Assembly (NCBI GenBank): GCA_965248695.1
Contig: CBDFKD010000002.1
Coordinates: 3,584,001-3,648,000 of the forward strand
Length of the DNA: 64,000 nt
Reading direction: 5' to 3'
Source of the DNA: Acidobacteriota bacterium
GTDB taxonomy: Bacteria; Acidobacteriota; UBA890; WLXD01
The position numbers and the translations under genes are program-made. The first letter of the stretch is position 1. The number at the start of each line of letters is the position of its first letter. The notes beneath the pieces are model-generated. The model ran no database searches. It saw only the letters and a list, made by a program, of their open reading frames with translations, and had not been told where the DNA came from. Shown one piece after another: positions 1 through 64,000 of the stretch.

Positions 1-2
1 CC

Positions 3-356
3 CTCACGGTCGGTTTCGCTATGGGTCTCTTCCGGCTCGCCGTCGACACGCCCGTGAAGCTCGGCCTTGCCGGCCTAGAGCGCGGCTACACCGAGGGCTC
101 CTTCTTCTGGATCGTCAACCACACGTTCTTCCAGTACTACAGCATCCTGATCCTGATCGTCTGTGCAGGTGCGATGGTCGCGGTGAGCTACGCGACGGCG
201 GAACCGGACTACCGGCGCATCAGCGGGCTGACGTATGGGACGCTCACGGAAGCGCAGCGAGCGGAGTCCCGGCGCAGTTGGACGCAGGGGGATGTGATGG
301 CGTCGGTCGGAGTGTTGGTAGCGATATTGGCGGCGTATCTGTATTTCAGCGGGTAG
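3..356 (+). CDS. Sodium:solute symporter (SSS family), C-terminal part, runs off window start
   Basis: Hydrophobic helices and typical SSS C-terminus (FFQYYSILIL...VSYAT..P...ISGLTYG...AYLYFSG). Confidence 0.8.
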   Translation, partial: LTVGFAMGLFRLAVDTPVKLGLAGLERGYTEGSFFWIVNHTFFQYYSILILIVCAGAMVAVSYATAEPDYRRISGLTYGTLTEAQRAESRRSWTQGDVMASVGVLVAILAAYLYFSG

Positions 357-372
357 CCGAAACAGCGCCAGC

Positions 373-510
373 TCAGCGAGACGTACTCACCGCGGCGAGC
401 GCGAGCTCCAGCTCGGCCTCCGGAAGAAACTCCGCAAGGCCACAACGAATCGTCTCGCCGTCACCGGATTCGGCCAGTTCGCGCAAGCGTCGGAGCTTGC
501 TTCCATTAGT
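373..510 (-). pseudogene. Possible 3' remnant of a CapD-like polysaccharide biosynthesis gene
   Basis: Minus strand reads KLRRLRELAESGDGETIRCGLAEFLPEAELE...*, resembling CapD C-termini; next to a glycosyltransferase fragment; short. Confidence 0.25.
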
Positions 511-612
511 GTGATGAGGCGCGCAGCGTATTGCGTATCATTGATGCTGTTCAAACCATGCTGGTAGATGAAGTCCCCCGACGTTCTACTCAACGGGCCA
601 CTCCAACAGAAC

Positions 613-913
613 ATGAAGATCGCTATCGTCATCCCCGACGGACTCTCCGCGACTCTTTTTTGCACCGGCATGATCCGCGCGGCCCGGGCGACCGATGGCT
701 GCGAAATAGCGGTTATTTCCGACGCTGCCGAGTGGGAAGCGGAGATCGAGCGACTCGGAGCCAAGAGCATCTCAGTGCCGATGTATCGTTTCTTCGGGCC
801 GTTGCGCGACTTTGCCTACGTCGGAGCGCTGACGCGCATCTTCCGCGAGGAGCAATTCGACGCCGTTGTCAACTTCTCCACGAAGCCTAACGTCTATGGT
901 GCGATCGTCGGGT
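613..913 (+). pseudogene. GT4-family glycosyltransferase, 5' third only, truncated by IS3
   Basis: MKIAIV...FDAVVNFSTKPNVYGAI; reading frame runs into the IS terminus TGACCTGACC at 914. Confidence 0.8.
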
Positions 914-1847
914 TGACCTGACCCCCGAAAACGGATCCGGATGTAATCTCACGATCTGGGTCAAGAACGGGAGGTCAGAATGCCGAGTAAGAGGCACAGC
1001 GCCGAGCAGATCGTACGCAAGCTCCGGGAGGCTGAGGTGGAGCTGGCTCGAGGGGCGACGGTCAAGGATGCCTGCCGCAAGCTAGCAATCACCGAGCACA
1101 CCTACTACCGGTGGCGGCGAGAGTACGGCGGACTGAAGCTCAACCAGGCCAGAAAGCTCAAGCAACTGGAGAAGGAGAATGCCCGGCTCAAGAGGCTGGT
1201 GGCGGAAAAGGAACTCGACCTGTCGATCCTGAAGGAAGTGGCGGAGGGAAACTTCTGAGCCCAGCTCGGCGGCGAGAGGCGGTGGCACATGTACGGGGGC
1301 GGCTGGGCGTCTCGGAGAGGCGGGCGTGTCGGGTACTGAAACAACCACGCACGACACACCGGTACGTGCCAAGAGAGCCGCAACAGGAGCAGATTTTGAC
1401 GGAGCGGATCGTGGATTTAGCCCGACAGTACGGGCGCTACGGATATCGGAGGGTGACAGCGTTGCTGCGCATGGAGGGCTGGTCCGTGAACCACAAACGA
1501 GTGCAGCGTATCTGGCGGCGCGAAGGGCTGAAAGTACCGAGAAAACAGCCCAAACGAGCACGGCTGTGGCTGAGCGATGGCTCCTGCATCCGGCTGCGCC
1601 CACAGCACCGGGATCATGTCTGGGCGTATGACTTCCTGCACCACCGGACGCACGACGGTCGGGCTATGAGGCTGCTGACGATCGTCGATGAGTACACACG
1701 AGAAAGCCTGGCGATCCATGTAGCACGGAAGCTCAACTCTGAGGACGTGCTGGAGCAGCTCGGGAGGTTGTTCGTACACCGGGGCATACCTGAGCACATC
1801 CGGTCGGATAACGGACCAGAGTTCACCGCCGAGGCGGTTCGCGACTG
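914..1847 (+). mobile_element. IS3-family element type A, copy 1, truncated by type B insertion
   Basis: Matches the start of the copy at 49647; IRL TGACCTGACCCCCG; breaks in codon W of AVRDW at 1847. Confidence 0.95.
980..1258 (+). CDS. IS3 transposase OrfA (HTH); OrfB follows by -1 frameshift but is truncated
   Basis: 92-aa OrfA; slippery GGGAAAC at 1246-1252. Confidence 0.9.
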   Translation: MPSKRHSAEQIVRKLREAEVELARGATVKDACRKLAITEHTYYRWRREYGGLKLNQARKLKQLEKENARLKRLVAEKELDLSILKEVAEGNF

Positions 1848-3119
1848 TGACCTGCCCCCCAATAATCGGGCCAGTCTGAGAGTTAGGATTTGAGGCTCTC
1901 AGGATGGCTCGGGAAGGGGGAAGAATGGGCGCGGAAGCGGTACACTGTAGAGCAGATCATCGCCAAGCTCAGGGAGGCAGAGATCGAGCTAGCGAAAGGG
2001 GCCAAGACACCGGAGGCATGCCGCAAGCTGGGAATCAGCGAGAACACGTATTACCGGTGGCGCAAGGAGTACGGTGGACTGAGGGTGGATCAGGCACGGC
2101 GACTCAAGGAGCTGGAGCGGGAAAACGGCCGGCTCAAGAAGTTGCTGGCGGAGACGATGCTCGACAACGCCATCCTCAAAGAGGTTTCGTCGGGAAACTT
2201 CTGAGCCCGGCACGACGGAGCCGGGCAGTGCACCACGCACAGCAGTCGTTGGGTGTGTCCGAGAGGCGAGCCTGCAGAGTACTGGGCCAGGTGCGCTCGA
2301 CGCAGCAGTATCGGCCCAAGGTGCCGCAGGAGGAGAAGGCACTGGTGGAGCGGATGACCCAGCTGGCGACGCAGTACGGGCGCTATGGGTACCGGCGGAT
2401 CACGGCGCTGTTGGTACGTGAGGGGTGGCGAGTGAATCACAAGAGGGTCGAACGGTTATGGCGTCGTGAGGGGCTGAAGGTACCGAAAAAGCAGCCCAAG
2501 CGCGGACGCTGGTGGCGCAATGATGGATCGTGCGTGCGGCTGCGGCCGGAGAGGAAAGATCACGTCTGGGCCTATGACTTCGTGCACGAACGAACTCACG
2601 ACGGGCGAGCGTTTCGTCTACTGACGATCGTGGATGAGTACACGAGAGAGTGCTTGGCAATCGATGTAGCACGCAGGCTCAACTCCGAGAACGTGCTGGA
2701 GCGACTCGCTGAGCTGTTCGTGAACCGGGGTGTTGCCGATCACATCCGCTCCGACAACGGACCGGAGTTCACTTCTCGGGCAGTGCGTGAATGGCTCGAG
2801 CGAATCGGTGTGAAGACGCTGTTCATTGAGCCCGGATCGCCATGGGAAAACGGCTATGTGGAGAGCTTCAACGGCAAGCTCCGAGACGAGCTGCTGAACG
2901 GCGAGATCTTCTACACGCTCAAGGAGGCGCAGTGCTTGGTGCACCGCTGGCGCCGCCAGTACAACCAGGTGCGGCCCCATAGCTCGTTGGGCTATCGACC
3001 GCCTGCACCCGAAGCGACGTTGTTGCAGCCGGCTACGCTCCGCTTCGCCAGCTCCAACAATCTCTTGCCAGTACCGATTCTATGAGTTACGAAGTGGCCC
3101 AAACACTTGGGGCAGGTCA
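1848..3119 (+). mobile_element. IS3-family element type B, copy 1 (1272 bp)
   Basis: IRL TGACCTGCCCCCCAATAATCGGGCCA and IRR (rc) TGACCTGCCCCAAGTGTTTGGGCCA; near-identical to 55932-57202; no flanking target duplication. Confidence 0.95.
1925..3085 (+). pseudogene. IS3 type B transposase with an extra G after the start codon
   Basis: ATGGGCGCG here vs ATGGCGCGG in copy 2; DDE core (WAYDF, SDNG, ENGYVESFN) intact. Confidence 0.8.
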
Positions 3120-4003
3120 CAGCGAGGAATGAATAGACAGCGTCGTTGTAGTAGGCATTGCCCCCATCGTAGAGCGAGGTGACGCCGTGGCTCACAAGGT
3201 AATCCAGAAAGGCGACGATACCCTCTTGGTTGGCCTCCTCGTCTACCTCAAAGAACTTCTCTCGATAGGGACGATAAGCGCTCTCCTTGACCCAGCCAGT
3301 AAGCTCGCCATCGGTGTCGCGTGCAAAGAGCGCTAGACCAGGCACGGGATCGAGCGTATGGCGATCGACACCCATCATTTCGAGCGCCTTCGAGTTGAGC
3401 CAAATACTGTGGCCAATATTGCTGCCCAACCAAACCGGCTGATGCGGCACGATCGCATCCAGATCTCTCTTGTGAGGCCCTTCCTTGCCGTTGCCGTATA
3501 GGTGCACTGGCCAGCAACACATCACGATCCAGGGCAGATCCGGGTTCGCCTTTGAATACGCCTCCACGGCAGCCAGTATGTCTGCCTTGTTGGTCCTCGG
3601 CAGCGTTCCCGAAGGCCCGCTGAAGCGGCCCGTTCCCCCGGGATGGGTATGGGCATCCACCAGCCCAGGAATAACCAGTTTCCCTTGCAGATCGTGACCG
3701 ACAGTTTCGCGGCCAACGAACCCCTGCACGCCCGCATCATCCCCCACATAGACGAGGTTTCCGCCTTTGATCGCAACGGCCTCGGCCCAGGGTTGATCGT
3801 CGTTCACCGTAAAGATCTTGCCCCCGTGCAAGACGCGGTCGGCAGGACCGTTGATACCGCCAGGCCCCGGCTGCGATGAAGGCTGACAGGCCAGCACGCT
3901 GAGGCTGGTCAACATGACACCCAGCACTCGCGACCAGGTCGTTACGAGCGGATGATGCTGCCCCTTCGTCCGCTTCAGCCCGGCGTCGGTGCGTTCGTTA
4001 TTG

Positions 4004-5366
4004 GGATGTGCCCCGAATGTCGTGGAAATTGGATGAGCGTCTCCTCCGCGACGACGGATGATCCTATCGGTTAGGCGGCCTGTTTGTCGGGGCCGCACGT
4101 GAGCTGAGCCAAGAACCGGTGGCCATCGATGCGTCGCATGCGGATCTGGCCGAAGGCGACCAGGCTCCACAGCAACGTCACCCCAGCGGCCTCGGTCGAG
4201 AACGAGCCCTGCGTCTTGGTACGACGACGGAACTCCCGGTTCAGGTTCTCGAGGGCGTTGGTGGTGCGCAGCGTCTTCCACATCGGCTTCGGGAACTGGT
4301 AGAAAGTCAGCAGGTTCAAGCCGGCCTCCTGCAGGCTCCGGGCCACGGCGGGCACGAGGGTCGACCACTTGCGTACGAAGGCGGCGTAGGCGGCTCTGGC
4401 CTGGTTGCCGTCATCGGCCCGGACGATCGCATCCCAGTCCCGCTTCATCTCCGCACGTGCATGAACCGGGCAGTGGTCGCGTAAGTTGCTCCACTTGTGT
4501 TGTGTGCACCGCTGCACCGACACATCGGGCCATACCTCGATCGCCTTGGCCAGGCCCTTGTGGCCGTCGGCGATCAGCACCTCCGGCGCCTGCAGCCCTC
4601 GTCTCACCAGCGACTCGATCAGTCCTTGCCAGTGCACCGCTGCCTCCGAGACCGCCAACTGCAACGCTACCAACACCTTCTGGCCGTCGGGCTGGACCCC
4701 GAGCACCGCCAGTACCGGCGCCGACACGACCCGCCTCGCCAGCCTGACCTTCAGATGGAACCCGTCCAAATACAGGATCCAGTACCGCTCGCCTGACACA
4801 TCTCGCTGTCTCCAGCGCTCGAAGTACGCCTTCAGGCGCCCCACCACCCTGGAGATCGTGCTCTTGGTCAGGTGCGCCTTGCCCAGCAGCGGAGAGAGCG
4901 CCTTGCGGATCCGCCGGGTGTTGGCTCCCGCCAGGTATGCTCCCAGGATCGCCTCGTCCACCTGCCGGGCTCGCCGTGCGTACCGTGGCAGGATCGCGCT
5001 GCGGAACTCTCGGGTGCTGCCGTCTTGCCCCACGATGCGCCCCCGCGGTATGTCCAGCTCCTGGAGCCCTTGGGCTGTCGTCACCCGACGCCTTTGGCTG
5101 CCGTTGCGGTAGCCTCGCCGCTGCCCGTTGCGCTCGTATCGGTCGCAACCCAGCGCCTCGGTGAGCTCCTCGTCAAGCGTCATCTGGATCGCCTCGCGGA
5201 TCCTGGTGCGCAACAGCGCCTGTACGTCCTGCCGGAACTCGACGAGCCCGGTTCCCTCCGTGCTAACCTGCTTCACGGCGTAGCCTCCTGCCGCTCGTGG
5301 CGGCTTTGTGTTTTTCCTACTCGGAGGTTACGCCATCTTTATTTCCACAGGACTCGGGCCGGATCC
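4004..5366 (-). mobile_element. IS256-family element
   Basis: Imperfect IRs GGAT....CCCGA.....GTGGAAAT; 8-bp target duplication CGTTATTG at 3996-4003 and 5367-5374. Confidence 0.93.
4071..5276 (-). CDS. IS256-family (Mutator) transposase
   Basis: GYRNG, LYLDG, IADG, QRCTQH, RTTNALENLNREFRRR motifs. Confidence 0.95.
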   Translation of the reverse strand: MKQVSTEGTGLVEFRQDVQALLRTRIREAIQMTLDEELTEALGCDRYERNGQRRGYRNGSQRRRVTTAQGLQELDIPRGRIVGQDGSTREFRSAILPRYARRARQVDEAILGAYLAGANTRRIRKALSPLLGKAHLTKSTISRVVGRLKAYFERWRQRDVSGERYWILYLDGFHLKVRLARRVVSAPVLAVLGVQPDGQKVLVALQLAVSEAAVHWQGLIESLVRRGLQAPEVLIADGHKGLAKAIEVWPDVSVQRCTQHKWSNLRDHCPVHARAEMKRDWDAIVRADDGNQARAAYAAFVRKWSTLVPAVARSLQEAGLNLLTFYQFPKPMWKTLRTTNALENLNREFRRRTKTQGSFSTEAAGVTLLWSLVAFGQIRMRRIDGHRFLAQLTCGPDKQAA

Positions 5367-5406
5367 CGTTATTGCTCATCACGTCCTCCAAGCTCTCTCC
5401 GCCGCC

Positions 5407-5800
5407 GGTGGCGTCGTCATGGCGTGCTACAACTCGATGGTCCCCTAACCACCCGGTTCGAGACCTTCGAGCACAACATCCGGGACCAGATGGGTCGGGC
5501 GCTTTCGGATGCCGGCTTCGATCCGGCCAGCGATATCCGGGCGATCACCGTCAACCGCTGGCCACACGGTTACGCTGGCGCCGGCAACGACCTCTACGAT
5601 CCGGACTGGTCGCACGATCAGGCACCCTGGATCCGGGGCCGCAAGCGCTTTGGGGCGCATCACGACGATCGCCAACTCCGAGGCGGCTGCCGTCTGTCTC
5701 ACCCAGGCTGCCTTCGACTCGGGGGCACCGGGCGGTTCAGGAACTCTTGAACGACGTCATCCGACCCGAGTTTCAGTATCCCTGGGCCGAACGTACCTGA
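5407..5800 (+). pseudogene. Remnant of a spermidine dehydrogenase-like flavoprotein (paralog of 34715-36700)
   Basis: VVMACYNSMVP then FETFE...VNRWPHGYAGAGND...VIRPEFQYPWAERT*, with an internal deletion and frameshifts. Confidence 0.88.
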
Positions 5801-5831
5801 GCGACGCCTCGGTTTGAGCGGTATGAGGCCG

Positions 5832-5860
5832 CCTGGCCGGGCGTGAAACGCCCGGCCAGG
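5832..5860. terminator. GC-rich hairpin between convergent genes
   Basis: CCTGGCCGGGCGT-GAA-ACGCCCGGCCAGG, perfect 13-bp stem, no U-tract. Confidence 0.6.
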
Positions 5861-5870
5861 GCAAGTCCGA

Positions 5871-8753
5871 TCAGAAGGAGACTCGTGCCCCTAACCGAAA
5901 CTGCCGCCCGGGCAGCAGTTGGGTTGATCGCCGGGGCGACCCGACCGCGGAGCCCCCTTCAACGATGAACGTTCGGTCGATGCGCCCTTCAACGCCGGTC
6001 GGGGAGAAGTCGTTGAGCATGTTGAATCCGTCGACCATCAACTCTAGCCGGCCATTACTCCCCATATTAAAGGACTTCGACAACCGCAGATCGAGCTGCT
6101 TATGCGAGTCCCACGTCCTGCTGCGGACCGGCTCGATGGCCGTAGAGCTGTAGGTGGCGGTGAGCAACTCGGGAATCCCCCTGCGTCCGTGCCTGATCGT
6201 GAGGTTCCATGGCCGACCCGACGAGAGGTTGAAGTACATACCCGCAAGGATGCCTCCGGGCAGCCTGTAGTTGCCCAGCACCTTCCAGCTCCACTTCCTG
6301 CTGAAGCCCAACGGACCAGACTCGGCGAACGAGTGGCCGTTGAAGTTCGGGTTGTTTGCTGCGTCGAAGCCCCCACCCCAGACGCTGTCGCCGTCGCGAT
6401 TATTAAACGTTCCCCTGTGGTTCTGCCAGGCGAGCGAGGTGCTGAAGTTGAGGCCGGAACCCGTTCGCCGTCGGTCCAGCGTCAGCATCACGATGTCGTG
6501 CGTCCGCTTATAGAAGTCGTCGTTGCTGCGGATGGGTTGCCACTCGCCGCTCGGCCTCGAATAGAGCGTTTGTGTCACCCCGCCGGGCACCACGGTTCCG
6601 TCCGCTAACGTCACGTCGGGGGAAGTGTATTCGAAGGGCGTGTACACATGCTCGAAGGTGTTCCTGTGTCGGAACATGTTGCGGTCATCTTTGTGGATGT
6701 AGTCGACCCCCGCGACCCAGTCTCTGGCGATTTCATACTGGAATCCGAAGTTGAAGACATCCGTGTGCAGCGACTTCAAGTTTGGGTCGAGCGGAAATGT
6801 AGCGGCGCTGACACTAGTCTGGTTTTCGAGTGTGAAAACAGCGTCTTGCAGCGCTAACAACTGCGCGTCGGTCGGATTGAACGGGTCGTAGTCGGCAGGG
6901 AAAAACCCGTCAGGTATCACGTAGAAGTACGACGAGTAGGGTTGGTATGGGTCCGAGTACCCGGTGCCGCTAGCGCCAGAGATGAAGCCGACGGTCATCT
7001 TCTCGAAGAAGCGCCCCCAGCTGCCATGCAGAACGGCACGGCCATTACCGCTCAGATCCAAGGTTGCACCAACGCGCGGCGCCAAGTTCTTGAACGTTAC
7101 CGCCGGGGGCCCCCCGGTTGACTTCCTGTTGAGTCTTTCGAAACCGTTCGTGCGGTCATAGCGCACCCCGAGGTTGAGGGTGAGGTTGTCGCTAGGGGTA
7201 ACGGTATCCTGCATAAAGGCTGAGCTGGATACGAGTTGGCCCTCGAGGCCAAAGTCGTAGACCGACCCGTATACGTACGAGCCATAGGTAAACATACCCC
7301 CGGCGCCGGTATAACCAGCAATCCAGTTGGCCCAGCTGTCCTTGTAGCCGAGGCCGACCTTGACGTCATGCGCGGCGCCCAGGAAGTTGTCGACGTACTG
7401 GGTCACCGATGCCGCGACCTCTTTGCGGGCGTTGTCCTCGTCCTCCAGGAAGCCCCGGGTGATCCTCCTCGAGCCGTTGTACCAGTAATCGGGTAGCTCG
7501 CAGCACACGAACGGGACGCGCAAGTAGTCCGCCTTATTGTGTGCGAGGCGGAAATCGCTGAAGGTGTTGTCGCCCCATTGGGATTGCCAGCTCAACAACA
7601 AGGTCGTGCTGCTGTAATCAGAATCCATGCCGACGGCGAGCGGCGAACCTGGTCGCAGGTCCTTATTGGACTCTCTGCCCGGATCATAGTTGATCATGAA
7701 ACCGAGCGTGTGGGAGTCGTTGAGCAGGTAATCCATCCTGCCGTGCAGTGTCCACCTATCGTTACCCTGCTGGGCATCTTCGACGGCGATCCCACCGTCC
7801 ACCCAGATCTGGTCGGCGACAACCGACTTGAGCGTTTCTTGACGGGCGGCGCTGGCAAAGAAGAGCGCCTTGTTGCGCACAATCGGGCCACCGATAGTGA
7901 CGGAAAGGTCGCGGTCGTAGGAGAACTTTCCGCGCTCGAGATCCACGATGCCGCGCGAGTTGTCGCTTCTCAGAGAGCCGTTCTGGAAGTAGAAAGCGCC
8001 GGTGCCATGAAACTCGTTGGTGCCCCCCTTGGTCACCAAGTTGATCATCGCGCCGGTGTAGTCGCTGTACTCGACGCTGGCGCCGATACCGACAATCTGG
8101 ATCTCGGCGATCGAATCCACGTTCGGGTTGACCCAGGCGGCACCCCATTCGTTTTCGGTGATGTCAACGCCGTTGAGCCGGTAGCCGTTAGTTGCGGCAC
8201 CGTGCCGATGCACGCTGGTGCCCTCGGCGTGGTTGCCGCCGGCGCCATAGGCTCCCTTGTCGGCGAAACCAGGGGCGAAGTTCGTCATGTCGGTGAAGTC
8301 ACGCGCCACCGGAACGTTTTCCAGCAGTTCCGCCGTGTAATTTATCGAGAGCGCTGCCGACTCGACGTCGATCAACGGCGTCTCGGAGACGACGGTGACC
8401 GTCTCTGAGACCCCCGCCAGCTCCAAACTCGCAATCACGGACGCGGTTGCGCCGACGTTCACCGCGACGCTGTACGCCATCGTCTGGAACCCGGTGAGCG
8501 AGACCGTCACGACGTACGTTCCCGGCCTGAGATTACGAAACCGGAAGGCACCCGCGAGGTCGCTTACCTGCGAGACAGATTCCTGGATGAGGTTGTCTCC
8601 CTCGATGGTGGCGGTGGCGCCGGGCAGCCCCGCACCATCCGCGTCCAGAACCTCCCCGACGATATTTCCGGTCGACCGGTCACCCTGCGCCATCACCTGC
8701 GCGGGGAGTATCAGGAGCATAACTACGGTCATGACGGCGAGCTTCGCGCGCAC
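5871..8753 (-). CDS. Oar-like TonB-dependent receptor with N-terminal carboxypeptidase-regulatory-like domain
   Basis: Signal peptide; GAFRFRNLRPGTYVVTVSLTGF; NLVTKGGTNEFHG; LNLGVRYD; APRVG; C-terminal F. Confidence 0.92.
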   Translation of the reverse strand: MRAKLAVMTVVMLLILPAQVMAQGDRSTGNIVGEVLDADGAGLPGATATIEGDNLIQESVSQVSDLAGAFRFRNLRPGTYVVTVSLTGFQTMAYSVAVNVGATASVIASLELAGVSETVTVVSETPLIDVESAALSINYTAELLENVPVARDFTDMTNFAPGFADKGAYGAGGNHAEGTSVHRHGAATNGYRLNGVDITENEWGAAWVNPNVDSIAEIQIVGIGASVEYSDYTGAMINLVTKGGTNEFHGTGAFYFQNGSLRSDNSRGIVDLERGKFSYDRDLSVTIGGPIVRNKALFFASAARQETLKSVVADQIWVDGGIAVEDAQQGNDRWTLHGRMDYLLNDSHTLGFMINYDPGRESNKDLRPGSPLAVGMDSDYSSTTLLLSWQSQWGDNTFSDFRLAHNKADYLRVPFVCCELPDYWYNGSRRITRGFLEDEDNARKEVAASVTQYVDNFLGAAHDVKVGLGYKDSWANWIAGYTGAGGMFTYGSYVYGSVYDFGLEGQLVSSSAFMQDTVTPSDNLTLNLGVRYDRTNGFERLNRKSTGGPPAVTFKNLAPRVGATLDLSGNGRAVLHGSWGRFFEKMTVGFISGASGTGYSDPYQPYSSYFYVIPDGFFPADYDPFNPTDAQLLALQDAVFTLENQTSVSAATFPLDPNLKSLHTDVFNFGFQYEIARDWVAGVDYIHKDDRNMFRHRNTFEHVYTPFEYTSPDVTLADGTVVPGGVTQTLYSRPSGEWQPIRSNDDFYKRTHDIVMLTLDRRRTGSGLNFSTSLAWQNHRGTFNNRDGDSVWGGGFDAANNPNFNGHSFAESGPLGFSRKWSWKVLGNYRLPGGILAGMYFNLSSGRPWNLTIRHGRRGIPELLTATYSSTAIEPVRSRTWDSHKQLDLRLSKSFNMGSNGRLELMVDGFNMLNDFSPTGVEGRIDRTFIVEGGSAVGSPRRSTQLLPGRQFRLGARVSF

Positions 8754-8831
8754 AGCATCTCCTCCGGGGCGACGCCTTCACCGTGGGCAATGCCGTCACC
8801 CGACTTCAAACAAGGCTAATTCTCAATTCGC

Positions 8832-8861
8832 TTACTAGCACTGCACCGAATCCGCTGTCAA
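8832..8861 (-). promoter_or_regulatory. Possible sigma70 promoter for the TonB-dependent receptor
   Basis: Minus strand TTGACA-18 nt-TAGTAA with extended TG, about 80 nt upstream of the start. Confidence 0.4.
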
Positions 8862-8910
8862 GGCTCACGTCAAGCTTCCACCAAATATGTGAAGCATCCC
8901 ACAAGCAGCG

Positions 8911-9104
8911 CTGGCCCAGATCGATCGCCACAACATCGCCGACCTGCGGGTCGCCTGGCGTCGCCCGGCGGTGGACCAGGCGTTCGAAGACGCCTACCCG
9001 GAGGTGCGGATTCCGAGCTACTTCCGGTCGCCCCGATCATGCTCGACGGCCTGCTGTTGGCGCCGAACGGCGTCGGCCTGCTGCGCGCCCTGGACCCTGG
9101 AACT
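8911..9104 (+). pseudogene. Fragment of PQQ-dependent (quinoprotein glucose dehydrogenase-like) gene
   Basis: LAQIDRHNIADLRVAWRRP...YFRS(P)PIMLDGLLLAPNGVGLLRALDPGT with one frameshift. Confidence 0.7.
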
Positions 9105-9327
9105 GTCGCCCGGCGCCCGATCATCCGTCGCGCCCGAAACCAGCACCCCGCCCCCAACCATCACCAGGAGCACTCGGGTTCCTTGGCTCTGGGAACACCT
9201 GGAAAATAATCCGGGATTTCCCAGATAACCCTTGTCGAGTCACGTTCCTGGCTTTGGTCAGTATCGGGACGCCTGGATTCAACCACCGATCGTTGCGCTC
9301 CTCAGACGGATCGCTTAGCCCGCGAGC

Positions 9328-10944
9328 TTACTGGACAACGCCATTGTTCTCTCTAAAGGCTGGTTTGACTTTTGCCTGCTCCTCCCACTGCTCACCGTAA
9401 AGAGACTTGAAAACTTGAACCTGGTCGGTCGATCCCTTTACAGTGCCGCCCCGCCAAAGGTCATACTCGACATCAGAATAGGTGTCGAAGAACGTGGTGA
9501 GCTTTCCATCCAGTTCCGAAACCACTTCGGCGTAGTCGGGAGTCCCATATAGATCGTGCATTTGCTCCGGATCCGCTTGTATATCGTAGAGCTCATGCTC
9601 ACCTGTACCTTTGAGCCGTTTCCAATATGAATAACGATCGGTTCTGATTGTACGAGTTGCCTCTTCATCCATATACACGGCATCGGCCCATGCCTCGAGC
9701 TTCCTCCCTTCCAGGTGTTCGGCAAAGCTCCTTCCAGGGGAGTTGGCTATTTCCACATCTCCAAACCCAGCCAGATCAAGTATTGTGGGCATGAGGTCGT
9801 ATTGCCCAACGAGCAGATCACTTACTTGCTCTTGTTTGATGGCGCCGGGATAGCGAGCAATGAACGGTACGTTCATCGGCGTATCGTACAGACTCGATGG
9901 AAATGTGCTAGCGGGATGGCCCCAAAGGCCATGTTGTCCGAAGAACATTCCCTGATCACTCGTGTAGATGACTAACGTATCTTCTTCGAGTCCGGTTTCC
10001 TTCAGTGTTGTCAATAGACGGCCGACACCATCGTCCACCATCGTATTTTCTGACGCTATATTGGCCATCGATGCTTGGTCGTTATGCATGCGAGCCAAGC
10101 TGGCGTACCATCCGGAGTAGGGTGGCCTTAACTGCTCGAGTATCCCGTCGTTGATCCTGGTTCTGGGAAACGAAGGGAAATCTCTGTCCTTATAGAATTC
10201 ATAGTGCGGGTTCTTGGCCGGACCGAGGTTCGGTGGAGGTTGCATATAAGGACCGTTGAAGGTAACCAGCAGGAAGAAGGGCCTCTGGTGATCATAGTTC
10301 TCCAGGTATGCGACTGCTTTGTCGGCGAAGAACTCGACACTGTGCTTATCCTCTAATCTGTACGTTCTGTTGTTGTCATTGATCTCAGTGGACCAGAAAT
10401 CGGGGGTGAGGCCACCATCGAACGTCACCCAATAATCGAACCAGCCGTCCGGTGGACGTGTGTGACCTAGGTGCCATTTGCCGATTAATGACGTTCGATA
10501 TCCTCCGGTCCTTAGTGTGTACGGTAATGTTCTGTACTCTCTGATCGCATTCCAATCGTCGGGCCAATTCTCTATCTTTCCGTTATCTAGCCAGGAATGA
10601 ACGCCGTGTTGAGAAGGCATAAGTCCAGTCAGCAGTGTTGCACGTGTTGGAGAACAATAACCGTGCACGGCGAAAACACGCGTAAGACGTATTCCTTCGT
10701 TGGCTAGTCGATCGATATTGGGCGTCCTGACATCCGGGTTTCCATAAGCCCCCAGGATCGAGGCGGGTTGGTTGTCGGCCACTATGTAGAGAATGTTCGG
10801 CCTGACTTGTGCCCCTGCGGACATTGCAGAAGAAACTTGCGGCCGCGCGGGTATTACAGAAAAGAGGAGGAGTAAGGAGATAAACACATATGGCTTCCGA
10901 TGAGTGTGGATGCCATGAACCGTCGCCAACACCTGATCCTTCAT
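9328..10944 (-). CDS. Secreted Cys-type sulfatase
   Basis: PNILYIVADN, CSPTR, GKWHLG, YTSDQG; GGAGG upstream of ATG 10944. Confidence 0.95.
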   Translation of the reverse strand: MKDQVLATVHGIHTHRKPYVFISLLLLFSVIPARPQVSSAMSAGAQVRPNILYIVADNQPASILGAYGNPDVRTPNIDRLANEGIRLTRVFAVHGYCSPTRATLLTGLMPSQHGVHSWLDNGKIENWPDDWNAIREYRTLPYTLRTGGYRTSLIGKWHLGHTRPPDGWFDYWVTFDGGLTPDFWSTEINDNNRTYRLEDKHSVEFFADKAVAYLENYDHQRPFFLLVTFNGPYMQPPPNLGPAKNPHYEFYKDRDFPSFPRTRINDGILEQLRPPYSGWYASLARMHNDQASMANIASENTMVDDGVGRLLTTLKETGLEEDTLVIYTSDQGMFFGQHGLWGHPASTFPSSLYDTPMNVPFIARYPGAIKQEQVSDLLVGQYDLMPTILDLAGFGDVEIANSPGRSFAEHLEGRKLEAWADAVYMDEEATRTIRTDRYSYWKRLKGTGEHELYDIQADPEQMHDLYGTPDYAEVVSELDGKLTTFFDTYSDVEYDLWRGGTVKGSTDQVQVFKSLYGEQWEEQAKVKPAFRENNGVVQ

Positions 10945-11161
10945 AATCAGTTCCTCCGCAATACCGTCGGTCGTCCACGATACGAGGCGTTGGGGAAACA
11001 ACCTGGCAGAGGTCTCGCATCAGCTGACCCGGCAAAGGGAGACCACACCCGAAGAACGCCCTGGTTGTCCTAAGTTACATCACGAGAGAGAGTTGACGGG
11101 CGCTCGCTGAGCCAACGCATGTGTCGCATGAGTCTCACCGGTGGGCACGATGGCTCCAATC

Positions 11162-11180
11162 TGTCACCGAAAATGTCACC
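11162..11180. repeat. Short direct repeat resembling tyrosine-integrase arm-type sites
   Basis: TGTCACC-GAAAA-TGTCACC, 12-bp period; function inferred. Confidence 0.4.
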
Positions 11181-11249
11181 GGGAGCGGGTGCACCCTGCG
11201 GTGAGACCTCTCAGGTGGAGCTTCGGTCCGCGAGACTTCTCTGACGACG

Positions 11250-11325
11250 CTACGGGTCCGTCGGCACGAGCCGGTTTAGCTCGTCCAACCAGTTGAGCAC
11301 GCAAGTGGATCTGTGTGACCGGCCT
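11250..11325 (-). pseudogene. 3' tail of a Ser/Thr kinase-beta-propeller gene
   Basis: (PVTQIH)..VLNWLDELNRLVPTDP*, matches ITNWFEELERLVPTDP* ending at 53714. Confidence 0.8.
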
Positions 11326-11455
11326 TTGCATTGGCCGCGAGATTCATGAACTATGCCGGGGCGGCAAGTGCAGTCGAATACCAGTGGGACAGCGGTCGTG
11401 CCCACCGGCTCATCCTCGGTGCCGGATAGGTCCCCTTTTTCTTGGAGGACTCCAG

Positions 11456-12751
11456 ATGGTGCGTCGAATAGCTTTGGGCCTCGTCGCGATATGGCTCCAT
11501 GCGACTCCAGTGTCCAGCCAGGTTGTCGCGATCAAGGCAGGACAGGTAGTGAACACCGAGTCCGGCACGACCGCGACAAACCAAATCATTATCGTCGAGT
11601 CTGGTGTCGTTAAGGCGGTTGGCCCGGGTCTTCCGATCCCGGACGGTGCGGAGCTTGTGGACCTCTCGACCTCGACCGTCCTCCCGGGACTATTCGATGC
11701 CCATACGCACCTTTGCATGAACGTTCGTCCTGGACGCGACGCGGGCAATTACTACTTCACCACCCTGCAGGATTCCGATGCAGCGCGGGCACTCGATGGT
11801 GTAATAAACGGCCGGTCGATGCTCAACGCAGGCTTCACCACCGTTCGTGACATCGGCAATGAGGGGGCGTATGCGTGCACGGAGTTGCGCCGTGCCATTG
11901 AAACGGGGCGTCTTGTTGGTCCCACAATAATCAATGCCGGTCGGATCATCGCCCCGTTTGGGGGGCAGTTCAGCCTCCAGCCAGACAGGCCAAATCTCGG
12001 TGAGCCCGAGTATTTCTTCGCCGATACGCGGGACGAAATGGTCAAAGCCATCCGCGAAAACGTCCATTACGGCGCGATGGTGATCAAGATCGTGGTCGAT
12101 GATCAGGACTACATTTACTCGTCTGATGACATCAGGTTCATGAAAGAGGAGGCGGCTCGCGCCGGTCGGCGGTTGGCCGCACACGCCTGGACAGCCAAGG
12201 GCGCTCACAATGCGGCTGAAGCCGGGGTTGCCTCGATAGAGCATGTGTGGGCGATCGAGGATGCTGACCTCGAATTGGCAAAAGCAAATGGTGTCACTGC
12301 TGTCTTTACACCGTTCCCGAACGAAGAGTGGAGCGCCTGCTGCCGGCAGCACTACCCGGGATTCGTATTGGAGAGGCCCACGGCTGAGGAAATGGCTGGA
12401 GTGCATGCCCAGCAGATCGACCGCATCAGCAGTGCCCTGAGGATCGGGGTTCCGATGGTTTTCGGCTCCGATGCCGTCACTGAGCTACCCGGGCACACGC
12501 GTGGGACTCTGGCCATGAGCCGCATCGACATGTTTACGGAGGCAGGGATGACGCCCGCTCACCTACTCCGGTCCATGACGACAAGCGCCGCGGAACTATT
12601 GGGCGTGGCCGAAGTGCGCGGAACGATTGCTCCGGGAATGGCCGCGGACCTCATTGCGACACCGCGCAATCCCCTTGATGACATCCAGGAACTGAAGCGC
12701 GTGTTCTTTGTCATGAAAGACGGCGTGATCGTTCGTCAGGGTCCAGGCTAG
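11456..12751 (+). CDS. Secreted amidohydrolase_1 (Xaa-Pro dipeptidase-like)
   Basis: LPGLFDAHTH, GFTTVRD, AAHA, SIEH, FGSDA, GMAADLIA; GGAGG before ATG. Confidence 0.93.
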   Translation: MVRRIALGLVAIWLHATPVSSQVVAIKAGQVVNTESGTTATNQIIIVESGVVKAVGPGLPIPDGAELVDLSTSTVLPGLFDAHTHLCMNVRPGRDAGNYYFTTLQDSDAARALDGVINGRSMLNAGFTTVRDIGNEGAYACTELRRAIETGRLVGPTIINAGRIIAPFGGQFSLQPDRPNLGEPEYFFADTRDEMVKAIRENVHYGAMVIKIVVDDQDYIYSSDDIRFMKEEAARAGRRLAAHAWTAKGAHNAAEAGVASIEHVWAIEDADLELAKANGVTAVFTPFPNEEWSACCRQHYPGFVLERPTAEEMAGVHAQQIDRISSALRIGVPMVFGSDAVTELPGHTRGTLAMSRIDMFTEAGMTPAHLLRSMTTSAAELLGVAEVRGTIAPGMAADLIATPRNPLDDIQELKRVFFVMKDGVIVRQGPG

Positions 12752-12758
12752 GGGCAGG

Positions 12759-15440
12759 TCAATAGGTCCAGAAGTCGGGGGTCGGCATGCCGGTGGCCGC
12801 TATCTCCCGCGTGTATAGCGAGGCGTTGAATAGGACGCGGAACGTTCCGAATGGTTGGGCGCGCCACTGCGGCCGGAAGCCTAGCAGGACCACGTGGCCG
12901 TCGCCGTGCGCGACGTCGATCGCGGCGGCGTAGCCTCGCATGTGCTCCTCGCCGAGCAGGAAGCCGGACAGCAGCGGCGATCCGGCCGTCGCGTACTTGG
13001 CGAGCACGCTGCCATGAAAGCCTTCTTCAGTCGTGAACACCGGGCTGTTCATGAACATGATCTTGGCGCGCTCCGGCATGCCGCCCATGATCGGGTGGGC
13101 GGTGTCGACGGTGGCCTCGACGACCGATCCACTGATGAAGAAGTCCGTTGATTCGAGTTCCCTGACGACGTCGCGAACTGGCAAATGGAGCTCATCGATG
13201 GCGAAGCGGCTGCTGCGGTTGAGGCAGACGAGAGTCCCTCCGTCGCGTACGAAAGCGTCGAGGGCGCGGGTCCCCTCGCGGCCGATGCCTCCGGTGTAGG
13301 GCGGCGGAACGCTGCCGACCGGGGCGCCTTCGATGATCTGTTGTGGCGACAGATCTACGAGCACGATGACGTCGTAGCGCCCGCGCAGGTCGCCTGCCCG
13401 CATGTCGGCGTTGTAGACGGTCTTGAATCCAAAGCCGTACTGCTCGAGCAGCCAACGCGTCCATCCCTCGTCCATGCTCGGTTGCCACGGCCGATAAAGC
13501 CCGATGCGGGGCCGCCGCACGGTCTCACCGGCGGTGGGCCCACGTTCCGCTTGGAGAGCCAACTCCTTGACCATCGAGTCGACCTGTCCGGCGGAGAGCC
13601 CGGAGACGATGTATCGACTCCCTGCGCCGCCGGAGGAAGCGGCGCGGAAACGTACATGCGCCCCCGAGCCCCAGGCGCGATTCACGGCACGGAAGCTGTT
13701 GTTCTGCGCCGGATCGAGCAGCAGCGCCGGACCGTTCCCGGTTACCGAGCCTGCCGGAGGCGTGATGGCGGCGGCGATCGGATGGGTGTTGAAGCCAGCG
13801 CCCGGGACGCTGTCGAAGGGCTCTGCGTCCCCCTCGACGCTCCAGTCTACGGTCTCACCGACCACCGGCACCATCGTCGCCTGGACCGAATCGTCGAGCG
13901 GCGAGCCAGTTGCGACCGTGCGGACGTCCATCTGATAGGGCAGCGTCCAGCCGGCGATGTCGTACGGAAGATCGGGCGGACCTCCGGGATATTGGCGGAG
14001 ATCCGGATAGCGCTGTACGTCCAAGAGTACGGCCGCGAAGTTGGCGTTGGCGCGATCCATGGGTATGACCCAGGTGCCCGCGGGGTGGGTCTGACCGTCG
14101 ACCACCGCGTCCTGATTCAGGCGGTACACCGCAACGTCGTGGAAAGCTAGCCGCCGCAACAACTCGACTGCCGCCACCGGATCACGCTGTTGCACCGGTA
14201 TGAAGTACGCGTACGGCGGGCTCTCCGAGTAGTGTCGGATGGTGTCGCGCCCGGCCACGTAGCGGTTGTACAAGAATCGCTCTCGGAACTTCGCGCTCAT
14301 GTCGAGCGTCGACCAGGTGGTCGCCAACATGATGTTGATCGAGTCGCGTTGTCGCCACCAACCACCGCGCCACAGCGACGCGTGAAGCGACTCGGGTAGC
14401 AGCGCTTGGTGCTCCGGCGGGAAGTCGCGCACACTGTAGAAGCGCGGCGAAGGTGAGGTATGCAGACCCACCTCGCTGAACATGCTGACGACGTTGTGGA
14501 AGAAGTTGCCGTAGTCGATGTAGCCGGGGTACCAGAAGTCGTAAAACTCACCCATGTGCTCGGCGCCGGGCAGGCCTTTCTCGTCCATCGCTTGGGCGGC
14601 CGCAGTGCCCAGCAGGTTGAGCGTCCGGGTCATCAAGGGGTGCACGTATGGGCTGATCGGCTCGCCGTTAGGCGGTAGCCACATGGTCGAGGGGAACGTC
14701 GCAGTCATGTGGTGGGTATAGAGAACCTGCGGCTCCCAATGACGCAGGAGCCGCACCACAGTCCGCGACTCGATCATGTTCAGGCCATAGGCGTCGCGGT
14801 TGTTGTCATGGCCGATGTACTTCTGGTACAGGCGCGGCATCGGGGCGGTCTCGTATGGGGTCCCGAGGTTCTGGCGGTACCAGTCGACGACCATGTTCTG
14901 GCCGTCAGGGTTGATCGAGGGATAGAGAATGAGAATGACTTCGTTGAGGATTTCGCGCGCGATCGATCCCTCCTTTTCTGTGATCAGGTCGTATGCGAAC
15001 TGGATGGTGAGCTGGGCGTGAGCGCTCTCGCTCGCGTGTAGGCCCCCATCGACCGTGACGATCACCTTGCCCTCCTGCGCCAGCGCCCGCGCCTCCTCGT
15101 CGGACAGCCCGACGGGGTTGGCGAGGCGCTTGGAAATCTCGCGATAGTGCTCGGCGTTCGCAAGGTTCTCCGGCGACGAGATCAACGCGATGAACCAGGG
15201 TCGACCCTCGGAAGTACGGCCGATCTCGCGCAGCTCCAAGCGATCGCTGGCAGCGTCCAATGCCCGGAAATAGGCGATCGACTCGTCGTAGGATGCGAGC
15301 TTGAAATCATCGCCGACGTGGAATCCAAGGATCTCTTCGGGAGCGGGCACGTGCGTCTGCGCCCCTGCAGCCCCGGGTGCCGGGCTTACGACGACGATCA
15401 GGAAGAAGAGGGCGCAGGCAACGCGTTGCGTCGAGTTCAT
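12759..15440 (-). CDS. M14 zinc carboxypeptidase with C-terminal glutamine-amidotransferase-like domain
   Basis: Signal peptide; GGLHASE, NPDG, GHDNNRD; MDEGWTRW. Confidence 0.92.
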   Translation of the reverse strand: MNSTQRVACALFFLIVVVSPAPGAAGAQTHVPAPEEILGFHVGDDFKLASYDESIAYFRALDAASDRLELREIGRTSEGRPWFIALISSPENLANAEHYREISKRLANPVGLSDEEARALAQEGKVIVTVDGGLHASESAHAQLTIQFAYDLITEKEGSIAREILNEVILILYPSINPDGQNMVVDWYRQNLGTPYETAPMPRLYQKYIGHDNNRDAYGLNMIESRTVVRLLRHWEPQVLYTHHMTATFPSTMWLPPNGEPISPYVHPLMTRTLNLLGTAAAQAMDEKGLPGAEHMGEFYDFWYPGYIDYGNFFHNVVSMFSEVGLHTSPSPRFYSVRDFPPEHQALLPESLHASLWRGGWWRQRDSINIMLATTWSTLDMSAKFRERFLYNRYVAGRDTIRHYSESPPYAYFIPVQQRDPVAAVELLRRLAFHDVAVYRLNQDAVVDGQTHPAGTWVIPMDRANANFAAVLLDVQRYPDLRQYPGGPPDLPYDIAGWTLPYQMDVRTVATGSPLDDSVQATMVPVVGETVDWSVEGDAEPFDSVPGAGFNTHPIAAAITPPAGSVTGNGPALLLDPAQNNSFRAVNRAWGSGAHVRFRAASSGGAGSRYIVSGLSAGQVDSMVKELALQAERGPTAGETVRRPRIGLYRPWQPSMDEGWTRWLLEQYGFGFKTVYNADMRAGDLRGRYDVIVLVDLSPQQIIEGAPVGSVPPPYTGGIGREGTRALDAFVRDGGTLVCLNRSSRFAIDELHLPVRDVVRELESTDFFISGSVVEATVDTAHPIMGGMPERAKIMFMNSPVFTTEEGFHGSVLAKYATAGSPLLSGFLLGEEHMRGYAAAIDVAHGDGHVVLLGFRPQWRAQPFGTFRVLFNASLYTREIAATGMPTPDFWTY

Positions 15441-15536
15441 TGGGTCAACTCCAAAGCCAGGGCCGGAACCGCGTTCCGAATTGAAGAGATCGATTGCAGC
15501 AGTCGCCAACCAAACCGCATATCAGCGAGGTGAGCC

Positions 15537-16785
15537 ATGGAGCGCAGGGATTCTTCGCGATCAGAGATCCGGCCGGGGAATCCGGGAAAGGGGATCTCCA
15601 CCGCAGTCTGTTGGTTGATGTTGATGACCGGTTGCTCCGGGATGCCACCGACCTCTGCCTGGCAGGAAGAGAGCCTCGCAGTAGACGAGCTTTTCGAGGG
15701 TATCGTCACAGAAGGCACACCCGGCTGCGCAGTAGGGGTCATTCATCAGGGGGAGTACATCCACAAGGCGGGCTATGGGATGGCCAACCTCGAACACGAT
15801 ATCCCGATCTCGACATCCTCTGTGTTCCGGGTAGGTTCGATTTCCAAGCAGTTCACCGCGATGTCGATCGCGATCCTGGCTGAGCGCGGCGAGCTCGATC
15901 TTGATGCAGATGTCCATACCTATCTTCCGGAACTACGGGATTACGGCCACAAAGTCACGGGAGGTCGTCCGGCAGATGGTGCATCACGTTAGCGGCATGG
16001 CCCACTACTCGGGGCGTGACGCTGAGCTCTCGACGCCGCGGATGACCCTCGCTCGGCTCGCTGAGGCGGGTCACGGGGTGTTCGAGCGCCCTGAGCTTCG
16101 AGAAACGACATCGCCGCAGAGTTTCGCCAACGGTGATCATCTCACCGTTGACGAGTTCTACGCTGGCCTCGCGATGCTGGAGCTACGCACGCCACCGGAA
16201 ACAGAGTTCCGCTACAACAATGCAGCGTATGTTCTTCTGTGGCTGCTAGCGGAGCGTGTGTCCGGCAAGACTTTGCGCGAACTTGCAGCCGCCGAGATCT
16301 TCGGCCCCCTGGGCATGGAGCACAGCTTCTTCAACGACGATGCGACGGGCATCGTACGGGAGCGTGCCGACGGCTATCGCAAGACAGAAGCCGGTGCCTG
16401 GCATATCTACAAGGTCGACTTGGACTTGCTGGGCGACGGTGGCGTGTTCACGACCATCGACGACTTCATCCAGTGGGATCAGAACTTCTACGACAACAAG
16501 CTTGGCAGTGGTGGACAATCGCTGATGGACATCGTCCTCTCTACACATCCAGTGGCGTGGAGGAATGGTAGCCAGTACGCCTTCGGGCTGAGTATCGGCG
16601 AGTACGAAGGACACCGCAGAGTGTTTCACGGAGGCGCCTGGGTCGGTTACCGCGCCTTCTACGAACGCTTTCCAGATCTGCAGTTCTCCGTCGTCACCCT
16701 CTGTAACTTCGCAAGCGCGACGCCCTGGGAGTTCTCTGAGAGGGTGGCGGACATTTACCTGCCTTCCGTGAGCTCGGCGCGCTGA
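15537..16785 (+). pseudogene. Serine hydrolase (beta-lactamase family) split into two ORFs
   Basis: SISK in 15537-15992; YNN and HGG in the +1 frame ending 16785; apparent 7-nt insertion at 15960-15966. Confidence 0.88.
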
Positions 16786-16846
16786 AGACGTAACGGACGG
16801 AGCAGTAGGTATCGTGCCGCAACCTGATGGAGAAGGAGGCAACGCC

Positions 16847-17913
16847 ATGCGCATCCGCGTGTCCGCACTCGTCATCTTGTTCAGTCTCTGTCTAGTGGCG
16901 ACCAACCCTGCGGAGCCAAGCGGGCCGCAATCGGAGACCGCCGAACCCCCCACCTGGTCGCTTGCAGCTACCGGCGACTCGATCATCACTCGGCCCGTTT
17001 CCATCTACGACGATGAGCGGTTGCTGGACCTCGTCGAGCTTGTCCGAGGCGCTGACATTGCGTTCACCAACGTCGAAACTACGATTCTTCGACTATGGGA
17101 CTTCAAGGGCTGGCCGGCGGCTGGCGCCTGGGAACAACGCGGCCCCCCGGAGATGGCCGATGAGCTCAAGTGGATGGGATTTGATCTGGCGAATTTCGCC
17201 AACAACCACACCGGCGACTTCGGTATCGAAGGCATGGTCGCGACGATGCGCAATCTCGAGCGTGCCGGGCTGGTGCACTCAGGAGCCGGCATGAATCTCG
17301 GCCGCGCGAGCGCGCCCGCCTACCTGGATACGAAGAAGGGTCGCGTTGCGCTGATCGGTCTGGCGAGCACGTTCGCGCGCCATGCCCGCGCCGCGCCGAC
17401 CCGTTTGGACTCTCGGGGCCGACCGGGGCTCAACCCGCTGCGAGTCAATCGGACCTATCAAGTAGATCCTGAGCGAATGGCAGATCTACGTCGGATCGGC
17501 GAGGAGCTTGGCAGTGCCGTGCCCGAGTCACCGGAGGAGCCTCTCCGGGTTGGGGGTACTACCTTCGTTCAGGGACCGGAAACGAAACTGATCGAGACGG
17601 TGAACTCCCAGGACGAGGAGCGGATCCTCCACGTGATTCGCAATGCGGCCAAGCAGGCCGATTTCGTCATCGTCAACAGCCACTCCCATGAAAGCGGCAA
17701 CACTAACGAGGAGCCGCCGACGTGGCTCATCGGGTTCATCAAGAAGTGTCTCGACGCGGGCGCGGTCACCTATATCGTCCACGGGCCGCACCGGCTCAGG
17801 GGTATCGAGATCTACAAGGGCAAGCCCATCTTCTACAGCTTGGCGGATTTCATTTTTCAGTATGAGACCGAGGAGCCGGTGTCTCAGGATACATACGAGG
17901 CGTTTGATGTCGT
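16847..17913 (+). pseudogene. CapA/PGA_cap-family metallophosphoesterase, 5' part
   Basis: ATGD, NVE, ANNH.GDFG, HSHE, HGPH, PIFYSL; cut by IS3 at 17914; 3' part at 49315-49646. Confidence 0.92.
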
Positions 17914-19173
17914 TGACCTGACCCCGCGGTTAGTACCATGTCTTATCTCAGTAACTCGGTGCTGACAAGAGGTTGTTGAGGCCGGCGAAGCGGAGCGCAG
18001 CCGGCTTCAACAACGTCGCTTCGGGTGCGGGCGGCCGATAGCTCAGCGAGCTGTGCGGTCGCATGCGGTTGTAGTGCTGACGCCATCTCTCGATCAGAAC
18101 CTTTGCCTCCTTGAGCGTGTAGAAGATCTCTCCATCCAGCAGCTCGTCGCGTAGCTTGCCGTTGAAGCTCTCCACGTAACCGTTCTCCCACGGCGAGCCC
18201 GGCTCGATGAACAGCGTCCCCACGCCCAACCGGCCCAGCCAGTCGCGAACCGCCTCGGCGGTGAACTCTGGTCCGTTATCCGACCGGATGTGCTCAGGTA
18301 TGCCCCGGTGTACGAACAACCTCCCGAGCTGCTCCAGCACGTCCTCAGAGTTGAGCTTCCGTGCTACATGGATCGCCAGGCTTTCTCGTGTGTACTCATC
18401 GACGATCGTCAGCAGCCTCATAGCCCGACCGTCGTGCGTCCGGTGGTGCAGGAAGTCATACGCCCAGACATGATCCCGGTGCTGTGGGCGCAGCCGGATG
18501 CAGGAGCCATCGCTCAGCCACAGCCGTGCTCGTTTGGGCTGTTTTCTCGGTACTTTCAGCCCTTCGCGCCGCCAGATACGCTGCACTCGTTTGTGGTTCA
18601 CGGACCAGCCCTCCATGCGCAGCAACGCTGTCACCCTCCGATATCCGTAGCGCCCGTACTGTCGGGCTAAATCCACGATCCGCTCCGTCAAAATCTGCTC
18701 CTGTTGCGGCTCTCTTGGCACGTACCGGTGTGTCGTGCGTGGTTGTTTCAGTACCCGACACGCCCGCCTCTCCGAGACGCCCAGCCGCCCCCGTACATGT
18801 GCCACCGCCTCTCGCCGCCGAGCTGGGCTCAGAAGTTTCCCTCCGCCACTTCCTTCAGGATCGACAGGTCGAGTTCCTTTTCCGCCACCAGCCTCTTGAG
18901 CCGGGCATTCTCCTTCTCCAGTTGCTTGAGCTTTCTGGCCTGGTTGAGCTTCAGTCCGCCGTACTCTCGCCGCCACCGGTAGTAGGTGTGCTCGGTGATT
19001 GCTAGCTTGCGGCAGGCATCCTTGACCGTCGCCCCTCGAGCCAGCTCCACCTCAGCCTCCCGGAGCTTGCGTACGATCTGCTCGGCGCTGTGCCTCTTAC
19101 TCGGCATTCTGACCTCCCGTTCTTGACCCAGATCGTGAGATTACATCCGGATCCGTTTTCGGGGGTCAGGTCA
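17914..19173 (-). mobile_element. IS3-family element type A, copy 2 (1260 bp, complete)
   Basis: TGACCTGACCCC termini; reverse complement of 49647-50906. Confidence 0.97.
17948..19107 (-). CDS. IS3 transposase OrfAB (programmed -1 frameshift)
   Basis: OrfA 18829-19107 plus OrfB with DDE motifs; GGGAAAC slippery site. Confidence 0.93.
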
Positions 19174-19710
19174 TTGTCGCGCTTCGCAGAACTCGATGTG
19201 ATCGCGAACTTCCAACCCATGTGGGCCCAGACCGATCCACACATGATTGATCTCACGATACCCAAATTGGGTCCGGAGCGAACAAGTTGGTTGTATCCAT
19301 TTCGCAGCATCGTCGCCTCTGGCGCCAGAATCGCCTTCGGCAGCGATTGGTCCGTCACATCGATGAATCCGCTCGACAACATTCAGGTAGCGGTTACTCG
19401 CTCCCGCTTTGCCTCCAACCTCAGGCCAGGGGATCCTCCGCCACCGGGGCTTGATGGTTCTGGGCCTAGTTGGATCCCTGGGAAACGCGTGGATCTAGAA
19501 ACCGCAATCGCCGCCTACACGCTCGACGTTGCCTACCTCAACTTTCAGGAGGACGAGGTCGGCTCGATCGAGGTCGGGAAATACGCAGACCTTGCAGTTC
19601 TCGATCGAAACGTTTTCGAGGTGCCACCCTCTGACATTCACAAAGCGAGAGTCCTGCTGACACTCCTGGAGGGCGAATCCGTCTACGAAGATCCGGCATG
19701 GACCTGGTAA
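19174..19710 (+). pseudogene. Amidohydrolase_3, 3' part
   Basis: RFAELDVIANFQP, FGSDW, GSIEVGKYADL; begins at the IS end with no start codon of its own. Confidence 0.9.
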
Positions 19711-19720
19711 CGGTCCGCGT

Positions 19721-19756
19721 GACGAGCTAAAGCGGTTCGTGCCGACGGACCCGTAG
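19721..19756 (+). pseudogene. 3' tail of a Ser/Thr kinase-beta-propeller gene
   Basis: DELKRFVPTDP*; DNA nearly identical to the tail at 11250-11285 (reverse complement). Confidence 0.75.
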
Positions 19757-19846
19757 CGGCGCTGAGTGAGCGTTTCCAGCCGCAATGACATCCATTGACA
19801 TTTCGGGTTCAAACAGCATCAAACCGACGCAACTAGCGTCAAAACC

Positions 19847-19893
19847 ACCAGCCCGCAAGTTCAAGCCACGTCAAGGGATAGCAACAATCGTCA
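19847..19893 (+). repeat. 47-bp dispersed direct repeat, copy A (att-site-like)
   Basis: 44/47 identical to 42005-42051. Confidence 0.85.
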
Positions 19894-22292
19894 TGACCAC
19901 AGCGTCCGCATTGTTGGCTGAGATCCGCGCCGCGCTGAGAGGATTGCGTCGGCGACCCACGACCACGCTGGCCGCCGTGGTCACGCTTGGTCTCGGAATA
20001 GCCGCTGCTGGGTTGGGCGCCGCATCGTTGGAGCAGATGCTGCTGCGGCGGCTTCCCTTTGAAGACCCGGCCAATCTCTTCACCATCTACGAGATGCAGC
20101 GCGGCAGGAATTGGTTCCGAGAGGTGTCGTATCCGGAGCTGCAATCACTTCAGCGCGACATGGCAGATCGTGCGCAGCTCGCTGGTTTCGTTCGCATCTG
20201 GGCCGCGCTCGGCGATGCTGACCACCCGGTGCAAGTTATTGGCGAACTCGTCACTTCCAACTACTTTTCTGTGCTTGGCATCGAGCCGGCCATCGGGCGG
20301 TTCTTTGTTGGTGGCGAAACGGGTAGCGACCTGGTCGTGCTGAGCCACGGTCTGTGGCAGCGCCAGTTTGGCGGGACCGGGAGCGTCGTTGGCCGGCGCG
20401 TTCGACTCGATCAAAGGTCCTTCACGATCATTGGGGTTGCGCCGCCGGGTTTCCATGGTCCCGCGTGGCAACCGGAGTACTGGTTGCCGCTAGAAGCCGG
20501 CAGGCGGGCGCTATGGGGCGACGACACCGATCTACAAGACCGATCGGCGCACTGGCTGCAAACGATCGGCCGACTTACGGGGCGCGCTGGCCGGGGTGTT
20601 CTCGCGCGACAGATCGTCGGTGCCGTGAATCACCCGGAAGAGGACGAAGGCTCCGGTACATGGGCAATGGAGATGTTGCCAGCGCGTCAGCTGCGGTTCT
20701 TCCCCGCGTACCGCACCGCAGTTATCCGCATCGTTGGCGGATTCGAGATCTTGGCACTACTCGTACTCGTTACCGCGGCGGCGAATCTGTCAACGATGAT
20801 GATCGCGCAAGGTCAGGCGCGCACCGCTGAGATGGCCGTCCGTCGGGCGCTCGGTGCTCGGCGCTCCCAGCTCGCGCGCCGAATCGCCGTCGAAGTTGGA
20901 TGTATTGGAGTAGCCGGAGCACTAACCGGGCTGATGCTGATGGGAGTCGCAAGTCCGCTTGTCTCTGGCTTGCCGCTCACCGTCCCCGTCCGGCTCGGGC
21001 TGTCGTTCGATTCTGTTGCGGTAGCACTTGCGACGCTCGCCGGACTGGGTGGATGCCTCCTTATCGGGTTGATAGTCGGCGTCGTGGAGCTTCGAGGGCT
21101 CGATTTCAGACAAGCGCACGGACCCGGTAACACGCGGGCACGCGTAACGAATACGCTCGTCGCCTTTCAGGTGGCCGGCTCGACCATCCTGCTGGTTGCA
21201 ATGAGCTTGCTGGTTCGCAGCGCCTGGAACACGTCTAACATCGATCTCGGCTTCCGGACCGCGGGTATCATTTCCGCGAGCATCTCGCTCGACGCCAACG
21301 CCTATGACGAACGTGCCGGCAGCGAATTCTATGCCAGGCTACGGAACGAGCTCGTGCGGCACCCGCTCATCAACGACGCCGCAATTACGTCTCAGCTGCC
21401 GCTGCGATTCGTTCGCTCGAACGTCGAGGTCAAGCCGATCGACTCAGCTGCACAGGCAATCGATGCCCGATTGGCCGGCGTGTCTCCTGGACTCTTGGAG
21501 CTCCTGGAGGTTCCGATACTGGCCGGTCGGTCGATAGCCGACTCGGATGCGATTGACAGTGGTCGCGTCGCAGTAATCAACGAGACGTTGAACCATAGGC
21601 TGGGTGGCAACACGGTTGGAACGGAGGTTCAACTGTCCGGGGAATCGCGACCGCGCACCGTCGTTGGAGTTGTCGCCGACAGCAAGTACAACGCACTAAC
21701 AGAGACAGCTATCCCGTTTGTCCACGTTCCACTCCAGCAACAGTATTGGCCCGAGCCGAGCATCCTGCTGATCGGACGGGGCGTCGAACCGTTGGCGGCC
21801 ATGCCCATATTGCGCGATGTGCTAGCTCGCCTCGATCCGCTGGTTCCGCTCGAAGATCCCACGCCTTTGACCGCGCTGCACGATAGAGCCGGCGCCGAAT
21901 CACGTGCCAACGCGGCGATCTCCAGCACACTCGCGGCTATCGGCTTGCTGCTTGCCGTCACTGGTCTGTACGGAATGATGGCGCACTCGCTGGCAACTCG
22001 GCGCCGTGAGATCGCGATCCGGTCGGCGGTAGGCGCCACCCCCGGTGCCCTGCGACGGGAGGCGCTGGTTACGCCCGCCCGCCCGATGCTCGTCGGCATC
22101 AGCCTTGGGCTACTCGGTGCCTACCTTGCGGCGGGGGCTCTGGCAACATCATTAGTTGGTGTACAGGTGCACGAACTATCGAACTTTGCGACCCCCGCGA
22201 TAGTCATCGTAGCTGCTTCACTGGGCGTGGCGTGGTTCCCGGCCGGTCGGGCCTCGAGACAGCCGCCGGCACAGGTCCTGCGCGCCGAATAG
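19893..22292 (+). CDS. ADOP-type duplicated MacB/FtsX ABC permease
   Basis: Two MacB/FtsX halves (RTAEMAVRRALGA; RRREIAIRSAVGA); no ATPase gene adjacent. Confidence 0.9.
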   Translation: MTTASALLAEIRAALRGLRRRPTTTLAAVVTLGLGIAAAGLGAASLEQMLLRRLPFEDPANLFTIYEMQRGRNWFREVSYPELQSLQRDMADRAQLAGFVRIWAALGDADHPVQVIGELVTSNYFSVLGIEPAIGRFFVGGETGSDLVVLSHGLWQRQFGGTGSVVGRRVRLDQRSFTIIGVAPPGFHGPAWQPEYWLPLEAGRRALWGDDTDLQDRSAHWLQTIGRLTGRAGRGVLARQIVGAVNHPEEDEGSGTWAMEMLPARQLRFFPAYRTAVIRIVGGFEILALLVLVTAAANLSTMMIAQGQARTAEMAVRRALGARRSQLARRIAVEVGCIGVAGALTGLMLMGVASPLVSGLPLTVPVRLGLSFDSVAVALATLAGLGGCLLIGLIVGVVELRGLDFRQAHGPGNTRARVTNTLVAFQVAGSTILLVAMSLLVRSAWNTSNIDLGFRTAGIISASISLDANAYDERAGSEFYARLRNELVRHPLINDAAITSQLPLRFVRSNVEVKPIDSAAQAIDARLAGVSPGLLELLEVPILAGRSIADSDAIDSGRVAVINETLNHRLGGNTVGTEVQLSGESRPRTVVGVVADSKYNALTETAIPFVHVPLQQQYWPEPSILLIGRGVEPLAAMPILRDVLARLDPLVPLEDPTPLTALHDRAGAESRANAAISSTLAAIGLLLAVTGLYGMMAHSLATRRREIAIRSAVGATPGALRREALVTPARPMLVGISLGLLGAYLAAGALATSLVGVQVHELSNFATPAIVIVAASLGVAWFPAGRASRQPPAQVLRAE

Positions 22293-22335
22293 TCCCCCAC
22301 TCCCGAACCAGACAGCTCGGATCGTCTCGCCGGAC

Positions 22336-22408
22336 GGCACTGTCAAGTTAGCCGCGCGACGCTCGGCTTCGGACAAGCTCTGCATCGCGTCCTCAACTTG
22401 ATAGTGCC
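22336..22408. mobile_element. 73-bp MITE-like element with IS6-type inverted repeats
   Basis: GGCACTGTCAAGTT ... AACTTGATAGTGCC (13/14 match); no target duplication seen. Confidence 0.55.
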
Positions 22409-22479
22409 GTTCGCGGAGCCGCAGACGAGCTGGTACGGCCTGTCGCGCTACTGGCGCGACGGCCGGAACCCGAGGCTGG

Positions 22480-22659
22480 TTAGCGACCAGACGGAGCGCT
22501 CAGCGTTGTCGCGAGCAGGGGTTCGACGCTAATGCTGGCCGTTCCTAGCTGCCAGACGAGCTCCTCGAGCGCGCTGGCGCGGTCCGGACCGAGCAGCACA
22601 TCGGCGCATTCCCGTTATTTGGCGGAGATCTCGACGTCGCTGAGCGGCGCGTCGTCCTC
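22480..22659 (-). pseudogene. 3' remnant of an MmgE/PrpD-family gene
   Basis: APLSDVEISAK*RECADVLLGPDRASALEELVWQL, with in-frame stop. Confidence 0.6.
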
Positions 22660-22694
22660 AAGTCAGGATCTCCCGTTGGAACGCGCGCCCGGTA

Positions 22695-22800
22695 GCGATA
22701 CGCTTTCCGCGCTCCCCCACCCGTCTTTGGTACCGCCATGGAACCCGGCACCAAACTAGGCTCCTGCGAGATCACGTTATTGGCCGGGCTCAGGCCGTGA
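22695..22800 (+). pseudogene. 5' stub of a Ser/Thr kinase gene with its upstream region
   Basis: ATG 22738 MEPGTKLGSCEIT; upstream DNA aligns with 51854-51893 (rc); stop overlaps patatin start (GTGA). Confidence 0.7.
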
Positions 22801-25031
22801 CCGCAAGGGGTTTCCGCCGCGCGCTCCGACGGGGCCTCTACCTTGTGCAGTACCTGTACTTCCAGCGCTTTCCACTCGCGTTCCTGTTGCTGCTGTGGAC
22901 CATCTCGATTGGCGCGTTGCGGGGCAACTCCGTGCTGTCTGGCTGTCTCGAGACGGTCTCGCCGCGGGCGACGAGCTTTCTCGCCGCCACGGCGCTGTTC
23001 CTGTCGTGGCTGATCGTCTCGGCGTTCTTCCTGACATGGCGGCACGGCGAGGCGCGCTTCGGTGTCCGCTTGCTCTGGCACCCGTTCGCCGGAGCGGCCG
23101 GGCGCTTGCGATTGCTGCCGGCCGCGTTCGTGGCGGCCTTGCCGCTATGGGCGATCTTTGCAAGCCGCCATCACGAGCTGACTGCGACCGTCGCCGGCCT
23201 CGCCATTGCCGCGGCCGTCATTGTGGTTTTTGGCACTTTGTCGTTCCTCGACGAGCTGCTCAGTCTGACGAGGTCCCCGGCACGGCGCATCGCGAAACAC
23301 CTCCGACTCCCTCGGCCAATCGAGTGGGTCACCGCAACCACCGGGTGGTTAGCGCGGTTCCTTGGCCCTGGGTACTGGGAACCAGGCAGCCCCGGCCGGA
23401 TCGCCGAGGGTCAGGCCCGTGCGGTCGTCGGATTCGTTGCCCTGGCTGTTCTCTACATCTCGGTGTACCTCGTCTGGCAGGCGGGCCCGCCGGTCGAGGG
23501 CGAGCCCGCGGGCGCCTTCCTGCTGCTGTTCCTGTCGCTCCTGCTGTCTGGCCTTGCCGGGGCCGCGTTTCTGCTCGACCGCTATCGCGTCCCGGTTCTC
23601 CTGAGCAGCCTCGCAGTGCTCATCCTGCTGTATGGCGCCAACGGCGCCGATCACTACTTCGAGGTCGAGGTCATTCCCCCGGACGAGCGGCTCGAGCCGG
23701 TGAGTATCCCGACCGCAGTGAGGGCGCGCCTGCGCGCGACGGCTGAGGGTCGCGCCGAGAGCGCACGCCCAGTCCTGGTCGTGGCCACGGTCAGCGGTGG
23801 TGGGATCCAGGCGACGGCCTGGGCCGGGCGCGTGCTGACCAGTCTCGAGGAGGCGACCGCTGCCGACGCGATTCTGGCAGAGCGAGGGATCCTTTTCCTG
23901 GAGTCGCTGCAGCTGATCAGCTCCGTTTCAGGTGGCAGCGTCGGCGCGCTGGAGTTGCTCGCTGCGATGCAGCAGCACGGCCCCTCGGGTCCATGGGCAA
24001 CCGAGGAGCTGGCGCGAATCCGTCGAGCCACGAAGCAGTCCAGCCTGGCGGCCCTAGGATGGGCCATCGTGTACCCGGAGTTCTTGCGCGTTCTCCTGCC
24101 GGGGTACGACTCGCGCAAGGACCGCGGCTGGGCGCTCGAGCGCGCCTGGTCGCGCACACTCCGACAGGTACTCGGCGTCGACCGACACCTCTATCGCGCC
24201 AACTGGGCCCGCGAGGTTAACGCTGGACGGCTACCGGGAATGGTCTTCAATTCCACCATTGTAGAGACCGGCTCGCCGTTGTTTCTCACCCCGCTGGCCA
24301 CCGACGACATGGCTGATGGATACCCCGACTTCGGCATTCGACAGCTTCTCGTGGACCCCGACGCGGAAACGTCTGGGTTCCTCGACATCGACATGGTGCA
24401 AGCGGCGCGGCTGTCGTCGAGCTTCCCCTATCTCGGCCCACCGGCCGCTCCTCGCTGCGTCGCCGGCCCGTGCCCGGCCTTCGGCGCGTATCACGTAGTG
24501 GACGGTGGGTATTTCGACAACTACGGGATCACGGCGGCGGTCGCCTGGCTTCAGGAGCTGCGCGCGGCCGTCGACTTCGACATAGGCCACGCCTTCGGAG
24601 CGGTGGCGATTGTCGAGATCAAGGCGTTACCCGAGCCGGTTCCGCGCGCCCCGATACCGACGCGGTGGACCGGAATCTACACCGAGCTTCTCGGCCCCGC
24701 GATCGCCATGGTGAACATGCGCCGCACCTCACAGACGGTTCGCGACGACATCGAGGTGAAAAGCCTGTGCGCGATCCTCGAGCAGGGCGGCGAACGCGAC
24801 GCCGTGCCCTGTGAGCAGTTCGTGTTCCAGCCGCCGCCCGACGTCCGGCCACCGGTATCGTGGCATCTGCGCGCCGAGGACGCGGCGGCAATCGACAGTT
24901 CGTGGGAGCGGATCGCGCAACCCGCCTCCGATGACGCCGAGTCGAGTCTCGCTCGGTTGCTCGCCTACATGCGTGCCCACTCGGCTCCGCTGCCGCCGGG
25001 AGCCGCGACCGACCAGCCGGCAGGAAGGTAG
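22797..25031 (+). CDS. Membrane-anchored patatin-like phospholipase
   Basis: Multi-TM N-terminus; SGGG, SVSGGS, VDGGYFDN. Confidence 0.9.
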   Translation: MTARGFRRALRRGLYLVQYLYFQRFPLAFLLLLWTISIGALRGNSVLSGCLETVSPRATSFLAATALFLSWLIVSAFFLTWRHGEARFGVRLLWHPFAGAAGRLRLLPAAFVAALPLWAIFASRHHELTATVAGLAIAAAVIVVFGTLSFLDELLSLTRSPARRIAKHLRLPRPIEWVTATTGWLARFLGPGYWEPGSPGRIAEGQARAVVGFVALAVLYISVYLVWQAGPPVEGEPAGAFLLLFLSLLLSGLAGAAFLLDRYRVPVLLSSLAVLILLYGANGADHYFEVEVIPPDERLEPVSIPTAVRARLRATAEGRAESARPVLVVATVSGGGIQATAWAGRVLTSLEEATAADAILAERGILFLESLQLISSVSGGSVGALELLAAMQQHGPSGPWATEELARIRRATKQSSLAALGWAIVYPEFLRVLLPGYDSRKDRGWALERAWSRTLRQVLGVDRHLYRANWAREVNAGRLPGMVFNSTIVETGSPLFLTPLATDDMADGYPDFGIRQLLVDPDAETSGFLDIDMVQAARLSSSFPYLGPPAAPRCVAGPCPAFGAYHVVDGGYFDNYGITAAVAWLQELRAAVDFDIGHAFGAVAIVEIKALPEPVPRAPIPTRWTGIYTELLGPAIAMVNMRRTSQTVRDDIEVKSLCAILEQGGERDAVPCEQFVFQPPPDVRPPVSWHLRAEDAAAIDSSWERIAQPASDDAESSLARLLAYMRAHSAPLPPGAATDQPAGR

Positions 25032-25041
25032 GCCGGTGATC

Positions 25042-25089
25042 ATGGAGCCCGGTACCCGACTGGCGGCGGATTCGATTCTGGGCGTTTGA
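25042..25089 (+). pseudogene. 5' stub of a Ser/Thr kinase gene
   Basis: MEPGTRLAADSILGV*, parallels the stub at 22738; short. Confidence 0.55.
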
Positions 25090-25165
25090 CGTTCACTAAT
25101 TGCGACTGTATCCACTATTCAGTCTTGATCCAGCAAGAATGCGTTGCGCCACAAGGACCAGATCC

Positions 25166-26473
25166 ATGACACTCGACTATATGCCAGGTTTCGGCAACGA
25201 TTTTGAAACCGAAGCGCTGCCGGACGCCCTGCCACAGGGGCAGAACAGCCCGCAGAAGTGCAACTACGGGCTTTATGCAGAACAGCTGTCAGGATCGCCG
25301 TTTACGGCGCCGCGCGGCACCAATGAACGCTCCTGGCTATACCGGATCAGGCCGAGCGTCCGGCACACCGGACGTTTCGAGTGCATTGAGTTTCCGCTGT
25401 GGCGTTCTGCACCGGCAAATCACGAAATCGAACTGCCGCTGCAACAGATGCGCTGGGATCCGTTGCCAATTCCCGATGAGCCGACCGACCTGCTGGGCGG
25501 CATCCGCACCATGTCGACGGCCGGCGATGTGATGACCCAGGTGGGCATGGCGGCACATGTCTATGCCTTCAACGCGGGCATGGAAGACGATTATTTCTTC
25601 AATGCCGATGGTGAATTGCTGTTCGTGCCGCAAGCAGGCGGCATTGTGATCTTTACCGAAATGGGCAAGATGGACGTTTCACCGGGCGAACTCTGCGTCG
25701 TGCCGCGCGGCATGCTGTTCAAGGCACAGTTGCTCGACGGACCGGCACGCGGCTACATCTGCGAAAATTACGGGGCGAAGTTCGCCCTGCCCGACCGCGG
25801 GCCGATCGGCGCCAACTGCCTCGCCAATCCGCGCGACTTCAAGACGCCGGTGGCGGCCTTTGAAGACAAGCAGACGCGCTGCCGGGTCAGCATCAAATGG
25901 TGTGGCAGATTTTACGTGACCGAAATCGACCATTCGCCGCTCGATGTGGTCGCCTGGCACGGCAACTACTCGCCCTACAAGTATGATCTGGCAACGTTTT
26001 CGCCGGTCGGCGCCATTCTGTTTGATCACCCGGATCCGTCGATATTCACCGTGCTCACGGCACCGTCAGAAGAAACGGGCACGGCAAACATAGACTTCGT
26101 GATCTTTCCGCCGCGCTGGCTGGTTGCCGAGCATACGTTCCGCCCGCCCTGGTATCACCGCAACATCATGAGTGAATTCATGGGGCTGGTGTGCGGACAG
26201 TACGATGCGAAAGCAGAAGGTTTCGTGCCCGGCGGCATTAGCCTGCATAACATGATGCTGCCGCATGGGCCGGATCATATGGGGTTCGAGAAAGCCTCAC
26301 ACACCGATCTGAAACCGCACAAGCTGGACGATACGCTAGCCTTCATGTTCGAGACCCGATTTCCCCAGCATGTGACGGCGTTCGCCGCCTCGCTCGACAC
26401 GCTGCAGGACGACTACATCGAATGCTGGACCGGCCTCGAGCGTAAGTTTGACGGTACCAAGGACCCGAAGTAG
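25166..26473 (+). CDS. hmgA: Homogentisate 1,2-dioxygenase
   Basis: [46 protein letters not shown]. Confidence 0.98.
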
Positions 26474-26508
26474 TCGATGCCTTCCCGAAATCGGAGCACC
26501 TCTGAACA

Positions 26509-27522
26509 ATGAAGCTGGCGACGCTGAGAGATGGGACGCGCGACGGGCAGCTCGTTGTCGTCTCCAGGGATCTGTCAAGGTATCTGCCGGCCGACTCGGT
26601 GGCCGGCACCATGCGCGCGGCACTCGACGACTGGGACCGGTTTGAGCCGCAGCTCCAGGTGATCTCTGATCAGCTTGCGCCGGAGACCGGCAACGGCGAT
26701 GCGTTCGATGCCGCCGGTTGCATGGCACCTTTGCCGAGGGCCAGCCAGTGGGCCGACGGGTCAGCCTATGTCAATCACGTGGAACTGGTCAGAAAGGCGC
26801 GTGGCGCCGAAATCCCGGCCAGCTTCTGGGTGGACCCACTGATGTATATGGGCGCACCGGATGCCATGCTCGGGCCGCACGACGACATTGCGGTTGCCAA
26901 CGAGGACTGGGGTATCGACATGGAGGCCGAAGTCGCCGTCGTCGTCGACGACCTGCCGCAGGGCATCAGCCCTGATGAGGCCGCGTCCAAGATCAAGCTG
27001 ATCATGATCCTCAACGACGTGTCCTATCGAAATCTCATCGCGGCAGAGCTCAGCAAGGGATTCGGTTTTTTTCAGTCGAAAGGTGCAACGGCGTTTTCGC
27101 CGGTTGCGGCCACGCCGGACGAACTGGGTGCTGCCTGGCATGACGGCATGGTGCATCGCCAAATGCTCGTGTCTTATAACGACGAACCGTTCGGCAAGGC
27201 GGACGCCGACGTCGACATGACGTTCAATTTTCCAAGGCTCGTTTCGCATGCGGCGCGAACCCGCGATGTGCAGGCCGGCGCGATCATCGGTTCGGGGACG
27301 ATTTCAAACAAGGATGTTGACGGTACGCCCGGCAAACCGATTGCTGAAGGCGGCAAGGGCTATTCGTGTATTGCCGAAATCCGGATGATTGAGACGATCA
27401 GCGACGGGGCGCCGAAAACCGAGTTCATGAAGTTCGGCGACACAGTGCGCATTGACATGCAGGATGACGACGGCAACTCCATCTTCGGCGTGATTGATCA
27501 GACGGTGGTACGAGATGGCTAA
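26509..27522 (+). CDS. Fumarylacetoacetate hydrolase family protein
   Basis: MKLATLRDGTRDG, WADGSAY, DMEAE, GFGFFQSK, GSGTISN. Confidence 0.93.
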   Translation: MKLATLRDGTRDGQLVVVSRDLSRYLPADSVAGTMRAALDDWDRFEPQLQVISDQLAPETGNGDAFDAAGCMAPLPRASQWADGSAYVNHVELVRKARGAEIPASFWVDPLMYMGAPDAMLGPHDDIAVANEDWGIDMEAEVAVVVDDLPQGISPDEAASKIKLIMILNDVSYRNLIAAELSKGFGFFQSKGATAFSPVAATPDELGAAWHDGMVHRQMLVSYNDEPFGKADADVDMTFNFPRLVSHAARTRDVQAGAIIGSGTISNKDVDGTPGKPIAEGGKGYSCIAEIRMIETISDGAPKTEFMKFGDTVRIDMQDDDGNSIFGVIDQTVVRDG

Positions 27523-28465
27523 GGCATTTGCCTCCAGGGGCGACCTGACGGACAAGAAGATCAGCTTCACCGAGGTCGGTGAGGGCCTGTGGGCATTCAC
27601 GGCCGAGGGCGATCCTAATACCGGCGTCATCATTGACGATGACAGTGTGATGATCATTGATGCCCAGGCCACGCCAAGGCTGGCCCATATGGTGATCGAA
27701 AACATTCGCACGGTCACCGACAAACCGATCAAGCATGTGGTGCTGTCGCACTATCACGCGGTGCGGGTGCTTGGTGCGTCCGCTTATGAGGCATCGGAGA
27801 TCATCATGTCGGAGATGGCCCGCGCCATGGTGGTCGAACGGGGTCAGGAAGACTGGGATTCGGAGTTCGAGCGGTTTCCGCGCCTGTTCCAGGGCCATGA
27901 GAGCATTCCCGGGCTGACCTGGCCGAGCCAGACCTTCAACAACCGCATGACGGTCTATCTCGGCAAACGCCGGGTCGATCTGATGTTCCTTGGCCGGGCC
28001 CATACGGCCGGTGACATCGTCGCCTATGTGCCGGAACAGAATGTCATGTTTACCGGTGACATCGTCGAGTACAAATCGGCGTGTTATTGCGGCGACGGGT
28101 ATTTTCATGATTGGCCAAGAACGCTCGAGGCGGTGCGCGCCTGGGGCGTTGATGCGATCGCGCCGGGCCGCGGCGATGCGCTGGTCGGCAAGGACTTGGT
28201 GAACGAGGCGCTGGAGCTCACCGAAGACTTCATCCAGTCGACCTATCGCCCGGTAGCGAAGGTGGCGCTTGGAGGCGGTTCGCTGAAGGACGCCTGGGAT
28301 GCCTGCCGGGCCGAGTGCGATGCAAAATTCGCCGACTACGCAATCTACGAGCACTGCCTGCCGTTCAATGTCTCCCGGGCCTATGACGAAGCGCGGGATG
28401 TTGAGACCCCACGCATCTGGACCGCGGCGCGCGACAAGGAGATGTGGGAGGCACTGCAGGGCTGA
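27515..28465 (+). CDS. MBL-fold metallo-hydrolase
   Basis: IIDAQ, SHYHAVR, GRAHTAGD, FTGD, PGRG. Confidence 0.9.
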   Translation: MAKAFASRGDLTDKKISFTEVGEGLWAFTAEGDPNTGVIIDDDSVMIIDAQATPRLAHMVIENIRTVTDKPIKHVVLSHYHAVRVLGASAYEASEIIMSEMARAMVVERGQEDWDSEFERFPRLFQGHESIPGLTWPSQTFNNRMTVYLGKRRVDLMFLGRAHTAGDIVAYVPEQNVMFTGDIVEYKSACYCGDGYFHDWPRTLEAVRAWGVDAIAPGRGDALVGKDLVNEALELTEDFIQSTYRPVAKVALGGGSLKDAWDACRAECDAKFADYAIYEHCLPFNVSRAYDEARDVETPRIWTAARDKEMWEALQG

Positions 28466-28468
28466 ACG

Positions 28469-30073
28469 ATGCCACGTTACGACTACCAGCCGTTTGACTA
28501 TGTAACGCCGCCGGAGCTTGTGTCCGGCCGTGCCGCGCCGGAGCGTTATCAGGTGGTCATTGTCGGTGCGGGGCCGATCGGACTCGCGCTGGCGATCGAT
28601 CTGGCCCTGCAGGACATTCCGTCGGTTGTTCTGGATGACAACAATGTCGTTTCAGTCGGGTCGCGGGCGATCTGCTGGGCGAAACGGACGCTGGAGATCT
28701 TCGACCGTCTCGGTGTCGGCGACCGGATGGTTGACAAAGGGATCACTTGGAAAGTCGGCCGTCTGTTTCATGGCGACGAAGAAGTCTATTCCTTCGACCT
28801 GTTGCCGGAAGACGGCCACAAGATGCCGGCGTTCATCAACCTGCAGCAATACTATGTCGAGCAGTATCTGGTCGAGCGGTGCGGTGACTTTCCCGATCTG
28901 ATCGATCTGCGCTTCAAGAATGAAGTCACGGGAGTTGAGCAAGACTCTGGCGGCGCACGGGCGAGCGTTGAAACTCCGGACGGCAGCTATGTGATCGAGG
29001 CCGACTACCTGCTCGCCTGCGATGGCGTCAACTCTGCGATCCGGCGGGCCATGGGGCTGGAATTCCGCGGCCAGTTGTTTGAGGAACGTTTTCTGATCAC
29101 TGACGTGGAAATGAAAGCCGACTTTCCCTCCGAACGCTGGTTCTGGTTCGAGCCAACGTTTCATCCGGGCCAGTCGGCGTTGCTGCACAAGCAGCCGGAC
29201 AGTATCTACCGCGTCGATCTGCAGCTCGGCCGGGATGCCGACCCGGAGGAAGAAAAGAAACCGGAAAACGTCGTCCCGCGCATCAAGAAGGCGCTCGGCA
29301 ACCGACCGTTCGAGATCGACTGGGTGTCAGTCTACACGTTTCAGTGCAGCCGCATCGATCGATTCGTGCATGACCGCGTAATCTTCGTCGGCGACAGCGC
29401 CCACGTCGTCTCGCCGTTCGGTGCGCGTGGCGGCAATGGCGGCATTCAGGACGTAGACAATCTGGGTTGGAAACTCGCTGCTGTCCTGAACGGTGAAGCT
29501 TCGGAGAACCTGTTGGAAAGTTACAACGTCGAGCGTACCCACGGGGCGGACGAGAACATCAAGAACTCGGCGCGGGCGACCAGTTTCATGTCACCGAAAT
29601 CCGACATGGAGATGATCTTCCGCAACGAAGTGCTGAATCTGGCCGGCGATCTTGCTTTCGCCCGCAAACTGATCAATTCCGGGCGGTTGTCTGAGCCGTG
29701 TTCCCTGGCGGGGTCCGAGCTCATTACAGTCTCAGATGACACGCCGGTGACACCTGGATCGGCAGCGCTCGATGCGCCATTGAGATCAGGTGCCAACGAT
29801 GAGTGGCTCTTGAGCCGGATTGGCGGCGAGTTCGTGCTCGCCTCATTCGGTGAGGCACCGGACCTCGGCATCGATGATCTCAGGCACATTCGCATCTCAT
29901 CGGAGTGCTCGCACGATCCGGACGATCTGTCAGATGTTACCGGCCTGGCGATGAAGCGCTATGGCAATGGATACAGTTATCTGTTCCGGCCGGACCAGCA
30001 TGTGGCTGCGGTCTTCACCAACCCGACTGCCGAGGCCATCCAGGCGGCCCGAGACAAGGCAATGGCGAACTGA
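28469..30073 (+). CDS. FAD-dependent aromatic monooxygenase (MhaA-like hydroxyphenylacetate hydroxylase candidate)
   Basis: GAGPIG, ACDG, GDSAH..SPFGARGGNGG, RPDQHV; context in hmg cluster. Confidence 0.88.
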   Translation: MPRYDYQPFDYVTPPELVSGRAAPERYQVVIVGAGPIGLALAIDLALQDIPSVVLDDNNVVSVGSRAICWAKRTLEIFDRLGVGDRMVDKGITWKVGRLFHGDEEVYSFDLLPEDGHKMPAFINLQQYYVEQYLVERCGDFPDLIDLRFKNEVTGVEQDSGGARASVETPDGSYVIEADYLLACDGVNSAIRRAMGLEFRGQLFEERFLITDVEMKADFPSERWFWFEPTFHPGQSALLHKQPDSIYRVDLQLGRDADPEEEKKPENVVPRIKKALGNRPFEIDWVSVYTFQCSRIDRFVHDRVIFVGDSAHVVSPFGARGGNGGIQDVDNLGWKLAAVLNGEASENLLESYNVERTHGADENIKNSARATSFMSPKSDMEMIFRNEVLNLAGDLAFARKLINSGRLSEPCSLAGSELITVSDDTPVTPGSAALDAPLRSGANDEWLLSRIGGEFVLASFGEAPDLGIDDLRHIRISSECSHDPDDLSDVTGLAMKRYGNGYSYLFRPDQHVAAVFTNPTAEAIQAARDKAMAN

Positions 30074-30075
30074 TC

Positions 30076-30279
30076 ATGGCTGGTGACACCGACGAATTGG
30101 GTGCCGATAATCTGGGCGCGGCGGGCGACGATTTCTACCAAGAGCTGATGGAGGTCCACGAGGGCCTCAGCCTTGAGCAGTCGGCAAAACTCAATGCACG
30201 GTTGGTGTTGCTCTTGGCCAATCAGGTAGGCGATCTGGAATTGCTTACAGCTGCCTTGAAGAAGGCCGGGGCGTCGTGA
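30076..30279 (+). CDS. DUF2783 small protein (MhaB-like coupling protein candidate)
   Basis: DDFYQELMEVHEGLS.EQS.KLNARLVLLLANQVGD. Confidence 0.88.
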   Translation: MAGDTDELGADNLGAAGDDFYQELMEVHEGLSLEQSAKLNARLVLLLANQVGDLELLTAALKKAGAS

Positions 30280-30281
30280 CC

Positions 30282-30926
30282 ATGACGGACGTCGTTCTAT
30301 ATGACTACTGGCGGTCGTCGGCGAGTTATCGGGTGAGGATTGCGCTGAATCTGCTCGGTATCGACTATGAGGCCAGAGTGACCAATTTGCTCGATAGCTC
30401 ACACCCCACGCCGAGCTATATCGAGTTGAACCCACAAGGCCTGGTGCCGACCCTAGAGATAGACAATCAGGTTATCGCCCAGTCGCTGGCGATCATCGAG
30501 TATCTCGACGAGACGCGGCCGGAGGCCGGGTTTCTGCCCAAAGACACGCTGGGCCGGGCGCGGGTTCGTACGCTTGCTTATGCCATTGCGATGGAAATTC
30601 ATCCGGTCTGCAGTCTCAGAACCATCAAACACGTTATCGACATTACCGGCGACGATACCGATACCCGAGTTGCCTGGATGAAGAAGTTCATAGGCGATGG
30701 GCTGGTGGCGTTCGAAGCCATGCTCAATACAGCCGACACGGGAGCACATTGCCACGGCGATGCACCGACCATGGCAGACCTATGCCTGATCCCGCAGCTG
30801 TACAATGCCGAGCGCTGGGGCGCCGACACTTCCGGGTTGCACCGGATTAGAAAGATCGCCGAGACGTGCGGCAGGTTAGGAGCTTTCCAGAACGCCCATC
30901 CGAACGCCGTGAACGAATCGGGCTGA
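30282..30926 (+). CDS. maiA: Maleylacetoacetate isomerase (GST zeta)
   Basis: YWRSSASYRVRIALNL, NPQGLVP, QSLAIIEYLDE. Confidence 0.95.
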   Translation: MTDVVLYDYWRSSASYRVRIALNLLGIDYEARVTNLLDSSHPTPSYIELNPQGLVPTLEIDNQVIAQSLAIIEYLDETRPEAGFLPKDTLGRARVRTLAYAIAMEIHPVCSLRTIKHVIDITGDDTDTRVAWMKKFIGDGLVAFEAMLNTADTGAHCHGDAPTMADLCLIPQLYNAERWGADTSGLHRIRKIAETCGRLGAFQNAHPNAVNESG

Positions 30927-31022
30927 TTCACGCAGCACCGGCAGAGACTGAAAGCCGCGGAAGTGGACACGGTGACCCCCAACTCGTCGCAACCAGGCCC
31001 GCCACACTTTCACCACGGCCTG

Positions 31023-32366
31023 CTAGTGGACGTTCAAGCGAAAGGCGATCAGCCCGCTAGCTGCCATCGGCACGGCGAACACGAAGAAGTTGGCGGACAT
31101 ATCCAGGCCACCGGCGATCAGATAGCCGGCGATCGCCGGTCCGGCCACGGCGCCGGATCGGCCCAGACCAATCGCCCAGCCGATACCGGTGCTGCGAATG
31201 CCGGTCGGGTAGATCTTCGCCGCGGTGGCGTACAGACCGGTAAATCCACCTTGCTGGGTGATCCCGATCAATAGAATCAGCACCATCAGAAGCCTCAACT
31301 CATTCGGAGCCAGCGCGAAGACCACCATTCCGATAGCCGATGTGAATAGCAGCGTGAAGACCACGTTGCTCAGCTTCCACCGCGTCGACAGCCAGCCCGA
31401 TAGATAGACTCCGATCACCCCACCCAGGTTGAACAGGAAGAAGGCATCGCGACCCACCGTGGGGTCATAGCCGGAGTCCTCCATCAACTTCGGAATCCAG
31501 CTCATCAGGAAATACAGGGTGCCGAAACAGAAGAAGAAAGCCGCCCAAAGCGTCAGGGTCGCCGTCCGATGATCCTTCGCCAGCAGTTGGGACATTTTAC
31601 TGATCAAGCCGCCATTTCTCTCGATGTCTTCAGCGGCGACGTCCGGCATGCTGCCAAGCGGATCTTTCTCCAGTTTGGCCAGAATCGTGTTGATCCGCTG
31701 CAGCGCGTTGGCGGGTCGGCGCTCGAACAGATACTTGAGCGATTCGGGGATCAGGAGCCAGGCCACTGCGACCATGGCGAGCGTCAGAGTCCCTCCCAAC
31801 CAGAACATCCCCCGCCAGCCGTACTCCGGCAAGATAAGACCGGCGATCACGGACGTCATCATCGCGCCGAGCGGATAACCCGACGTGACTGCGGCGACTG
31901 ACAACGCGCGGTACTTGTCCGGGCTGTACTCCGCCGCCAGAGCCGCCTGACTCGCCAGCATCGCACCGGCGCCAATGCCGCTGATAAACCGCAGGACGAT
32001 AAACTCGGCGAGGCTTGTCGCATTGGCGGTGAGCAAAATCGAGAGTCCGACCAAAGCGATACTGGCAATGATCACCTTTCGCCGGCCAACAAGGTCAGAC
32101 ACCGGCGCCAGGAACATCGCTCCCGCCATCATGCCGGCGAGCGCGAAACTGAAGATCCAGCCCAGTCGATCCGGGGTGAGCTGCAACTCGGTTGCGACGG
32201 GACTGGCGACAATCGCCATTGCGGTGATGTCGAAGCCGTCCAGCATGTTGAAGAACAGGCACAGGGCAACCACCAGCAGCTGCTGGTGGCTGACTTTTCC
32301 GTTGTCGATTACCTCCGCGACGAAAGCCGCGCCGCTGGCCGGGCTTGCGGGGGTTGACGTACTCAT
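31023..32366 (-). CDS. MFS aromatic acid transporter (PcaK/BenK-like)
   Basis: LDGFD, DLVGRRK, AEYSP, YPTGIRSTGIGW. Confidence 0.9.
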   Translation of the reverse strand: MSTSTPASPASGAAFVAEVIDNGKVSHQQLLVVALCLFFNMLDGFDITAMAIVASPVATELQLTPDRLGWIFSFALAGMMAGAMFLAPVSDLVGRRKVIIASIALVGLSILLTANATSLAEFIVLRFISGIGAGAMLASQAALAAEYSPDKYRALSVAAVTSGYPLGAMMTSVIAGLILPEYGWRGMFWLGGTLTLAMVAVAWLLIPESLKYLFERRPANALQRINTILAKLEKDPLGSMPDVAAEDIERNGGLISKMSQLLAKDHRTATLTLWAAFFFCFGTLYFLMSWIPKLMEDSGYDPTVGRDAFFLFNLGGVIGVYLSGWLSTRWKLSNVVFTLLFTSAIGMVVFALAPNELRLLMVLILLIGITQQGGFTGLYATAAKIYPTGIRSTGIGWAIGLGRSGAVAGPAIAGYLIAGGLDMSANFFVFAVPMAASGLIAFRLNVH

Positions 32367-32530
32367 TCTCCGCTCCTTGGGCTGCGACAGTGTACCTGCT
32401 GGTGAGTGTGGCAGACGTCGGGCGCGGCCTGGCGGAACCTTGATTGCCGCGTCATGACATACGAATCCGGATTGTTCCCCCACGTCGCCCAGACCATACA
32501 ATCGTGCCTTTCATCAGCGAGGTATTTGCC

Positions 32531-33121
32531 ATGGCCCACATTGCGCCGTTGCGCTTGGACGCTGTCCCCGAGTTTGTCGAGCGGTTCGAGCACTACCGCA
32601 AGAGCCGCGGCTTCGTGCCCAACAGCATCCGCACGATGGCCCGGCGCCCTGCAATCGCCCGGGCTTTCATGGAACTCAATCAAGCGATTCTCTATGAGGG
32701 CACGGTAGCCGAGGAGCTCAAGATGCTGGTCAGCTTGATCGCCAGCCAGGCCGCCGGCTGTCGTTACTGTCAGGCCCATATGGCCAATCTCTCGCACATC
32801 TACAAGGCTTCGGAGACGAAGATCGCCGCGGTTTGGGAGTTCCAGACCAGCGAGTTGTTCAGCGATGCCGAACGGGCGGCCCTGACGCTGGCGTACAGGG
32901 CTTCGATCGTGCCCAACGAAGCCGAGGCCGCCGATTTCGCTGAGCTGGGCAAGCACTTTAGCGACGATGAGATCGTCGAGATCGTCGCCTCGATTGCCTT
33001 GTTCGGCTACTTGAACCGCTGGAACGACACCATGGCCACCGAATTGGAGGATCTTCCGCAGCGGGTCGCGGAAACGATGATCGGGGGGGTCGGCTGGCAA
33101 CCCGGGAAGCACGGTGCATGA
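32531..33121 (+). CDS. Carboxymuconolactone decarboxylase/AhpD-like peroxidase-related protein
   Basis: GFVPN, CRYCQAH, ERAAL, NRWND. Confidence 0.88.
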   Translation: MAHIAPLRLDAVPEFVERFEHYRKSRGFVPNSIRTMARRPAIARAFMELNQAILYEGTVAEELKMLVSLIASQAAGCRYCQAHMANLSHIYKASETKIAAVWEFQTSELFSDAERAALTLAYRASIVPNEAEAADFAELGKHFSDDEIVEIVASIALFGYLNRWNDTMATELEDLPQRVAETMIGGVGWQPGKHGA

Positions 33122-33211
33122 AGCGCCTGAGCGTGACACCTGGGTGATGAGCGGCACAGCGATCAACATCAAGCAGGGCGATAGTGATGCAACAACAATC
33201 CAGGAGGAAGA

Positions 33212-33631
33212 ATGACGACTCGTGCGCTCGTGACCGCAGGCGGGATCTTGTTGCTCGCTGTCACACCCGCCGCCGCACAACAGCTCTATCCGAACATCAC
33301 TGGCGAAGTGCTAATGGAGGACGAGCGGGTCGTGGTACAGCACTTCGTCCTCGAGCCAGGAAAGTGGGAGGGAATCCACGAGCACCCAGAGTACCAGCTG
33401 GTGATCGTGTTGCAGCGGAGCGAGGAGGTCACCATGAAGTTCGGCGATGAGGTGAGGGTCGTCGAGGTGTCCGAAGAGGACCGTGAGCGCATGCGGGTGT
33501 TCTGGCGACCCGGGCCGGTGGCGCTCAGCGACGAGCACGAGAGTGGCAACACCGGTACAAGGCCACTCGAATGGATCGCCATCTCCTTCAAGTCGGACTC
33601 GATCGCCACCGAAGACAGTCCTTCTTGGTGA
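33212..33631 (+). CDS. Secreted cupin-like protein
   Basis: Signal peptide; LEPG...HEH; H..GNTG.RP. Confidence 0.7.
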   Translation: MTTRALVTAGGILLLAVTPAAAQQLYPNITGEVLMEDERVVVQHFVLEPGKWEGIHEHPEYQLVIVLQRSEEVTMKFGDEVRVVEVSEEDRERMRVFWRPGPVALSDEHESGNTGTRPLEWIAISFKSDSIATEDSPSW

Positions 33632-34614
33632 GTCGCGGAGCAGTTGCTCTTTCCCTCGTGCCCGTACTGGTTGCGATGGTTGCGGCCTGCCGGCAACCCA
33701 CGGAAGAACCACTTGCCACAGTCGCACCCAGCGCGGTCATCGAGGTTCGCGATGAACCTACCCAGGCAGAACTCGACAAGGACACGCAGGTTGTCATGCT
33801 GGGCACGGGCACCCCGGTACCGGATGCTTATCGCGCCGGGCCGAGTATCGCCATCATTCACAAAGGCGAGGCGTATCTGTTCGATATCGGCGCCGGAGCG
33901 ATCCAGAATGCCGTCACCGCACGCTACAGGTACGACATCCCTTCGCTATATCCGAGCCAGATCTGCTGCGTGTTCCTCACGCACATGCATAGCGATCACA
34001 CGATGGATTTTTCAGAGCTCGCCTTCACTCTGTGGTGGCGCAGAAGTGCTCCCCTATCTGCCTGGGGCCCCGTCGGCCTCGAGCAGATGACGCAAGGTAT
34101 GTACGAGATGATGGCGGCGGATACTGCCCTCAGGACCTCAGGCGTACAGCCGGTACGGAACCCGGACGCGTACCAGGTCAACGTGACGGAGATCGATGAG
34201 GGGATCGTTTTCCAGACCGGCGATCTGACGGTCGAGGCATTCGCAGTCAGTCATGGTGAGATCAAGCCGGCGTTCGGTTACCGGATCATCACCGATGACA
34301 AGACGATTGTGATTTCCGGAGACTCGGCATTCAGCGAGAAAGTGCTGGAGATGTCACGCGGCGTAGATCTGTTGTTCCACGAAGTGATCAGCGACAGCGG
34401 GCTGGCCAACACCACCGAGTTCTGGCAGAAATACCACCGGTCGGCCCACACGGTTGCCAGTGATCTGGGCAGGCTGGCGAGCGAGGCGCGGCCCGGATTG
34501 CTGGTCCTGTACCACGGCCTGTTCTACGGCGTGCCCGAAGCGACCATCGTCGATGAAGTACGGGCTACCTATGACGGCGAGGTCGTCCTTGCCGACGACC
34601 TCGCCCTGTTCTGA
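33628..34614 (+). CDS. MBL-fold hydrolase, RNase Z/AtsA-like, probable lipoprotein
   Basis: LGTGTP, THMHSDH, ISGD, LFHE; VAAC lipobox; GTGA overlap with cupin gene. Confidence 0.88.
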   Translation: MSRGAVALSLVPVLVAMVAACRQPTEEPLATVAPSAVIEVRDEPTQAELDKDTQVVMLGTGTPVPDAYRAGPSIAIIHKGEAYLFDIGAGAIQNAVTARYRYDIPSLYPSQICCVFLTHMHSDHTMDFSELAFTLWWRRSAPLSAWGPVGLEQMTQGMYEMMAADTALRTSGVQPVRNPDAYQVNVTEIDEGIVFQTGDLTVEAFAVSHGEIKPAFGYRIITDDKTIVISGDSAFSEKVLEMSRGVDLLFHEVISDSGLANTTEFWQKYHRSAHTVASDLGRLASEARPGLLVLYHGLFYGVPEATIVDEVRATYDGEVVLADDLALF

Positions 34615-34714
34615 CTGGTTTCGCTGAGCTATCAGAAATTGAGTCTGTCCTGCACGCCGTAGAACGCTACCGCCTCGTTCGCAACACAGTAGGTTTTCCT
34701 CGAGATTCCCGCCT

Positions 34715-36700
34715 TCAGGTTCGCTCGGCCCAGGGATATTGGAACTCGGGCCGGATGACGTCGGTGATCAGCTCTTGGACCGCCCGGTGCGCCTGGTCGA
34801 ACGCCGCCTGTGTGAGACAAGTCGCGGCCGCGTCGGAGTTGGCGATGGCGATCCGCCCGAACCGCTTACGGCCCAGTACCCAGGGAGCCTCGTCGTACCC
34901 CCAGTCGGGGTCGAACAGGTCATTGCCCGCTCCCGCGTACCCGTGGGGCCAGCGGTTGACGAAGATGGCCTCGATGTCCCGAGCGGGATCGAAGCCTCCC
35001 TCCCCCAGGGCACGGTCAAGCTGATCCCTGATGCCACGCTCGAACGTCTCGAACGACATGGTCAGGAGCTCCTCCCGTGCGGCACGCCACTGATCCCTTA
35101 CGGGAAGCCCCGGAGCGTCCGGTGATGCCCAGAGCCTTACGACGACCGGTTCGTCGGGCAACCGGCCGGTCTGGTATTCCCCGAAGCTGTTGCTCCAATC
35201 GTCAAGGCTGACATTTTCGAAGTACGCGCTCGGGCAATGGATGCGCGACACACCGAGCCGCTCGAACGCTCGCCAGTCGCGAACCACGACGTTGGTCGCA
35301 ACGAAGGGTCTGCGCACCGCCATATGCAGGTGTGCTTTCTGGTCCTCCGGAATCTCCGGACACAGATGCGGGATGACCGAGTTGTAGCACGCCATCACGC
35401 AGGTGCCCCCGCGCACGCGATGCGCCTGGCCATCCTGGACGTACGTGACCTCCACCGCTTTCGCCTTCGCCCGATCGCCCACGTGGTGAGCGTTCACCAC
35501 CGTGCTGTTGAGACGGATGCGCACGTCGTTTGCCGCCCGATCGAGGGTCGAATACCGGACCCGCGTCGGCACCGAATCGTTCATCGTGTGGCCTGGGAGC
35601 GAACCCGGAATCAGCCAGCGCACGAGCAGGCGGGCGACGCCAGCCATTCCGTCGGGGAAGTGCATGTCATCGAACGGATTCTCCAGTCCGGGGAAACCGT
35701 CTCTCGGCGGCGCCTCCCCGAGCCCGAGGCCCTGCAGCCCGGGCAAGCTGCTGTACCGGAAGGCGGCCCAGCCGCTCATCGTATCGATACCGGCAATGCC
35801 ATTGGCATCCGGGGCGCGGCGCTTGAAGAAGGGGATCACGTCCGGGTCGACGCCGACGACGTTCAGCAGATAGTCCTGATAGCTGATCTTGCGGAGCCGG
35901 GCGATCTTCTCCTGCACCGACAATCCGGGGAAGAAATCCTCCTGCGTCTGGTACAGCTTCGCGATGTCCTTCTGCACCCGGTCCGAGAGCGGCGTCTTCT
36001 GAAGCCATTCCGTCCACGCCTCCGGCTCGTCCGATCCGGGCTCTCCTACGACCAGCCGATCCTCACCGAACGTCTCCTCGTCGAACAGGACCGCGCTTCC
36101 CAAACCCCGCTCTCGCGCCCGTAAGCTTCGTCCCACGTTCGCACGCTTGTACACGTCCGCATCCAGACCGATGTCATGCATCAACTCCAGGCCTTCGTAC
36201 GTATAGGCTCCGGTGATATACGCCGTGCCGCCGTAGCTGATGACCTGGCGCCCGTCGACCATGCGCTCGTTCCGCTGCGCGTGCCCTCCGAAGTCGTCGT
36301 GGTTCTCCAGAATCAGGACCCTCGCCTCAGGCATCGCCTTGCGGAAGTAGTAGGCCGCCCCGAGACCGCTCAACCCGCCGCCCACCACGATCAGGTCGTA
36401 CTCTTCTCCGGTTTCCTGCGGGTCGTCCCACGCCTCGCCGTCCCGCATGCGATGAGCCACCTCGAACGAGCCCGGATGGCTGCCCCGCATCCCCGTACGT
36501 GTCGGCGGATAGTACGTCTCCTGGCTCGCAGATTGATCGACAACCGGAGATGCGGCCGGCGCCGGCCGGGCATCGCGTCCCTGCGCCCCCACATTCCCCG
36601 GCGCAAGGACCGCTCCCGTGATCGCGATGCTCGTCCCGCTCACGAAGTCGCGACGGTTGATTTCCCGGTCCATGCCCAGCTCACGATCACTCTTCTTCAT
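34715..36700 (-). CDS. Tat-exported spermidine dehydrogenase-like FAD oxidoreductase
   Basis: INRRDFV; YYPP.RTGMRGSHPGSFE; VGGGLSG; NHDDFGGHA; VNRWPHGY. Confidence 0.88.
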   Translation of the reverse strand: MKKSDRELGMDREINRRDFVSGTSIAITGAVLAPGNVGAQGRDARPAPAASPVVDQSASQETYYPPTRTGMRGSHPGSFEVAHRMRDGEAWDDPQETGEEYDLIVVGGGLSGLGAAYYFRKAMPEARVLILENHDDFGGHAQRNERMVDGRQVISYGGTAYITGAYTYEGLELMHDIGLDADVYKRANVGRSLRARERGLGSAVLFDEETFGEDRLVVGEPGSDEPEAWTEWLQKTPLSDRVQKDIAKLYQTQEDFFPGLSVQEKIARLRKISYQDYLLNVVGVDPDVIPFFKRRAPDANGIAGIDTMSGWAAFRYSSLPGLQGLGLGEAPPRDGFPGLENPFDDMHFPDGMAGVARLLVRWLIPGSLPGHTMNDSVPTRVRYSTLDRAANDVRIRLNSTVVNAHHVGDRAKAKAVEVTYVQDGQAHRVRGGTCVMACYNSVIPHLCPEIPEDQKAHLHMAVRRPFVATNVVVRDWRAFERLGVSRIHCPSAYFENVSLDDWSNSFGEYQTGRLPDEPVVVRLWASPDAPGLPVRDQWRAAREELLTMSFETFERGIRDQLDRALGEGGFDPARDIEAIFVNRWPHGYAGAGNDLFDPDWGYDEAPWVLGRKRFGRIAIANSDAAATCLTQAAFDQAHRAVQELITDVIRPEFQYPWAERT

Positions 36701-36718
36701 TCCAGGTCTCCCGCTCCT

Positions 36719-38269
36719 CTAGTGTGGTCGAATCTCGTCCAGGTCGGCCGTCATCAGTAGGCCCGTGAGCTGCGTCATGGTGTGCGCCTGAGCCTCGAAC
36801 AGCTCCTTGTTGAAGCGCTCGATGCCGCTGGCTGTCGTCCAGTACAGGCCCAGGAAGCCACCGAGGCCGAAGCCGGGCAGATCGAGGCAGCCGTCGTCGC
36901 AACGGCGAGCGTATCGCCCGGCAATTCCCCACCAGCGCTGCTGCAGGCCGCCGTTGATTCCCGGACGCTCGGGCGCCGACACCTGCACGCGCTCCCACCC
37001 GTGCTCTTTGGCGGCGGCAACCGCCGCGTCGATCAGCACTTCGTTGTTGCGCGTCCACAGGTACGACTGCTCTGCCAGCCCGACGGGCTCAACCCGGCCG
37101 TCGACCTCGCGGAAGTCCATCTCGCCCATGTGCTCGATGTGCATGAGCGCCACGAGCGGCTCCAGGGCCTCCGGGTGACGAACGGGCCAGCTGACGTCGG
37201 CCGACGCTCGCTCCGCTCCCGGGTAGTAATGCCGACTGTCGAGAAAGAGCGTCAGCGTCCGCGGCCGCTGCTCTTGCGGGATGTTGGAAAAGTACTTCAC
37301 GATCGCCAGCAGCCCGAGGGCACCGTTGTCCTGCGTCACCGACGGGCCGTCAGTGTGGTTGATCATCAAGATCTGCTCGTCTTCAGGAGTGCCGTAGTCC
37401 CGACCAGGCAGATAGGCGATCGTCTGGTACGCTTCGGACTCTTGGACCGTCGCCTCCAGCCGCAGCGTCGCCGTCTTCCCTGCCTTGGCGTCCTCAAGGA
37501 CTTTGGCGCCGTCCTCGCGGCTGAGGATCACTCCGGGCGACTCGTGCAACGGCGGCACCCCGAATGTGAACAGCCCTTCGGTGCGCTCGAACGCCATGTC
37601 GTAGACGATCACATGGCCCGCAGCGCCTCCGTCGACGGCGATCTGCCACAGGCGCTGGCCCAGCTGCCAGTAGATGTCGAATGTGAAGCTGAACTCGGGC
37701 GGCACGAACTCGTACAGCTCGAAGTAGGTGTCGTCGTTGGCCCGCCACTCATAGTCGTTGAACGTGAAGCCTCGGATGTACCGGTCATCGTAGGGCGGCT
37801 GCGGATGCGGGCGGGTCGGGAACACGACGATCTTGCCCTCGACCGAGCCGGGCGGGTTGTCGTGATCGTAGTAGACCATCTCGGCGGTGATGCCCTCGGG
37901 GCCGGTGTTGCCGGAGTTGGCGGCGTAGTGGGCCACCCGTACCGGCGAGCCGTCGGAGACCAGTGACCAGTTCGTATTGTCGAACGACGTCGACCAGCGA
38001 TCGAACATCCAGCTGTTGTGGTACACGTCGACGGCACCGTACTCGACCAGCTTCTCCTCGAGGAAAGTGACGTAGTTCACCCATTCCGGGCTACCGTTCA
38101 GCGCCGGCAGGTTGTCGCTCCGCACCTTCGCCCACTCGTAGCCCTCGTCGGCAGTAACCGCCCACGCCGGATCGATGGTGGTGAACTTGCCGGCGTACGA
38201 GGTGCCCGCGCCGGTACAGGCGGGAACCGTCAGCAGCAAAGTGATCGCCGTCAATGCGCTTCGCTTCAT
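36719..38269 (-). CDS. M28-like peptidase with PA domain, probable lipoprotein
   Basis: VPAC lipobox; VEGKIVV; NHTDGP...DNG; HIEHMG. Confidence 0.65.
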   Translation of the reverse strand: MKRSALTAITLLLTVPACTGAGTSYAGKFTTIDPAWAVTADEGYEWAKVRSDNLPALNGSPEWVNYVTFLEEKLVEYGAVDVYHNSWMFDRWSTSFDNTNWSLVSDGSPVRVAHYAANSGNTGPEGITAEMVYYDHDNPPGSVEGKIVVFPTRPHPQPPYDDRYIRGFTFNDYEWRANDDTYFELYEFVPPEFSFTFDIYWQLGQRLWQIAVDGGAAGHVIVYDMAFERTEGLFTFGVPPLHESPGVILSREDGAKVLEDAKAGKTATLRLEATVQESEAYQTIAYLPGRDYGTPEDEQILMINHTDGPSVTQDNGALGLLAIVKYFSNIPQEQRPRTLTLFLDSRHYYPGAERASADVSWPVRHPEALEPLVALMHIEHMGEMDFREVDGRVEPVGLAEQSYLWTRNNEVLIDAAVAAAKEHGWERVQVSAPERPGINGGLQQRWWGIAGRYARRCDDGCLDLPGFGLGGFLGLYWTTASGIERFNKELFEAQAHTMTQLTGLLMTADLDEIRPH

Positions 38270-38547
38270 GCGGTGTCTCCTGATCACGGACGTCGAGATC
38301 GCTGCGGCGGTGGTCTCGGAGGGAGCGGCGTATCGATCCTCGCGCCGGGCCCCGAAGGCTAGCGCGGGCCGCATCGCGTGTCCACGTGGCAGTCGGAGAC
38401 TATTGATGCTGCGGAACAGAGGCCTGTCGGGGGTCCCTTGCCGCTTCCTTGCGGACACCATTACCCTTAGCCGCGTCTACCGAGACCCGTGGACATGTGG
38501 CATCGCGTGGGCTCCACCGCGCCGAGATACGCACTCTCGAGGAGTTG

Positions 38548-40128
38548 ATGATGAGCGACAGCGACTATGTGCCGGCAACGAACCGTGGCATCCGCACTGG
38601 TTCGACGAGTAGGTATCTCTTCGTCCTCCTACTCCTCGTCTCCTCTGCGGCGCCCGCATGGGCACAAGATCACCCGAATATCCTCTACATAGTCGTCGAC
38701 AACCAGCCCGCCTCGATCTTAGGCGCCTATGGAAACCCGGATGTCAGGACGCCCCACATCAATCGCCTGGCCAACGAAGGGATACGCCTTACTCGCGTCT
38801 TCGCCGTGCACGGCATGTGCTCTGCAACACGTGCAACGCTACTGACCGGTCTCCTGCCCTCTCAACACGGCGTTCACGACTGGCTGGACGACGGGAGGAT
38901 CGAGGAGTGGCCCGACGATTGGAACGCGATCAGCGAGTACAGGTCACTGCCGTACACGCTGAAGAATCGTGGATATCAGACGGCCTTGATCGGCAAATGG
39001 CACCTGGGTCAGCCACGTCCGCCGGATGACTGGTTCGACTATTGGGTGACGTTCAACCTCGGCCATACGGTCGACTTCTGGTCCAACGAGATCAACGACA
39101 ACACGAGCGTCTACGGACTAGAGGACCAGCACAGCGTCGATTTCTTTACCAACAAGGCAGTTACATACCTGGAGAATCACGACCCCGAGAGCCCGTTCTT
39201 CCTGCTGGTTACCCTCAACGGCCCCTACCTGAACCCACCGACGAACCTCGGGCCCGCCAGGAACCGGCACTACGCAAGCTATGCGGACAAGGAGTTCCCT
39301 TCGTTTCCTAGAAACAGGGTCAACGACAGCATCCTCGAGCAGCTGGCGCCTCCGTACACTGGCTGGTTCGCCAGCCTGGCGCGTATGAACAACGACCAGG
39401 CGTCAATGGCCAACGTCGCGTCCCAGAATACGCTGGTGGACGAAAGCGTCGGCCGTCTGCTGGCAGCGCTCGAGGAGCAGCAACTCGAAGACGACACGTT
39501 GGTCGTTTACACGAGTGATCAGGGCAACTTCTTCGGACAGCACGGCTTCTGGGGCCACACCGACAACACGTTTCCGGCGAGCCTTTACGACACGCCGATG
39601 AACGTACCGTTCATTGCTCGCTACCCAGGCACGATCGAGAGAGGGCAGGTGAGTGACCTGCTCGTGGGCCAATACGATCTCATGCCCACGATGTTGGATC
39701 TGGCCGGCTTCGGGGATGTGGAGATCGCCAACTCTCCGGGCCGGAGCTTTGCCGACCACTTGAACGGGGGTGAGATCACGGCGTGGGCCGATGCCGTGTA
39801 CATGGATCATGAGGCAACTCGTGCAATCAGGACCGATCGTTATTCGTATTGGAAACGTCTGACGGGTACAGGCGAGCACGAGCTCTACGACATCCGTGAC
39901 GATCCGGAGCAAATGAACAATCTGTATCGAGCTCCCGACTACGCAGGCGTCGTCTCGGACTTTGACATGAAGCTCACTACTTTCTTCGACACCTATTCTG
40001 ATGTCGCCTACGACCTTTGGCGTGGCGGCACCGTAAAGGGATCCACGGATTGGTCCCGTGCATTCAAGTCTCTCTACGGTGAACAGTGGGAGGCCGAGGC
40101 GAAGATCAAGCCAGCCTTTAGGGAGTAA
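38548..40128 (+). CDS. Secreted sulfatase (CxAxR variant), paralog of 9328-10944
   Basis: CSATR, GKWHLG, YTSDQG; colinear with the other sulfatase. Confidence 0.93.
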   Translation: MMSDSDYVPATNRGIRTGSTSRYLFVLLLLVSSAAPAWAQDHPNILYIVVDNQPASILGAYGNPDVRTPHINRLANEGIRLTRVFAVHGMCSATRATLLTGLLPSQHGVHDWLDDGRIEEWPDDWNAISEYRSLPYTLKNRGYQTALIGKWHLGQPRPPDDWFDYWVTFNLGHTVDFWSNEINDNTSVYGLEDQHSVDFFTNKAVTYLENHDPESPFFLLVTLNGPYLNPPTNLGPARNRHYASYADKEFPSFPRNRVNDSILEQLAPPYTGWFASLARMNNDQASMANVASQNTLVDESVGRLLAALEEQQLEDDTLVVYTSDQGNFFGQHGFWGHTDNTFPASLYDTPMNVPFIARYPGTIERGQVSDLLVGQYDLMPTMLDLAGFGDVEIANSPGRSFADHLNGGEITAWADAVYMDHEATRAIRTDRYSYWKRLTGTGEHELYDIRDDPEQMNNLYRAPDYAGVVSDFDMKLTTFFDTYSDVAYDLWRGGTVKGSTDWSRAFKSLYGEQWEAEAKIKPAFRE

Positions 40129-40245
40129 CCCGGCCGGGACACGGCCTTCGCCTCTACGGCTAACGAGCTAACGGGTTACGACGCTGGATGCTGTTCGAAA
40201 GGCCTTGAGCGAGGAATTCTCGCAAATGATCGACAGGTGCCCGAG

Positions 40246-41853
40246 ATGAAACGGCGCGAATTCTTGAAGGCTGCCGCTGCGGCATTCGTCGTTCCCGGGC
40301 AAGCACTGGCTCAAAGCGGGCACGACCTGGCCCTCGTCAATGGTCGAATCGTGACGATGGATGCTGCCCAACCGTACGCCGAAGCCGCGCTCGTCAGAAA
40401 CGGCAGAATCGTTGGGGTGGGCTCGAACGGCGATGTCGAACGAGAGGCGGGAGGAGTAGACCGGTTCGATGCCGAAGGGCGCGTTGTGGTGCCTGGCTTC
40501 GTCGACACCCACGTGCATTTCGAGCTGACCTGTCTTGCTCGTCAGTACCAGGTTGCATGCCACACACCCCCGCATCGCTCCCTCCGGGGGATCTTCGAGA
40601 CCTTGAGATCCAGTGCGGCCGGTACGCCGAAGGATCGGTGGATTGTTGGCCGAAGCTCTTTCAGCCTGCGCGGTAAAGTCGAAGAGGGACGGCTCGCCAA
40701 CCGGCATGAGCTGGATGCGATAACGACGGATCACCCCCTGGCGCTCTTCTCCGGGCTTCACGTAGCGATGCTGAATACGCGCGCGCTGCACGAGCTCGGG
40801 TTGTGGGATCGAGCGCAGAATCCCCCGCGGGGCGTCTATATCGATGTGGAACCGTCGGGCACACCAAGCGGTCTGGCTACCGAGGTATGGGACCTGATGC
40901 CGGCATACTCGGTCGATGAGGTGATGCTGGCGCTACGCAATCACGCAGAGGACGTCTTCGTGTCGAAAGGCACGACAACGATCGGCAACATTCCGTATTC
41001 CGCCAACGATCTTCGCGCCGATCAGGCGCTCCAGGCACGAGGTGAGTTGCCAGTACGTCTTCGTGCCTATCACCACGTTCCGCGTACCGTGTCACTGACG
41101 TCATTGCTCGACGCCGGGCTCGTGTCTGGCATGGGAGATTCCATGTTCAGGTTCGGCGGTATCAAGATCTTCATCGACGGGATCGGGTATGACGCGCTGG
41201 GCAACGTCCTTGACGATTCGAAATGGACGCGGAGTGAGCTAAATGAGTTCGTATCAGGTGCCCATGCTGCGGGTATCCAGCTCATCATGCATGCGCTTAC
41301 CACCAAAGGAATGCTGATGGCAGCGGATGCGGTGGAGGAGGCCATGCGTCGCGATGGCCGGCCGCACCGCCATCGCATCGAACACGCCGGCGGTCTGCTG
41401 GAGCGCCCGGAGGAGTTTCAGCGGCTCGCATCACTCGGCATTCTGCCCGTCGTGACACCGCACTTCTGGCAGCGCGAGGGTAATGCGGTGCCGAAATTCA
41501 AGACATTGATAGAGCGTGGCTTGCAGCCAGTGATGGTGACTGACACCACCGGCACAGTGCCTGGCTCATCCGCGCCACTTCGAAACATGGCCGCGTCGAT
41601 GGTGGAATCACAACACGGCGGTGCAGCGCCAAACACTGCCGAAACGCTGACGTTCGAGCAGGCATTGCGCATGAACACGGAATGGGCCGCTTACAGCATC
41701 TTTGAAGACCACGAAAAGGGCACGATCACGCCAGGCAAGCTGGCTGACTTCGCCGTACTCTCAGAGGATCCGGAGACCCTGGGCGGCCCCGATCTGTTCG
41801 ACATGGGTGTCGATGCGACAATCCTGGGCGGCCAGGTTGTGTATCAGTCCTGA
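40246..41853 (+). CDS. Tat-exported amidohydrolase_3 (YtcJ-like)
   Basis: MKRREFLK; PGFVDTHVH; KIFIDG; RHRIEH; GKLADF. Confidence 0.92.
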   Translation: MKRREFLKAAAAAFVVPGQALAQSGHDLALVNGRIVTMDAAQPYAEAALVRNGRIVGVGSNGDVEREAGGVDRFDAEGRVVVPGFVDTHVHFELTCLARQYQVACHTPPHRSLRGIFETLRSSAAGTPKDRWIVGRSSFSLRGKVEEGRLANRHELDAITTDHPLALFSGLHVAMLNTRALHELGLWDRAQNPPRGVYIDVEPSGTPSGLATEVWDLMPAYSVDEVMLALRNHAEDVFVSKGTTTIGNIPYSANDLRADQALQARGELPVRLRAYHHVPRTVSLTSLLDAGLVSGMGDSMFRFGGIKIFIDGIGYDALGNVLDDSKWTRSELNEFVSGAHAAGIQLIMHALTTKGMLMAADAVEEAMRRDGRPHRHRIEHAGGLLERPEEFQRLASLGILPVVTPHFWQREGNAVPKFKTLIERGLQPVMVTDTTGTVPGSSAPLRNMAASMVESQHGGAAPNTAETLTFEQALRMNTEWAAYSIFEDHEKGTITPGKLADFAVLSEDPETLGGPDLFDMGVDATILGGQVVYQS

Positions 41854-42004
41854 GGCATTCCGAATCGCACGAGGCAAAGACCAACGCCAGCAGAGATCAG
41901 TATTCCGAGGTGGTGGCTGTTACGTCAGGGCTCTCGGTGTCATTTCGGTATCAAGGTCAACTGGCAAACCGCTCGTTTTCGATCGGCGGCGGCCTCAACG
42001 AGAG

Positions 42005-42051
42005 ACCAACCCGTAAGTTCAAGCCACGTCAAGGGATAGCAACTATCGTCA
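42005..42051 (+). repeat. 47-bp dispersed direct repeat, copy B (att-site-like)
   Basis: 44/47 identical to 19847-19893. Confidence 0.85.
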
Positions 42052-42065
42052 GCGCGTCGCTTGAA

Positions 42066-42091
42066 CACACGGTGGAAGTCCCAGGTTCGAA
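42066..42091 (+). other. Degenerate 3'-half tRNA fragment (Val-CAC-like), not a functional tRNA
   Basis: CACACGGTGGAAGTCCCAGGTTCGAA fits anticodon CAC, 3' anticodon stem, variable loop and T-arm start; no acceptor stem or D-arm. Confidence 0.55.
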
Positions 42092-42175
42092 CTGAGTCGC
42101 TGCTATACGGACGCCAGAACTAGGCGCGAAGGATCTCGGAGTACCCGCTAGCTTGACAGCACCTTTGGTCGAGCC

Positions 42176-44956
42176 CTATCGGGGAGGGCCCGCCTGCCGC
42201 AGCCTCAGCTTCGGGGCTCCTACAGGCACGAGCCCGCCGGTAGCCTTCCACTCATCTGCGTAGCGCCGCTTCGACCACGCACTCAGATCGATGGGGCCCG
42301 TGATGGAGACGCTGCGAAACTCGTCGCCGACAATGTTCGCGGGGAAATCGAGGTCGCTGGGCTCCATCTCCACCAGCGCCAGCCCGGAGCTTCCGAAGTG
42401 GAAGTTGAGCTGCTCGCCCGCCCGCAGATTCCATAGCGTCGGCACGGAGGTGTAGGGGGCCTCGTCGGGCTGCCCGACGTGAAAACGCTTCCCAAAATAC
42501 GGCAAGGCCGGCGACTCGCGGGCGCGATACTCGTGCGCCAGCAAGGGATTGTCGCCGAAGAACGGTTCCCAAGCCCACGTCGCACGGCCGACGAGGCTGA
42601 GGGCGAAATCGCAGACGGTGTCGAGATCGACGTCGGCCGACGTGGGCCCGATCGTCATGTACAGGTACATGTCTTCGTAGGAGTGCTCGGAATGTGGCAA
42701 GAAGGTCTCGTGGAACCAGCGCCCGAACAGGACGTCGAGTGCTTCGTTGAGGATGGTGATCTCGAGCACGATGCCGCCTGCATCTGAAGAGACGCGCCGC
42801 AGATCGAGGGCCCAGATCTGGATCGGGAAGTTGAACCACGGCATCGGGTCGAGGCGTTTCCATTCCTCGTATAGCCAAAGTCTCCACCGATTCTCGAGAG
42901 CTTCCTCGTTGCGCGCGTACCAGCCGCCGAACGACGCGAACTCAGCGTCCGCGATGCCCAGCACCTTCTTCGCTGCGGCGCGATCGAGCGTAATCCGCGC
43001 ATCAAGAAAGTTCTCCCACCCGTAGTAGCCCCAGTACTCCTGCAGCCGGTAGACGGCCTCACGCTCCCGCGAGCCGTAGCGCAGGTGCCCCTCGAAGAGG
43101 GCCGTACCGCCGACAACATCCGGTTCGACCCCGCCCATCAGGTTGGTGGGGAGGAAGCCGGCGCCTCGGGATCCGCCGCCGATCGTGTCGATGGTGATTT
43201 CGGAGAGGTTCCGTCCGCTCACTCGCAACCGCATGCCCGAGGCGGTTTCGGAGAACGGCTCCACATCGTCGCCCGAGAAGTACGGAGTGGTCTGGTAGGA
43301 GACGGGAAACTCAAGGCGGTTCACGCGCACGTAGTCGTTCTTTTCATACTGTTCCCAGCGGTCGGCGACCATCGGGACGTCGAGGAAGTCGTAGAAGTCG
43401 TAGCGAACGACGCGGCCACCAGGGCCAGGCAAAAGCGGCGGCGTCGGCGTCAAGGACGGAGTGGGAAACGGCGGGATGACGCGTTCGGGATCCACATCGC
43501 CGACGGGCCGGGGTCTCTCAGGCCGCTTGAACAGCGCTCTGGATGCTGCCTCGGGGACCGCACGCAGCGAGACATAGGGCTCGCCCCACGGGAGCAGACC
43601 ATCCGGATGCTCGTCGTCCGCCAAGCGCAGCCACGAAGCCGGCTGCCAGGAGCGCGACCACGAGGCGAGGTCCATCGGTCCGCGGAACGTGATGCCGCTC
43701 GAGTCGCTTTCGATCTGTCCGGGGAACTGGCTCAGCGGCGGCTCGGAAGACGCTAGGCCGAGCGTCATCCGCCCCTTCGGCGCAACGTCGGCGAACGACA
43801 GCGTGAGTGTCTCGCCCTCGCGCAGATTCCAACTCGCCGGCACGTACTCATAGCCGCGGGCGCGGGAGTAGCCCTTGTCAGCGTAGTCGATACCGGGGGA
43901 CTCGTAACTGGACTCGTCGACGTACTCGGCCGCAAGGTTGGGCACGTCGGCGAAGCTCGGCTCGAAAGCCCAGATCCCGCGGGCCCGGGTTTGGGTGAGC
44001 GCATACTCCACGAGGGTATCGAGCGCGAGGTCGGTCGCGATCGGGCCTATGGTCATCTCTAGTGTCATATCGCTGAGCGAGCTGCTCTCGAAGTTGCTGC
44101 GCAGCGCCTCTTGGAGCCATCGAGACCAGAGGATGTCGCCGGCCATCCCGACCCAGTCGAGAACCAGGACCAGCGAATCGTTCCCGGGCTGGCGAACCGC
44201 GGAGACGAAATCGACGCGCCACGTTTGGAGGGGTGTGTCGAATGCGTAGCGAACGTCGAGCCGACCCTCGCCCCCCACGTGGACGTCGCCGCCCTCGTCG
44301 TTGAGCCACCACCACCAGGCCTGTTCCAGCTCCTCCTCGTGCGACGCAAACCAGCGCTCGAAGCGTCTGAACTGGCCGTTGCTGAGGCCGAGCACCTTAC
44401 GCGCCGCGGCGCGGTCGAGCTCCAGCGTCAACACGGTCTCGCTCTCCCACCCGTGATAACCGAACCGCTGCGGGATCTTGAGCTCGTTGGCGCGCGCCCG
44501 GTCGATGAATCGCATGGTGGCGCTTAGGCGAGCGACGCCACCCGACGGCGGGTGGCCGAGTCCACCCATCAGGTCGTAGGGCAGAAACCCCGTCTTCTGC
44601 GCCGCTGGAGAACGTGTGCCGCCGATCGTATCGATGGTGACGTGCGTCAGGTCCCGCGCGACCACGTTCAGCCGCGCTGGCGCGTAGAGGGTATTGAATG
44701 CCCGGATGCCGGGGAAAAGCCGTGGCCCGTCTACATACGTGCTCTCGTGGGTGATCGGGTGCTCGAAGCTCCGGGCCCTGACGAAGCCGACCGCCTCACG
44801 CTGCCGCCAGGCGTCCTCGACAAGCGGTCCGTCGAAGAAGCCATACCACGTGTAGTCCACGCTCGGCGTGATGCGGTTGCCGGCCGTGGCTGAGGCAATC
44901 GCGGCGAGCGTTGCGGCCACGAGCGCGACGAGTGCAGCGATACGTGGGAAACGCAT
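42176..44956 (-). CDS. Secreted 926-aa hypothetical protein with two homologous ~400-aa domains
   Basis: Signal peptide; repeated TIDTIGG, GFLP..LMGG, LDRAAA.KVLG, MTIGP, WNLR.GE; Pro-rich linker. Confidence 0.88.
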   Translation of the reverse strand: MRFPRIAALVALVAATLAAIASATAGNRITPSVDYTWYGFFDGPLVEDAWRQREAVGFVRARSFEHPITHESTYVDGPRLFPGIRAFNTLYAPARLNVVARDLTHVTIDTIGGTRSPAAQKTGFLPYDLMGGLGHPPSGGVARLSATMRFIDRARANELKIPQRFGYHGWESETVLTLELDRAAARKVLGLSNGQFRRFERWFASHEEELEQAWWWWLNDEGGDVHVGGEGRLDVRYAFDTPLQTWRVDFVSAVRQPGNDSLVLVLDWVGMAGDILWSRWLQEALRSNFESSSLSDMTLEMTIGPIATDLALDTLVEYALTQTRARGIWAFEPSFADVPNLAAEYVDESSYESPGIDYADKGYSRARGYEYVPASWNLREGETLTLSFADVAPKGRMTLGLASSEPPLSQFPGQIESDSSGITFRGPMDLASWSRSWQPASWLRLADDEHPDGLLPWGEPYVSLRAVPEAASRALFKRPERPRPVGDVDPERVIPPFPTPSLTPTPPLLPGPGGRVVRYDFYDFLDVPMVADRWEQYEKNDYVRVNRLEFPVSYQTTPYFSGDDVEPFSETASGMRLRVSGRNLSEITIDTIGGGSRGAGFLPTNLMGGVEPDVVGGTALFEGHLRYGSREREAVYRLQEYWGYYGWENFLDARITLDRAAAKKVLGIADAEFASFGGWYARNEEALENRWRLWLYEEWKRLDPMPWFNFPIQIWALDLRRVSSDAGGIVLEITILNEALDVLFGRWFHETFLPHSEHSYEDMYLYMTIGPTSADVDLDTVCDFALSLVGRATWAWEPFFGDNPLLAHEYRARESPALPYFGKRFHVGQPDEAPYTSVPTLWNLRAGEQLNFHFGSSGLALVEMEPSDLDFPANIVGDEFRSVSITGPIDLSAWSKRRYADEWKATGGLVPVGAPKLRLRQAGPPR

Positions 44957-45003
44957 TGAAAACAGATAGTACTCTGCCGGCTATGCAACGATGGCACCGT
45001 CAA

Positions 45004-45180
45004 CTCAATACGTGGTACCGGCGCACGACGGACGGCGGGGCGAAGTGGAGTGACCCGGTCCGCATGTCGGATCGCGCCGACGGCGCAGCCTACAAGAGCA
45101 AGAAGGGTTCCGATTCCCGTACGGCGACTATCTCGAGATCGCGCTCGGAGCTGAGGACGGGTCCTCCGTCCTCCGAGAGG
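45004..45180 (+). pseudogene. Fragment of BNR/Asp-box (sialidase-like) gene
   Basis: NTWYRRTTDGGAKWSDPVRMSD...then frameshifted FPYGDYLEIA. Confidence 0.6.
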
Positions 45181-45224
45181 GGATCGCGCCGCTCGGTAGC
45201 TGTCGGGCATCCCGAGACGAGCAA

Positions 45225-45674
45225 TCGTATTGAGGATCCTGCACGCAAGTCGCACCTCCACGCGTTGGCCACCAAGGTGCGACTCCTCATGCCTCCGCCG
45301 ATGATCGTCTTGTATCGATAGATCGCGTTCTCGACCATGGCGCGCTTGCTGTAGCCGGATCGCGTGTGCCACTCGCGTCGACCGCGAGGTGCAGCTTCCG
45401 CCAGGCTCTGTGCTTCGGTGGCTTGCGTAGATGGCCGACGTGAATCCGGAGCCCCGTGCTGTCGATGAATAGGTGGATAGGTCGATCGCTAGCGACCGCA
45501 CGAAACGGGATCTCCACGTACAGCATGTCTGCGAGAGCACGCAGGAAGCCCTCGGTCTGCCGGGGCGGAAGGTGGAAGACCATGCGGATCGTGAGAGCTA
45601 CCTCGATTGCGCAACTCCAGATCGGGGACCTTGCCACGACGATGCACTGAGATCAGGACCCATGCACCAACGCC
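45225..45674 (-). mobile_element. IS5-family (IS903 group) remnant with internal deletions
   Basis: LTIRMVFHLPPRQTEGF, IDSTG, WRKLH, YSKRAMVENAIYRYK; IR-like CATGCACCAACGCC at 45661-45674. Confidence 0.85.
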
Positions 45675-45812
45675 TCCCACGGCAGTTGTCAGTGGCGTAT
45701 CGGTTGGACACCGGCAGTGGCGCTCGACGATAGTCCGGTATCCTTCGGTCTACCCAACGCTTGCTGGAGCAAACACGCTGATGCCGTGTGTTCACAAAAA
45801 GGTCTTCAAGGA

Positions 45813-46751
45813 ATGAGGATCGTCATCTACGGCGCGACCGGGTATGGCGGTCAGGAACTGCTGCGCTACCTGGCAGGACACCCGCGGTTCGAGGTCGCGG
45901 CCGTTGTGAGCAGGAGCAACACCGGTCGGTCGATCGGGGAAACGCTGCCGCAGCTCGACGGCTTCTATGGCGACCTCCGGTTCCAATCCCCGGACGAGCA
46001 GCTGCCGAGGGACGTAGACGGCGCATTTCTCGCCGTTCCGCACGGCACCGCCGCGGATCTCGTTGCTGGCCTCCCGGATAGGTTGCGCATCGTGGACCTC
46101 TCGATGGATTTCCGGAGCGAGCAAGATGGCTTCGTTTACGGTCTTACGGAAACGACCCGCGAGCAGATTCGAGGTGCGTGCCGCGTCGCCAACCCGGGCT
46201 GCTTCGCAACCGGTGCGCTGCTCGCATTGGCACCGTTGTATGGTCGCGGCACGCTCGCTGGCGACGTCGTCCTCGCACAAACGACCGGATCCTCAGGCTC
46301 CGGCGCACGCGAGAAACCGACGACTCATCACCCCGAGCGGGCTCAGGACATGCGCGCCTATAAGGTGCTCGCTCACCAGCATCTTGCCGAGATGGAAGCG
46401 CAGATCGGTGGCGGCTGCACGCTCTCGATGATCCCGCAGAGCGGCCCTTTCTCACGCGGCATCTTCACTGTCGCTCACGTACGAACGGATCTCGATATCG
46501 TCGAGCTCTATAGAGAACATTACAAGGCCGAGCCCTTCGTGCGGATGCGCGACGACACGCCGGCCCTGCGGCACGTAGTGCGCACGAACTTCTGCGACCT
46601 CACCGTGCACGTCAAGGACGGCCGCGCGGTAATCCTGTCGGCGATTGACAACCTCGGAAAGGGTATGGCGGGGCAAGCGATACAGAACATGAACCTCCTT
46701 TTTGGCCTGGAGGAAACGGAGGGGCTCCTGCTCCCGGGGACGAACCCGTGA
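45813..46751 (+). CDS. argC: N-acetyl-gamma-glutamyl-phosphate reductase
   Basis: GATGYGG, VANPGCF, GSSGSG, IDNLGKGMAGQAIQNMN. Confidence 0.93.
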   Translation: MRIVIYGATGYGGQELLRYLAGHPRFEVAAVVSRSNTGRSIGETLPQLDGFYGDLRFQSPDEQLPRDVDGAFLAVPHGTAADLVAGLPDRLRIVDLSMDFRSEQDGFVYGLTETTREQIRGACRVANPGCFATGALLALAPLYGRGTLAGDVVLAQTTGSSGSGAREKPTTHHPERAQDMRAYKVLAHQHLAEMEAQIGGGCTLSMIPQSGPFSRGIFTVAHVRTDLDIVELYREHYKAEPFVRMRDDTPALRHVVRTNFCDLTVHVKDGRAVILSAIDNLGKGMAGQAIQNMNLLFGLEETEGLLLPGTNP

Positions 46752-47890
46752 ACAGGGCCGAAGTGCTCGCTGCTGCTGAGCATTGCGAGGTCCCCGCGTA
46801 TTCTCGCGTGGACATCGTTGCCGCCCGCGGGGAAGGCGCCCGCGTCTTCGACACGAATGGCACCGGTTACCTCGATCTGTACGGCGGCCACGCCGTCGCG
46901 CTCCTCGGCCACAGCCCGGCGCCGGTAATCAAAGCTATCGTGACCCAGGCGCAAGACCTTCTGTTCTATAGCAACGTCCTTCATGTACCAGCTAGGGCGC
47001 GTGCAGCCGAACGTCTTTGTCGGCTCGCTCCTTGGGAGGACGCGAAGGTCTTCTTCGTCAACTCCGGAACCGAAGCGAACGAAACGGCGCTCAAGATCGC
47101 CCGCAAGGCGACAGGTCGCACGACGGTCGTGTCCTTCGAGGGTGGATTCCATGGCCGGACACTCGGTGCGTTGGCAGCTTGCGGTCTCGGCGACTACCGC
47201 GCGCAGGCCGAGGGCGTCATCAACGGCTATGTATCTGCCGCTTTCAACGGATCCGTCGAGGTCATCGATGACAGCGTGGCCGCCGTCCTAGTCGAACCAA
47301 TCCAGTCTATGGGCGGCATGAGAAAAATGACGCCGGAGTTCGCTCAGGCGCTGCGCGCGCGATGCAACCAGACCGGTGCCCTTCTCATCTTCGACGAGGT
47401 CCAGACAGCGCCCGCGCGGACGGGTTTCTGGTTCGCAGGTGAGGGTTGGAAAGTAACGCCCGACCTGATCACGACAGCGAAGGGCATTGCGTCGGGTTTC
47501 CCTGCAAGTGTGGTTCTGACAAGCGGGGACGTCGCGACGACGGTGCAGGCCGGCGACCAGGGAACCACCTTCGGTGGCGGGCCCCTCGCATGCGCCGCCG
47601 TTGACGCTACGCTCAGGGTACTCGTGGAACGCGACGGCCCTGCACTCGCGCGCTCGATCGAAGCGCGCGTGAGAGCCGGCTTGCCCGGAGCCGAGATCCT
47701 CGGCCGTGGGGCGCTTCTCGGCCTTCGAGTGGCGGACCGCGATGCCACGAAGATTCTACGAGAACGGTACCGTGTCCTGGCCGGTGGCTGCCCGGGCGAT
47801 CAGAGGATCGTGCGCCTGCTTCCGCCGCTCACCATTACCGAGTCAGAGCTGGAGGAAGGCATCGCGGCCCTCCAGAACGTGGCCGAGTGA
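46748..47890 (+). CDS. argD: Acetylornithine aminotransferase (class III)
   Basis: NSGTEANE, FHGRT, FDEVQT, TAKG, GTTFGGGP. Confidence 0.88.
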   Translation: MNRAEVLAAAEHCEVPAYSRVDIVAARGEGARVFDTNGTGYLDLYGGHAVALLGHSPAPVIKAIVTQAQDLLFYSNVLHVPARARAAERLCRLAPWEDAKVFFVNSGTEANETALKIARKATGRTTVVSFEGGFHGRTLGALAACGLGDYRAQAEGVINGYVSAAFNGSVEVIDDSVAAVLVEPIQSMGGMRKMTPEFAQALRARCNQTGALLIFDEVQTAPARTGFWFAGEGWKVTPDLITTAKGIASGFPASVVLTSGDVATTVQAGDQGTTFGGGPLACAAVDATLRVLVERDGPALARSIEARVRAGLPGAEILGRGALLGLRVADRDATKILRERYRVLAGGCPGDQRIVRLLPPLTITESELEEGIAALQNVAE

Positions 47891-48816
47891 ACGATAACGA
47901 CATATTCGTCCTCCTGCAGGCGCTGCCCTACATCCGGCAGCACAAGGGTGCGACCTTCGTATTGAAGTGCGGTGGGGAAATCGCCCGCAACGCCGAAGCG
48001 ATCGAGCATTTCGCCACAGACGTCGCGCTTTGCGCTCATGTCGGCATCCGGATGGTCGTCGTTCACGGCGGTGGGCCCCAGGCAACCGAACTCTCCCAGA
48101 AACTCGGCCACGAGCCCACGATCATCGCTGGCCGCCGCGTAACGGACGACGCCACACTCGAGATCGTCAAGATGGTCTTCGCCGGTCAGATCAACATCGA
48201 TATTCTAGGCGCGCTGCGGCGGCACGGCGTTCAGCCGGTTGGAGTAAGCGGTGTGGACGGAGATCTCATACATGCCGTACGCCGGCCCAAGACCGAGATG
48301 CACGACCCTGAGACCGGCCAGCGGAAGATCGTGGACTTCGGCCACGTCGGCGACATAACCAGCGTAAACACACGCCTCTTGGTCAGCCTTCTCGACGGAG
48401 GCTATGTACCGGTTCTCGCCTCGCTCGGCAGCGACGACCACGGCGCCATCTTCAATATCAATGCCGACACCGTCGCCGCGCGGATCGCCGTCGACATGGC
48501 GGTGGACAAGCTCATCGTTCTCACGAGCGCACCAGGCCTACTCACCGACCCCGATGACCCGAGCAGCCTCGTATCGCACATCAGCGCATCCCGCTGTGAT
48601 GAGATGCTCCGCTCCGGCGCCGTGCACGGCGGTATGGTGCCCAAGGTGGAAACGCTGGTCGCGGCCGTCCGCGGCGGTATAGCCCGTGCGCACATCCTCG
48701 ACGGCACGAGCCCCCACAGCCTACTCGTCGAGCTGTTCACCCAGCGTGGAACCGGAACGATGGTGACAACACAAGAGGAAGAGTTGCACTACATGGAGGA
48801 ACGCCCCGACCCTTAA
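47887..48816 (+). CDS. argB: Acetylglutamate kinase
   Basis: QALPYI, KCGG, VHGGGP, GRRVTD, NINAD, GGMVPK. Confidence 0.95.
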   Translation: MNDNDIFVLLQALPYIRQHKGATFVLKCGGEIARNAEAIEHFATDVALCAHVGIRMVVVHGGGPQATELSQKLGHEPTIIAGRRVTDDATLEIVKMVFAGQINIDILGALRRHGVQPVGVSGVDGDLIHAVRRPKTEMHDPETGQRKIVDFGHVGDITSVNTRLLVSLLDGGYVPVLASLGSDDHGAIFNINADTVAARIAVDMAVDKLIVLTSAPGLLTDPDDPSSLVSHISASRCDEMLRSGAVHGGMVPKVETLVAAVRGGIARAHILDGTSPHSLLVELFTQRGTGTMVTTQEEELHYMEERPDP

Positions 48817-49019
48817 CGGTTGGATTCCAGGTCTGCCAGAACCGGGCAGACCTCCGAGTCGCCCTCGCGGAGATGGTCGTCACACTTGCCGATGCTCGCG
48901 CTTAGATCACGCTCCACCGCGCGGAGCAAACGGAGCTTCCGGCGAACTGTCCGGCGTTTGGTAGTGAGACGGTCTCAAACGGTCGCCCAACTGTCGGAGG
49001 GATGGTCTCGCAATTCGAT

Positions 49020-49270
49020 GAGCCCACCGATCTCTGCCAGCGGATCTCGCCAAGCTTCTTGAGCCGTCGGGACAGAGTCGTATGGTCGGGAATAGGGATC
49101 TCCACGTCCAGCATGTCTGCGAGAGCACGCAGGAAGCCCTCGGTCTGCCGGGGCGGAAGGTGGAAGACCATGCGGATCGTGAGAGCTGCCTCGATTGCCA
49201 TGTCCGCGTAGGTGTTGGCCGCCGGGTTTCCCGCTCGGTGGAGCCCGCCAGGAGTCGCGGGCATCGGCGG
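49020..49270 (-). mobile_element. IS5-family (IS903 group) remnant
   Basis: WRAPPSGKPGG..YADMAIEAALTIRMVFHL..PDHTTLSRR; about 100 bp shared with 45510-45610. Confidence 0.85.
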
Positions 49271-49314
49271 ACCGGTGCATAAAAGCGTCGTGCACTTCGA
49301 ACAACGAGACCGAA

Positions 49315-49646
49315 CTATGGCTGCCAGACTCCGATCCCGTCCTCAAAGACGAAATTCGTACCAAAGGGTGCCGACAGGCGCACGACGAGATCGATGATCT
49401 CCTTTGCTAATTCGCCCTGCGCGAGACGCGGCGTGCCTCGCGTAGTTCTTCCGTCGCCATGCCAGAGAGCGTCCTTGTGGCCCATTTCGATTGGATGGAG
49501 CTTGAGCTCTACCATCCGGTGCCCCTTGAACACGGGGATCGCGACCACGCTCTCGAACCACACCGCGTTCTCCGGCAGCATGGCGTACTCGCCCTTCTGC
49601 CCCTCGGGGTCGTAGACAGCGCTGGCCAGAGCGTCGGGGTCGACGA
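49315..49646 (-). pseudogene. CapA-family gene, 3' part
   Basis: Joins 16847-17913 in frame across TCGT: FDVV|DPDALAS...WFESVVA...RGTPRLA. Confidence 0.9.
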
Positions 49647-50906
49647 TGACCTGACCCCCGAAAACGGATCCGGATGTAATCTCACGATCTGGGTCAAGAA
49701 CGGGAGGTCAGAATGCCGAGTAAGAGGCACAGCGCCGAGCAGATCGTACGCAAGCTCCGGGAGGCTGAGGTGGAGCTGGCTCGAGGGGCGACGGTCAAGG
49801 ATGCCTGCCGCAAGCTAGCAATCACCGAGCACACCTACTACCGGTGGCGGCGAGAGTACGGCGGACTGAAGCTCAACCAGGCCAGAAAGCTCAAGCAACT
49901 GGAGAAGGAGAATGCCCGGCTCAAGAGGCTGGTGGCGGAAAAGGAACTCGACCTGTCGATCCTGAAGGAAGTGGCGGAGGGAAACTTCTGAGCCCAGCTC
50001 GGCGGCGAGAGGCGGTGGCACATGTACGGGGGCGGCTGGGCGTCTCGGAGAGGCGGGCGTGTCGGGTACTGAAACAACCACGCACGACACACCGGTACGT
50101 GCCAAGAGAGCCGCAACAGGAGCAGATTTTGACGGAGCGGATCGTGGATTTAGCCCGACAGTACGGGCGCTACGGATATCGGAGGGTGACAGCGTTGCTG
50201 CGCATGGAGGGCTGGTCCGTGAACCACAAACGAGTGCAGCGTATCTGGCGGCGCGAAGGGCTGAAAGTACCGAGAAAACAGCCCAAACGAGCACGGCTGT
50301 GGCTGAGCGATGGCTCCTGCATCCGGCTGCGCCCACAGCACCGGGATCATGTCTGGGCGTATGACTTCCTGCACCACCGGACGCACGACGGTCGGGCTAT
50401 GAGGCTGCTGACGATCGTCGATGAGTACACACGAGAAAGCCTGGCGATCCATGTAGCACGGAAGCTCAACTCTGAGGACGTGCTGGAGCAGCTCGGGAGG
50501 TTGTTCGTACACCGGGGCATACCTGAGCACATCCGGTCGGATAACGGACCAGAGTTCACCGCCGAGGCGGTTCGCGACTGGCTGGGCCGGTTGGGCGTGG
50601 GGACGCTGTTCATCGAGCCGGGCTCGCCGTGGGAGAACGGTTACGTGGAGAGCTTCAACGGCAAGCTACGCGACGAGCTGCTGGATGGAGAGATCTTCTA
50701 CACGCTCAAGGAGGCAAAGGTTCTGATCGAGAGATGGCGTCAGCACTACAACCGCATGCGACCGCACAGCTCGCTGAGCTATCGGCCGCCCGCACCCGAA
50801 GCGACGTTGTTGAAGCCGGCTGCGCTCCGCTTCGCCGGCCTCAACAACCTCTTGTCAGCACCGAGTTACTGAGATAAGACATGGTACTAACCGCGGGGTC
50901 AGGTCA
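49647..50906 (+). mobile_element. IS3-family element type A, copy 3 (1260 bp, complete)
   Basis: Both IRs present; inverted relative to copy 2. Confidence 0.97.
49713..50872 (+). CDS. IS3 transposase OrfAB (programmed -1 frameshift)
   Basis: OrfA 49713-49991; GGGAAAC at 49979-49985; DDE OrfB. Confidence 0.93.
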
Positions 50907-51757
50907 ACCACGCGAGCTGTTAGCTCTCCTTGATCATCGAGGGCGACGTACGCTTCTAAGCTCTCGCGACTAGCGCTGGCATCTTGGAACATCGTGATGC
51001 CGAAGCGGTTCGCTAGCTGCAAGGCACGCCGGAGGCCTTCAACGCGCTCGACATGGCCGGCGTCATCCGGTAGATGCTCTTCGACAAGTCGGGCGGCCCA
51101 CTCGCGCAACATACCGGTGGGCTCACCGGTGGTGGGATCGCGCTCGATACGTCCGTTGAGTGGGTCGGGCGTGTCCTTGTCGATTCCCGCGATCTGCAAA
51201 GCCCGCGAACTGACCCATGCCTGGTGTCCGTAGTTGGGTGTGAGATAGACAGGCCTCCCAGGGGCAATCTCATCGAGTAATGACTTGTGGGGATTACCGT
51301 CTGGAAACAGCCACAAAAACCAACCACCGCCGACGATCCAGTCGTCCGCATCACCCTGCGCAGCACAGTTTCGTACTTCTTCTAGTACTTCCTCCTGAGA
51401 GTAGAGACCGTTCAGATTGCATCGGGCAAGAGCGGCGCCACCGTAGACTGGATGGACGTGGGAATCGCCGAAGCCCGGAAGCACCATCTTGCCATCGAGG
51501 TCCACAACGCGAGTCCCTGGCGCGGTCCAGCGATCCACATCCTCGTCCGACCCGACTTCGACGATGCGGCCGTCGCTTACGGCAACGGCCTGTGCCCAAG
51601 GCTGCGCCGCGTCTACCGTGTAAACGGCGCCGTTTCGTAACACGAGCTCGGCCACACCTCCGTTCTCGACGGCACCACAGGCTACACAAGTCCAGGCCCC
51701 AATCGCGAGGGAGAGAATCCGATACTGCTTCGGCAGATACCGGGCACGACCTGACAT
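50907..51757 (-). pseudogene. Amidohydrolase_3 lipoprotein, 5' part
   Basis: CVAC lipobox; LPGFGDSHVH; GEPTGMLRE; ends GELTARVV at the IS. Confidence 0.9.
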
Positions 51758-51778
51758 GGTTGGCTCCCTGGACTTGAT

Positions 51779-51893
51779 TCAATGTTGGGATGGTTGATGG
51801 CGGCCAGCATCTGGGCTTCCCGCTCCAGGCGGGCCAGACGTTCCGGGTTCCATGGCGCTATCAGAGGGGGGGTAAGCGCCTGAAGCCTATCGC
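51779..51893 (-). pseudogene. 5' stub of a Ser/Thr kinase gene with internal deletion
   Basis: ATG 51853 MEPGT fused to PERLARLEREAQMLAAINHPNI (alpha-C helix/HPNI) in another frame. Confidence 0.8.
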
Positions 51894-51970
51894 CAGAGGT
51901 CGAGACGGTCCACGGGAGTTGTCAGGCCAGCCCTGGTCGCGGCCTGGTTAAACGGTCTCACCGAAGACAG

Positions 51971-52528
51971 CTATCCGGCGCCGTCTTGGGTTTTGGCGGC
52001 AACCGCCGCCGGTGTCCTCGGGCAATACGCGTCGACCGAGTCCTCTGATGATCGCGCGAACTGAATGCCCGCATCCCCTATTGGCAGTCGACTTCGGCAG
52101 CCCCTGATCCTGGCGATGATCTCGGTCGTGGAAATCTCGGGTGTGTAACCCACCGAGCGGTAAATGCCCATCGCGATCGGAGTCTTGTAGCAGAACTCTT
52201 CCATCTCGCTGGAGATGTCATCTCCGTGCAGGACCAGGTCAATATTGAGCTGTTCGATCCAGCCACGGTCGATCGTGAGTGGTGCGTCGGGTACTACTTC
52301 ATCAACGTAGCGACAGCTCTCGACCAAAGCCACACGCTCCTCCATGGAAAATATCGGGCGGCGCTTGTAACTCATCACCGTTTCATCGGCGTGAACACCC
52401 ACCAAAAGGTAGTCACCGTGTGTTCTGGTCTGTCTGAGGAAATTCACGTGGCCAACATGGAACAGATCGGCCACCACATCGACGTACACACGTATGGGTT
52501 TGTGTTCTCCTGGCTTGGGTCCATGCAT
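51971..52528 (-). CDS. Choline/ethanolamine-phosphate cytidylyltransferase-like protein
   Basis: ADLFHVGH, YKRRP, CRYVDEV, HGDD, ISTT. Confidence 0.9.
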   Translation of the reverse strand: MHGPKPGEHKPIRVYVDVVADLFHVGHVNFLRQTRTHGDYLLVGVHADETVMSYKRRPIFSMEERVALVESCRYVDEVVPDAPLTIDRGWIEQLNIDLVLHGDDISSEMEEFCYKTPIAMGIYRSVGYTPEISTTEIIARIRGCRSRLPIGDAGIQFARSSEDSVDAYCPRTPAAVAAKTQDGAG

Positions 52529-52546
52529 TCTTGATCGAGTCCCTGG

Positions 52547-53458
52547 TTAGACCAGTTCAGGAATCAGGGCGTCCGCTCTGCCCGAGGGATTCTGAGGATC
52601 CGGCTTGTAGGCGTAATCAACACCAGGTGCGAGATGCTCAACATAGAGGATCTCCTTGTGATCTCCATATTGGACGGTGACAACGTACTCGGCTTCCTCC
52701 GGCAGACTGAAATAGACATAGCCATCTGTATTCGTTCTTGACTTGTCCAGCCCTGTCAGGACAGTCGTGGCGACTAACATGACCTCGGCCCCCCCGACCG
52801 GACGACCCTTGAGATCGAGGACCTTCAGACTGCCAGTGTGCCGTTGGGGTTCAAGCTTGTTGGCCAGGCCTACGGTCCCATCGGAGCTAGCCGGAAGAGT
52901 GTCTTCGGCCATGAGATCCAGAACTTCCTGTTCGAACTCGCCCATTCTTTTTGGAATCATCCATTCCGGACCGTACTTGAGCGCAAGGTACTCCTCGGAC
53001 GGATTCGGCACCAAGAAGTTCACGCCAAGGAAATCGATCTCTTTCAGGTCCGTATGCAGGCTTACCGGGATACGAACGACCGGCCACTGATAAATGCTGT
53101 CGTCAATGATTCGATAGCAGGTCCAGTCTATCTGGGTCCCGGATTTCGTCAGATTAACGCTCAGATTCAGTTCGTTCTCTGTGATTATTGCGTCGAAACC
53201 GTGCTCCCTGAACACGACCGCTGCGTTACGTACATGTTCCTCGGTGAGGCCGTAGAGGCCGATCACCGAACCGATGTCCAAGTCATCGTCCCATTCGATG
53301 AATGCGTTATCCCTCACAGCGCCCAAACATGTCCCATGGCGCAAGAAGAAAACCAGTCCGAGTTGATCTAGGATCTGCTTCGCTTCCTTCAACAGCGCTT
53401 CTGCAGTGGTCATGTCCATTGGCTTGAAAACTGTGGGCTGTATTGGGGTATGCGTCAT
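52547..53458 (-). CDS. LicD-family phosphotransferase with C-terminal beta-sandwich domain
   Basis: GTCLGAVRD..FIEWDDDLDIG; P...EEYL..KYG..W..P; extra domain GRPVGGAEV...TNTDGY. Confidence 0.88.
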   Translation of the reverse strand: MTHTPIQPTVFKPMDMTTAEALLKEAKQILDQLGLVFFLRHGTCLGAVRDNAFIEWDDDLDIGSVIGLYGLTEEHVRNAAVVFREHGFDAIITENELNLSVNLTKSGTQIDWTCYRIIDDSIYQWPVVRIPVSLHTDLKEIDFLGVNFLVPNPSEEYLALKYGPEWMIPKRMGEFEQEVLDLMAEDTLPASSDGTVGLANKLEPQRHTGSLKVLDLKGRPVGGAEVMLVATTVLTGLDKSRTNTDGYVYFSLPEEAEYVVTVQYGDHKEILYVEHLAPGVDYAYKPDPQNPSGRADALIPELV

Positions 53459-54097
53459 AGCGAATCAGTTCACCCTTAAGCAGAGGCGGGGGCCAAGAGC
53501 ACGGCTTCGTAGACCCACTTCCCGCGGAGCGACAGTTGGCGTCTTTGGCAGCGCACCCGATCATTTGGATTCTACGGCCTTGGCGCAACTAGCATCGCAC
53601 CAGAGTAGGCGGTCGCGGTACGCTGCGAGCGGTCGAACGAGCAACATGGCTTAGTCGATCTCCGCCCCGGAAGGCGGACGCGTCTCGACGTGGCCGCACC
53701 GCCGACGAGCGCGCTACGGATCCGTGGGCACGAGCCGCTCCAGCTCCTCGAACCAGTTGGTAATCAGCGTAACGTCGCCTCCTCCTCCCTGGCTCTCGCC
53801 CGTGCGTGGGAACATCACGAAGCGCTGACCGTCGCTCGTTACGTCGTAGTCCGCGTAGTCATCTCGGCCAACGAAGATCCCGGCGAGCCCACCCAAGAAA
53901 GGGCCCTCGAAGAGTTGCTCCGCGCGTCCGTAGCTGAAGTCGTCCTCATCGGTCTCGACCGCGACCACCATGATTCCCGTATCGGTCCGGTAGAACAGCT
54001 CTCGACCGTCGGCTGACCATCTGGGCTGGCTTCCGCCGTTGCTGGAGACCTGCCACTTGCGAGATCCTGGCGGGTAGGGGCGGACGTAGACTTCACT

Positions 54098-55501
54098 GAG
54101 ATATAACCGGAAGTTGTGGATGGGAGGAAAAAGAAAGGCGGCGTAACCTTCGCTGGGATCATCAACAACCAGCAGCCGGCTGTGGAGGCCGGGAAGGAGA
54201 CGCCACCCGTGCTCAAGATTATCGGTGGATCGGACGCGGAGGAAGGACAGCTGACACTGGACGTCGATGAGCTCGCCCGGCAGGGCGCGCTGCAGATGCT
54301 GGCAACAGCACTGGAGTGGGAGGTTCAGGAGTATATCCAGAGCCACGCCGGGCAACTGGATGAAGCCGGCCGTCGGCAAGTGGTACGCAACGGTCGGGCT
54401 CGCGCACGCAAGATCACGTTGGGGTGCGGGACGGTGCAAGTAGCCGCGCCACGGGTCAACGACAAGCGGCTCGACGAGCAGGGACTGAGGCAGCGGTTCA
54501 GCAGTCGGATCCTGCCGCCCTACATGCGGCGCTCGCCGAAGGTGGCGGAGGTGCTGCCGGTGCTGTACCTGCGGGGCCTGTCGACGGGCGACTTCAAGGA
54601 GGCGCTGCCGATCTTACTGGGACAGGAAGCCAGCGGGCTGTCGGCATCGGCGATCTGCCGGCTGACGAACGCCTGGAGCACGGAGTACGAGGCATTCCGG
54701 AAGCTGGATCTGTCCACCAAGCAGTACGTATACGTGTGGGCGGACGGTGTGCACTTCAACATTCGACTCGAGGATGATCGGCTGTGCACGCTGGTGATCC
54801 TGGGCGTTTTGCCGGACGGAACCAAGGAGCTCATCGCGGTCGAGGACGGGTATCGAGAGAGCACCGAGAGCTGGGCGTTCGTGCTCCGGGAGCTGAAGCG
54901 TCGAGGCATGCGGGCGCCGCTCGTGGCAGTGGGTGATGGGGCGCTGGGGTTCTGGGCGGCGGTGCGGGATGTATGGCCCCAGACTCGAGAGCAACGATGC
55001 TGGGTGCATCGGCTTGGCAACGTGCTCGACAAGCTACCGAGGCGGCTGCAGGCCAAAGCCAAGCGCGCGCTGCACGAGATCATCGGTGCGCCAACGCGCG
55101 AGGATGCTCAGGAGGGCATGGCGCGGTTCGCAGCCGACTACGGCGCCAAGTACTCCAAGGCCGTGGCGTCGTTGCAACGCGACTCCGACAAGCTGCTGAC
55201 GTTCTACGACTTCCCCGCCGACCACTGGGTTCATCTGCGCACGGCCAACCCGATCGAGTCGGCGTTCGCCACCGTACGCCTGAGACAACGCGTCACCAAG
55301 GGCGCCGGCTCACGCACCAAGGCGCTGACGATGGCATTCAAGCTCCTGGAGATGGCACAGCAACGATGGCGCCGCATCAACGCTCCTCACCTCACTGCCC
55401 TCGTACTCGAGGGCGCCACATTCGTCGATGGAGTTCACCTGATCGCTAGCGAAGACGCCGCCTGAACAAATCCACCGATCCACAACATTTGCAAATAACT
55501 C
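54098..55501 (+). mobile_element. IS256-family element (different from 4004-5366)
   Basis: IRs GAG.TAT...GTTGTGGAT; 9-bp target duplication GACTTCACT at 54089-54097 and 55502-55510. Confidence 0.95.
54209..55465 (+). CDS. IS256-family transposase
   Basis: VVRNG, YLRGLSTGDF, VWADG, VGDG, QRCWVH, RTANPIES; AAGGAG before GTG. Confidence 0.95.
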   Translation: MLKIIGGSDAEEGQLTLDVDELARQGALQMLATALEWEVQEYIQSHAGQLDEAGRRQVVRNGRARARKITLGCGTVQVAAPRVNDKRLDEQGLRQRFSSRILPPYMRRSPKVAEVLPVLYLRGLSTGDFKEALPILLGQEASGLSASAICRLTNAWSTEYEAFRKLDLSTKQYVYVWADGVHFNIRLEDDRLCTLVILGVLPDGTKELIAVEDGYRESTESWAFVLRELKRRGMRAPLVAVGDGALGFWAAVRDVWPQTREQRCWVHRLGNVLDKLPRRLQAKAKRALHEIIGAPTREDAQEGMARFAADYGAKYSKAVASLQRDSDKLLTFYDFPADHWVHLRTANPIESAFATVRLRQRVTKGAGSRTKALTMAFKLLEMAQQRWRRINAPHLTALVLEGATFVDGVHLIASEDAA

Positions 55502-55597
55502 GACTTCACTGCGTCCCGACTCCAAGGAGTCGTGAGTCCCAGAAACCGCATCAGCGTCGCTGACGACACCCTCAGTCCCTGTGCGGCGAGATGGTTC

Positions 55598-55660
55598 GTG
55601 AACGGCGTCGGCTCGGGACCTCGTGCCGACAAGCTGAGGATGTCGCACTTTTTGGCGCAC
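55598..55660 (+). other. Degenerate kinase 3' tail followed by an arm-like direct repeat
   Basis: ...GAC CTC GTG CCG ACA AGC TGA (DLVPTS*) then TGTCGCAC-TTTT-TGGCGCAC. Confidence 0.4.
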
Positions 55661-55890
55661 TACGACAGGTATCGTTGAAAGTCGATAAGCGCTGAAATCG
55701 TTGACCTTTCGTCTTTCCGGGTGAGATGTGACATCCATAGCTGAATCGCGAAAGCAGCCGAAATCCGTGGGAACTCTTCTTGTCAACCAACTGCGAGGGC
55801 GGCAGGTAGGATCCTTCCAGGCTCGGAGGATTCTGAGCTCAAGCCGACCAAGCCGTGTACATCTCGTCGAATCACCCGGGGAGAATACCT

Positions 55891-55931
55891 ATGACCCTTC
55901 AGGACTGGGGAGCCGTGAGCCAGATTGTCGG
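55891..55931 (+). pseudogene. Start of a small membrane-protein gene truncated by IS3-B
   Basis: GGAGA RBS then MTLQDWGAVSQIV up to the IS end. Confidence 0.55.
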
Positions 55932-57202
55932 TGACCTGCCCCCCAATAATCGGGCCAGTCTGAGAGTTAGGATTTGAGGCTCTCAGGATGGCTCGGGAAG
56001 GGGGAAGAATGGCGCGGAAGCGGTACACTGTAGAGTAGATCATCGCCAAGCTCAGGGAGGCAGAGATCGAGCTAGCGAAAGGGGCCAAGACACCGGAGGC
56101 ATGCCGCAAGCTGGGAATCAGCGAGAACACGTATTACCGGTGGCGCAAGGAGTACGGTGGACTGAGGGTGGATCAGGCACGGCGACTCAAGGAGCTGGAG
56201 CGGGAAAACGGCCGGCTCAAGAAGTTGCTGGCGGAGACGATGCTCGACAACGCCATCCTCAAAGAGGTTTCGTCGGGAAACTTCTGAGCCCGGCACGACG
56301 GAGCCGGGCAGTGCACCACGCACAGCAGTCGTTGGGTGTGTCCGAGAGGCGAGCCTGCAGAGTACTGGGCCAGGTGCGCTCGACGCAGCAGTATCGGCCC
56401 AAGGTGCCGCAGGAGGAGAAGGCACTGGTGGAGCGGATGACCCAGCTGGCGACGCAGTACGGGCGCTATGGGTACCGGCGGATCACGGCGCTGTTGGTAC
56501 GTGAGGGGTGGCGAGTGAATCACAAGAGGGTCGAACGGTTATGGCGTCGTGAGGGGCTGAAGGTACCGAAAAAGCAGCCCAAGCGCGGACGCTGGTGGCG
56601 CAATGATGGATCGTGCGTGCGGCTGCGGCCGGAGAGGAAAGATCACGTCTGGGCCTATGACTTCGTGCACGAACGAACTCACGACGGGCGAGCGTTTCGT
56701 CTACTGACGATCGTGGATGAGTACACGAGAGAGTGCTTGGCAATCGATGTAGCACGCAGGCTCAACTCCGAGAACGTGCTGGAGCGACTCGCTGAGCTGT
56801 TCGTGAACCGGGGTGTTGCCGATCACATCCGCTCCGACAACGGACCGGAGTTCACTTCTCGGGCAGTGCGTGAATGGCTCGAGCGAATCGGTGTGAAGAC
56901 GCTGTTCATTGAGCCCGGATCGCCATGGGAAAACGGCTATGTGGAGAGCTTCAACGGCAAGCTCCGAGACGAGCTGCTGAACGGCGAGATCTTCTACACG
57001 CTCAAGGAGGCGCAGTGCTTGGTGCACCGCTGGCGCCGCCAGTACAACCAGGTGCGGCCCCATAGCTCGTTGGGCTATCGACCGCCTGCACCCGAAGCGA
57101 CGTTGTTGCAGCCGGCTACGCTCCGCTTCGCCAGCTCCAACAATCTCTTGCCAGTACCGATTCTATGAGTTACGAAGTGGCCCAAACACTTGGGGCAGGT
57201 CA
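55932..57202 (+). mobile_element. IS3-family element type B, copy 2 (1271 bp), nonsense mutation in orfA
   Basis: Near-identical to 1848-3119; TAG at 56036-56038 where copy 1 has CAG. Confidence 0.95.
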
Positions 57203-57322
57203 CGCCTGCACCCGAAGCGACGTTGTTGCAGCCGGCTACGCTCCGCTTCGCCAGCTCCAACAATCTCTTGCCAGTACCGATTCTATGAGTTACGAAGTGG
57301 CGCAAACACTTGGGGCAGGTCA
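57203..57322 (+). repeat. Second copy of the last 120 bp of IS3-B including IRR
   Basis: Tandem repeat of 57083-57202 with one mismatch (57182 C vs 57302 G). Confidence 0.95.
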
Positions 57323-57498
57323 GCCTGGGCCTCGCGCTCGAAGCGGCGCAATACCAGGGCCGCCTTTTCAGGGCTTTTCTTGTCCACCGCGTCGTCACGA
57401 ATCAGCTTGATCGCCGCGGGCCGTGCCAGTAGGTTGTGCTCGCCGAGCCAGACCTCACCCATGCCGCCCTGACCGATTCTGCGCTTGAGCACGTACCT
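57323..57498 (-). pseudogene. Ser/Thr kinase N-lobe fragment
   Basis: YVLKRRIGQGGMGEVW...AAIKLI...RRFEREAQA. Confidence 0.9.
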
Positions 57499-57519
57499 GA
57501 GAGTGATCCGGGTGGTACG

Positions 57520-57855
57520 TGCGAGCGCCAGGTACTGGTCAATCACGTAGGGGAGGATGTCGATCTCGTCTGGCCGGATCAGTTTCCGGCTCTGACGGAT
57601 ATTGAAGCCGATGATCAGGGTCGGCTGTTCGTCTTTCCGTACGTCGTCGAAACCGACGCTACCGAGTTCCCGGTCGACGTGTACACCGCCGACGGCGATC
57701 TGATCGCCAACGGCATGCTGCCGTTCCAGGGCTGGGATGCCCACCGGGGTGAGCACGTTTACCGCGTCGAACAGCGCGCCGGCAGGACCGTTATCGTTCG
57801 CTACCGCCTGCAGCTGCCATCCACCACCGGCGCGGCAATCTCCGCCGGACAGTAG
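57520..57855 (+). pseudogene. 3' fragment of a 6-bladed beta-propeller-like gene
   Basis: PDQFPALTDIEADDQGRLFV..VDVYTADG..IVRYRL; 5' end lost at the kinase junction. Confidence 0.6.
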
Positions 57856-57882
57856 CGCCGCCGCCCCAGGCGCGCTGACGCG

Positions 57883-59211
57883 CTAGCGGTAGCCCTCGTA
57901 GTAGTCCGCACCCAGATGGGTGATCTGGTCCTCGCCCTTCATGTAGCGCAACGTGTTCTTCAGCTTCATCTGCTGGATGAAGATGTCGTGCTCCGGGTAT
58001 AGCTCGGGCAGCGTCATCGGCGCCTTGAAGTAGAACGACAGCCACTCCTGGATCCCCGAGAATCCGGCGCGCTTGGCGAGGTCGAGGAACAGCGCCAGAT
58101 CGAGAACGATCGGTGCCGCCAGAATGCTGTCGCGGCAGAGGAAATCGATCTTGATCTGCATCGGGTAGCCGAGCCACCCGAAGATATCGATGTTGTCCCA
58201 CCCCTCCTTGTTGTCGCCCCGCGGCGGATAGTAGTTGATCCGCACCTTGTGGTAGATGTCGCTGTACAGGTCGGGGTAGACGTCGGGCTGCAGGATGTAC
58301 TCGAGGGCGCCGAGCTTGCTCTCTTCCTTGGTCTTGAACGAGTCCGGGTCGTCGAGCACCTCGCCGTCGCGATTGCCGAGAATGTTGGTCGAGAACCAAC
58401 CGCTGACACCAAGTAGGCGAGACTTGAGGCCGGGGGCAAGGATGGTCTTCATCAACGTCTGACCGGTCTTGAAGTCCTTGCCGGCGATCGGACTCTGCGT
58501 CTGCTTGGACAGCTCCAGCAGCGCCGGGATGTCGATGTTGAGGTTGGGGGCGCCGTTGGCGTAAGGGATGCCCATCTTCAGTGTCGCGTAGGCGTAGACC
58601 ATGCTCGGCGGGATGGCATCGTCGTCGTTCTTGAGGCCTTCCTCGAAGCTCTCCAGCGATTGGTGCACGGCGCTGGGCTCGAGAAAGACCTCGGTGCTGG
58701 CGCACCAGATGATCACCACCCGCTCGACACCGGTTGCGTCCTTGAACGCCTGGATGTCGGCCATGATCTGTTGCGCATAGTCCCAGCGGGTACCCCCGGA
58801 CTTCACCCAGGTGCCCGTCAGCGCCTTGACATAGCGCTGGTCGAATACGGCTTTCATCGGCTGCAGCGCCTCGAGCTCGTCGCGCACCCTTTCCAGGTCT
58901 TCCTTGTTGAGGGCGCCAGCGTTCATGGCAGCTTCGTAGGCGTTGTCCTCGAAGATATCCCAGCCGCCGAAGTACAGATCGTCGAGCTCGGCCAGGCCGA
59001 CGAACTCCTTGATGGTCGGCACCCGGCCCTCGGTTCGCTTGCCGAGACGGATCGTTCCCATCTGCGACAGCGAGCCCACCGGCTTCGCTAAACCCTTGCG
59101 GACCGCGAGGACGCCGGCAATGAAGGTAGTCGAAACCGCGCCGACTCCGACGGTCAAGATACCGAGACCGCCTTGCGGCGGCGCCAACTCCACCTGGGGT
59201 AGTTCCTGCAT
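57883..59211 (-). CDS. ino1: Myo-inositol-1-phosphate synthase
   Basis: GVGAVSTT, WCASTE, GKDFKTGQT, NILGNRDG, CRDSILAAP. Confidence 0.95.
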   Translation of the reverse strand: MQELPQVELAPPQGGLGILTVGVGAVSTTFIAGVLAVRKGLAKPVGSLSQMGTIRLGKRTEGRVPTIKEFVGLAELDDLYFGGWDIFEDNAYEAAMNAGALNKEDLERVRDELEALQPMKAVFDQRYVKALTGTWVKSGGTRWDYAQQIMADIQAFKDATGVERVVIIWCASTEVFLEPSAVHQSLESFEEGLKNDDDAIPPSMVYAYATLKMGIPYANGAPNLNIDIPALLELSKQTQSPIAGKDFKTGQTLMKTILAPGLKSRLLGVSGWFSTNILGNRDGEVLDDPDSFKTKEESKLGALEYILQPDVYPDLYSDIYHKVRINYYPPRGDNKEGWDNIDIFGWLGYPMQIKIDFLCRDSILAAPIVLDLALFLDLAKRAGFSGIQEWLSFYFKAPMTLPELYPEHDIFIQQMKLKNTLRYMKGEDQITHLGADYYEGYR

Positions 59212-59402
59212 CACCTCGGATCCTTGTGAGGACACGCACGGTCCCCCGCCAGAGTGCGTGGGCAACGTCGCCACAGGGTACGTTAAGCGGGGGGGCCGCA
59301 CTAGCGCCGTTGGCGGCTGCTACAGGCCAGAAAACGGACGATTTCCGCTGCAGGGTTGGCAGCCACTTGGCGCCGGCGCTTGCGGCACCAAAGGAGGCCA
59401 AG

Positions 59403-59900
59403 ATGCGTCGCGCGCTTTCGCTCGGGATGATGGTGAGTCTGCTAGCTACGGCCGGGCTCGCGCTGGTGGCGGCAGCGCCGGAGGGCCGGCCTGATCGCTT
59501 GCCCCCACGCGCTCCGCAGGAGGGCGAACCTGCTGCCGCGCCCGCCGATGCGTTCGCCGTCATCGAGGCCCAGTTGCAGGCGTTCAACGCCCACGACGTC
59601 GACGCCATGGTGGCCAACCTTGCCGAGGATTTCGCCTGGTTCGCGGTCGACCCTGACATGACCCGCGTGGAGCTGCGCGGTCGCGAGGAGTTCCGCCGTT
59701 CGATGGTGCCGTACTTCGCGACGGTGCCCGGCGCCAGAGCCGAGATCGAGGAGCGCGTCAGCGTCGGCCGCTTCGCTGCGGTTCGGGAGCGCGCGTTCTG
59801 GATGGCCGGTGGCGGCGAGGTCTCGCAGGCGTCGCTTGCAGTCTACGAGATCGGGGACGGGCTCATCCGGCGGGTCTGGTACTACCCGGTGGAACAATGA
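59403..59900 (+). CDS. Secreted SnoaL/NTF2-like protein
   Basis: Signal peptide; QLQAFNAHDVDAM; VYEIGDGLIRRVWYY; AAGGAGG RBS. Confidence 0.85.
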   Translation: MRRALSLGMMVSLLATAGLALVAAAPEGRPDRLPPRAPQEGEPAAAPADAFAVIEAQLQAFNAHDVDAMVANLAEDFAWFAVDPDMTRVELRGREEFRRSMVPYFATVPGARAEIEERVSVGRFAAVRERAFWMAGGGEVSQASLAVYEIGDGLIRRVWYYPVEQ

Positions 59901-59960
59901 TCGGCGCCCGACGACGCTGAGGTACAATCCTGCCGAGGCGTAACCCGCGTCCCCAGCGCG

Positions 59961-60893
59961 GTGCCTCTGCCCCTGGCCTCACGCCCCACGCCCGCCCAGG
60001 AAGTTGCTGCTTTGGAATCGACGAGCTCCCGTGCGGATGCGAAGGCGGAACCCCGGCAGTCTTTCACTGCACCGATCCTCGGAGCCCTGGCGGGACTCTG
60101 GCGCACTGCCAAGCACCTGATCAAGCGTCCGTTCTACGCCCTCTACGAACGCCGTCTCGGGGCCGAGGCGCACACCTGGACGTTGCCCCGTCACATCGGC
60201 ATCATCATGGACGGCAACCGCCGCTTTGCCCGCGACTTCGGCCGCCGCCAGGTGTTGTTCGGCCACGCGCGCGGCGCCGAGAAGCTGCGCGAGGTGCTGC
60301 GATGGTGCCAAGAGCTCGGCATCCCCGTAGTGACTGTCTGGAGCTTCTCGCTCGACAACTTCCACCGCGCGGAACCCGAAGTGGCCGATTTGCTCCAGCT
60401 GTTCGAGGATCGAACGCGCGAGCTCATCGACAGCCCTGATGTTCACGAGAGCGAGATCCGCGTGCGCTACATCGGCAAGACGGAGCTGCTGCCGGACAGC
60501 TTGCAGAAGGCCATCGGGCAGGTCGAACACGCGACGCGCGACTACGACCGCTTCAAGCTCAACATCGCTATGGCCTATGGTGGTCGCCAGGAGATTACCG
60601 AGGCGTTTCGCGCCTACCTTCGTGACCACGCGGCCCGGGGTGGTGACCTCGCCAAGATGGCCGACGAGTTCGACGACACGTCGATCGAGCCACACCTGTA
60701 CACCTCGGGTCAGCCGGAGCCGGACCTGATTCTGCGCACCAGCGGCGAGGTGCGGCTCAGCGGCTTCCTGCTGTGGCAAAGCGCCTACTCGGAGTTCTAC
60801 TTCTCTGATACCCACTGGCCGGCGTTCCGGCGCATCGACCTGTACCGCGCGCTACGCGCCTACAATCAACGTCAGCGGCGGCTGGGTCGTTGA
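59961..60893 (+). CDS. uppS: cis-isoprenyl diphosphate synthase (UppS family); start uncertain
   Basis: HIGIIMDGNRR, FSLDNF.R, YGGR, RTSGEVRLSGFLLWQ. Confidence 0.9.
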   Translation: MPLPLASRPTPAQEVAALESTSSRADAKAEPRQSFTAPILGALAGLWRTAKHLIKRPFYALYERRLGAEAHTWTLPRHIGIIMDGNRRFARDFGRRQVLFGHARGAEKLREVLRWCQELGIPVVTVWSFSLDNFHRAEPEVADLLQLFEDRTRELIDSPDVHESEIRVRYIGKTELLPDSLQKAIGQVEHATRDYDRFKLNIAMAYGGRQEITEAFRAYLRDHAARGGDLAKMADEFDDTSIEPHLYTSGQPEPDLILRTSGEVRLSGFLLWQSAYSEFYFSDTHWPAFRRIDLYRALRAYNQRQRRLGR

Positions 60894-60906
60894 GAGAGCT
60901 AGCTGA

Positions 60907-62439
60907 TTGACCGAGGGTGTCTCGCAACCGGCCGCCAGAGGTTCGCGCCTGGATCGCTTCCTACGGCTGTTCACCGACGTACGTCCCGGTGAAGGGCTGA
61001 CGGCCGTACTGTTGGCGGTCAACGTGGCGCTCGTCCTTGGTGCCTACTACGTCATCCGTCCGCTGCGTGAGAGTTTTCTGCTGGCGGAGTACTCACCCGA
61101 GGTCAAGAGCTACTTGCAGGTGGCCAACGTTCTCGCGCTCGCGGTGATCGTCCCGCTGTACGGCAAGCTGACCGACCGCTTTCCGCGCCGCCGACTGATC
61201 AACGTCGTGACGTATGTCTTCGTCGCGCTGCTCGGCGTGTTCTTCCTGATGGGAGTCGCCGGTCTGCCGCTGGGTATCGTCTTCTTCGTGTACGGCAGCA
61301 TCTTCGCGGTCATGGTGGTGACGCAGTTCTGGTCGTTCGCCAACGATATCTACACGCGTGAAGAAGGTGAGCGGCTGTTTCCCATCGTTGCGTTCGGCGC
61401 CTCGCTCGGAGCCGCAGTGGGGGCGACCTTTGTCGGTCAGTTGATCGAGCCGTTCGGCCTCTACGTTCCGATGTTGCTGTCGGGTGGGGTACTGCTGGCT
61501 CAGTTGCAGATCACCAACTACGTCGACAATCGCGAGCGCGCGTTGCGCGAGGCACACCTGCCCGATATCAAGACCACCGCCACGATCGCCGCCAGCGGTC
61601 TGTTCAAGGCACCCACCACCATCGAGGAGCTCGAGGAGCTGGCCGAGCAGGAGCGCCTGATCTTCGAAGCTCGCCAGAAGGGTGAGCCGGTGCCGGAGCC
61701 GGAGGCCTCCAGCGGCGAGTCGGCGTTTGCGCTGGTGCTGCGGACCCGCTACCTGCTTCTTATCGCGGTGTTGATCATGTTCCTCAACTGGGTCAACACG
61801 AACGGTGAGTACATCCTCGGTCGGTTCGTTGTCGACGCCGCGGCTCAAGCTGTTGCGGAGGGCACGACGACGCTCACTCAGGGGGAGTTCATCGGGCGTT
61901 TCTACGCCAACTTTTACGCTGTGATGAACATCGTCGGGCTCCTGATTCAGCTGTTCGTTACCTCACGCGTGGTCAAATACTTGGGGGTGCACATCGGCGT
62001 GATGATGCTGCCCCTGTTGGCGTTCGGCGCCTACGGCCTGATCGCGCTCTTCCCGGTGCTGACCGCGGTTCGTTGGGCCAAGACGGCGGAGAACGCCACC
62101 GACTACTCGCTCAACAACGCCGTGCGTCAGATGCTGTTCTTGCCGACGACGCGTGAGCAGAAGTACAAGGCCAAGCAGGTGAGCGATTCCTTCTTCCATC
62201 GTGCTGGAGACGTTCTGAGCGCCGCGACGGTGTTCATTGGCACTACCGTCCTCGCCCTGACCACTTCCGGGCTGGCATTCTTCAATATGGCGCTGGTGGT
62301 CATCTGGCTGGTCGTGGCGGTCGCGGTCGGAAGGGAGTATCGCGAGCTCGTTCGCTCGGGTCGTCCACCGCGGCCGCGGGGAGGGCGGCGAGCGGCGCAC
62401 CCGTTCGAAGACATCGCCGTGGACGGCTCGGCCTCATAG
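60907..62439 (+). CDS. Npt1/Npt2-family (TLC) nucleotide transporter
   Basis: YYVIRPLRE, QFWSFAND, RLFP, KTAENATDYS, KYKAK..SD..FHRAGD. Confidence 0.88.
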   Translation: MTEGVSQPAARGSRLDRFLRLFTDVRPGEGLTAVLLAVNVALVLGAYYVIRPLRESFLLAEYSPEVKSYLQVANVLALAVIVPLYGKLTDRFPRRRLINVVTYVFVALLGVFFLMGVAGLPLGIVFFVYGSIFAVMVVTQFWSFANDIYTREEGERLFPIVAFGASLGAAVGATFVGQLIEPFGLYVPMLLSGGVLLAQLQITNYVDNRERALREAHLPDIKTTATIAASGLFKAPTTIEELEELAEQERLIFEARQKGEPVPEPEASSGESAFALVLRTRYLLLIAVLIMFLNWVNTNGEYILGRFVVDAAAQAVAEGTTTLTQGEFIGRFYANFYAVMNIVGLLIQLFVTSRVVKYLGVHIGVMMLPLLAFGAYGLIALFPVLTAVRWAKTAENATDYSLNNAVRQMLFLPTTREQKYKAKQVSDSFFHRAGDVLSAATVFIGTTVLALTTSGLAFFNMALVVIWLVVAVAVGREYRELVRSGRPPRPRGGRRAAHPFEDIAVDGSAS

Positions 62440-62455
62440 CTCGGATCGGTGAACC

Positions 62456-63782
62456 TCATTCGTCTGACAGTCGGCCGACCGCGCGGCGTACCCAAAACAG
62501 CTGTCCGAGTTGTCCGACGGTGAACGCCGCGTAGGTGACGTAGATCCCGGGCACGCTGCCGCCGATCACCCCGAGCACAAGGCCGGCGGTCGAGATCGAC
62601 ATGAAGACGGCCATCGATTCGGTGATCGGCCGGGTCTTGCGCCGGTGCACCAGGATGCCCACGTAGCGGTTTTGCAGCACGCCCGCGGCCGGGAGCAATA
62701 CCGCGATTTTCAGCCCGTTGGTGGCCAACAGCGCGAGTTCGGGCGTCAAGCCGGCGAAGCGCAAGAATAGGACGTCGGCCAGCGGCGTGAACGCCAGCAG
62801 CGAAAGGCCCAGGCTGATGGCTACCAGCACGCCGGTGAACCTCCGCAGCGCCGCTTCCGCGTCCGGCCGATCCAACAGCGCGACCACCACCTCTTTGAAC
62901 GCGATGCCCGGACTACGCAGCAAGAACATGGTTCCGGTGACCACGGGCCATGCCGCCAGCGACGAGAGTGGCAAGGGCATGCGGCTTACCGCGGCGCTAC
63001 CGACTGGCTGCATGATCAAGGCCAGCAAGGAGGTGAGCGCCAGTGGTACGTAGAATCGCAGTAGCTCACCGAGCTCGATGCCTTCTCCGGAGAGGGGACT
63101 CGAGGTCGAAGTGCTGCTCGAGAATCGGCGCTACGCGCCAGCGCACGAACAGGGCCTCGGCGACAACTCCTGCGAGCACGGCGCTGGATCCCAGCGCTAC
63201 CCCTGACGGGGTGAGCTCTGGAGCACTTCGATACAGCCACAGCCCGGCGCCCAATACGACAACGTTGGCCGCGAGTCGCAACAGGGTTCCGACACCAACC
63301 GCTCGCGAGGCGCCGAAGCGGATCAGGATTCCCTGATTGAAGCGACGATAGACGATCGTCCAGGTCCAAGGCAGCGCGATGAGTAGTCCCAGTCGGGCGG
63401 GCTCGATGACGGCCTCGGGCACGGCGATCAGTCGCGTTACCACGAAGTCGTAGAGCGGCGTGGTTGCCAGCACCAGCTGCAGCAACGTCAGCCCGGCGCT
63501 CAGTCGGTGCATGAAGTTGCGCAGCGACAGATAGCTGGCGCCGTCGCGCGACAGGGCCGTGGACGCGGCCAGCAGCATGATGATCGGCGACTCGACCAGC
63601 AGCAGCAACGCCATGACCACACCGCCGTATGCCGCCAGTTGGATCTCGGGGTCCGGCAGGCGCGCCAGAGCGGCGCTGACCACCGGCATCTCGAGCGCCA
63701 TGAACATCCAGCTCAGGGCCAGTGGCCACCAGGTGGTGGCGATTTGCCGACCGGTCAGACCGGTTCGCGTACGGGACATCAC
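62456..63782 (-). pseudogene. MATE/ANKH-like membrane transporter with one frameshift
   Basis: WWPLALSW..E.P in the first ORF; FYVPLALTS..QP in the second; frame change near 63090. Confidence 0.75.
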
Positions 63783-63795
63783 TCGTAGAGCTCGG

Positions 63796-63999
63796 TCAGG
63801 ATGGTGGGATCGATACAGCGCGGGCCAGATAATCGGCCATTGCCATGCCGCGAGCCGTCGGATGGACGCTCCGGCCGCGCACGCGAACCAGCTGCTCGTG
63901 GACGAAGCGCTCGAACGTCCCCTCGTTCGGCGTCCACACGTCTACGCCCCAGCGTTTCTGCACTGCGTCGCAATCGAGTCCGGCGCTCGCCCGCAGCCC
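63796..63999 (-). CDS. hemW: Radical SAM heme chaperone HemW/HemN-like, C-terminal part, runs off window end
   Basis: GLRASAGLD...WGVD...HPTARGMAMADYLA*, HemN_C-like; not in the ORF track. Confidence 0.65.
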   Translation of the reverse strand, partial: GLRASAGLDCDAVQKRWGVDVWTPNEGTFERFVHEQLVRVRGRSVHPTARGMAMADYLARAVSIPPS

Positions 64000-64000
64000 C

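Follow-up and report, generated by a model that had tools for sequence, protein, structure and literature searches.

Bacteria have a deletional bias by which non-functional genes are removed by deletions, while short remnants persist beside needed elements. In integrons, unrelated genes stand behind a shared promoter-like element. In the functional pseudogenes of Anaplasma msp2 (PMC2789410), truncated members keep 5' and 3' ends usable as recombination homology, and recombination with cassette exchange through such conserved gene ends is documented. One large paralog group of an IS-rich acidobacterial genome consists of Ser/Thr kinases (Challacombe et al. 2011, PMC3174227); the passages of that paper considered here mention neither kinase remnants nor a leader or trailer, and "pseudogene" occurs 0 times in its text. 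We analyzed a window of 64,000 nucleotides of acidobacterial DNA, for which the original prediction had listed eight shards of Ser/Thr kinase genes whose conserved ends would capture foreign genes in an integron-like manner. Our results indicate that the shards probably reflect birth-and-death decay of a multigene family, by ordinary deletion and with IS debris. Promoter reuse by some remnants is possible, while integron-like capture was not demonstrated.

Comparison of true 5' and 3' ends identified a Ser/Thr-kinase/PD40 family of ~900 aa as the parent of seven of the eight shards (Table 1). The nearest full-length relatives, P0001 and P0005, both begin with MEPGT and end with ...NWFDELKRLVPTDP and ...VPVDP, respectively. 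Furthermore, the pattern ATGGARCCCGGNACNNNNCT occurred twice in the window against 0.05 expected, a count reached in 0 of 100 shuffles. The 3' tail pattern had three matches (11250, 19733, and 53714) against 0.00 expected. As predicted, the window harbors no intact kinase gene: Pkinase was absent from its 49 ORFs, and a family HMM built on 81 full-length members gave fragments only, with no match anywhere in the window to positions 71-782. The eighth shard, a supposed degenerate tail at 55598, had no HMM match and no pattern within 3 mismatches; only an LVPT with a nearby stop codon is tail-like there. Among the other scans of the window, Rfam (gathering threshold) and tRNA searches gave no match, and tblastn with the window's own proteins ruled out that 42051-44956 is a decayed permease copy.

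Table 1. Kinase fragments, adjoining genes, and IS-A copies in the window.
Feature	Position	Strand	Content and evidence
Tail a	11250..11327	-	Orphan kinase C-terminus ...LNWLDELNRLVPTDP*; family HMM match 11259-11327 (positions 885-907)
IS-A copy 1, IS3-family	17914..19173	-	rve and HTH_21 domains; inverted repeat partner of copy 2
Amidohydrolase C-terminal part	19180..19710	+	Amidohydro_3 positions 320-472; 97.3% identity to L061 10583-9987
Tail b	19721..19756	+	Last 11 kinase codons, DELKRFVPTDP*; pattern match at 19733
Stub 1	22663..22776	+	Leader 22663-22737 and kinase codons 1-13; nhmmer match 22663-22775, model positions 16-128, E 6.5e-21
Patatin-like ORF	22779..25031 (listed from GTG 22797)	+	Pfam Patatin match short of the curated cut-off (E 6.5e-5)
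Stub 2	25042..25089	+	ATG 25042; kinase codons 1 to about 13-14, MEPGTRLAADSIL; pattern match
IS-A copy 2, IS3-family	49647..50906	+	rve and HTH_21 domains
Amidohydrolase N-terminal part	50912..51757	-	Amidohydro_3 positions 1-206; 98.1% identity to L061 10966-11717
Stub 3	51778..51928	-	Leader 51928-51854, MEPG 51853-51842, kinase codons 47-70; nhmmer match 51928-51839, E 2e-16; family HMM match 51778-51849 (positions 47-70), E 1.2e-7
Tail f	53714..54199	-	PD40 3' remnant, residues about 736-902; tblastn E 4e-51, HMM E 1.5e-56; family HMM match 53723-54097 (positions 783-907)
Claimed degenerate tail	55598..55640	+	Not supported
N-lobe piece, different kinase subfamily	57325..57498	-	Family HMM match 57325-57498 (positions 8-59), E 4.6e-8

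An nhmmer model of the 5' element revealed that a leader of ~80 nt upstream of the kinase is conserved throughout the MEPGT subfamily. Its matches at stubs 1 and 3 bear out the prediction that two stubs share upstream DNA. In the alignment of relatives, the leader has a sharp left edge, the position of which is shared by dozens of copies, and a trailer of ~100 nt after the tail is common to about 13 copies. The leader is a putative promoter that may now drive adjoining genes. A consensus sigma-70 promoter was dropped as an explanation, since 0 sites with -35/-10 hexamers were found at 22500-22900 and 51700-52000; TTGGAT/GTGGAC and TAGGCT, 18 nt apart, could represent a weaker promoter. A structured RNA was also rejected: the consensus fold of 43 leaders had an energy of -2.7 kcal/mol, with 5 predicted pairs and no covariation-supported structure. 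Remnant leaders are about as near the consensus as the leaders of full genes (0.795 versus 0.815, p=0.27), and 42 orphan tails in relatives encode ELxR[LF]VPTDP exactly; both observations would be explained by recent loss as well as by a function that persists, with remnant detection biased toward well-kept copies.

Stub 1 reads from ATG 22738 into MEPGTKLGSCEIT, and its frame ends with a TGA (22798-22800) that overlaps GTG 22797. The nearest homolog of the adjoining patatin-like ORF is P0121 (924 aa; 54% identity, residues 194-915 versus query residues 2-731). According to tblastn, this homology starts at residue 188, at nt 22779, and abuts stub 1 in another reading frame. Since it begins exactly at the stub 1 junction, the ORF is probably N-terminally truncated and lacks about 187 codons. 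Stub 2, which is without a leader, begins 10 nt past the stop codon of the patatin-like ORF, and 76 nt separate its end from the ATG (25166) of hmgA, which is complete (Pfam HgmA_N and HgmA_C). A Pfam search of 137 intergenic frames detected no further kinase/PD40 remnants beside the stubs and only two IS5-like fragments, and a search of representative genome contigs with the patatin-like protein found no relatives holding the stub 1 or stub 2 locus. We infer that stubs 1 and 2 are deletion products of a former kinase-patatin-kinase-hmgA arrangement.

Stub 3 starts at ATG 51853 with MEPG and continues with ERLARLEREAQMLAAINHPNI, out of frame, down to 51779 (minus strand). The deletion that breaks the frame lies between two AACCCGG repeats (7-nt microhomology). 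Only about 20 nt, including a ribosome-binding site, separate the stub from the amidohydrolase ATG at 51757; as predicted, a co-oriented gene comes next after each of the three stubs in the window. Here, the N-terminal part of the amidohydrolase is interrupted by IS-A copy 2 and about 380 nt of its middle are absent relative to L061, where Amidohydro_3 profile positions 1-472 are contiguous. The gene is IS-disrupted in both genomes carrying it. The junctions stub, 20-nt linker, amidohydrolase, 10-nt spacer, and tail are the same in L061 and the window, down to the start of tail b 10 nt past the amidohydrolase stop codon. The L061 stub retains kinase codons ~38-46, which are gone in the window; it has lost codons 1-37, of which the first four (MEPG) survive in the window. 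Thus, one stub was eroded independently in two genomes. Both outer flanks of the stub-amidohydrolase-tail unit differ between the window and L061, and one of the breaks falls directly behind the tail stop codon. The window, L061, and related regions are rearranged at many other points as well.

The window contains five rve (IS3-type) ORFs, two IS256-like ORFs, and two IS5-like fragments. IS-A has the rve transposase, terminal inverted repeats (TGACCTGACC...), short target duplication, and empty site of the IS3 family. The arms of the IS-A inverted repeat (1271 nt) were reported as 100% complementary, yet two flanking positions differ. At the empty site in L030, window position 49646 is joined straight to the reverse complement of 17914, without the IS, at GTCGACGACATCAAAC, and the 4-bp duplication ACGA is swapped across the inversion. 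We conclude that recombination between IS-A copies 1 and 2 inverted 19180-49640, and that one IS3 insertion and this inversion split the amidohydrolase that lay between stub 3 and tail b (19721). The two copies, the ACGA swap, and the empty site in a relative are as in IS3 insertion followed by inversion between inverted copies, a process which accounts only for how the amidohydrolase was split and stub 3 came to lie apart from tail b, but not for the origin of the stubs.

Tail a faces away from an amidohydrolase gene at 11453-12751. It shares 93% identity over 41 nt with tail b and is also present in L031 (95.4% identity). Tail f is truncated by an IS256-like element (Transposase_mut ORF 54116-55465). 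The N-lobe piece is located inside ORF 57283-57756 and is cut at 57322 by the duplicated end of IS-B; the relative R07 has kinase positions 8-275 with 93.9% identity to this region.

A DNA scan of three related acidobacterial MAGs (CAXWPH01, CBDBHB01, and CBDAMQ01), giving a sample of 888 kb of relatives plus the window, revealed that the pattern of a leader or stub followed by an unrelated gene, and sometimes by a tail, recurs many times in them. About ten leader-to-tail arrangements enclose non-kinase DNA. Literature searches found no earlier description of the stub/cargo/tail pattern. Among 71 leader copies, 46 retain ≤92 kinase codons; when only the 70 copies without a locus-end cut are counted, 46 retain ≤92 codons, 6 retain 194-341, and 1 retains 792. 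Similarly, 44 of the 67 VPTDP tails are orphans. One copy consists of the leader and codons 3-49 joined straight to tail positions 865-900. We discarded the idea of a breakpoint hotspot at codon 13, since stubs in the relatives end at scattered points between the interior of the leader and codon 92. Three B-stubs ending at codon 32 have the same downstream DNA and therefore are copies of a single event, and a repeated unit of a B-stub, a 236-aa gene, and a tail is always present together with an upstream A kinase or leader. Synteny between these genomes breaks every 1-3 kb.

A deletion between genomes was detected by comparing the orthologous R30 and R14: 5.4 kb are missing from R30, comprising an 808-aa gene, a leader, and kinase codons 1-774, and a kinase 3' remnant was left behind. 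Longer or intact versions at the same locus in a relative are available for stub 3 (L061), R30 (R14), and the N-lobe piece (R07). In the relatives we also found in-frame fusions between stubs and sulfatases, in which the kinase start codon is joined in frame to a signal peptide. They have one common distal junction, with a 21-nt in-frame difference, and were inherited and duplicated, which makes donation of a promoter or start codon a fair structural reading.

The genes next to remnants are diverse. Their codon usage is native (median score 0.236 versus 0.219 for all genes), which contradicts the predicted foreign origin of the cargo. At 31 of 44 remnants, the adjoining gene is co-oriented with the remnant, which is not above the baseline of 366 of 591 adjacent genes (62%; p=0.16). 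At 24 of the 44 remnants, the same-strand gene starts ≤150 nt away. In the window, the patatin-like ORF appears 5'-truncated and the amidohydrolase is IS-disrupted.

According to the decay model, the family is built of repeating units in which the ~80-nt leader precedes one or two Ser/Thr-kinase/PD40 genes of ~900 aa and the conserved trailer follows; such units are often arranged in tandem or share operons with enzyme genes. Kinase bodies would have been lost by contiguous deletions (one of them at the 7-nt microhomology), IS insertions, and IS-mediated inversion. Repeated neutral deletions would then trim the ends until something needed, a promoter or a neighboring gene, is reached, and the outcome would be short 5' stubs and 3' tails tight against intact neighbors. 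An excess of end fragments is expected under decay, because any contiguous deletion leaves gene termini only; therefore, the refutation test of the original prediction, according to which plain decay samples the gene uniformly, was based on a wrong null. We observed the fragments and their family, IS insertion and inversion, deletion between genomes, independent stub erosion, and native codon usage. As in pseudogene erosion, there are deletions, remnants by needed elements, and microhomology at a junction; however, the scale, with remnants making up about two thirds of the leader and tail copies, is unusual for a free-living bacterium with a large genome, and the remnants bear a conserved leader and trailer. 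Several points speak against decay. With 46 of 70 copies at ≤92 codons, the remnants fall far below the lengths predicted for uniform breakpoints, so that repeated erosion has to be assumed; the orphan tails and remnant leaders are well conserved; no relative with the stub 1 or stub 2 locus was found; and the differing outer flanks of the stub-amidohydrolase-tail unit are also expected from exchange via kinase-derived ends.

Such exchange is the core of an alternative which, in both of its parts taken together, we consider unlikely: 120-230 nt of leader and stub on one side and 60-200 nt of tail and trailer on the other would serve as portable homology, by which a cassette replaces a kinase unit through double crossover, and the leader would give the cargo its promoter and start codon. 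The 71 leaders and 67 tails would offer many landing pads, and the leader-to-tail arrangements with non-kinase DNA inside, the flank differences of the amidohydrolase unit with one break just past the tail stop, the persistence and duplication of the in-frame stub-sulfatase fusions, and the co-oriented gene starts within 150 nt are in agreement with it. However, gene orientation is at baseline and codon usage is native, the B-stub/236-aa/tail unit is accompanied each time by an upstream A kinase or leader, as expected from plain segmental duplication, and synteny breaks at its short intervals regardless. Moreover, the window's own cargo is truncated or IS-hit, and no exchange event was caught. 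A more far-reaching form, which we regard as improbable, holds that leader with first codons and tail with trailer constitute a reusable expression-and-homology module, in which remnants would be retained for driving unrelated, mostly secreted catabolic enzyme genes, and homologous recombination between the many near-identical ends would carry units from one to another of dozens of kinase loci, as a recombinase-free analogue of gene cassettes. As in msp2, truncated members keep conserved ends that could act as recombination homology; in msp2, however, the cassette is a variable part of the same gene, while here the insert is an unrelated gene. The outcome resembles that of integrons in that unrelated genes lie behind a shared promoter-like element. 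Unlike in integrons, we found no integrase, no recombination sites at the junctions, and no cassette boundaries, and the stub breakpoints are scattered. The 49 ORFs and 137 intergenic frames had no Pfam match to a tyrosine recombinase, the "integrase core" matches in the window are only rve domains of IS3 transposases, and the stub junctions share no site by sequence. Of the predicted capture via kinase ends, the recurrent layout, the true ends, and the leader hold, but no dedicated machinery was found, and deletions both make and erode remnants.

It is very unlikely that leader and trailer bound a mobile element, possibly a non-autonomous one, with stubs and tails as its internally deleted copies comparable to MITEs. 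The sharp left edge of the leader, the trailer, and the direct fusion of codons 3-49 to the tail would fit such an element, but sharp edges can simply mark the end of functional constraint, no transposase accompanies the unit, inspection of the leader and trailer alignments by eye showed neither terminal inverted repeats nor target duplications, and the stub breakpoints do not coincide. Chimeric assembly at repeated kinase sequence is hardly credible: the relatives are MAGs in which many full-length kinases fall into 2-4 HMM pieces, suggesting indel errors, but the same junctions are present in independent assemblies (window versus L061, L031, and L030).

The extent of decay is unusual, with about two thirds of the sampled copies reduced to ends and with recurring leader and trailer. 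If decay is the whole story, the finding has descriptive value as a clear case of birth and death in a bacterial signaling family, and it warns against taking an excess of gene-end fragments as evidence for a capture mechanism. Should the remnant leaders be active as promoters, losing a sensor kinase would rewire the expression of neighboring enzymes, and the family would provide a testable model for the reuse of regulatory DNA from dead genes.

Of the 1,620 longer relatives of the 241-aa frame at 53714-54439, which holds a 3' kinase piece (tail), 120 were listed; kinase and/or PD40 Pfam domains are present in nearly all of these, and Vicinamibacteria appears among their source names. A family profile built from the 81 listed relatives of 880 to 930 aa was run on 2,256 six-frame segments of the window. 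Only four sites matched with E below 1 (see the table), while the remaining 17 rows among the matches listed had E of 2 or more. The shortest 5' pieces (stubs) were too small for HMM detection and were judged by pattern tests. In the window, ATGGARCCCGGNACNNNNCT was found only at 22738 and 25042 (0.05 expected), and the tail pattern only at 11250, 19733, and 53714 (0.00 expected). Thus, seven of the eight shards of the original prediction are genuine pieces of the kinase family; the degenerate tail at 55598 failed both the profile and the pattern test. The stubs do match real kinase 5' ends, since the two closest relatives, P0001 and P0005, both start with MEPGT.LGHYEI (termini of 45 of the 81 members were inspected); their C termini are NWFDELKRLVPTDP and VPVDP, respectively. 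In line with the predicted lack of an intact kinase, Pfam detected a Pkinase domain in none of the 49 selected window ORFs. The tail at 53714-54199 adjoins an IS256-like element. The N-lobe piece, which comes from a separate kinase subfamily, is cut at 57322 by the insertion sequence IS-B; region R07 of a relative holds kinase positions 8-275 and is 93.9% identical to it.

Features of the window and of tail-bearing loci in relatives (L numbers)
Feature	Coordinates	Strand	Details
Profile match	11259-11327	-	positions 885-907
Profile match	51778-51849	-	positions 47-70
Profile match	53723-54097	-	positions 783-907
Profile match	57325-57498	-	positions 8-59 (N-lobe piece)
Leader copies	22663-22737; 51928-51854		69 further copies in L001-L063
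rve/HTH_21 (IS3-type) transposases	1111-1893; 1904-3085; 17948-18976; 49844-50872; 56101-57168		Pfam
Mutator-type (IS256-like) transposases	4071-5276; 54116-55465		Pfam
IS-A (IS3 element), copies 1 and 2	17909-19179; 49641-50911		1271-nt inverted arms; repeat finding
IS-A, third copy, partial	914-1847		interrupted by IS-B
IS-B (second IS3 type)	1847-3119; 55931-57202		repeat finding
IS-B right end, tandem duplicate	57083-57202; 57203-57322		120 nt, 99% identical
Amidohydrolase, broken	~3120-3950		cut by IS-B
FAD oxidoreductase fragment, inverted pair	5444-5800; 34715-35066		73-84% identical
Sulfatases, inverted paralogous segments	9425-10836; 38638-40049		79% complementary DNA arms; ~74% protein (tblastn)
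arg genes	45717-48816		semialdehyde dehydrogenase, class-III aminotransferase, amino-acid kinase
IS5-like DDE fragments	45290-45652; 48905-49342		Pfam, intergenic frames
Direct repeat in DDE fragments	45502-45610; 49090-49198		109 nt, 96% identical
ORFs without Pfam match, good coding scores	42176-44956; 36719-38461; 57791-59659	-	926, 580, and 622 aa
Repeat 3' of two amidohydrolase genes	19847-19893; 42005-42051		47 nt, 94% identical
tRNA-like T-arm fragments	~42065-42100; L061 ~13075-13040		adjoining second 47-nt repeat copy; upstream of L061 stub
Short junction repeat	L001 ~1687-1720; L023 9594-9650; L043 ~7214-7263		L023 copy in R30; L043 copy = R12 52082-52131
Kinase-sulfatase fusions	L020:7441-9963; L005:15470-18009; L002 ~5146-7280		
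Trailer examples	L058 10034-10160; L013 10034-10160		

The window has a G+C content of ~62% and abounds in insertion sequences. Its arg genes are bordered on both sides by IS5-like fragments (two in all), a layout that resembles a composite transposon. The inverted sulfatase and FAD oxidoreductase segments are an old segmental duplication within the region. At neither T-arm fragment (window, L061) was a tRNA called by ARAGORN.

Scanning genome contigs with the peptide-level tail pattern, ELxR[LF]VPTDP plus stop codon, yielded 63 loci, which merge to 38 regions (888 kb), almost all from three long-contig Acidobacteriota MAGs. The MEPGT-type kinases of relatives (type A) have a common upstream leader of ~80 nt (..CCGTGGACCCTCG..GCGATAGGCTTCAGGCGCTCACCCACC..AGCGCCATG), and a second kinase type (MIGKT...) often begins at the stop codon of the type A gene. 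The 5' element, modeled with nhmmer, gave 105 matches, 71 of which include the leader (69 from relatives and 2 from the window); the upstream DNA shared by two stubs, as predicted, is this family leader. Behind the 71 leaders we found a full kinase in 17 cases, 141 to 792 codons in 8, and 92 codons or fewer in 46, although these copies include orthologs and paralogs and are not independent events. No hidden kinase continuation was found behind the 46 short remnants, 14 of which are cut within the leader. Of the 67 tail-pattern matches, a count biased upward because regions were selected for holding a tail, full kinases account for 15, partial kinases for 8, and orphan tails of ~10 to 68 codons for 44.

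The stub ends are scattered, with no breakpoint hotspot: those detected by HMM lie at codons 22 to 92, and with the nhmmer-defined remnants the cuts start inside the leader. Three stubs ending at codon 32 have the same downstream DNA and are therefore copies of one event. Direct evidence for deletion is provided by regions R14 and R30, which are collinear with 90-96% identity. R30 lacks 5.4 kb that in R14 comprise an 808-aa gene, the leader, and kinase codons 1-774, and it retains codons 775-907, preceded by a 57-nt filler. A short repeat (...CCCACCACACTTTCA(A/C)C...) lies at three rearrangement junctions, one copy being this filler, and could have been left by a small mobile element.

In the window, stub 3 (minus strand) reads leader, ATG, and MEPG, followed by out-of-frame ERLARLEREAQMLAAINHPNI, and is separated from the amidohydrolase ATG (51757) by ~20 nt containing GGGAG. 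This amidohydrolase ends at IS-A copy 2; a C-terminal part runs from 19180, beside IS-A copy 1, to 19710, and 10 nt after it stands a tail (DELKRFVPTDP plus stop). In L030, which lacks the IS, window position 49646 is followed at once by 17914 in reverse complement (site GTCGACGACATCAAAC), with ACGA as the duplicated target. We conclude that IS-A inserted and that its two copies then inverted 19180-49640. With the inversion undone, the order on one strand is stub 3, amidohydrolase, tail, permease, stub 1, patatin-like gene, stub 2, hmgA, and fahA.

Both junctions of this unit, kinase/linker/amidohydrolase and amidohydrolase/10 nt/tail, recur in locus L061 (CBDAMQ01 contig) at 92-98% identity. 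Since Amidohydro_3 profile positions 1-472 are contiguous in L061, both window pieces belong to one gene, which in the window lacks ~380 nt of its middle compared with L061. L061 retains kinase codons ~38-46 (KPALAEDLATNPERLARL...) without ATG, MEPG, or leader, whereas the window stub retains leader and MEPG and has lost codons 5-46. Thus, one older stub was eroded independently in two lineages. The loss in the window is bounded by two AACCCGG repeats (ATGGAACCCGG... and ...CCAACCCGGAACG) and is a classic microhomology deletion. The L061 amidohydrolase is also interrupted, by a ~990-nt IS3 remnant, so that this flagship cargo (a gene adjoining a kinase remnant) is broken in both. Beyond the tail, L061 runs into a homolog of window 33172-33638, while the window runs into the permease. 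Blocks of 0.5 to 3 kb in the window share 93-99% identity with three different MAGs but have other neighborhoods there; between close relatives, rearrangement of these regions occurs on about the scale of single genes.

At an E value of no more than 0.001, 3,235 relatives of the patatin-like ORF were detected. Residues 194-915 of P0121 (924 aa, 54% identity), the closest among those listed, align to query 2-731, and by tblastn the match reaches P0121 residue 188 at nt 22779. This point lies 18 nt before the listed GTG start and adjoins kinase codon 13 of stub 1 in a different reading frame. The truncation would be the expected leftover of one deletion reaching from kinase codon 13 into the neighboring gene, yet long and short forms are both present among the best 150 of the 3,235 relatives, and the 5' truncation is therefore only inferred. 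Stub 2 lacks a leader and starts 10 nt past the patatin stop codon, an arrangement like that of operon-internal kinases of relatives; hmgA is complete according to Pfam. The former order was probably kinase-patatin-kinase-hmgA, followed by two deletions. Relatives carrying the stub 1 or stub 2 loci were not found in the genome contigs searched.

Of the 44 short remnants found in relatives, 31 have a co-oriented gene as the next called one, at a distance of at most 150 nt in 24 cases; the co-orientation baseline for adjacent genes in those regions is 366/591 (62%; one-sided binomial p 0.16). Pfam matched 17 of 28 same-strand neighbors within 800 nt and left 11 without a match. The matches were copper amine oxidase, M24 and M50 peptidases, PIN domain, a PD40 protein, four sulfatases, GSDH, two DAO oxidoreductases, PQQ dehydrogenase, cytochrome c, Rieske oxygenase, ectoine synthase, and methyltransferase. 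The idea that cargo genes are foreign did not hold, since the median codon-usage score of neighbors of 600 nt or more (0.236; n=22, two window genes included) was like that of all genes (0.219; n=495). In several copies from two MAGs, the kinase start codon plus 20 to 28 codons form in-frame fusions with the lipoprotein signal peptide of sulfatases of 790 to 840 aa. In L020, the kinase start is in frame with a sulfatase lipoprotein signal peptide (MEPGTKLGHYEILAALGAGG joined to RSSVRLGRCYSLAALLLAILITASC); L005 and L002 have the same distal junction and seven additional kinase codons, indicating that the fusion was inherited, duplicated, and trimmed.

The leader is a candidate operator/promoter. 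It contains no consensus sigma-70 match and, among 43 leaders, no conserved RNA fold (-2.7 kcal/mol). It may carry a weak -35/-10 pair (TTGGAT or GTGGAC, 18 nt, TAGGCT), a reading that fits the absence of cuts upstream of model position ~58 among detected remnants, although shorter ones would escape detection. Boxes of the form CC(G/A)TGGA(A)CC lie at its left edge and at the ATG, with a third ~45 nt further upstream in some copies. Remnant leaders match the consensus as well as leaders of full genes do (0.795, n=45, versus 0.815, n=17; p=0.27), a result expected from recent loss and from continued use alike. A trailer of ~100 nt 3' of the kinase stop codon (CGCGCTCAGCCGAGTCTCGCGAGCC...GCAGACACCAGTCATATGTCTGC), with a palindrome (CTCGCGAG) and a 7-bp hairpin, is common to ~13 tails and is found on full kinases and orphan tails alike.

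Expansion of kinase paralogs is known in Solibacter (PMC3174227), and the parts of the literature that our search returned contain no description of such remnants. Integrases or other dedicated machinery were absent from the 49 ORFs and intergenic frames of the window (Pfam). Homology-anchored exchange or promoter reuse has a low probability; it is kept alive by the shortness, number, and good preservation of the remnants and by the differing flanks of the amidohydrolase unit in the window and L061, which decay does not by itself explain. Uniform sampling of the kinase gene, proposed as the mark of plain decay, is the wrong null, because a single contiguous deletion can leave terminal pieces only. 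Repeated neutral deletions would then shorten these ends until a needed promoter or gene is reached. This deletion model explains why terminal pieces predominate, why junctions are tight, why cargo is out of frame and truncated, why IS hits occur, and why trimming differs between lineages.
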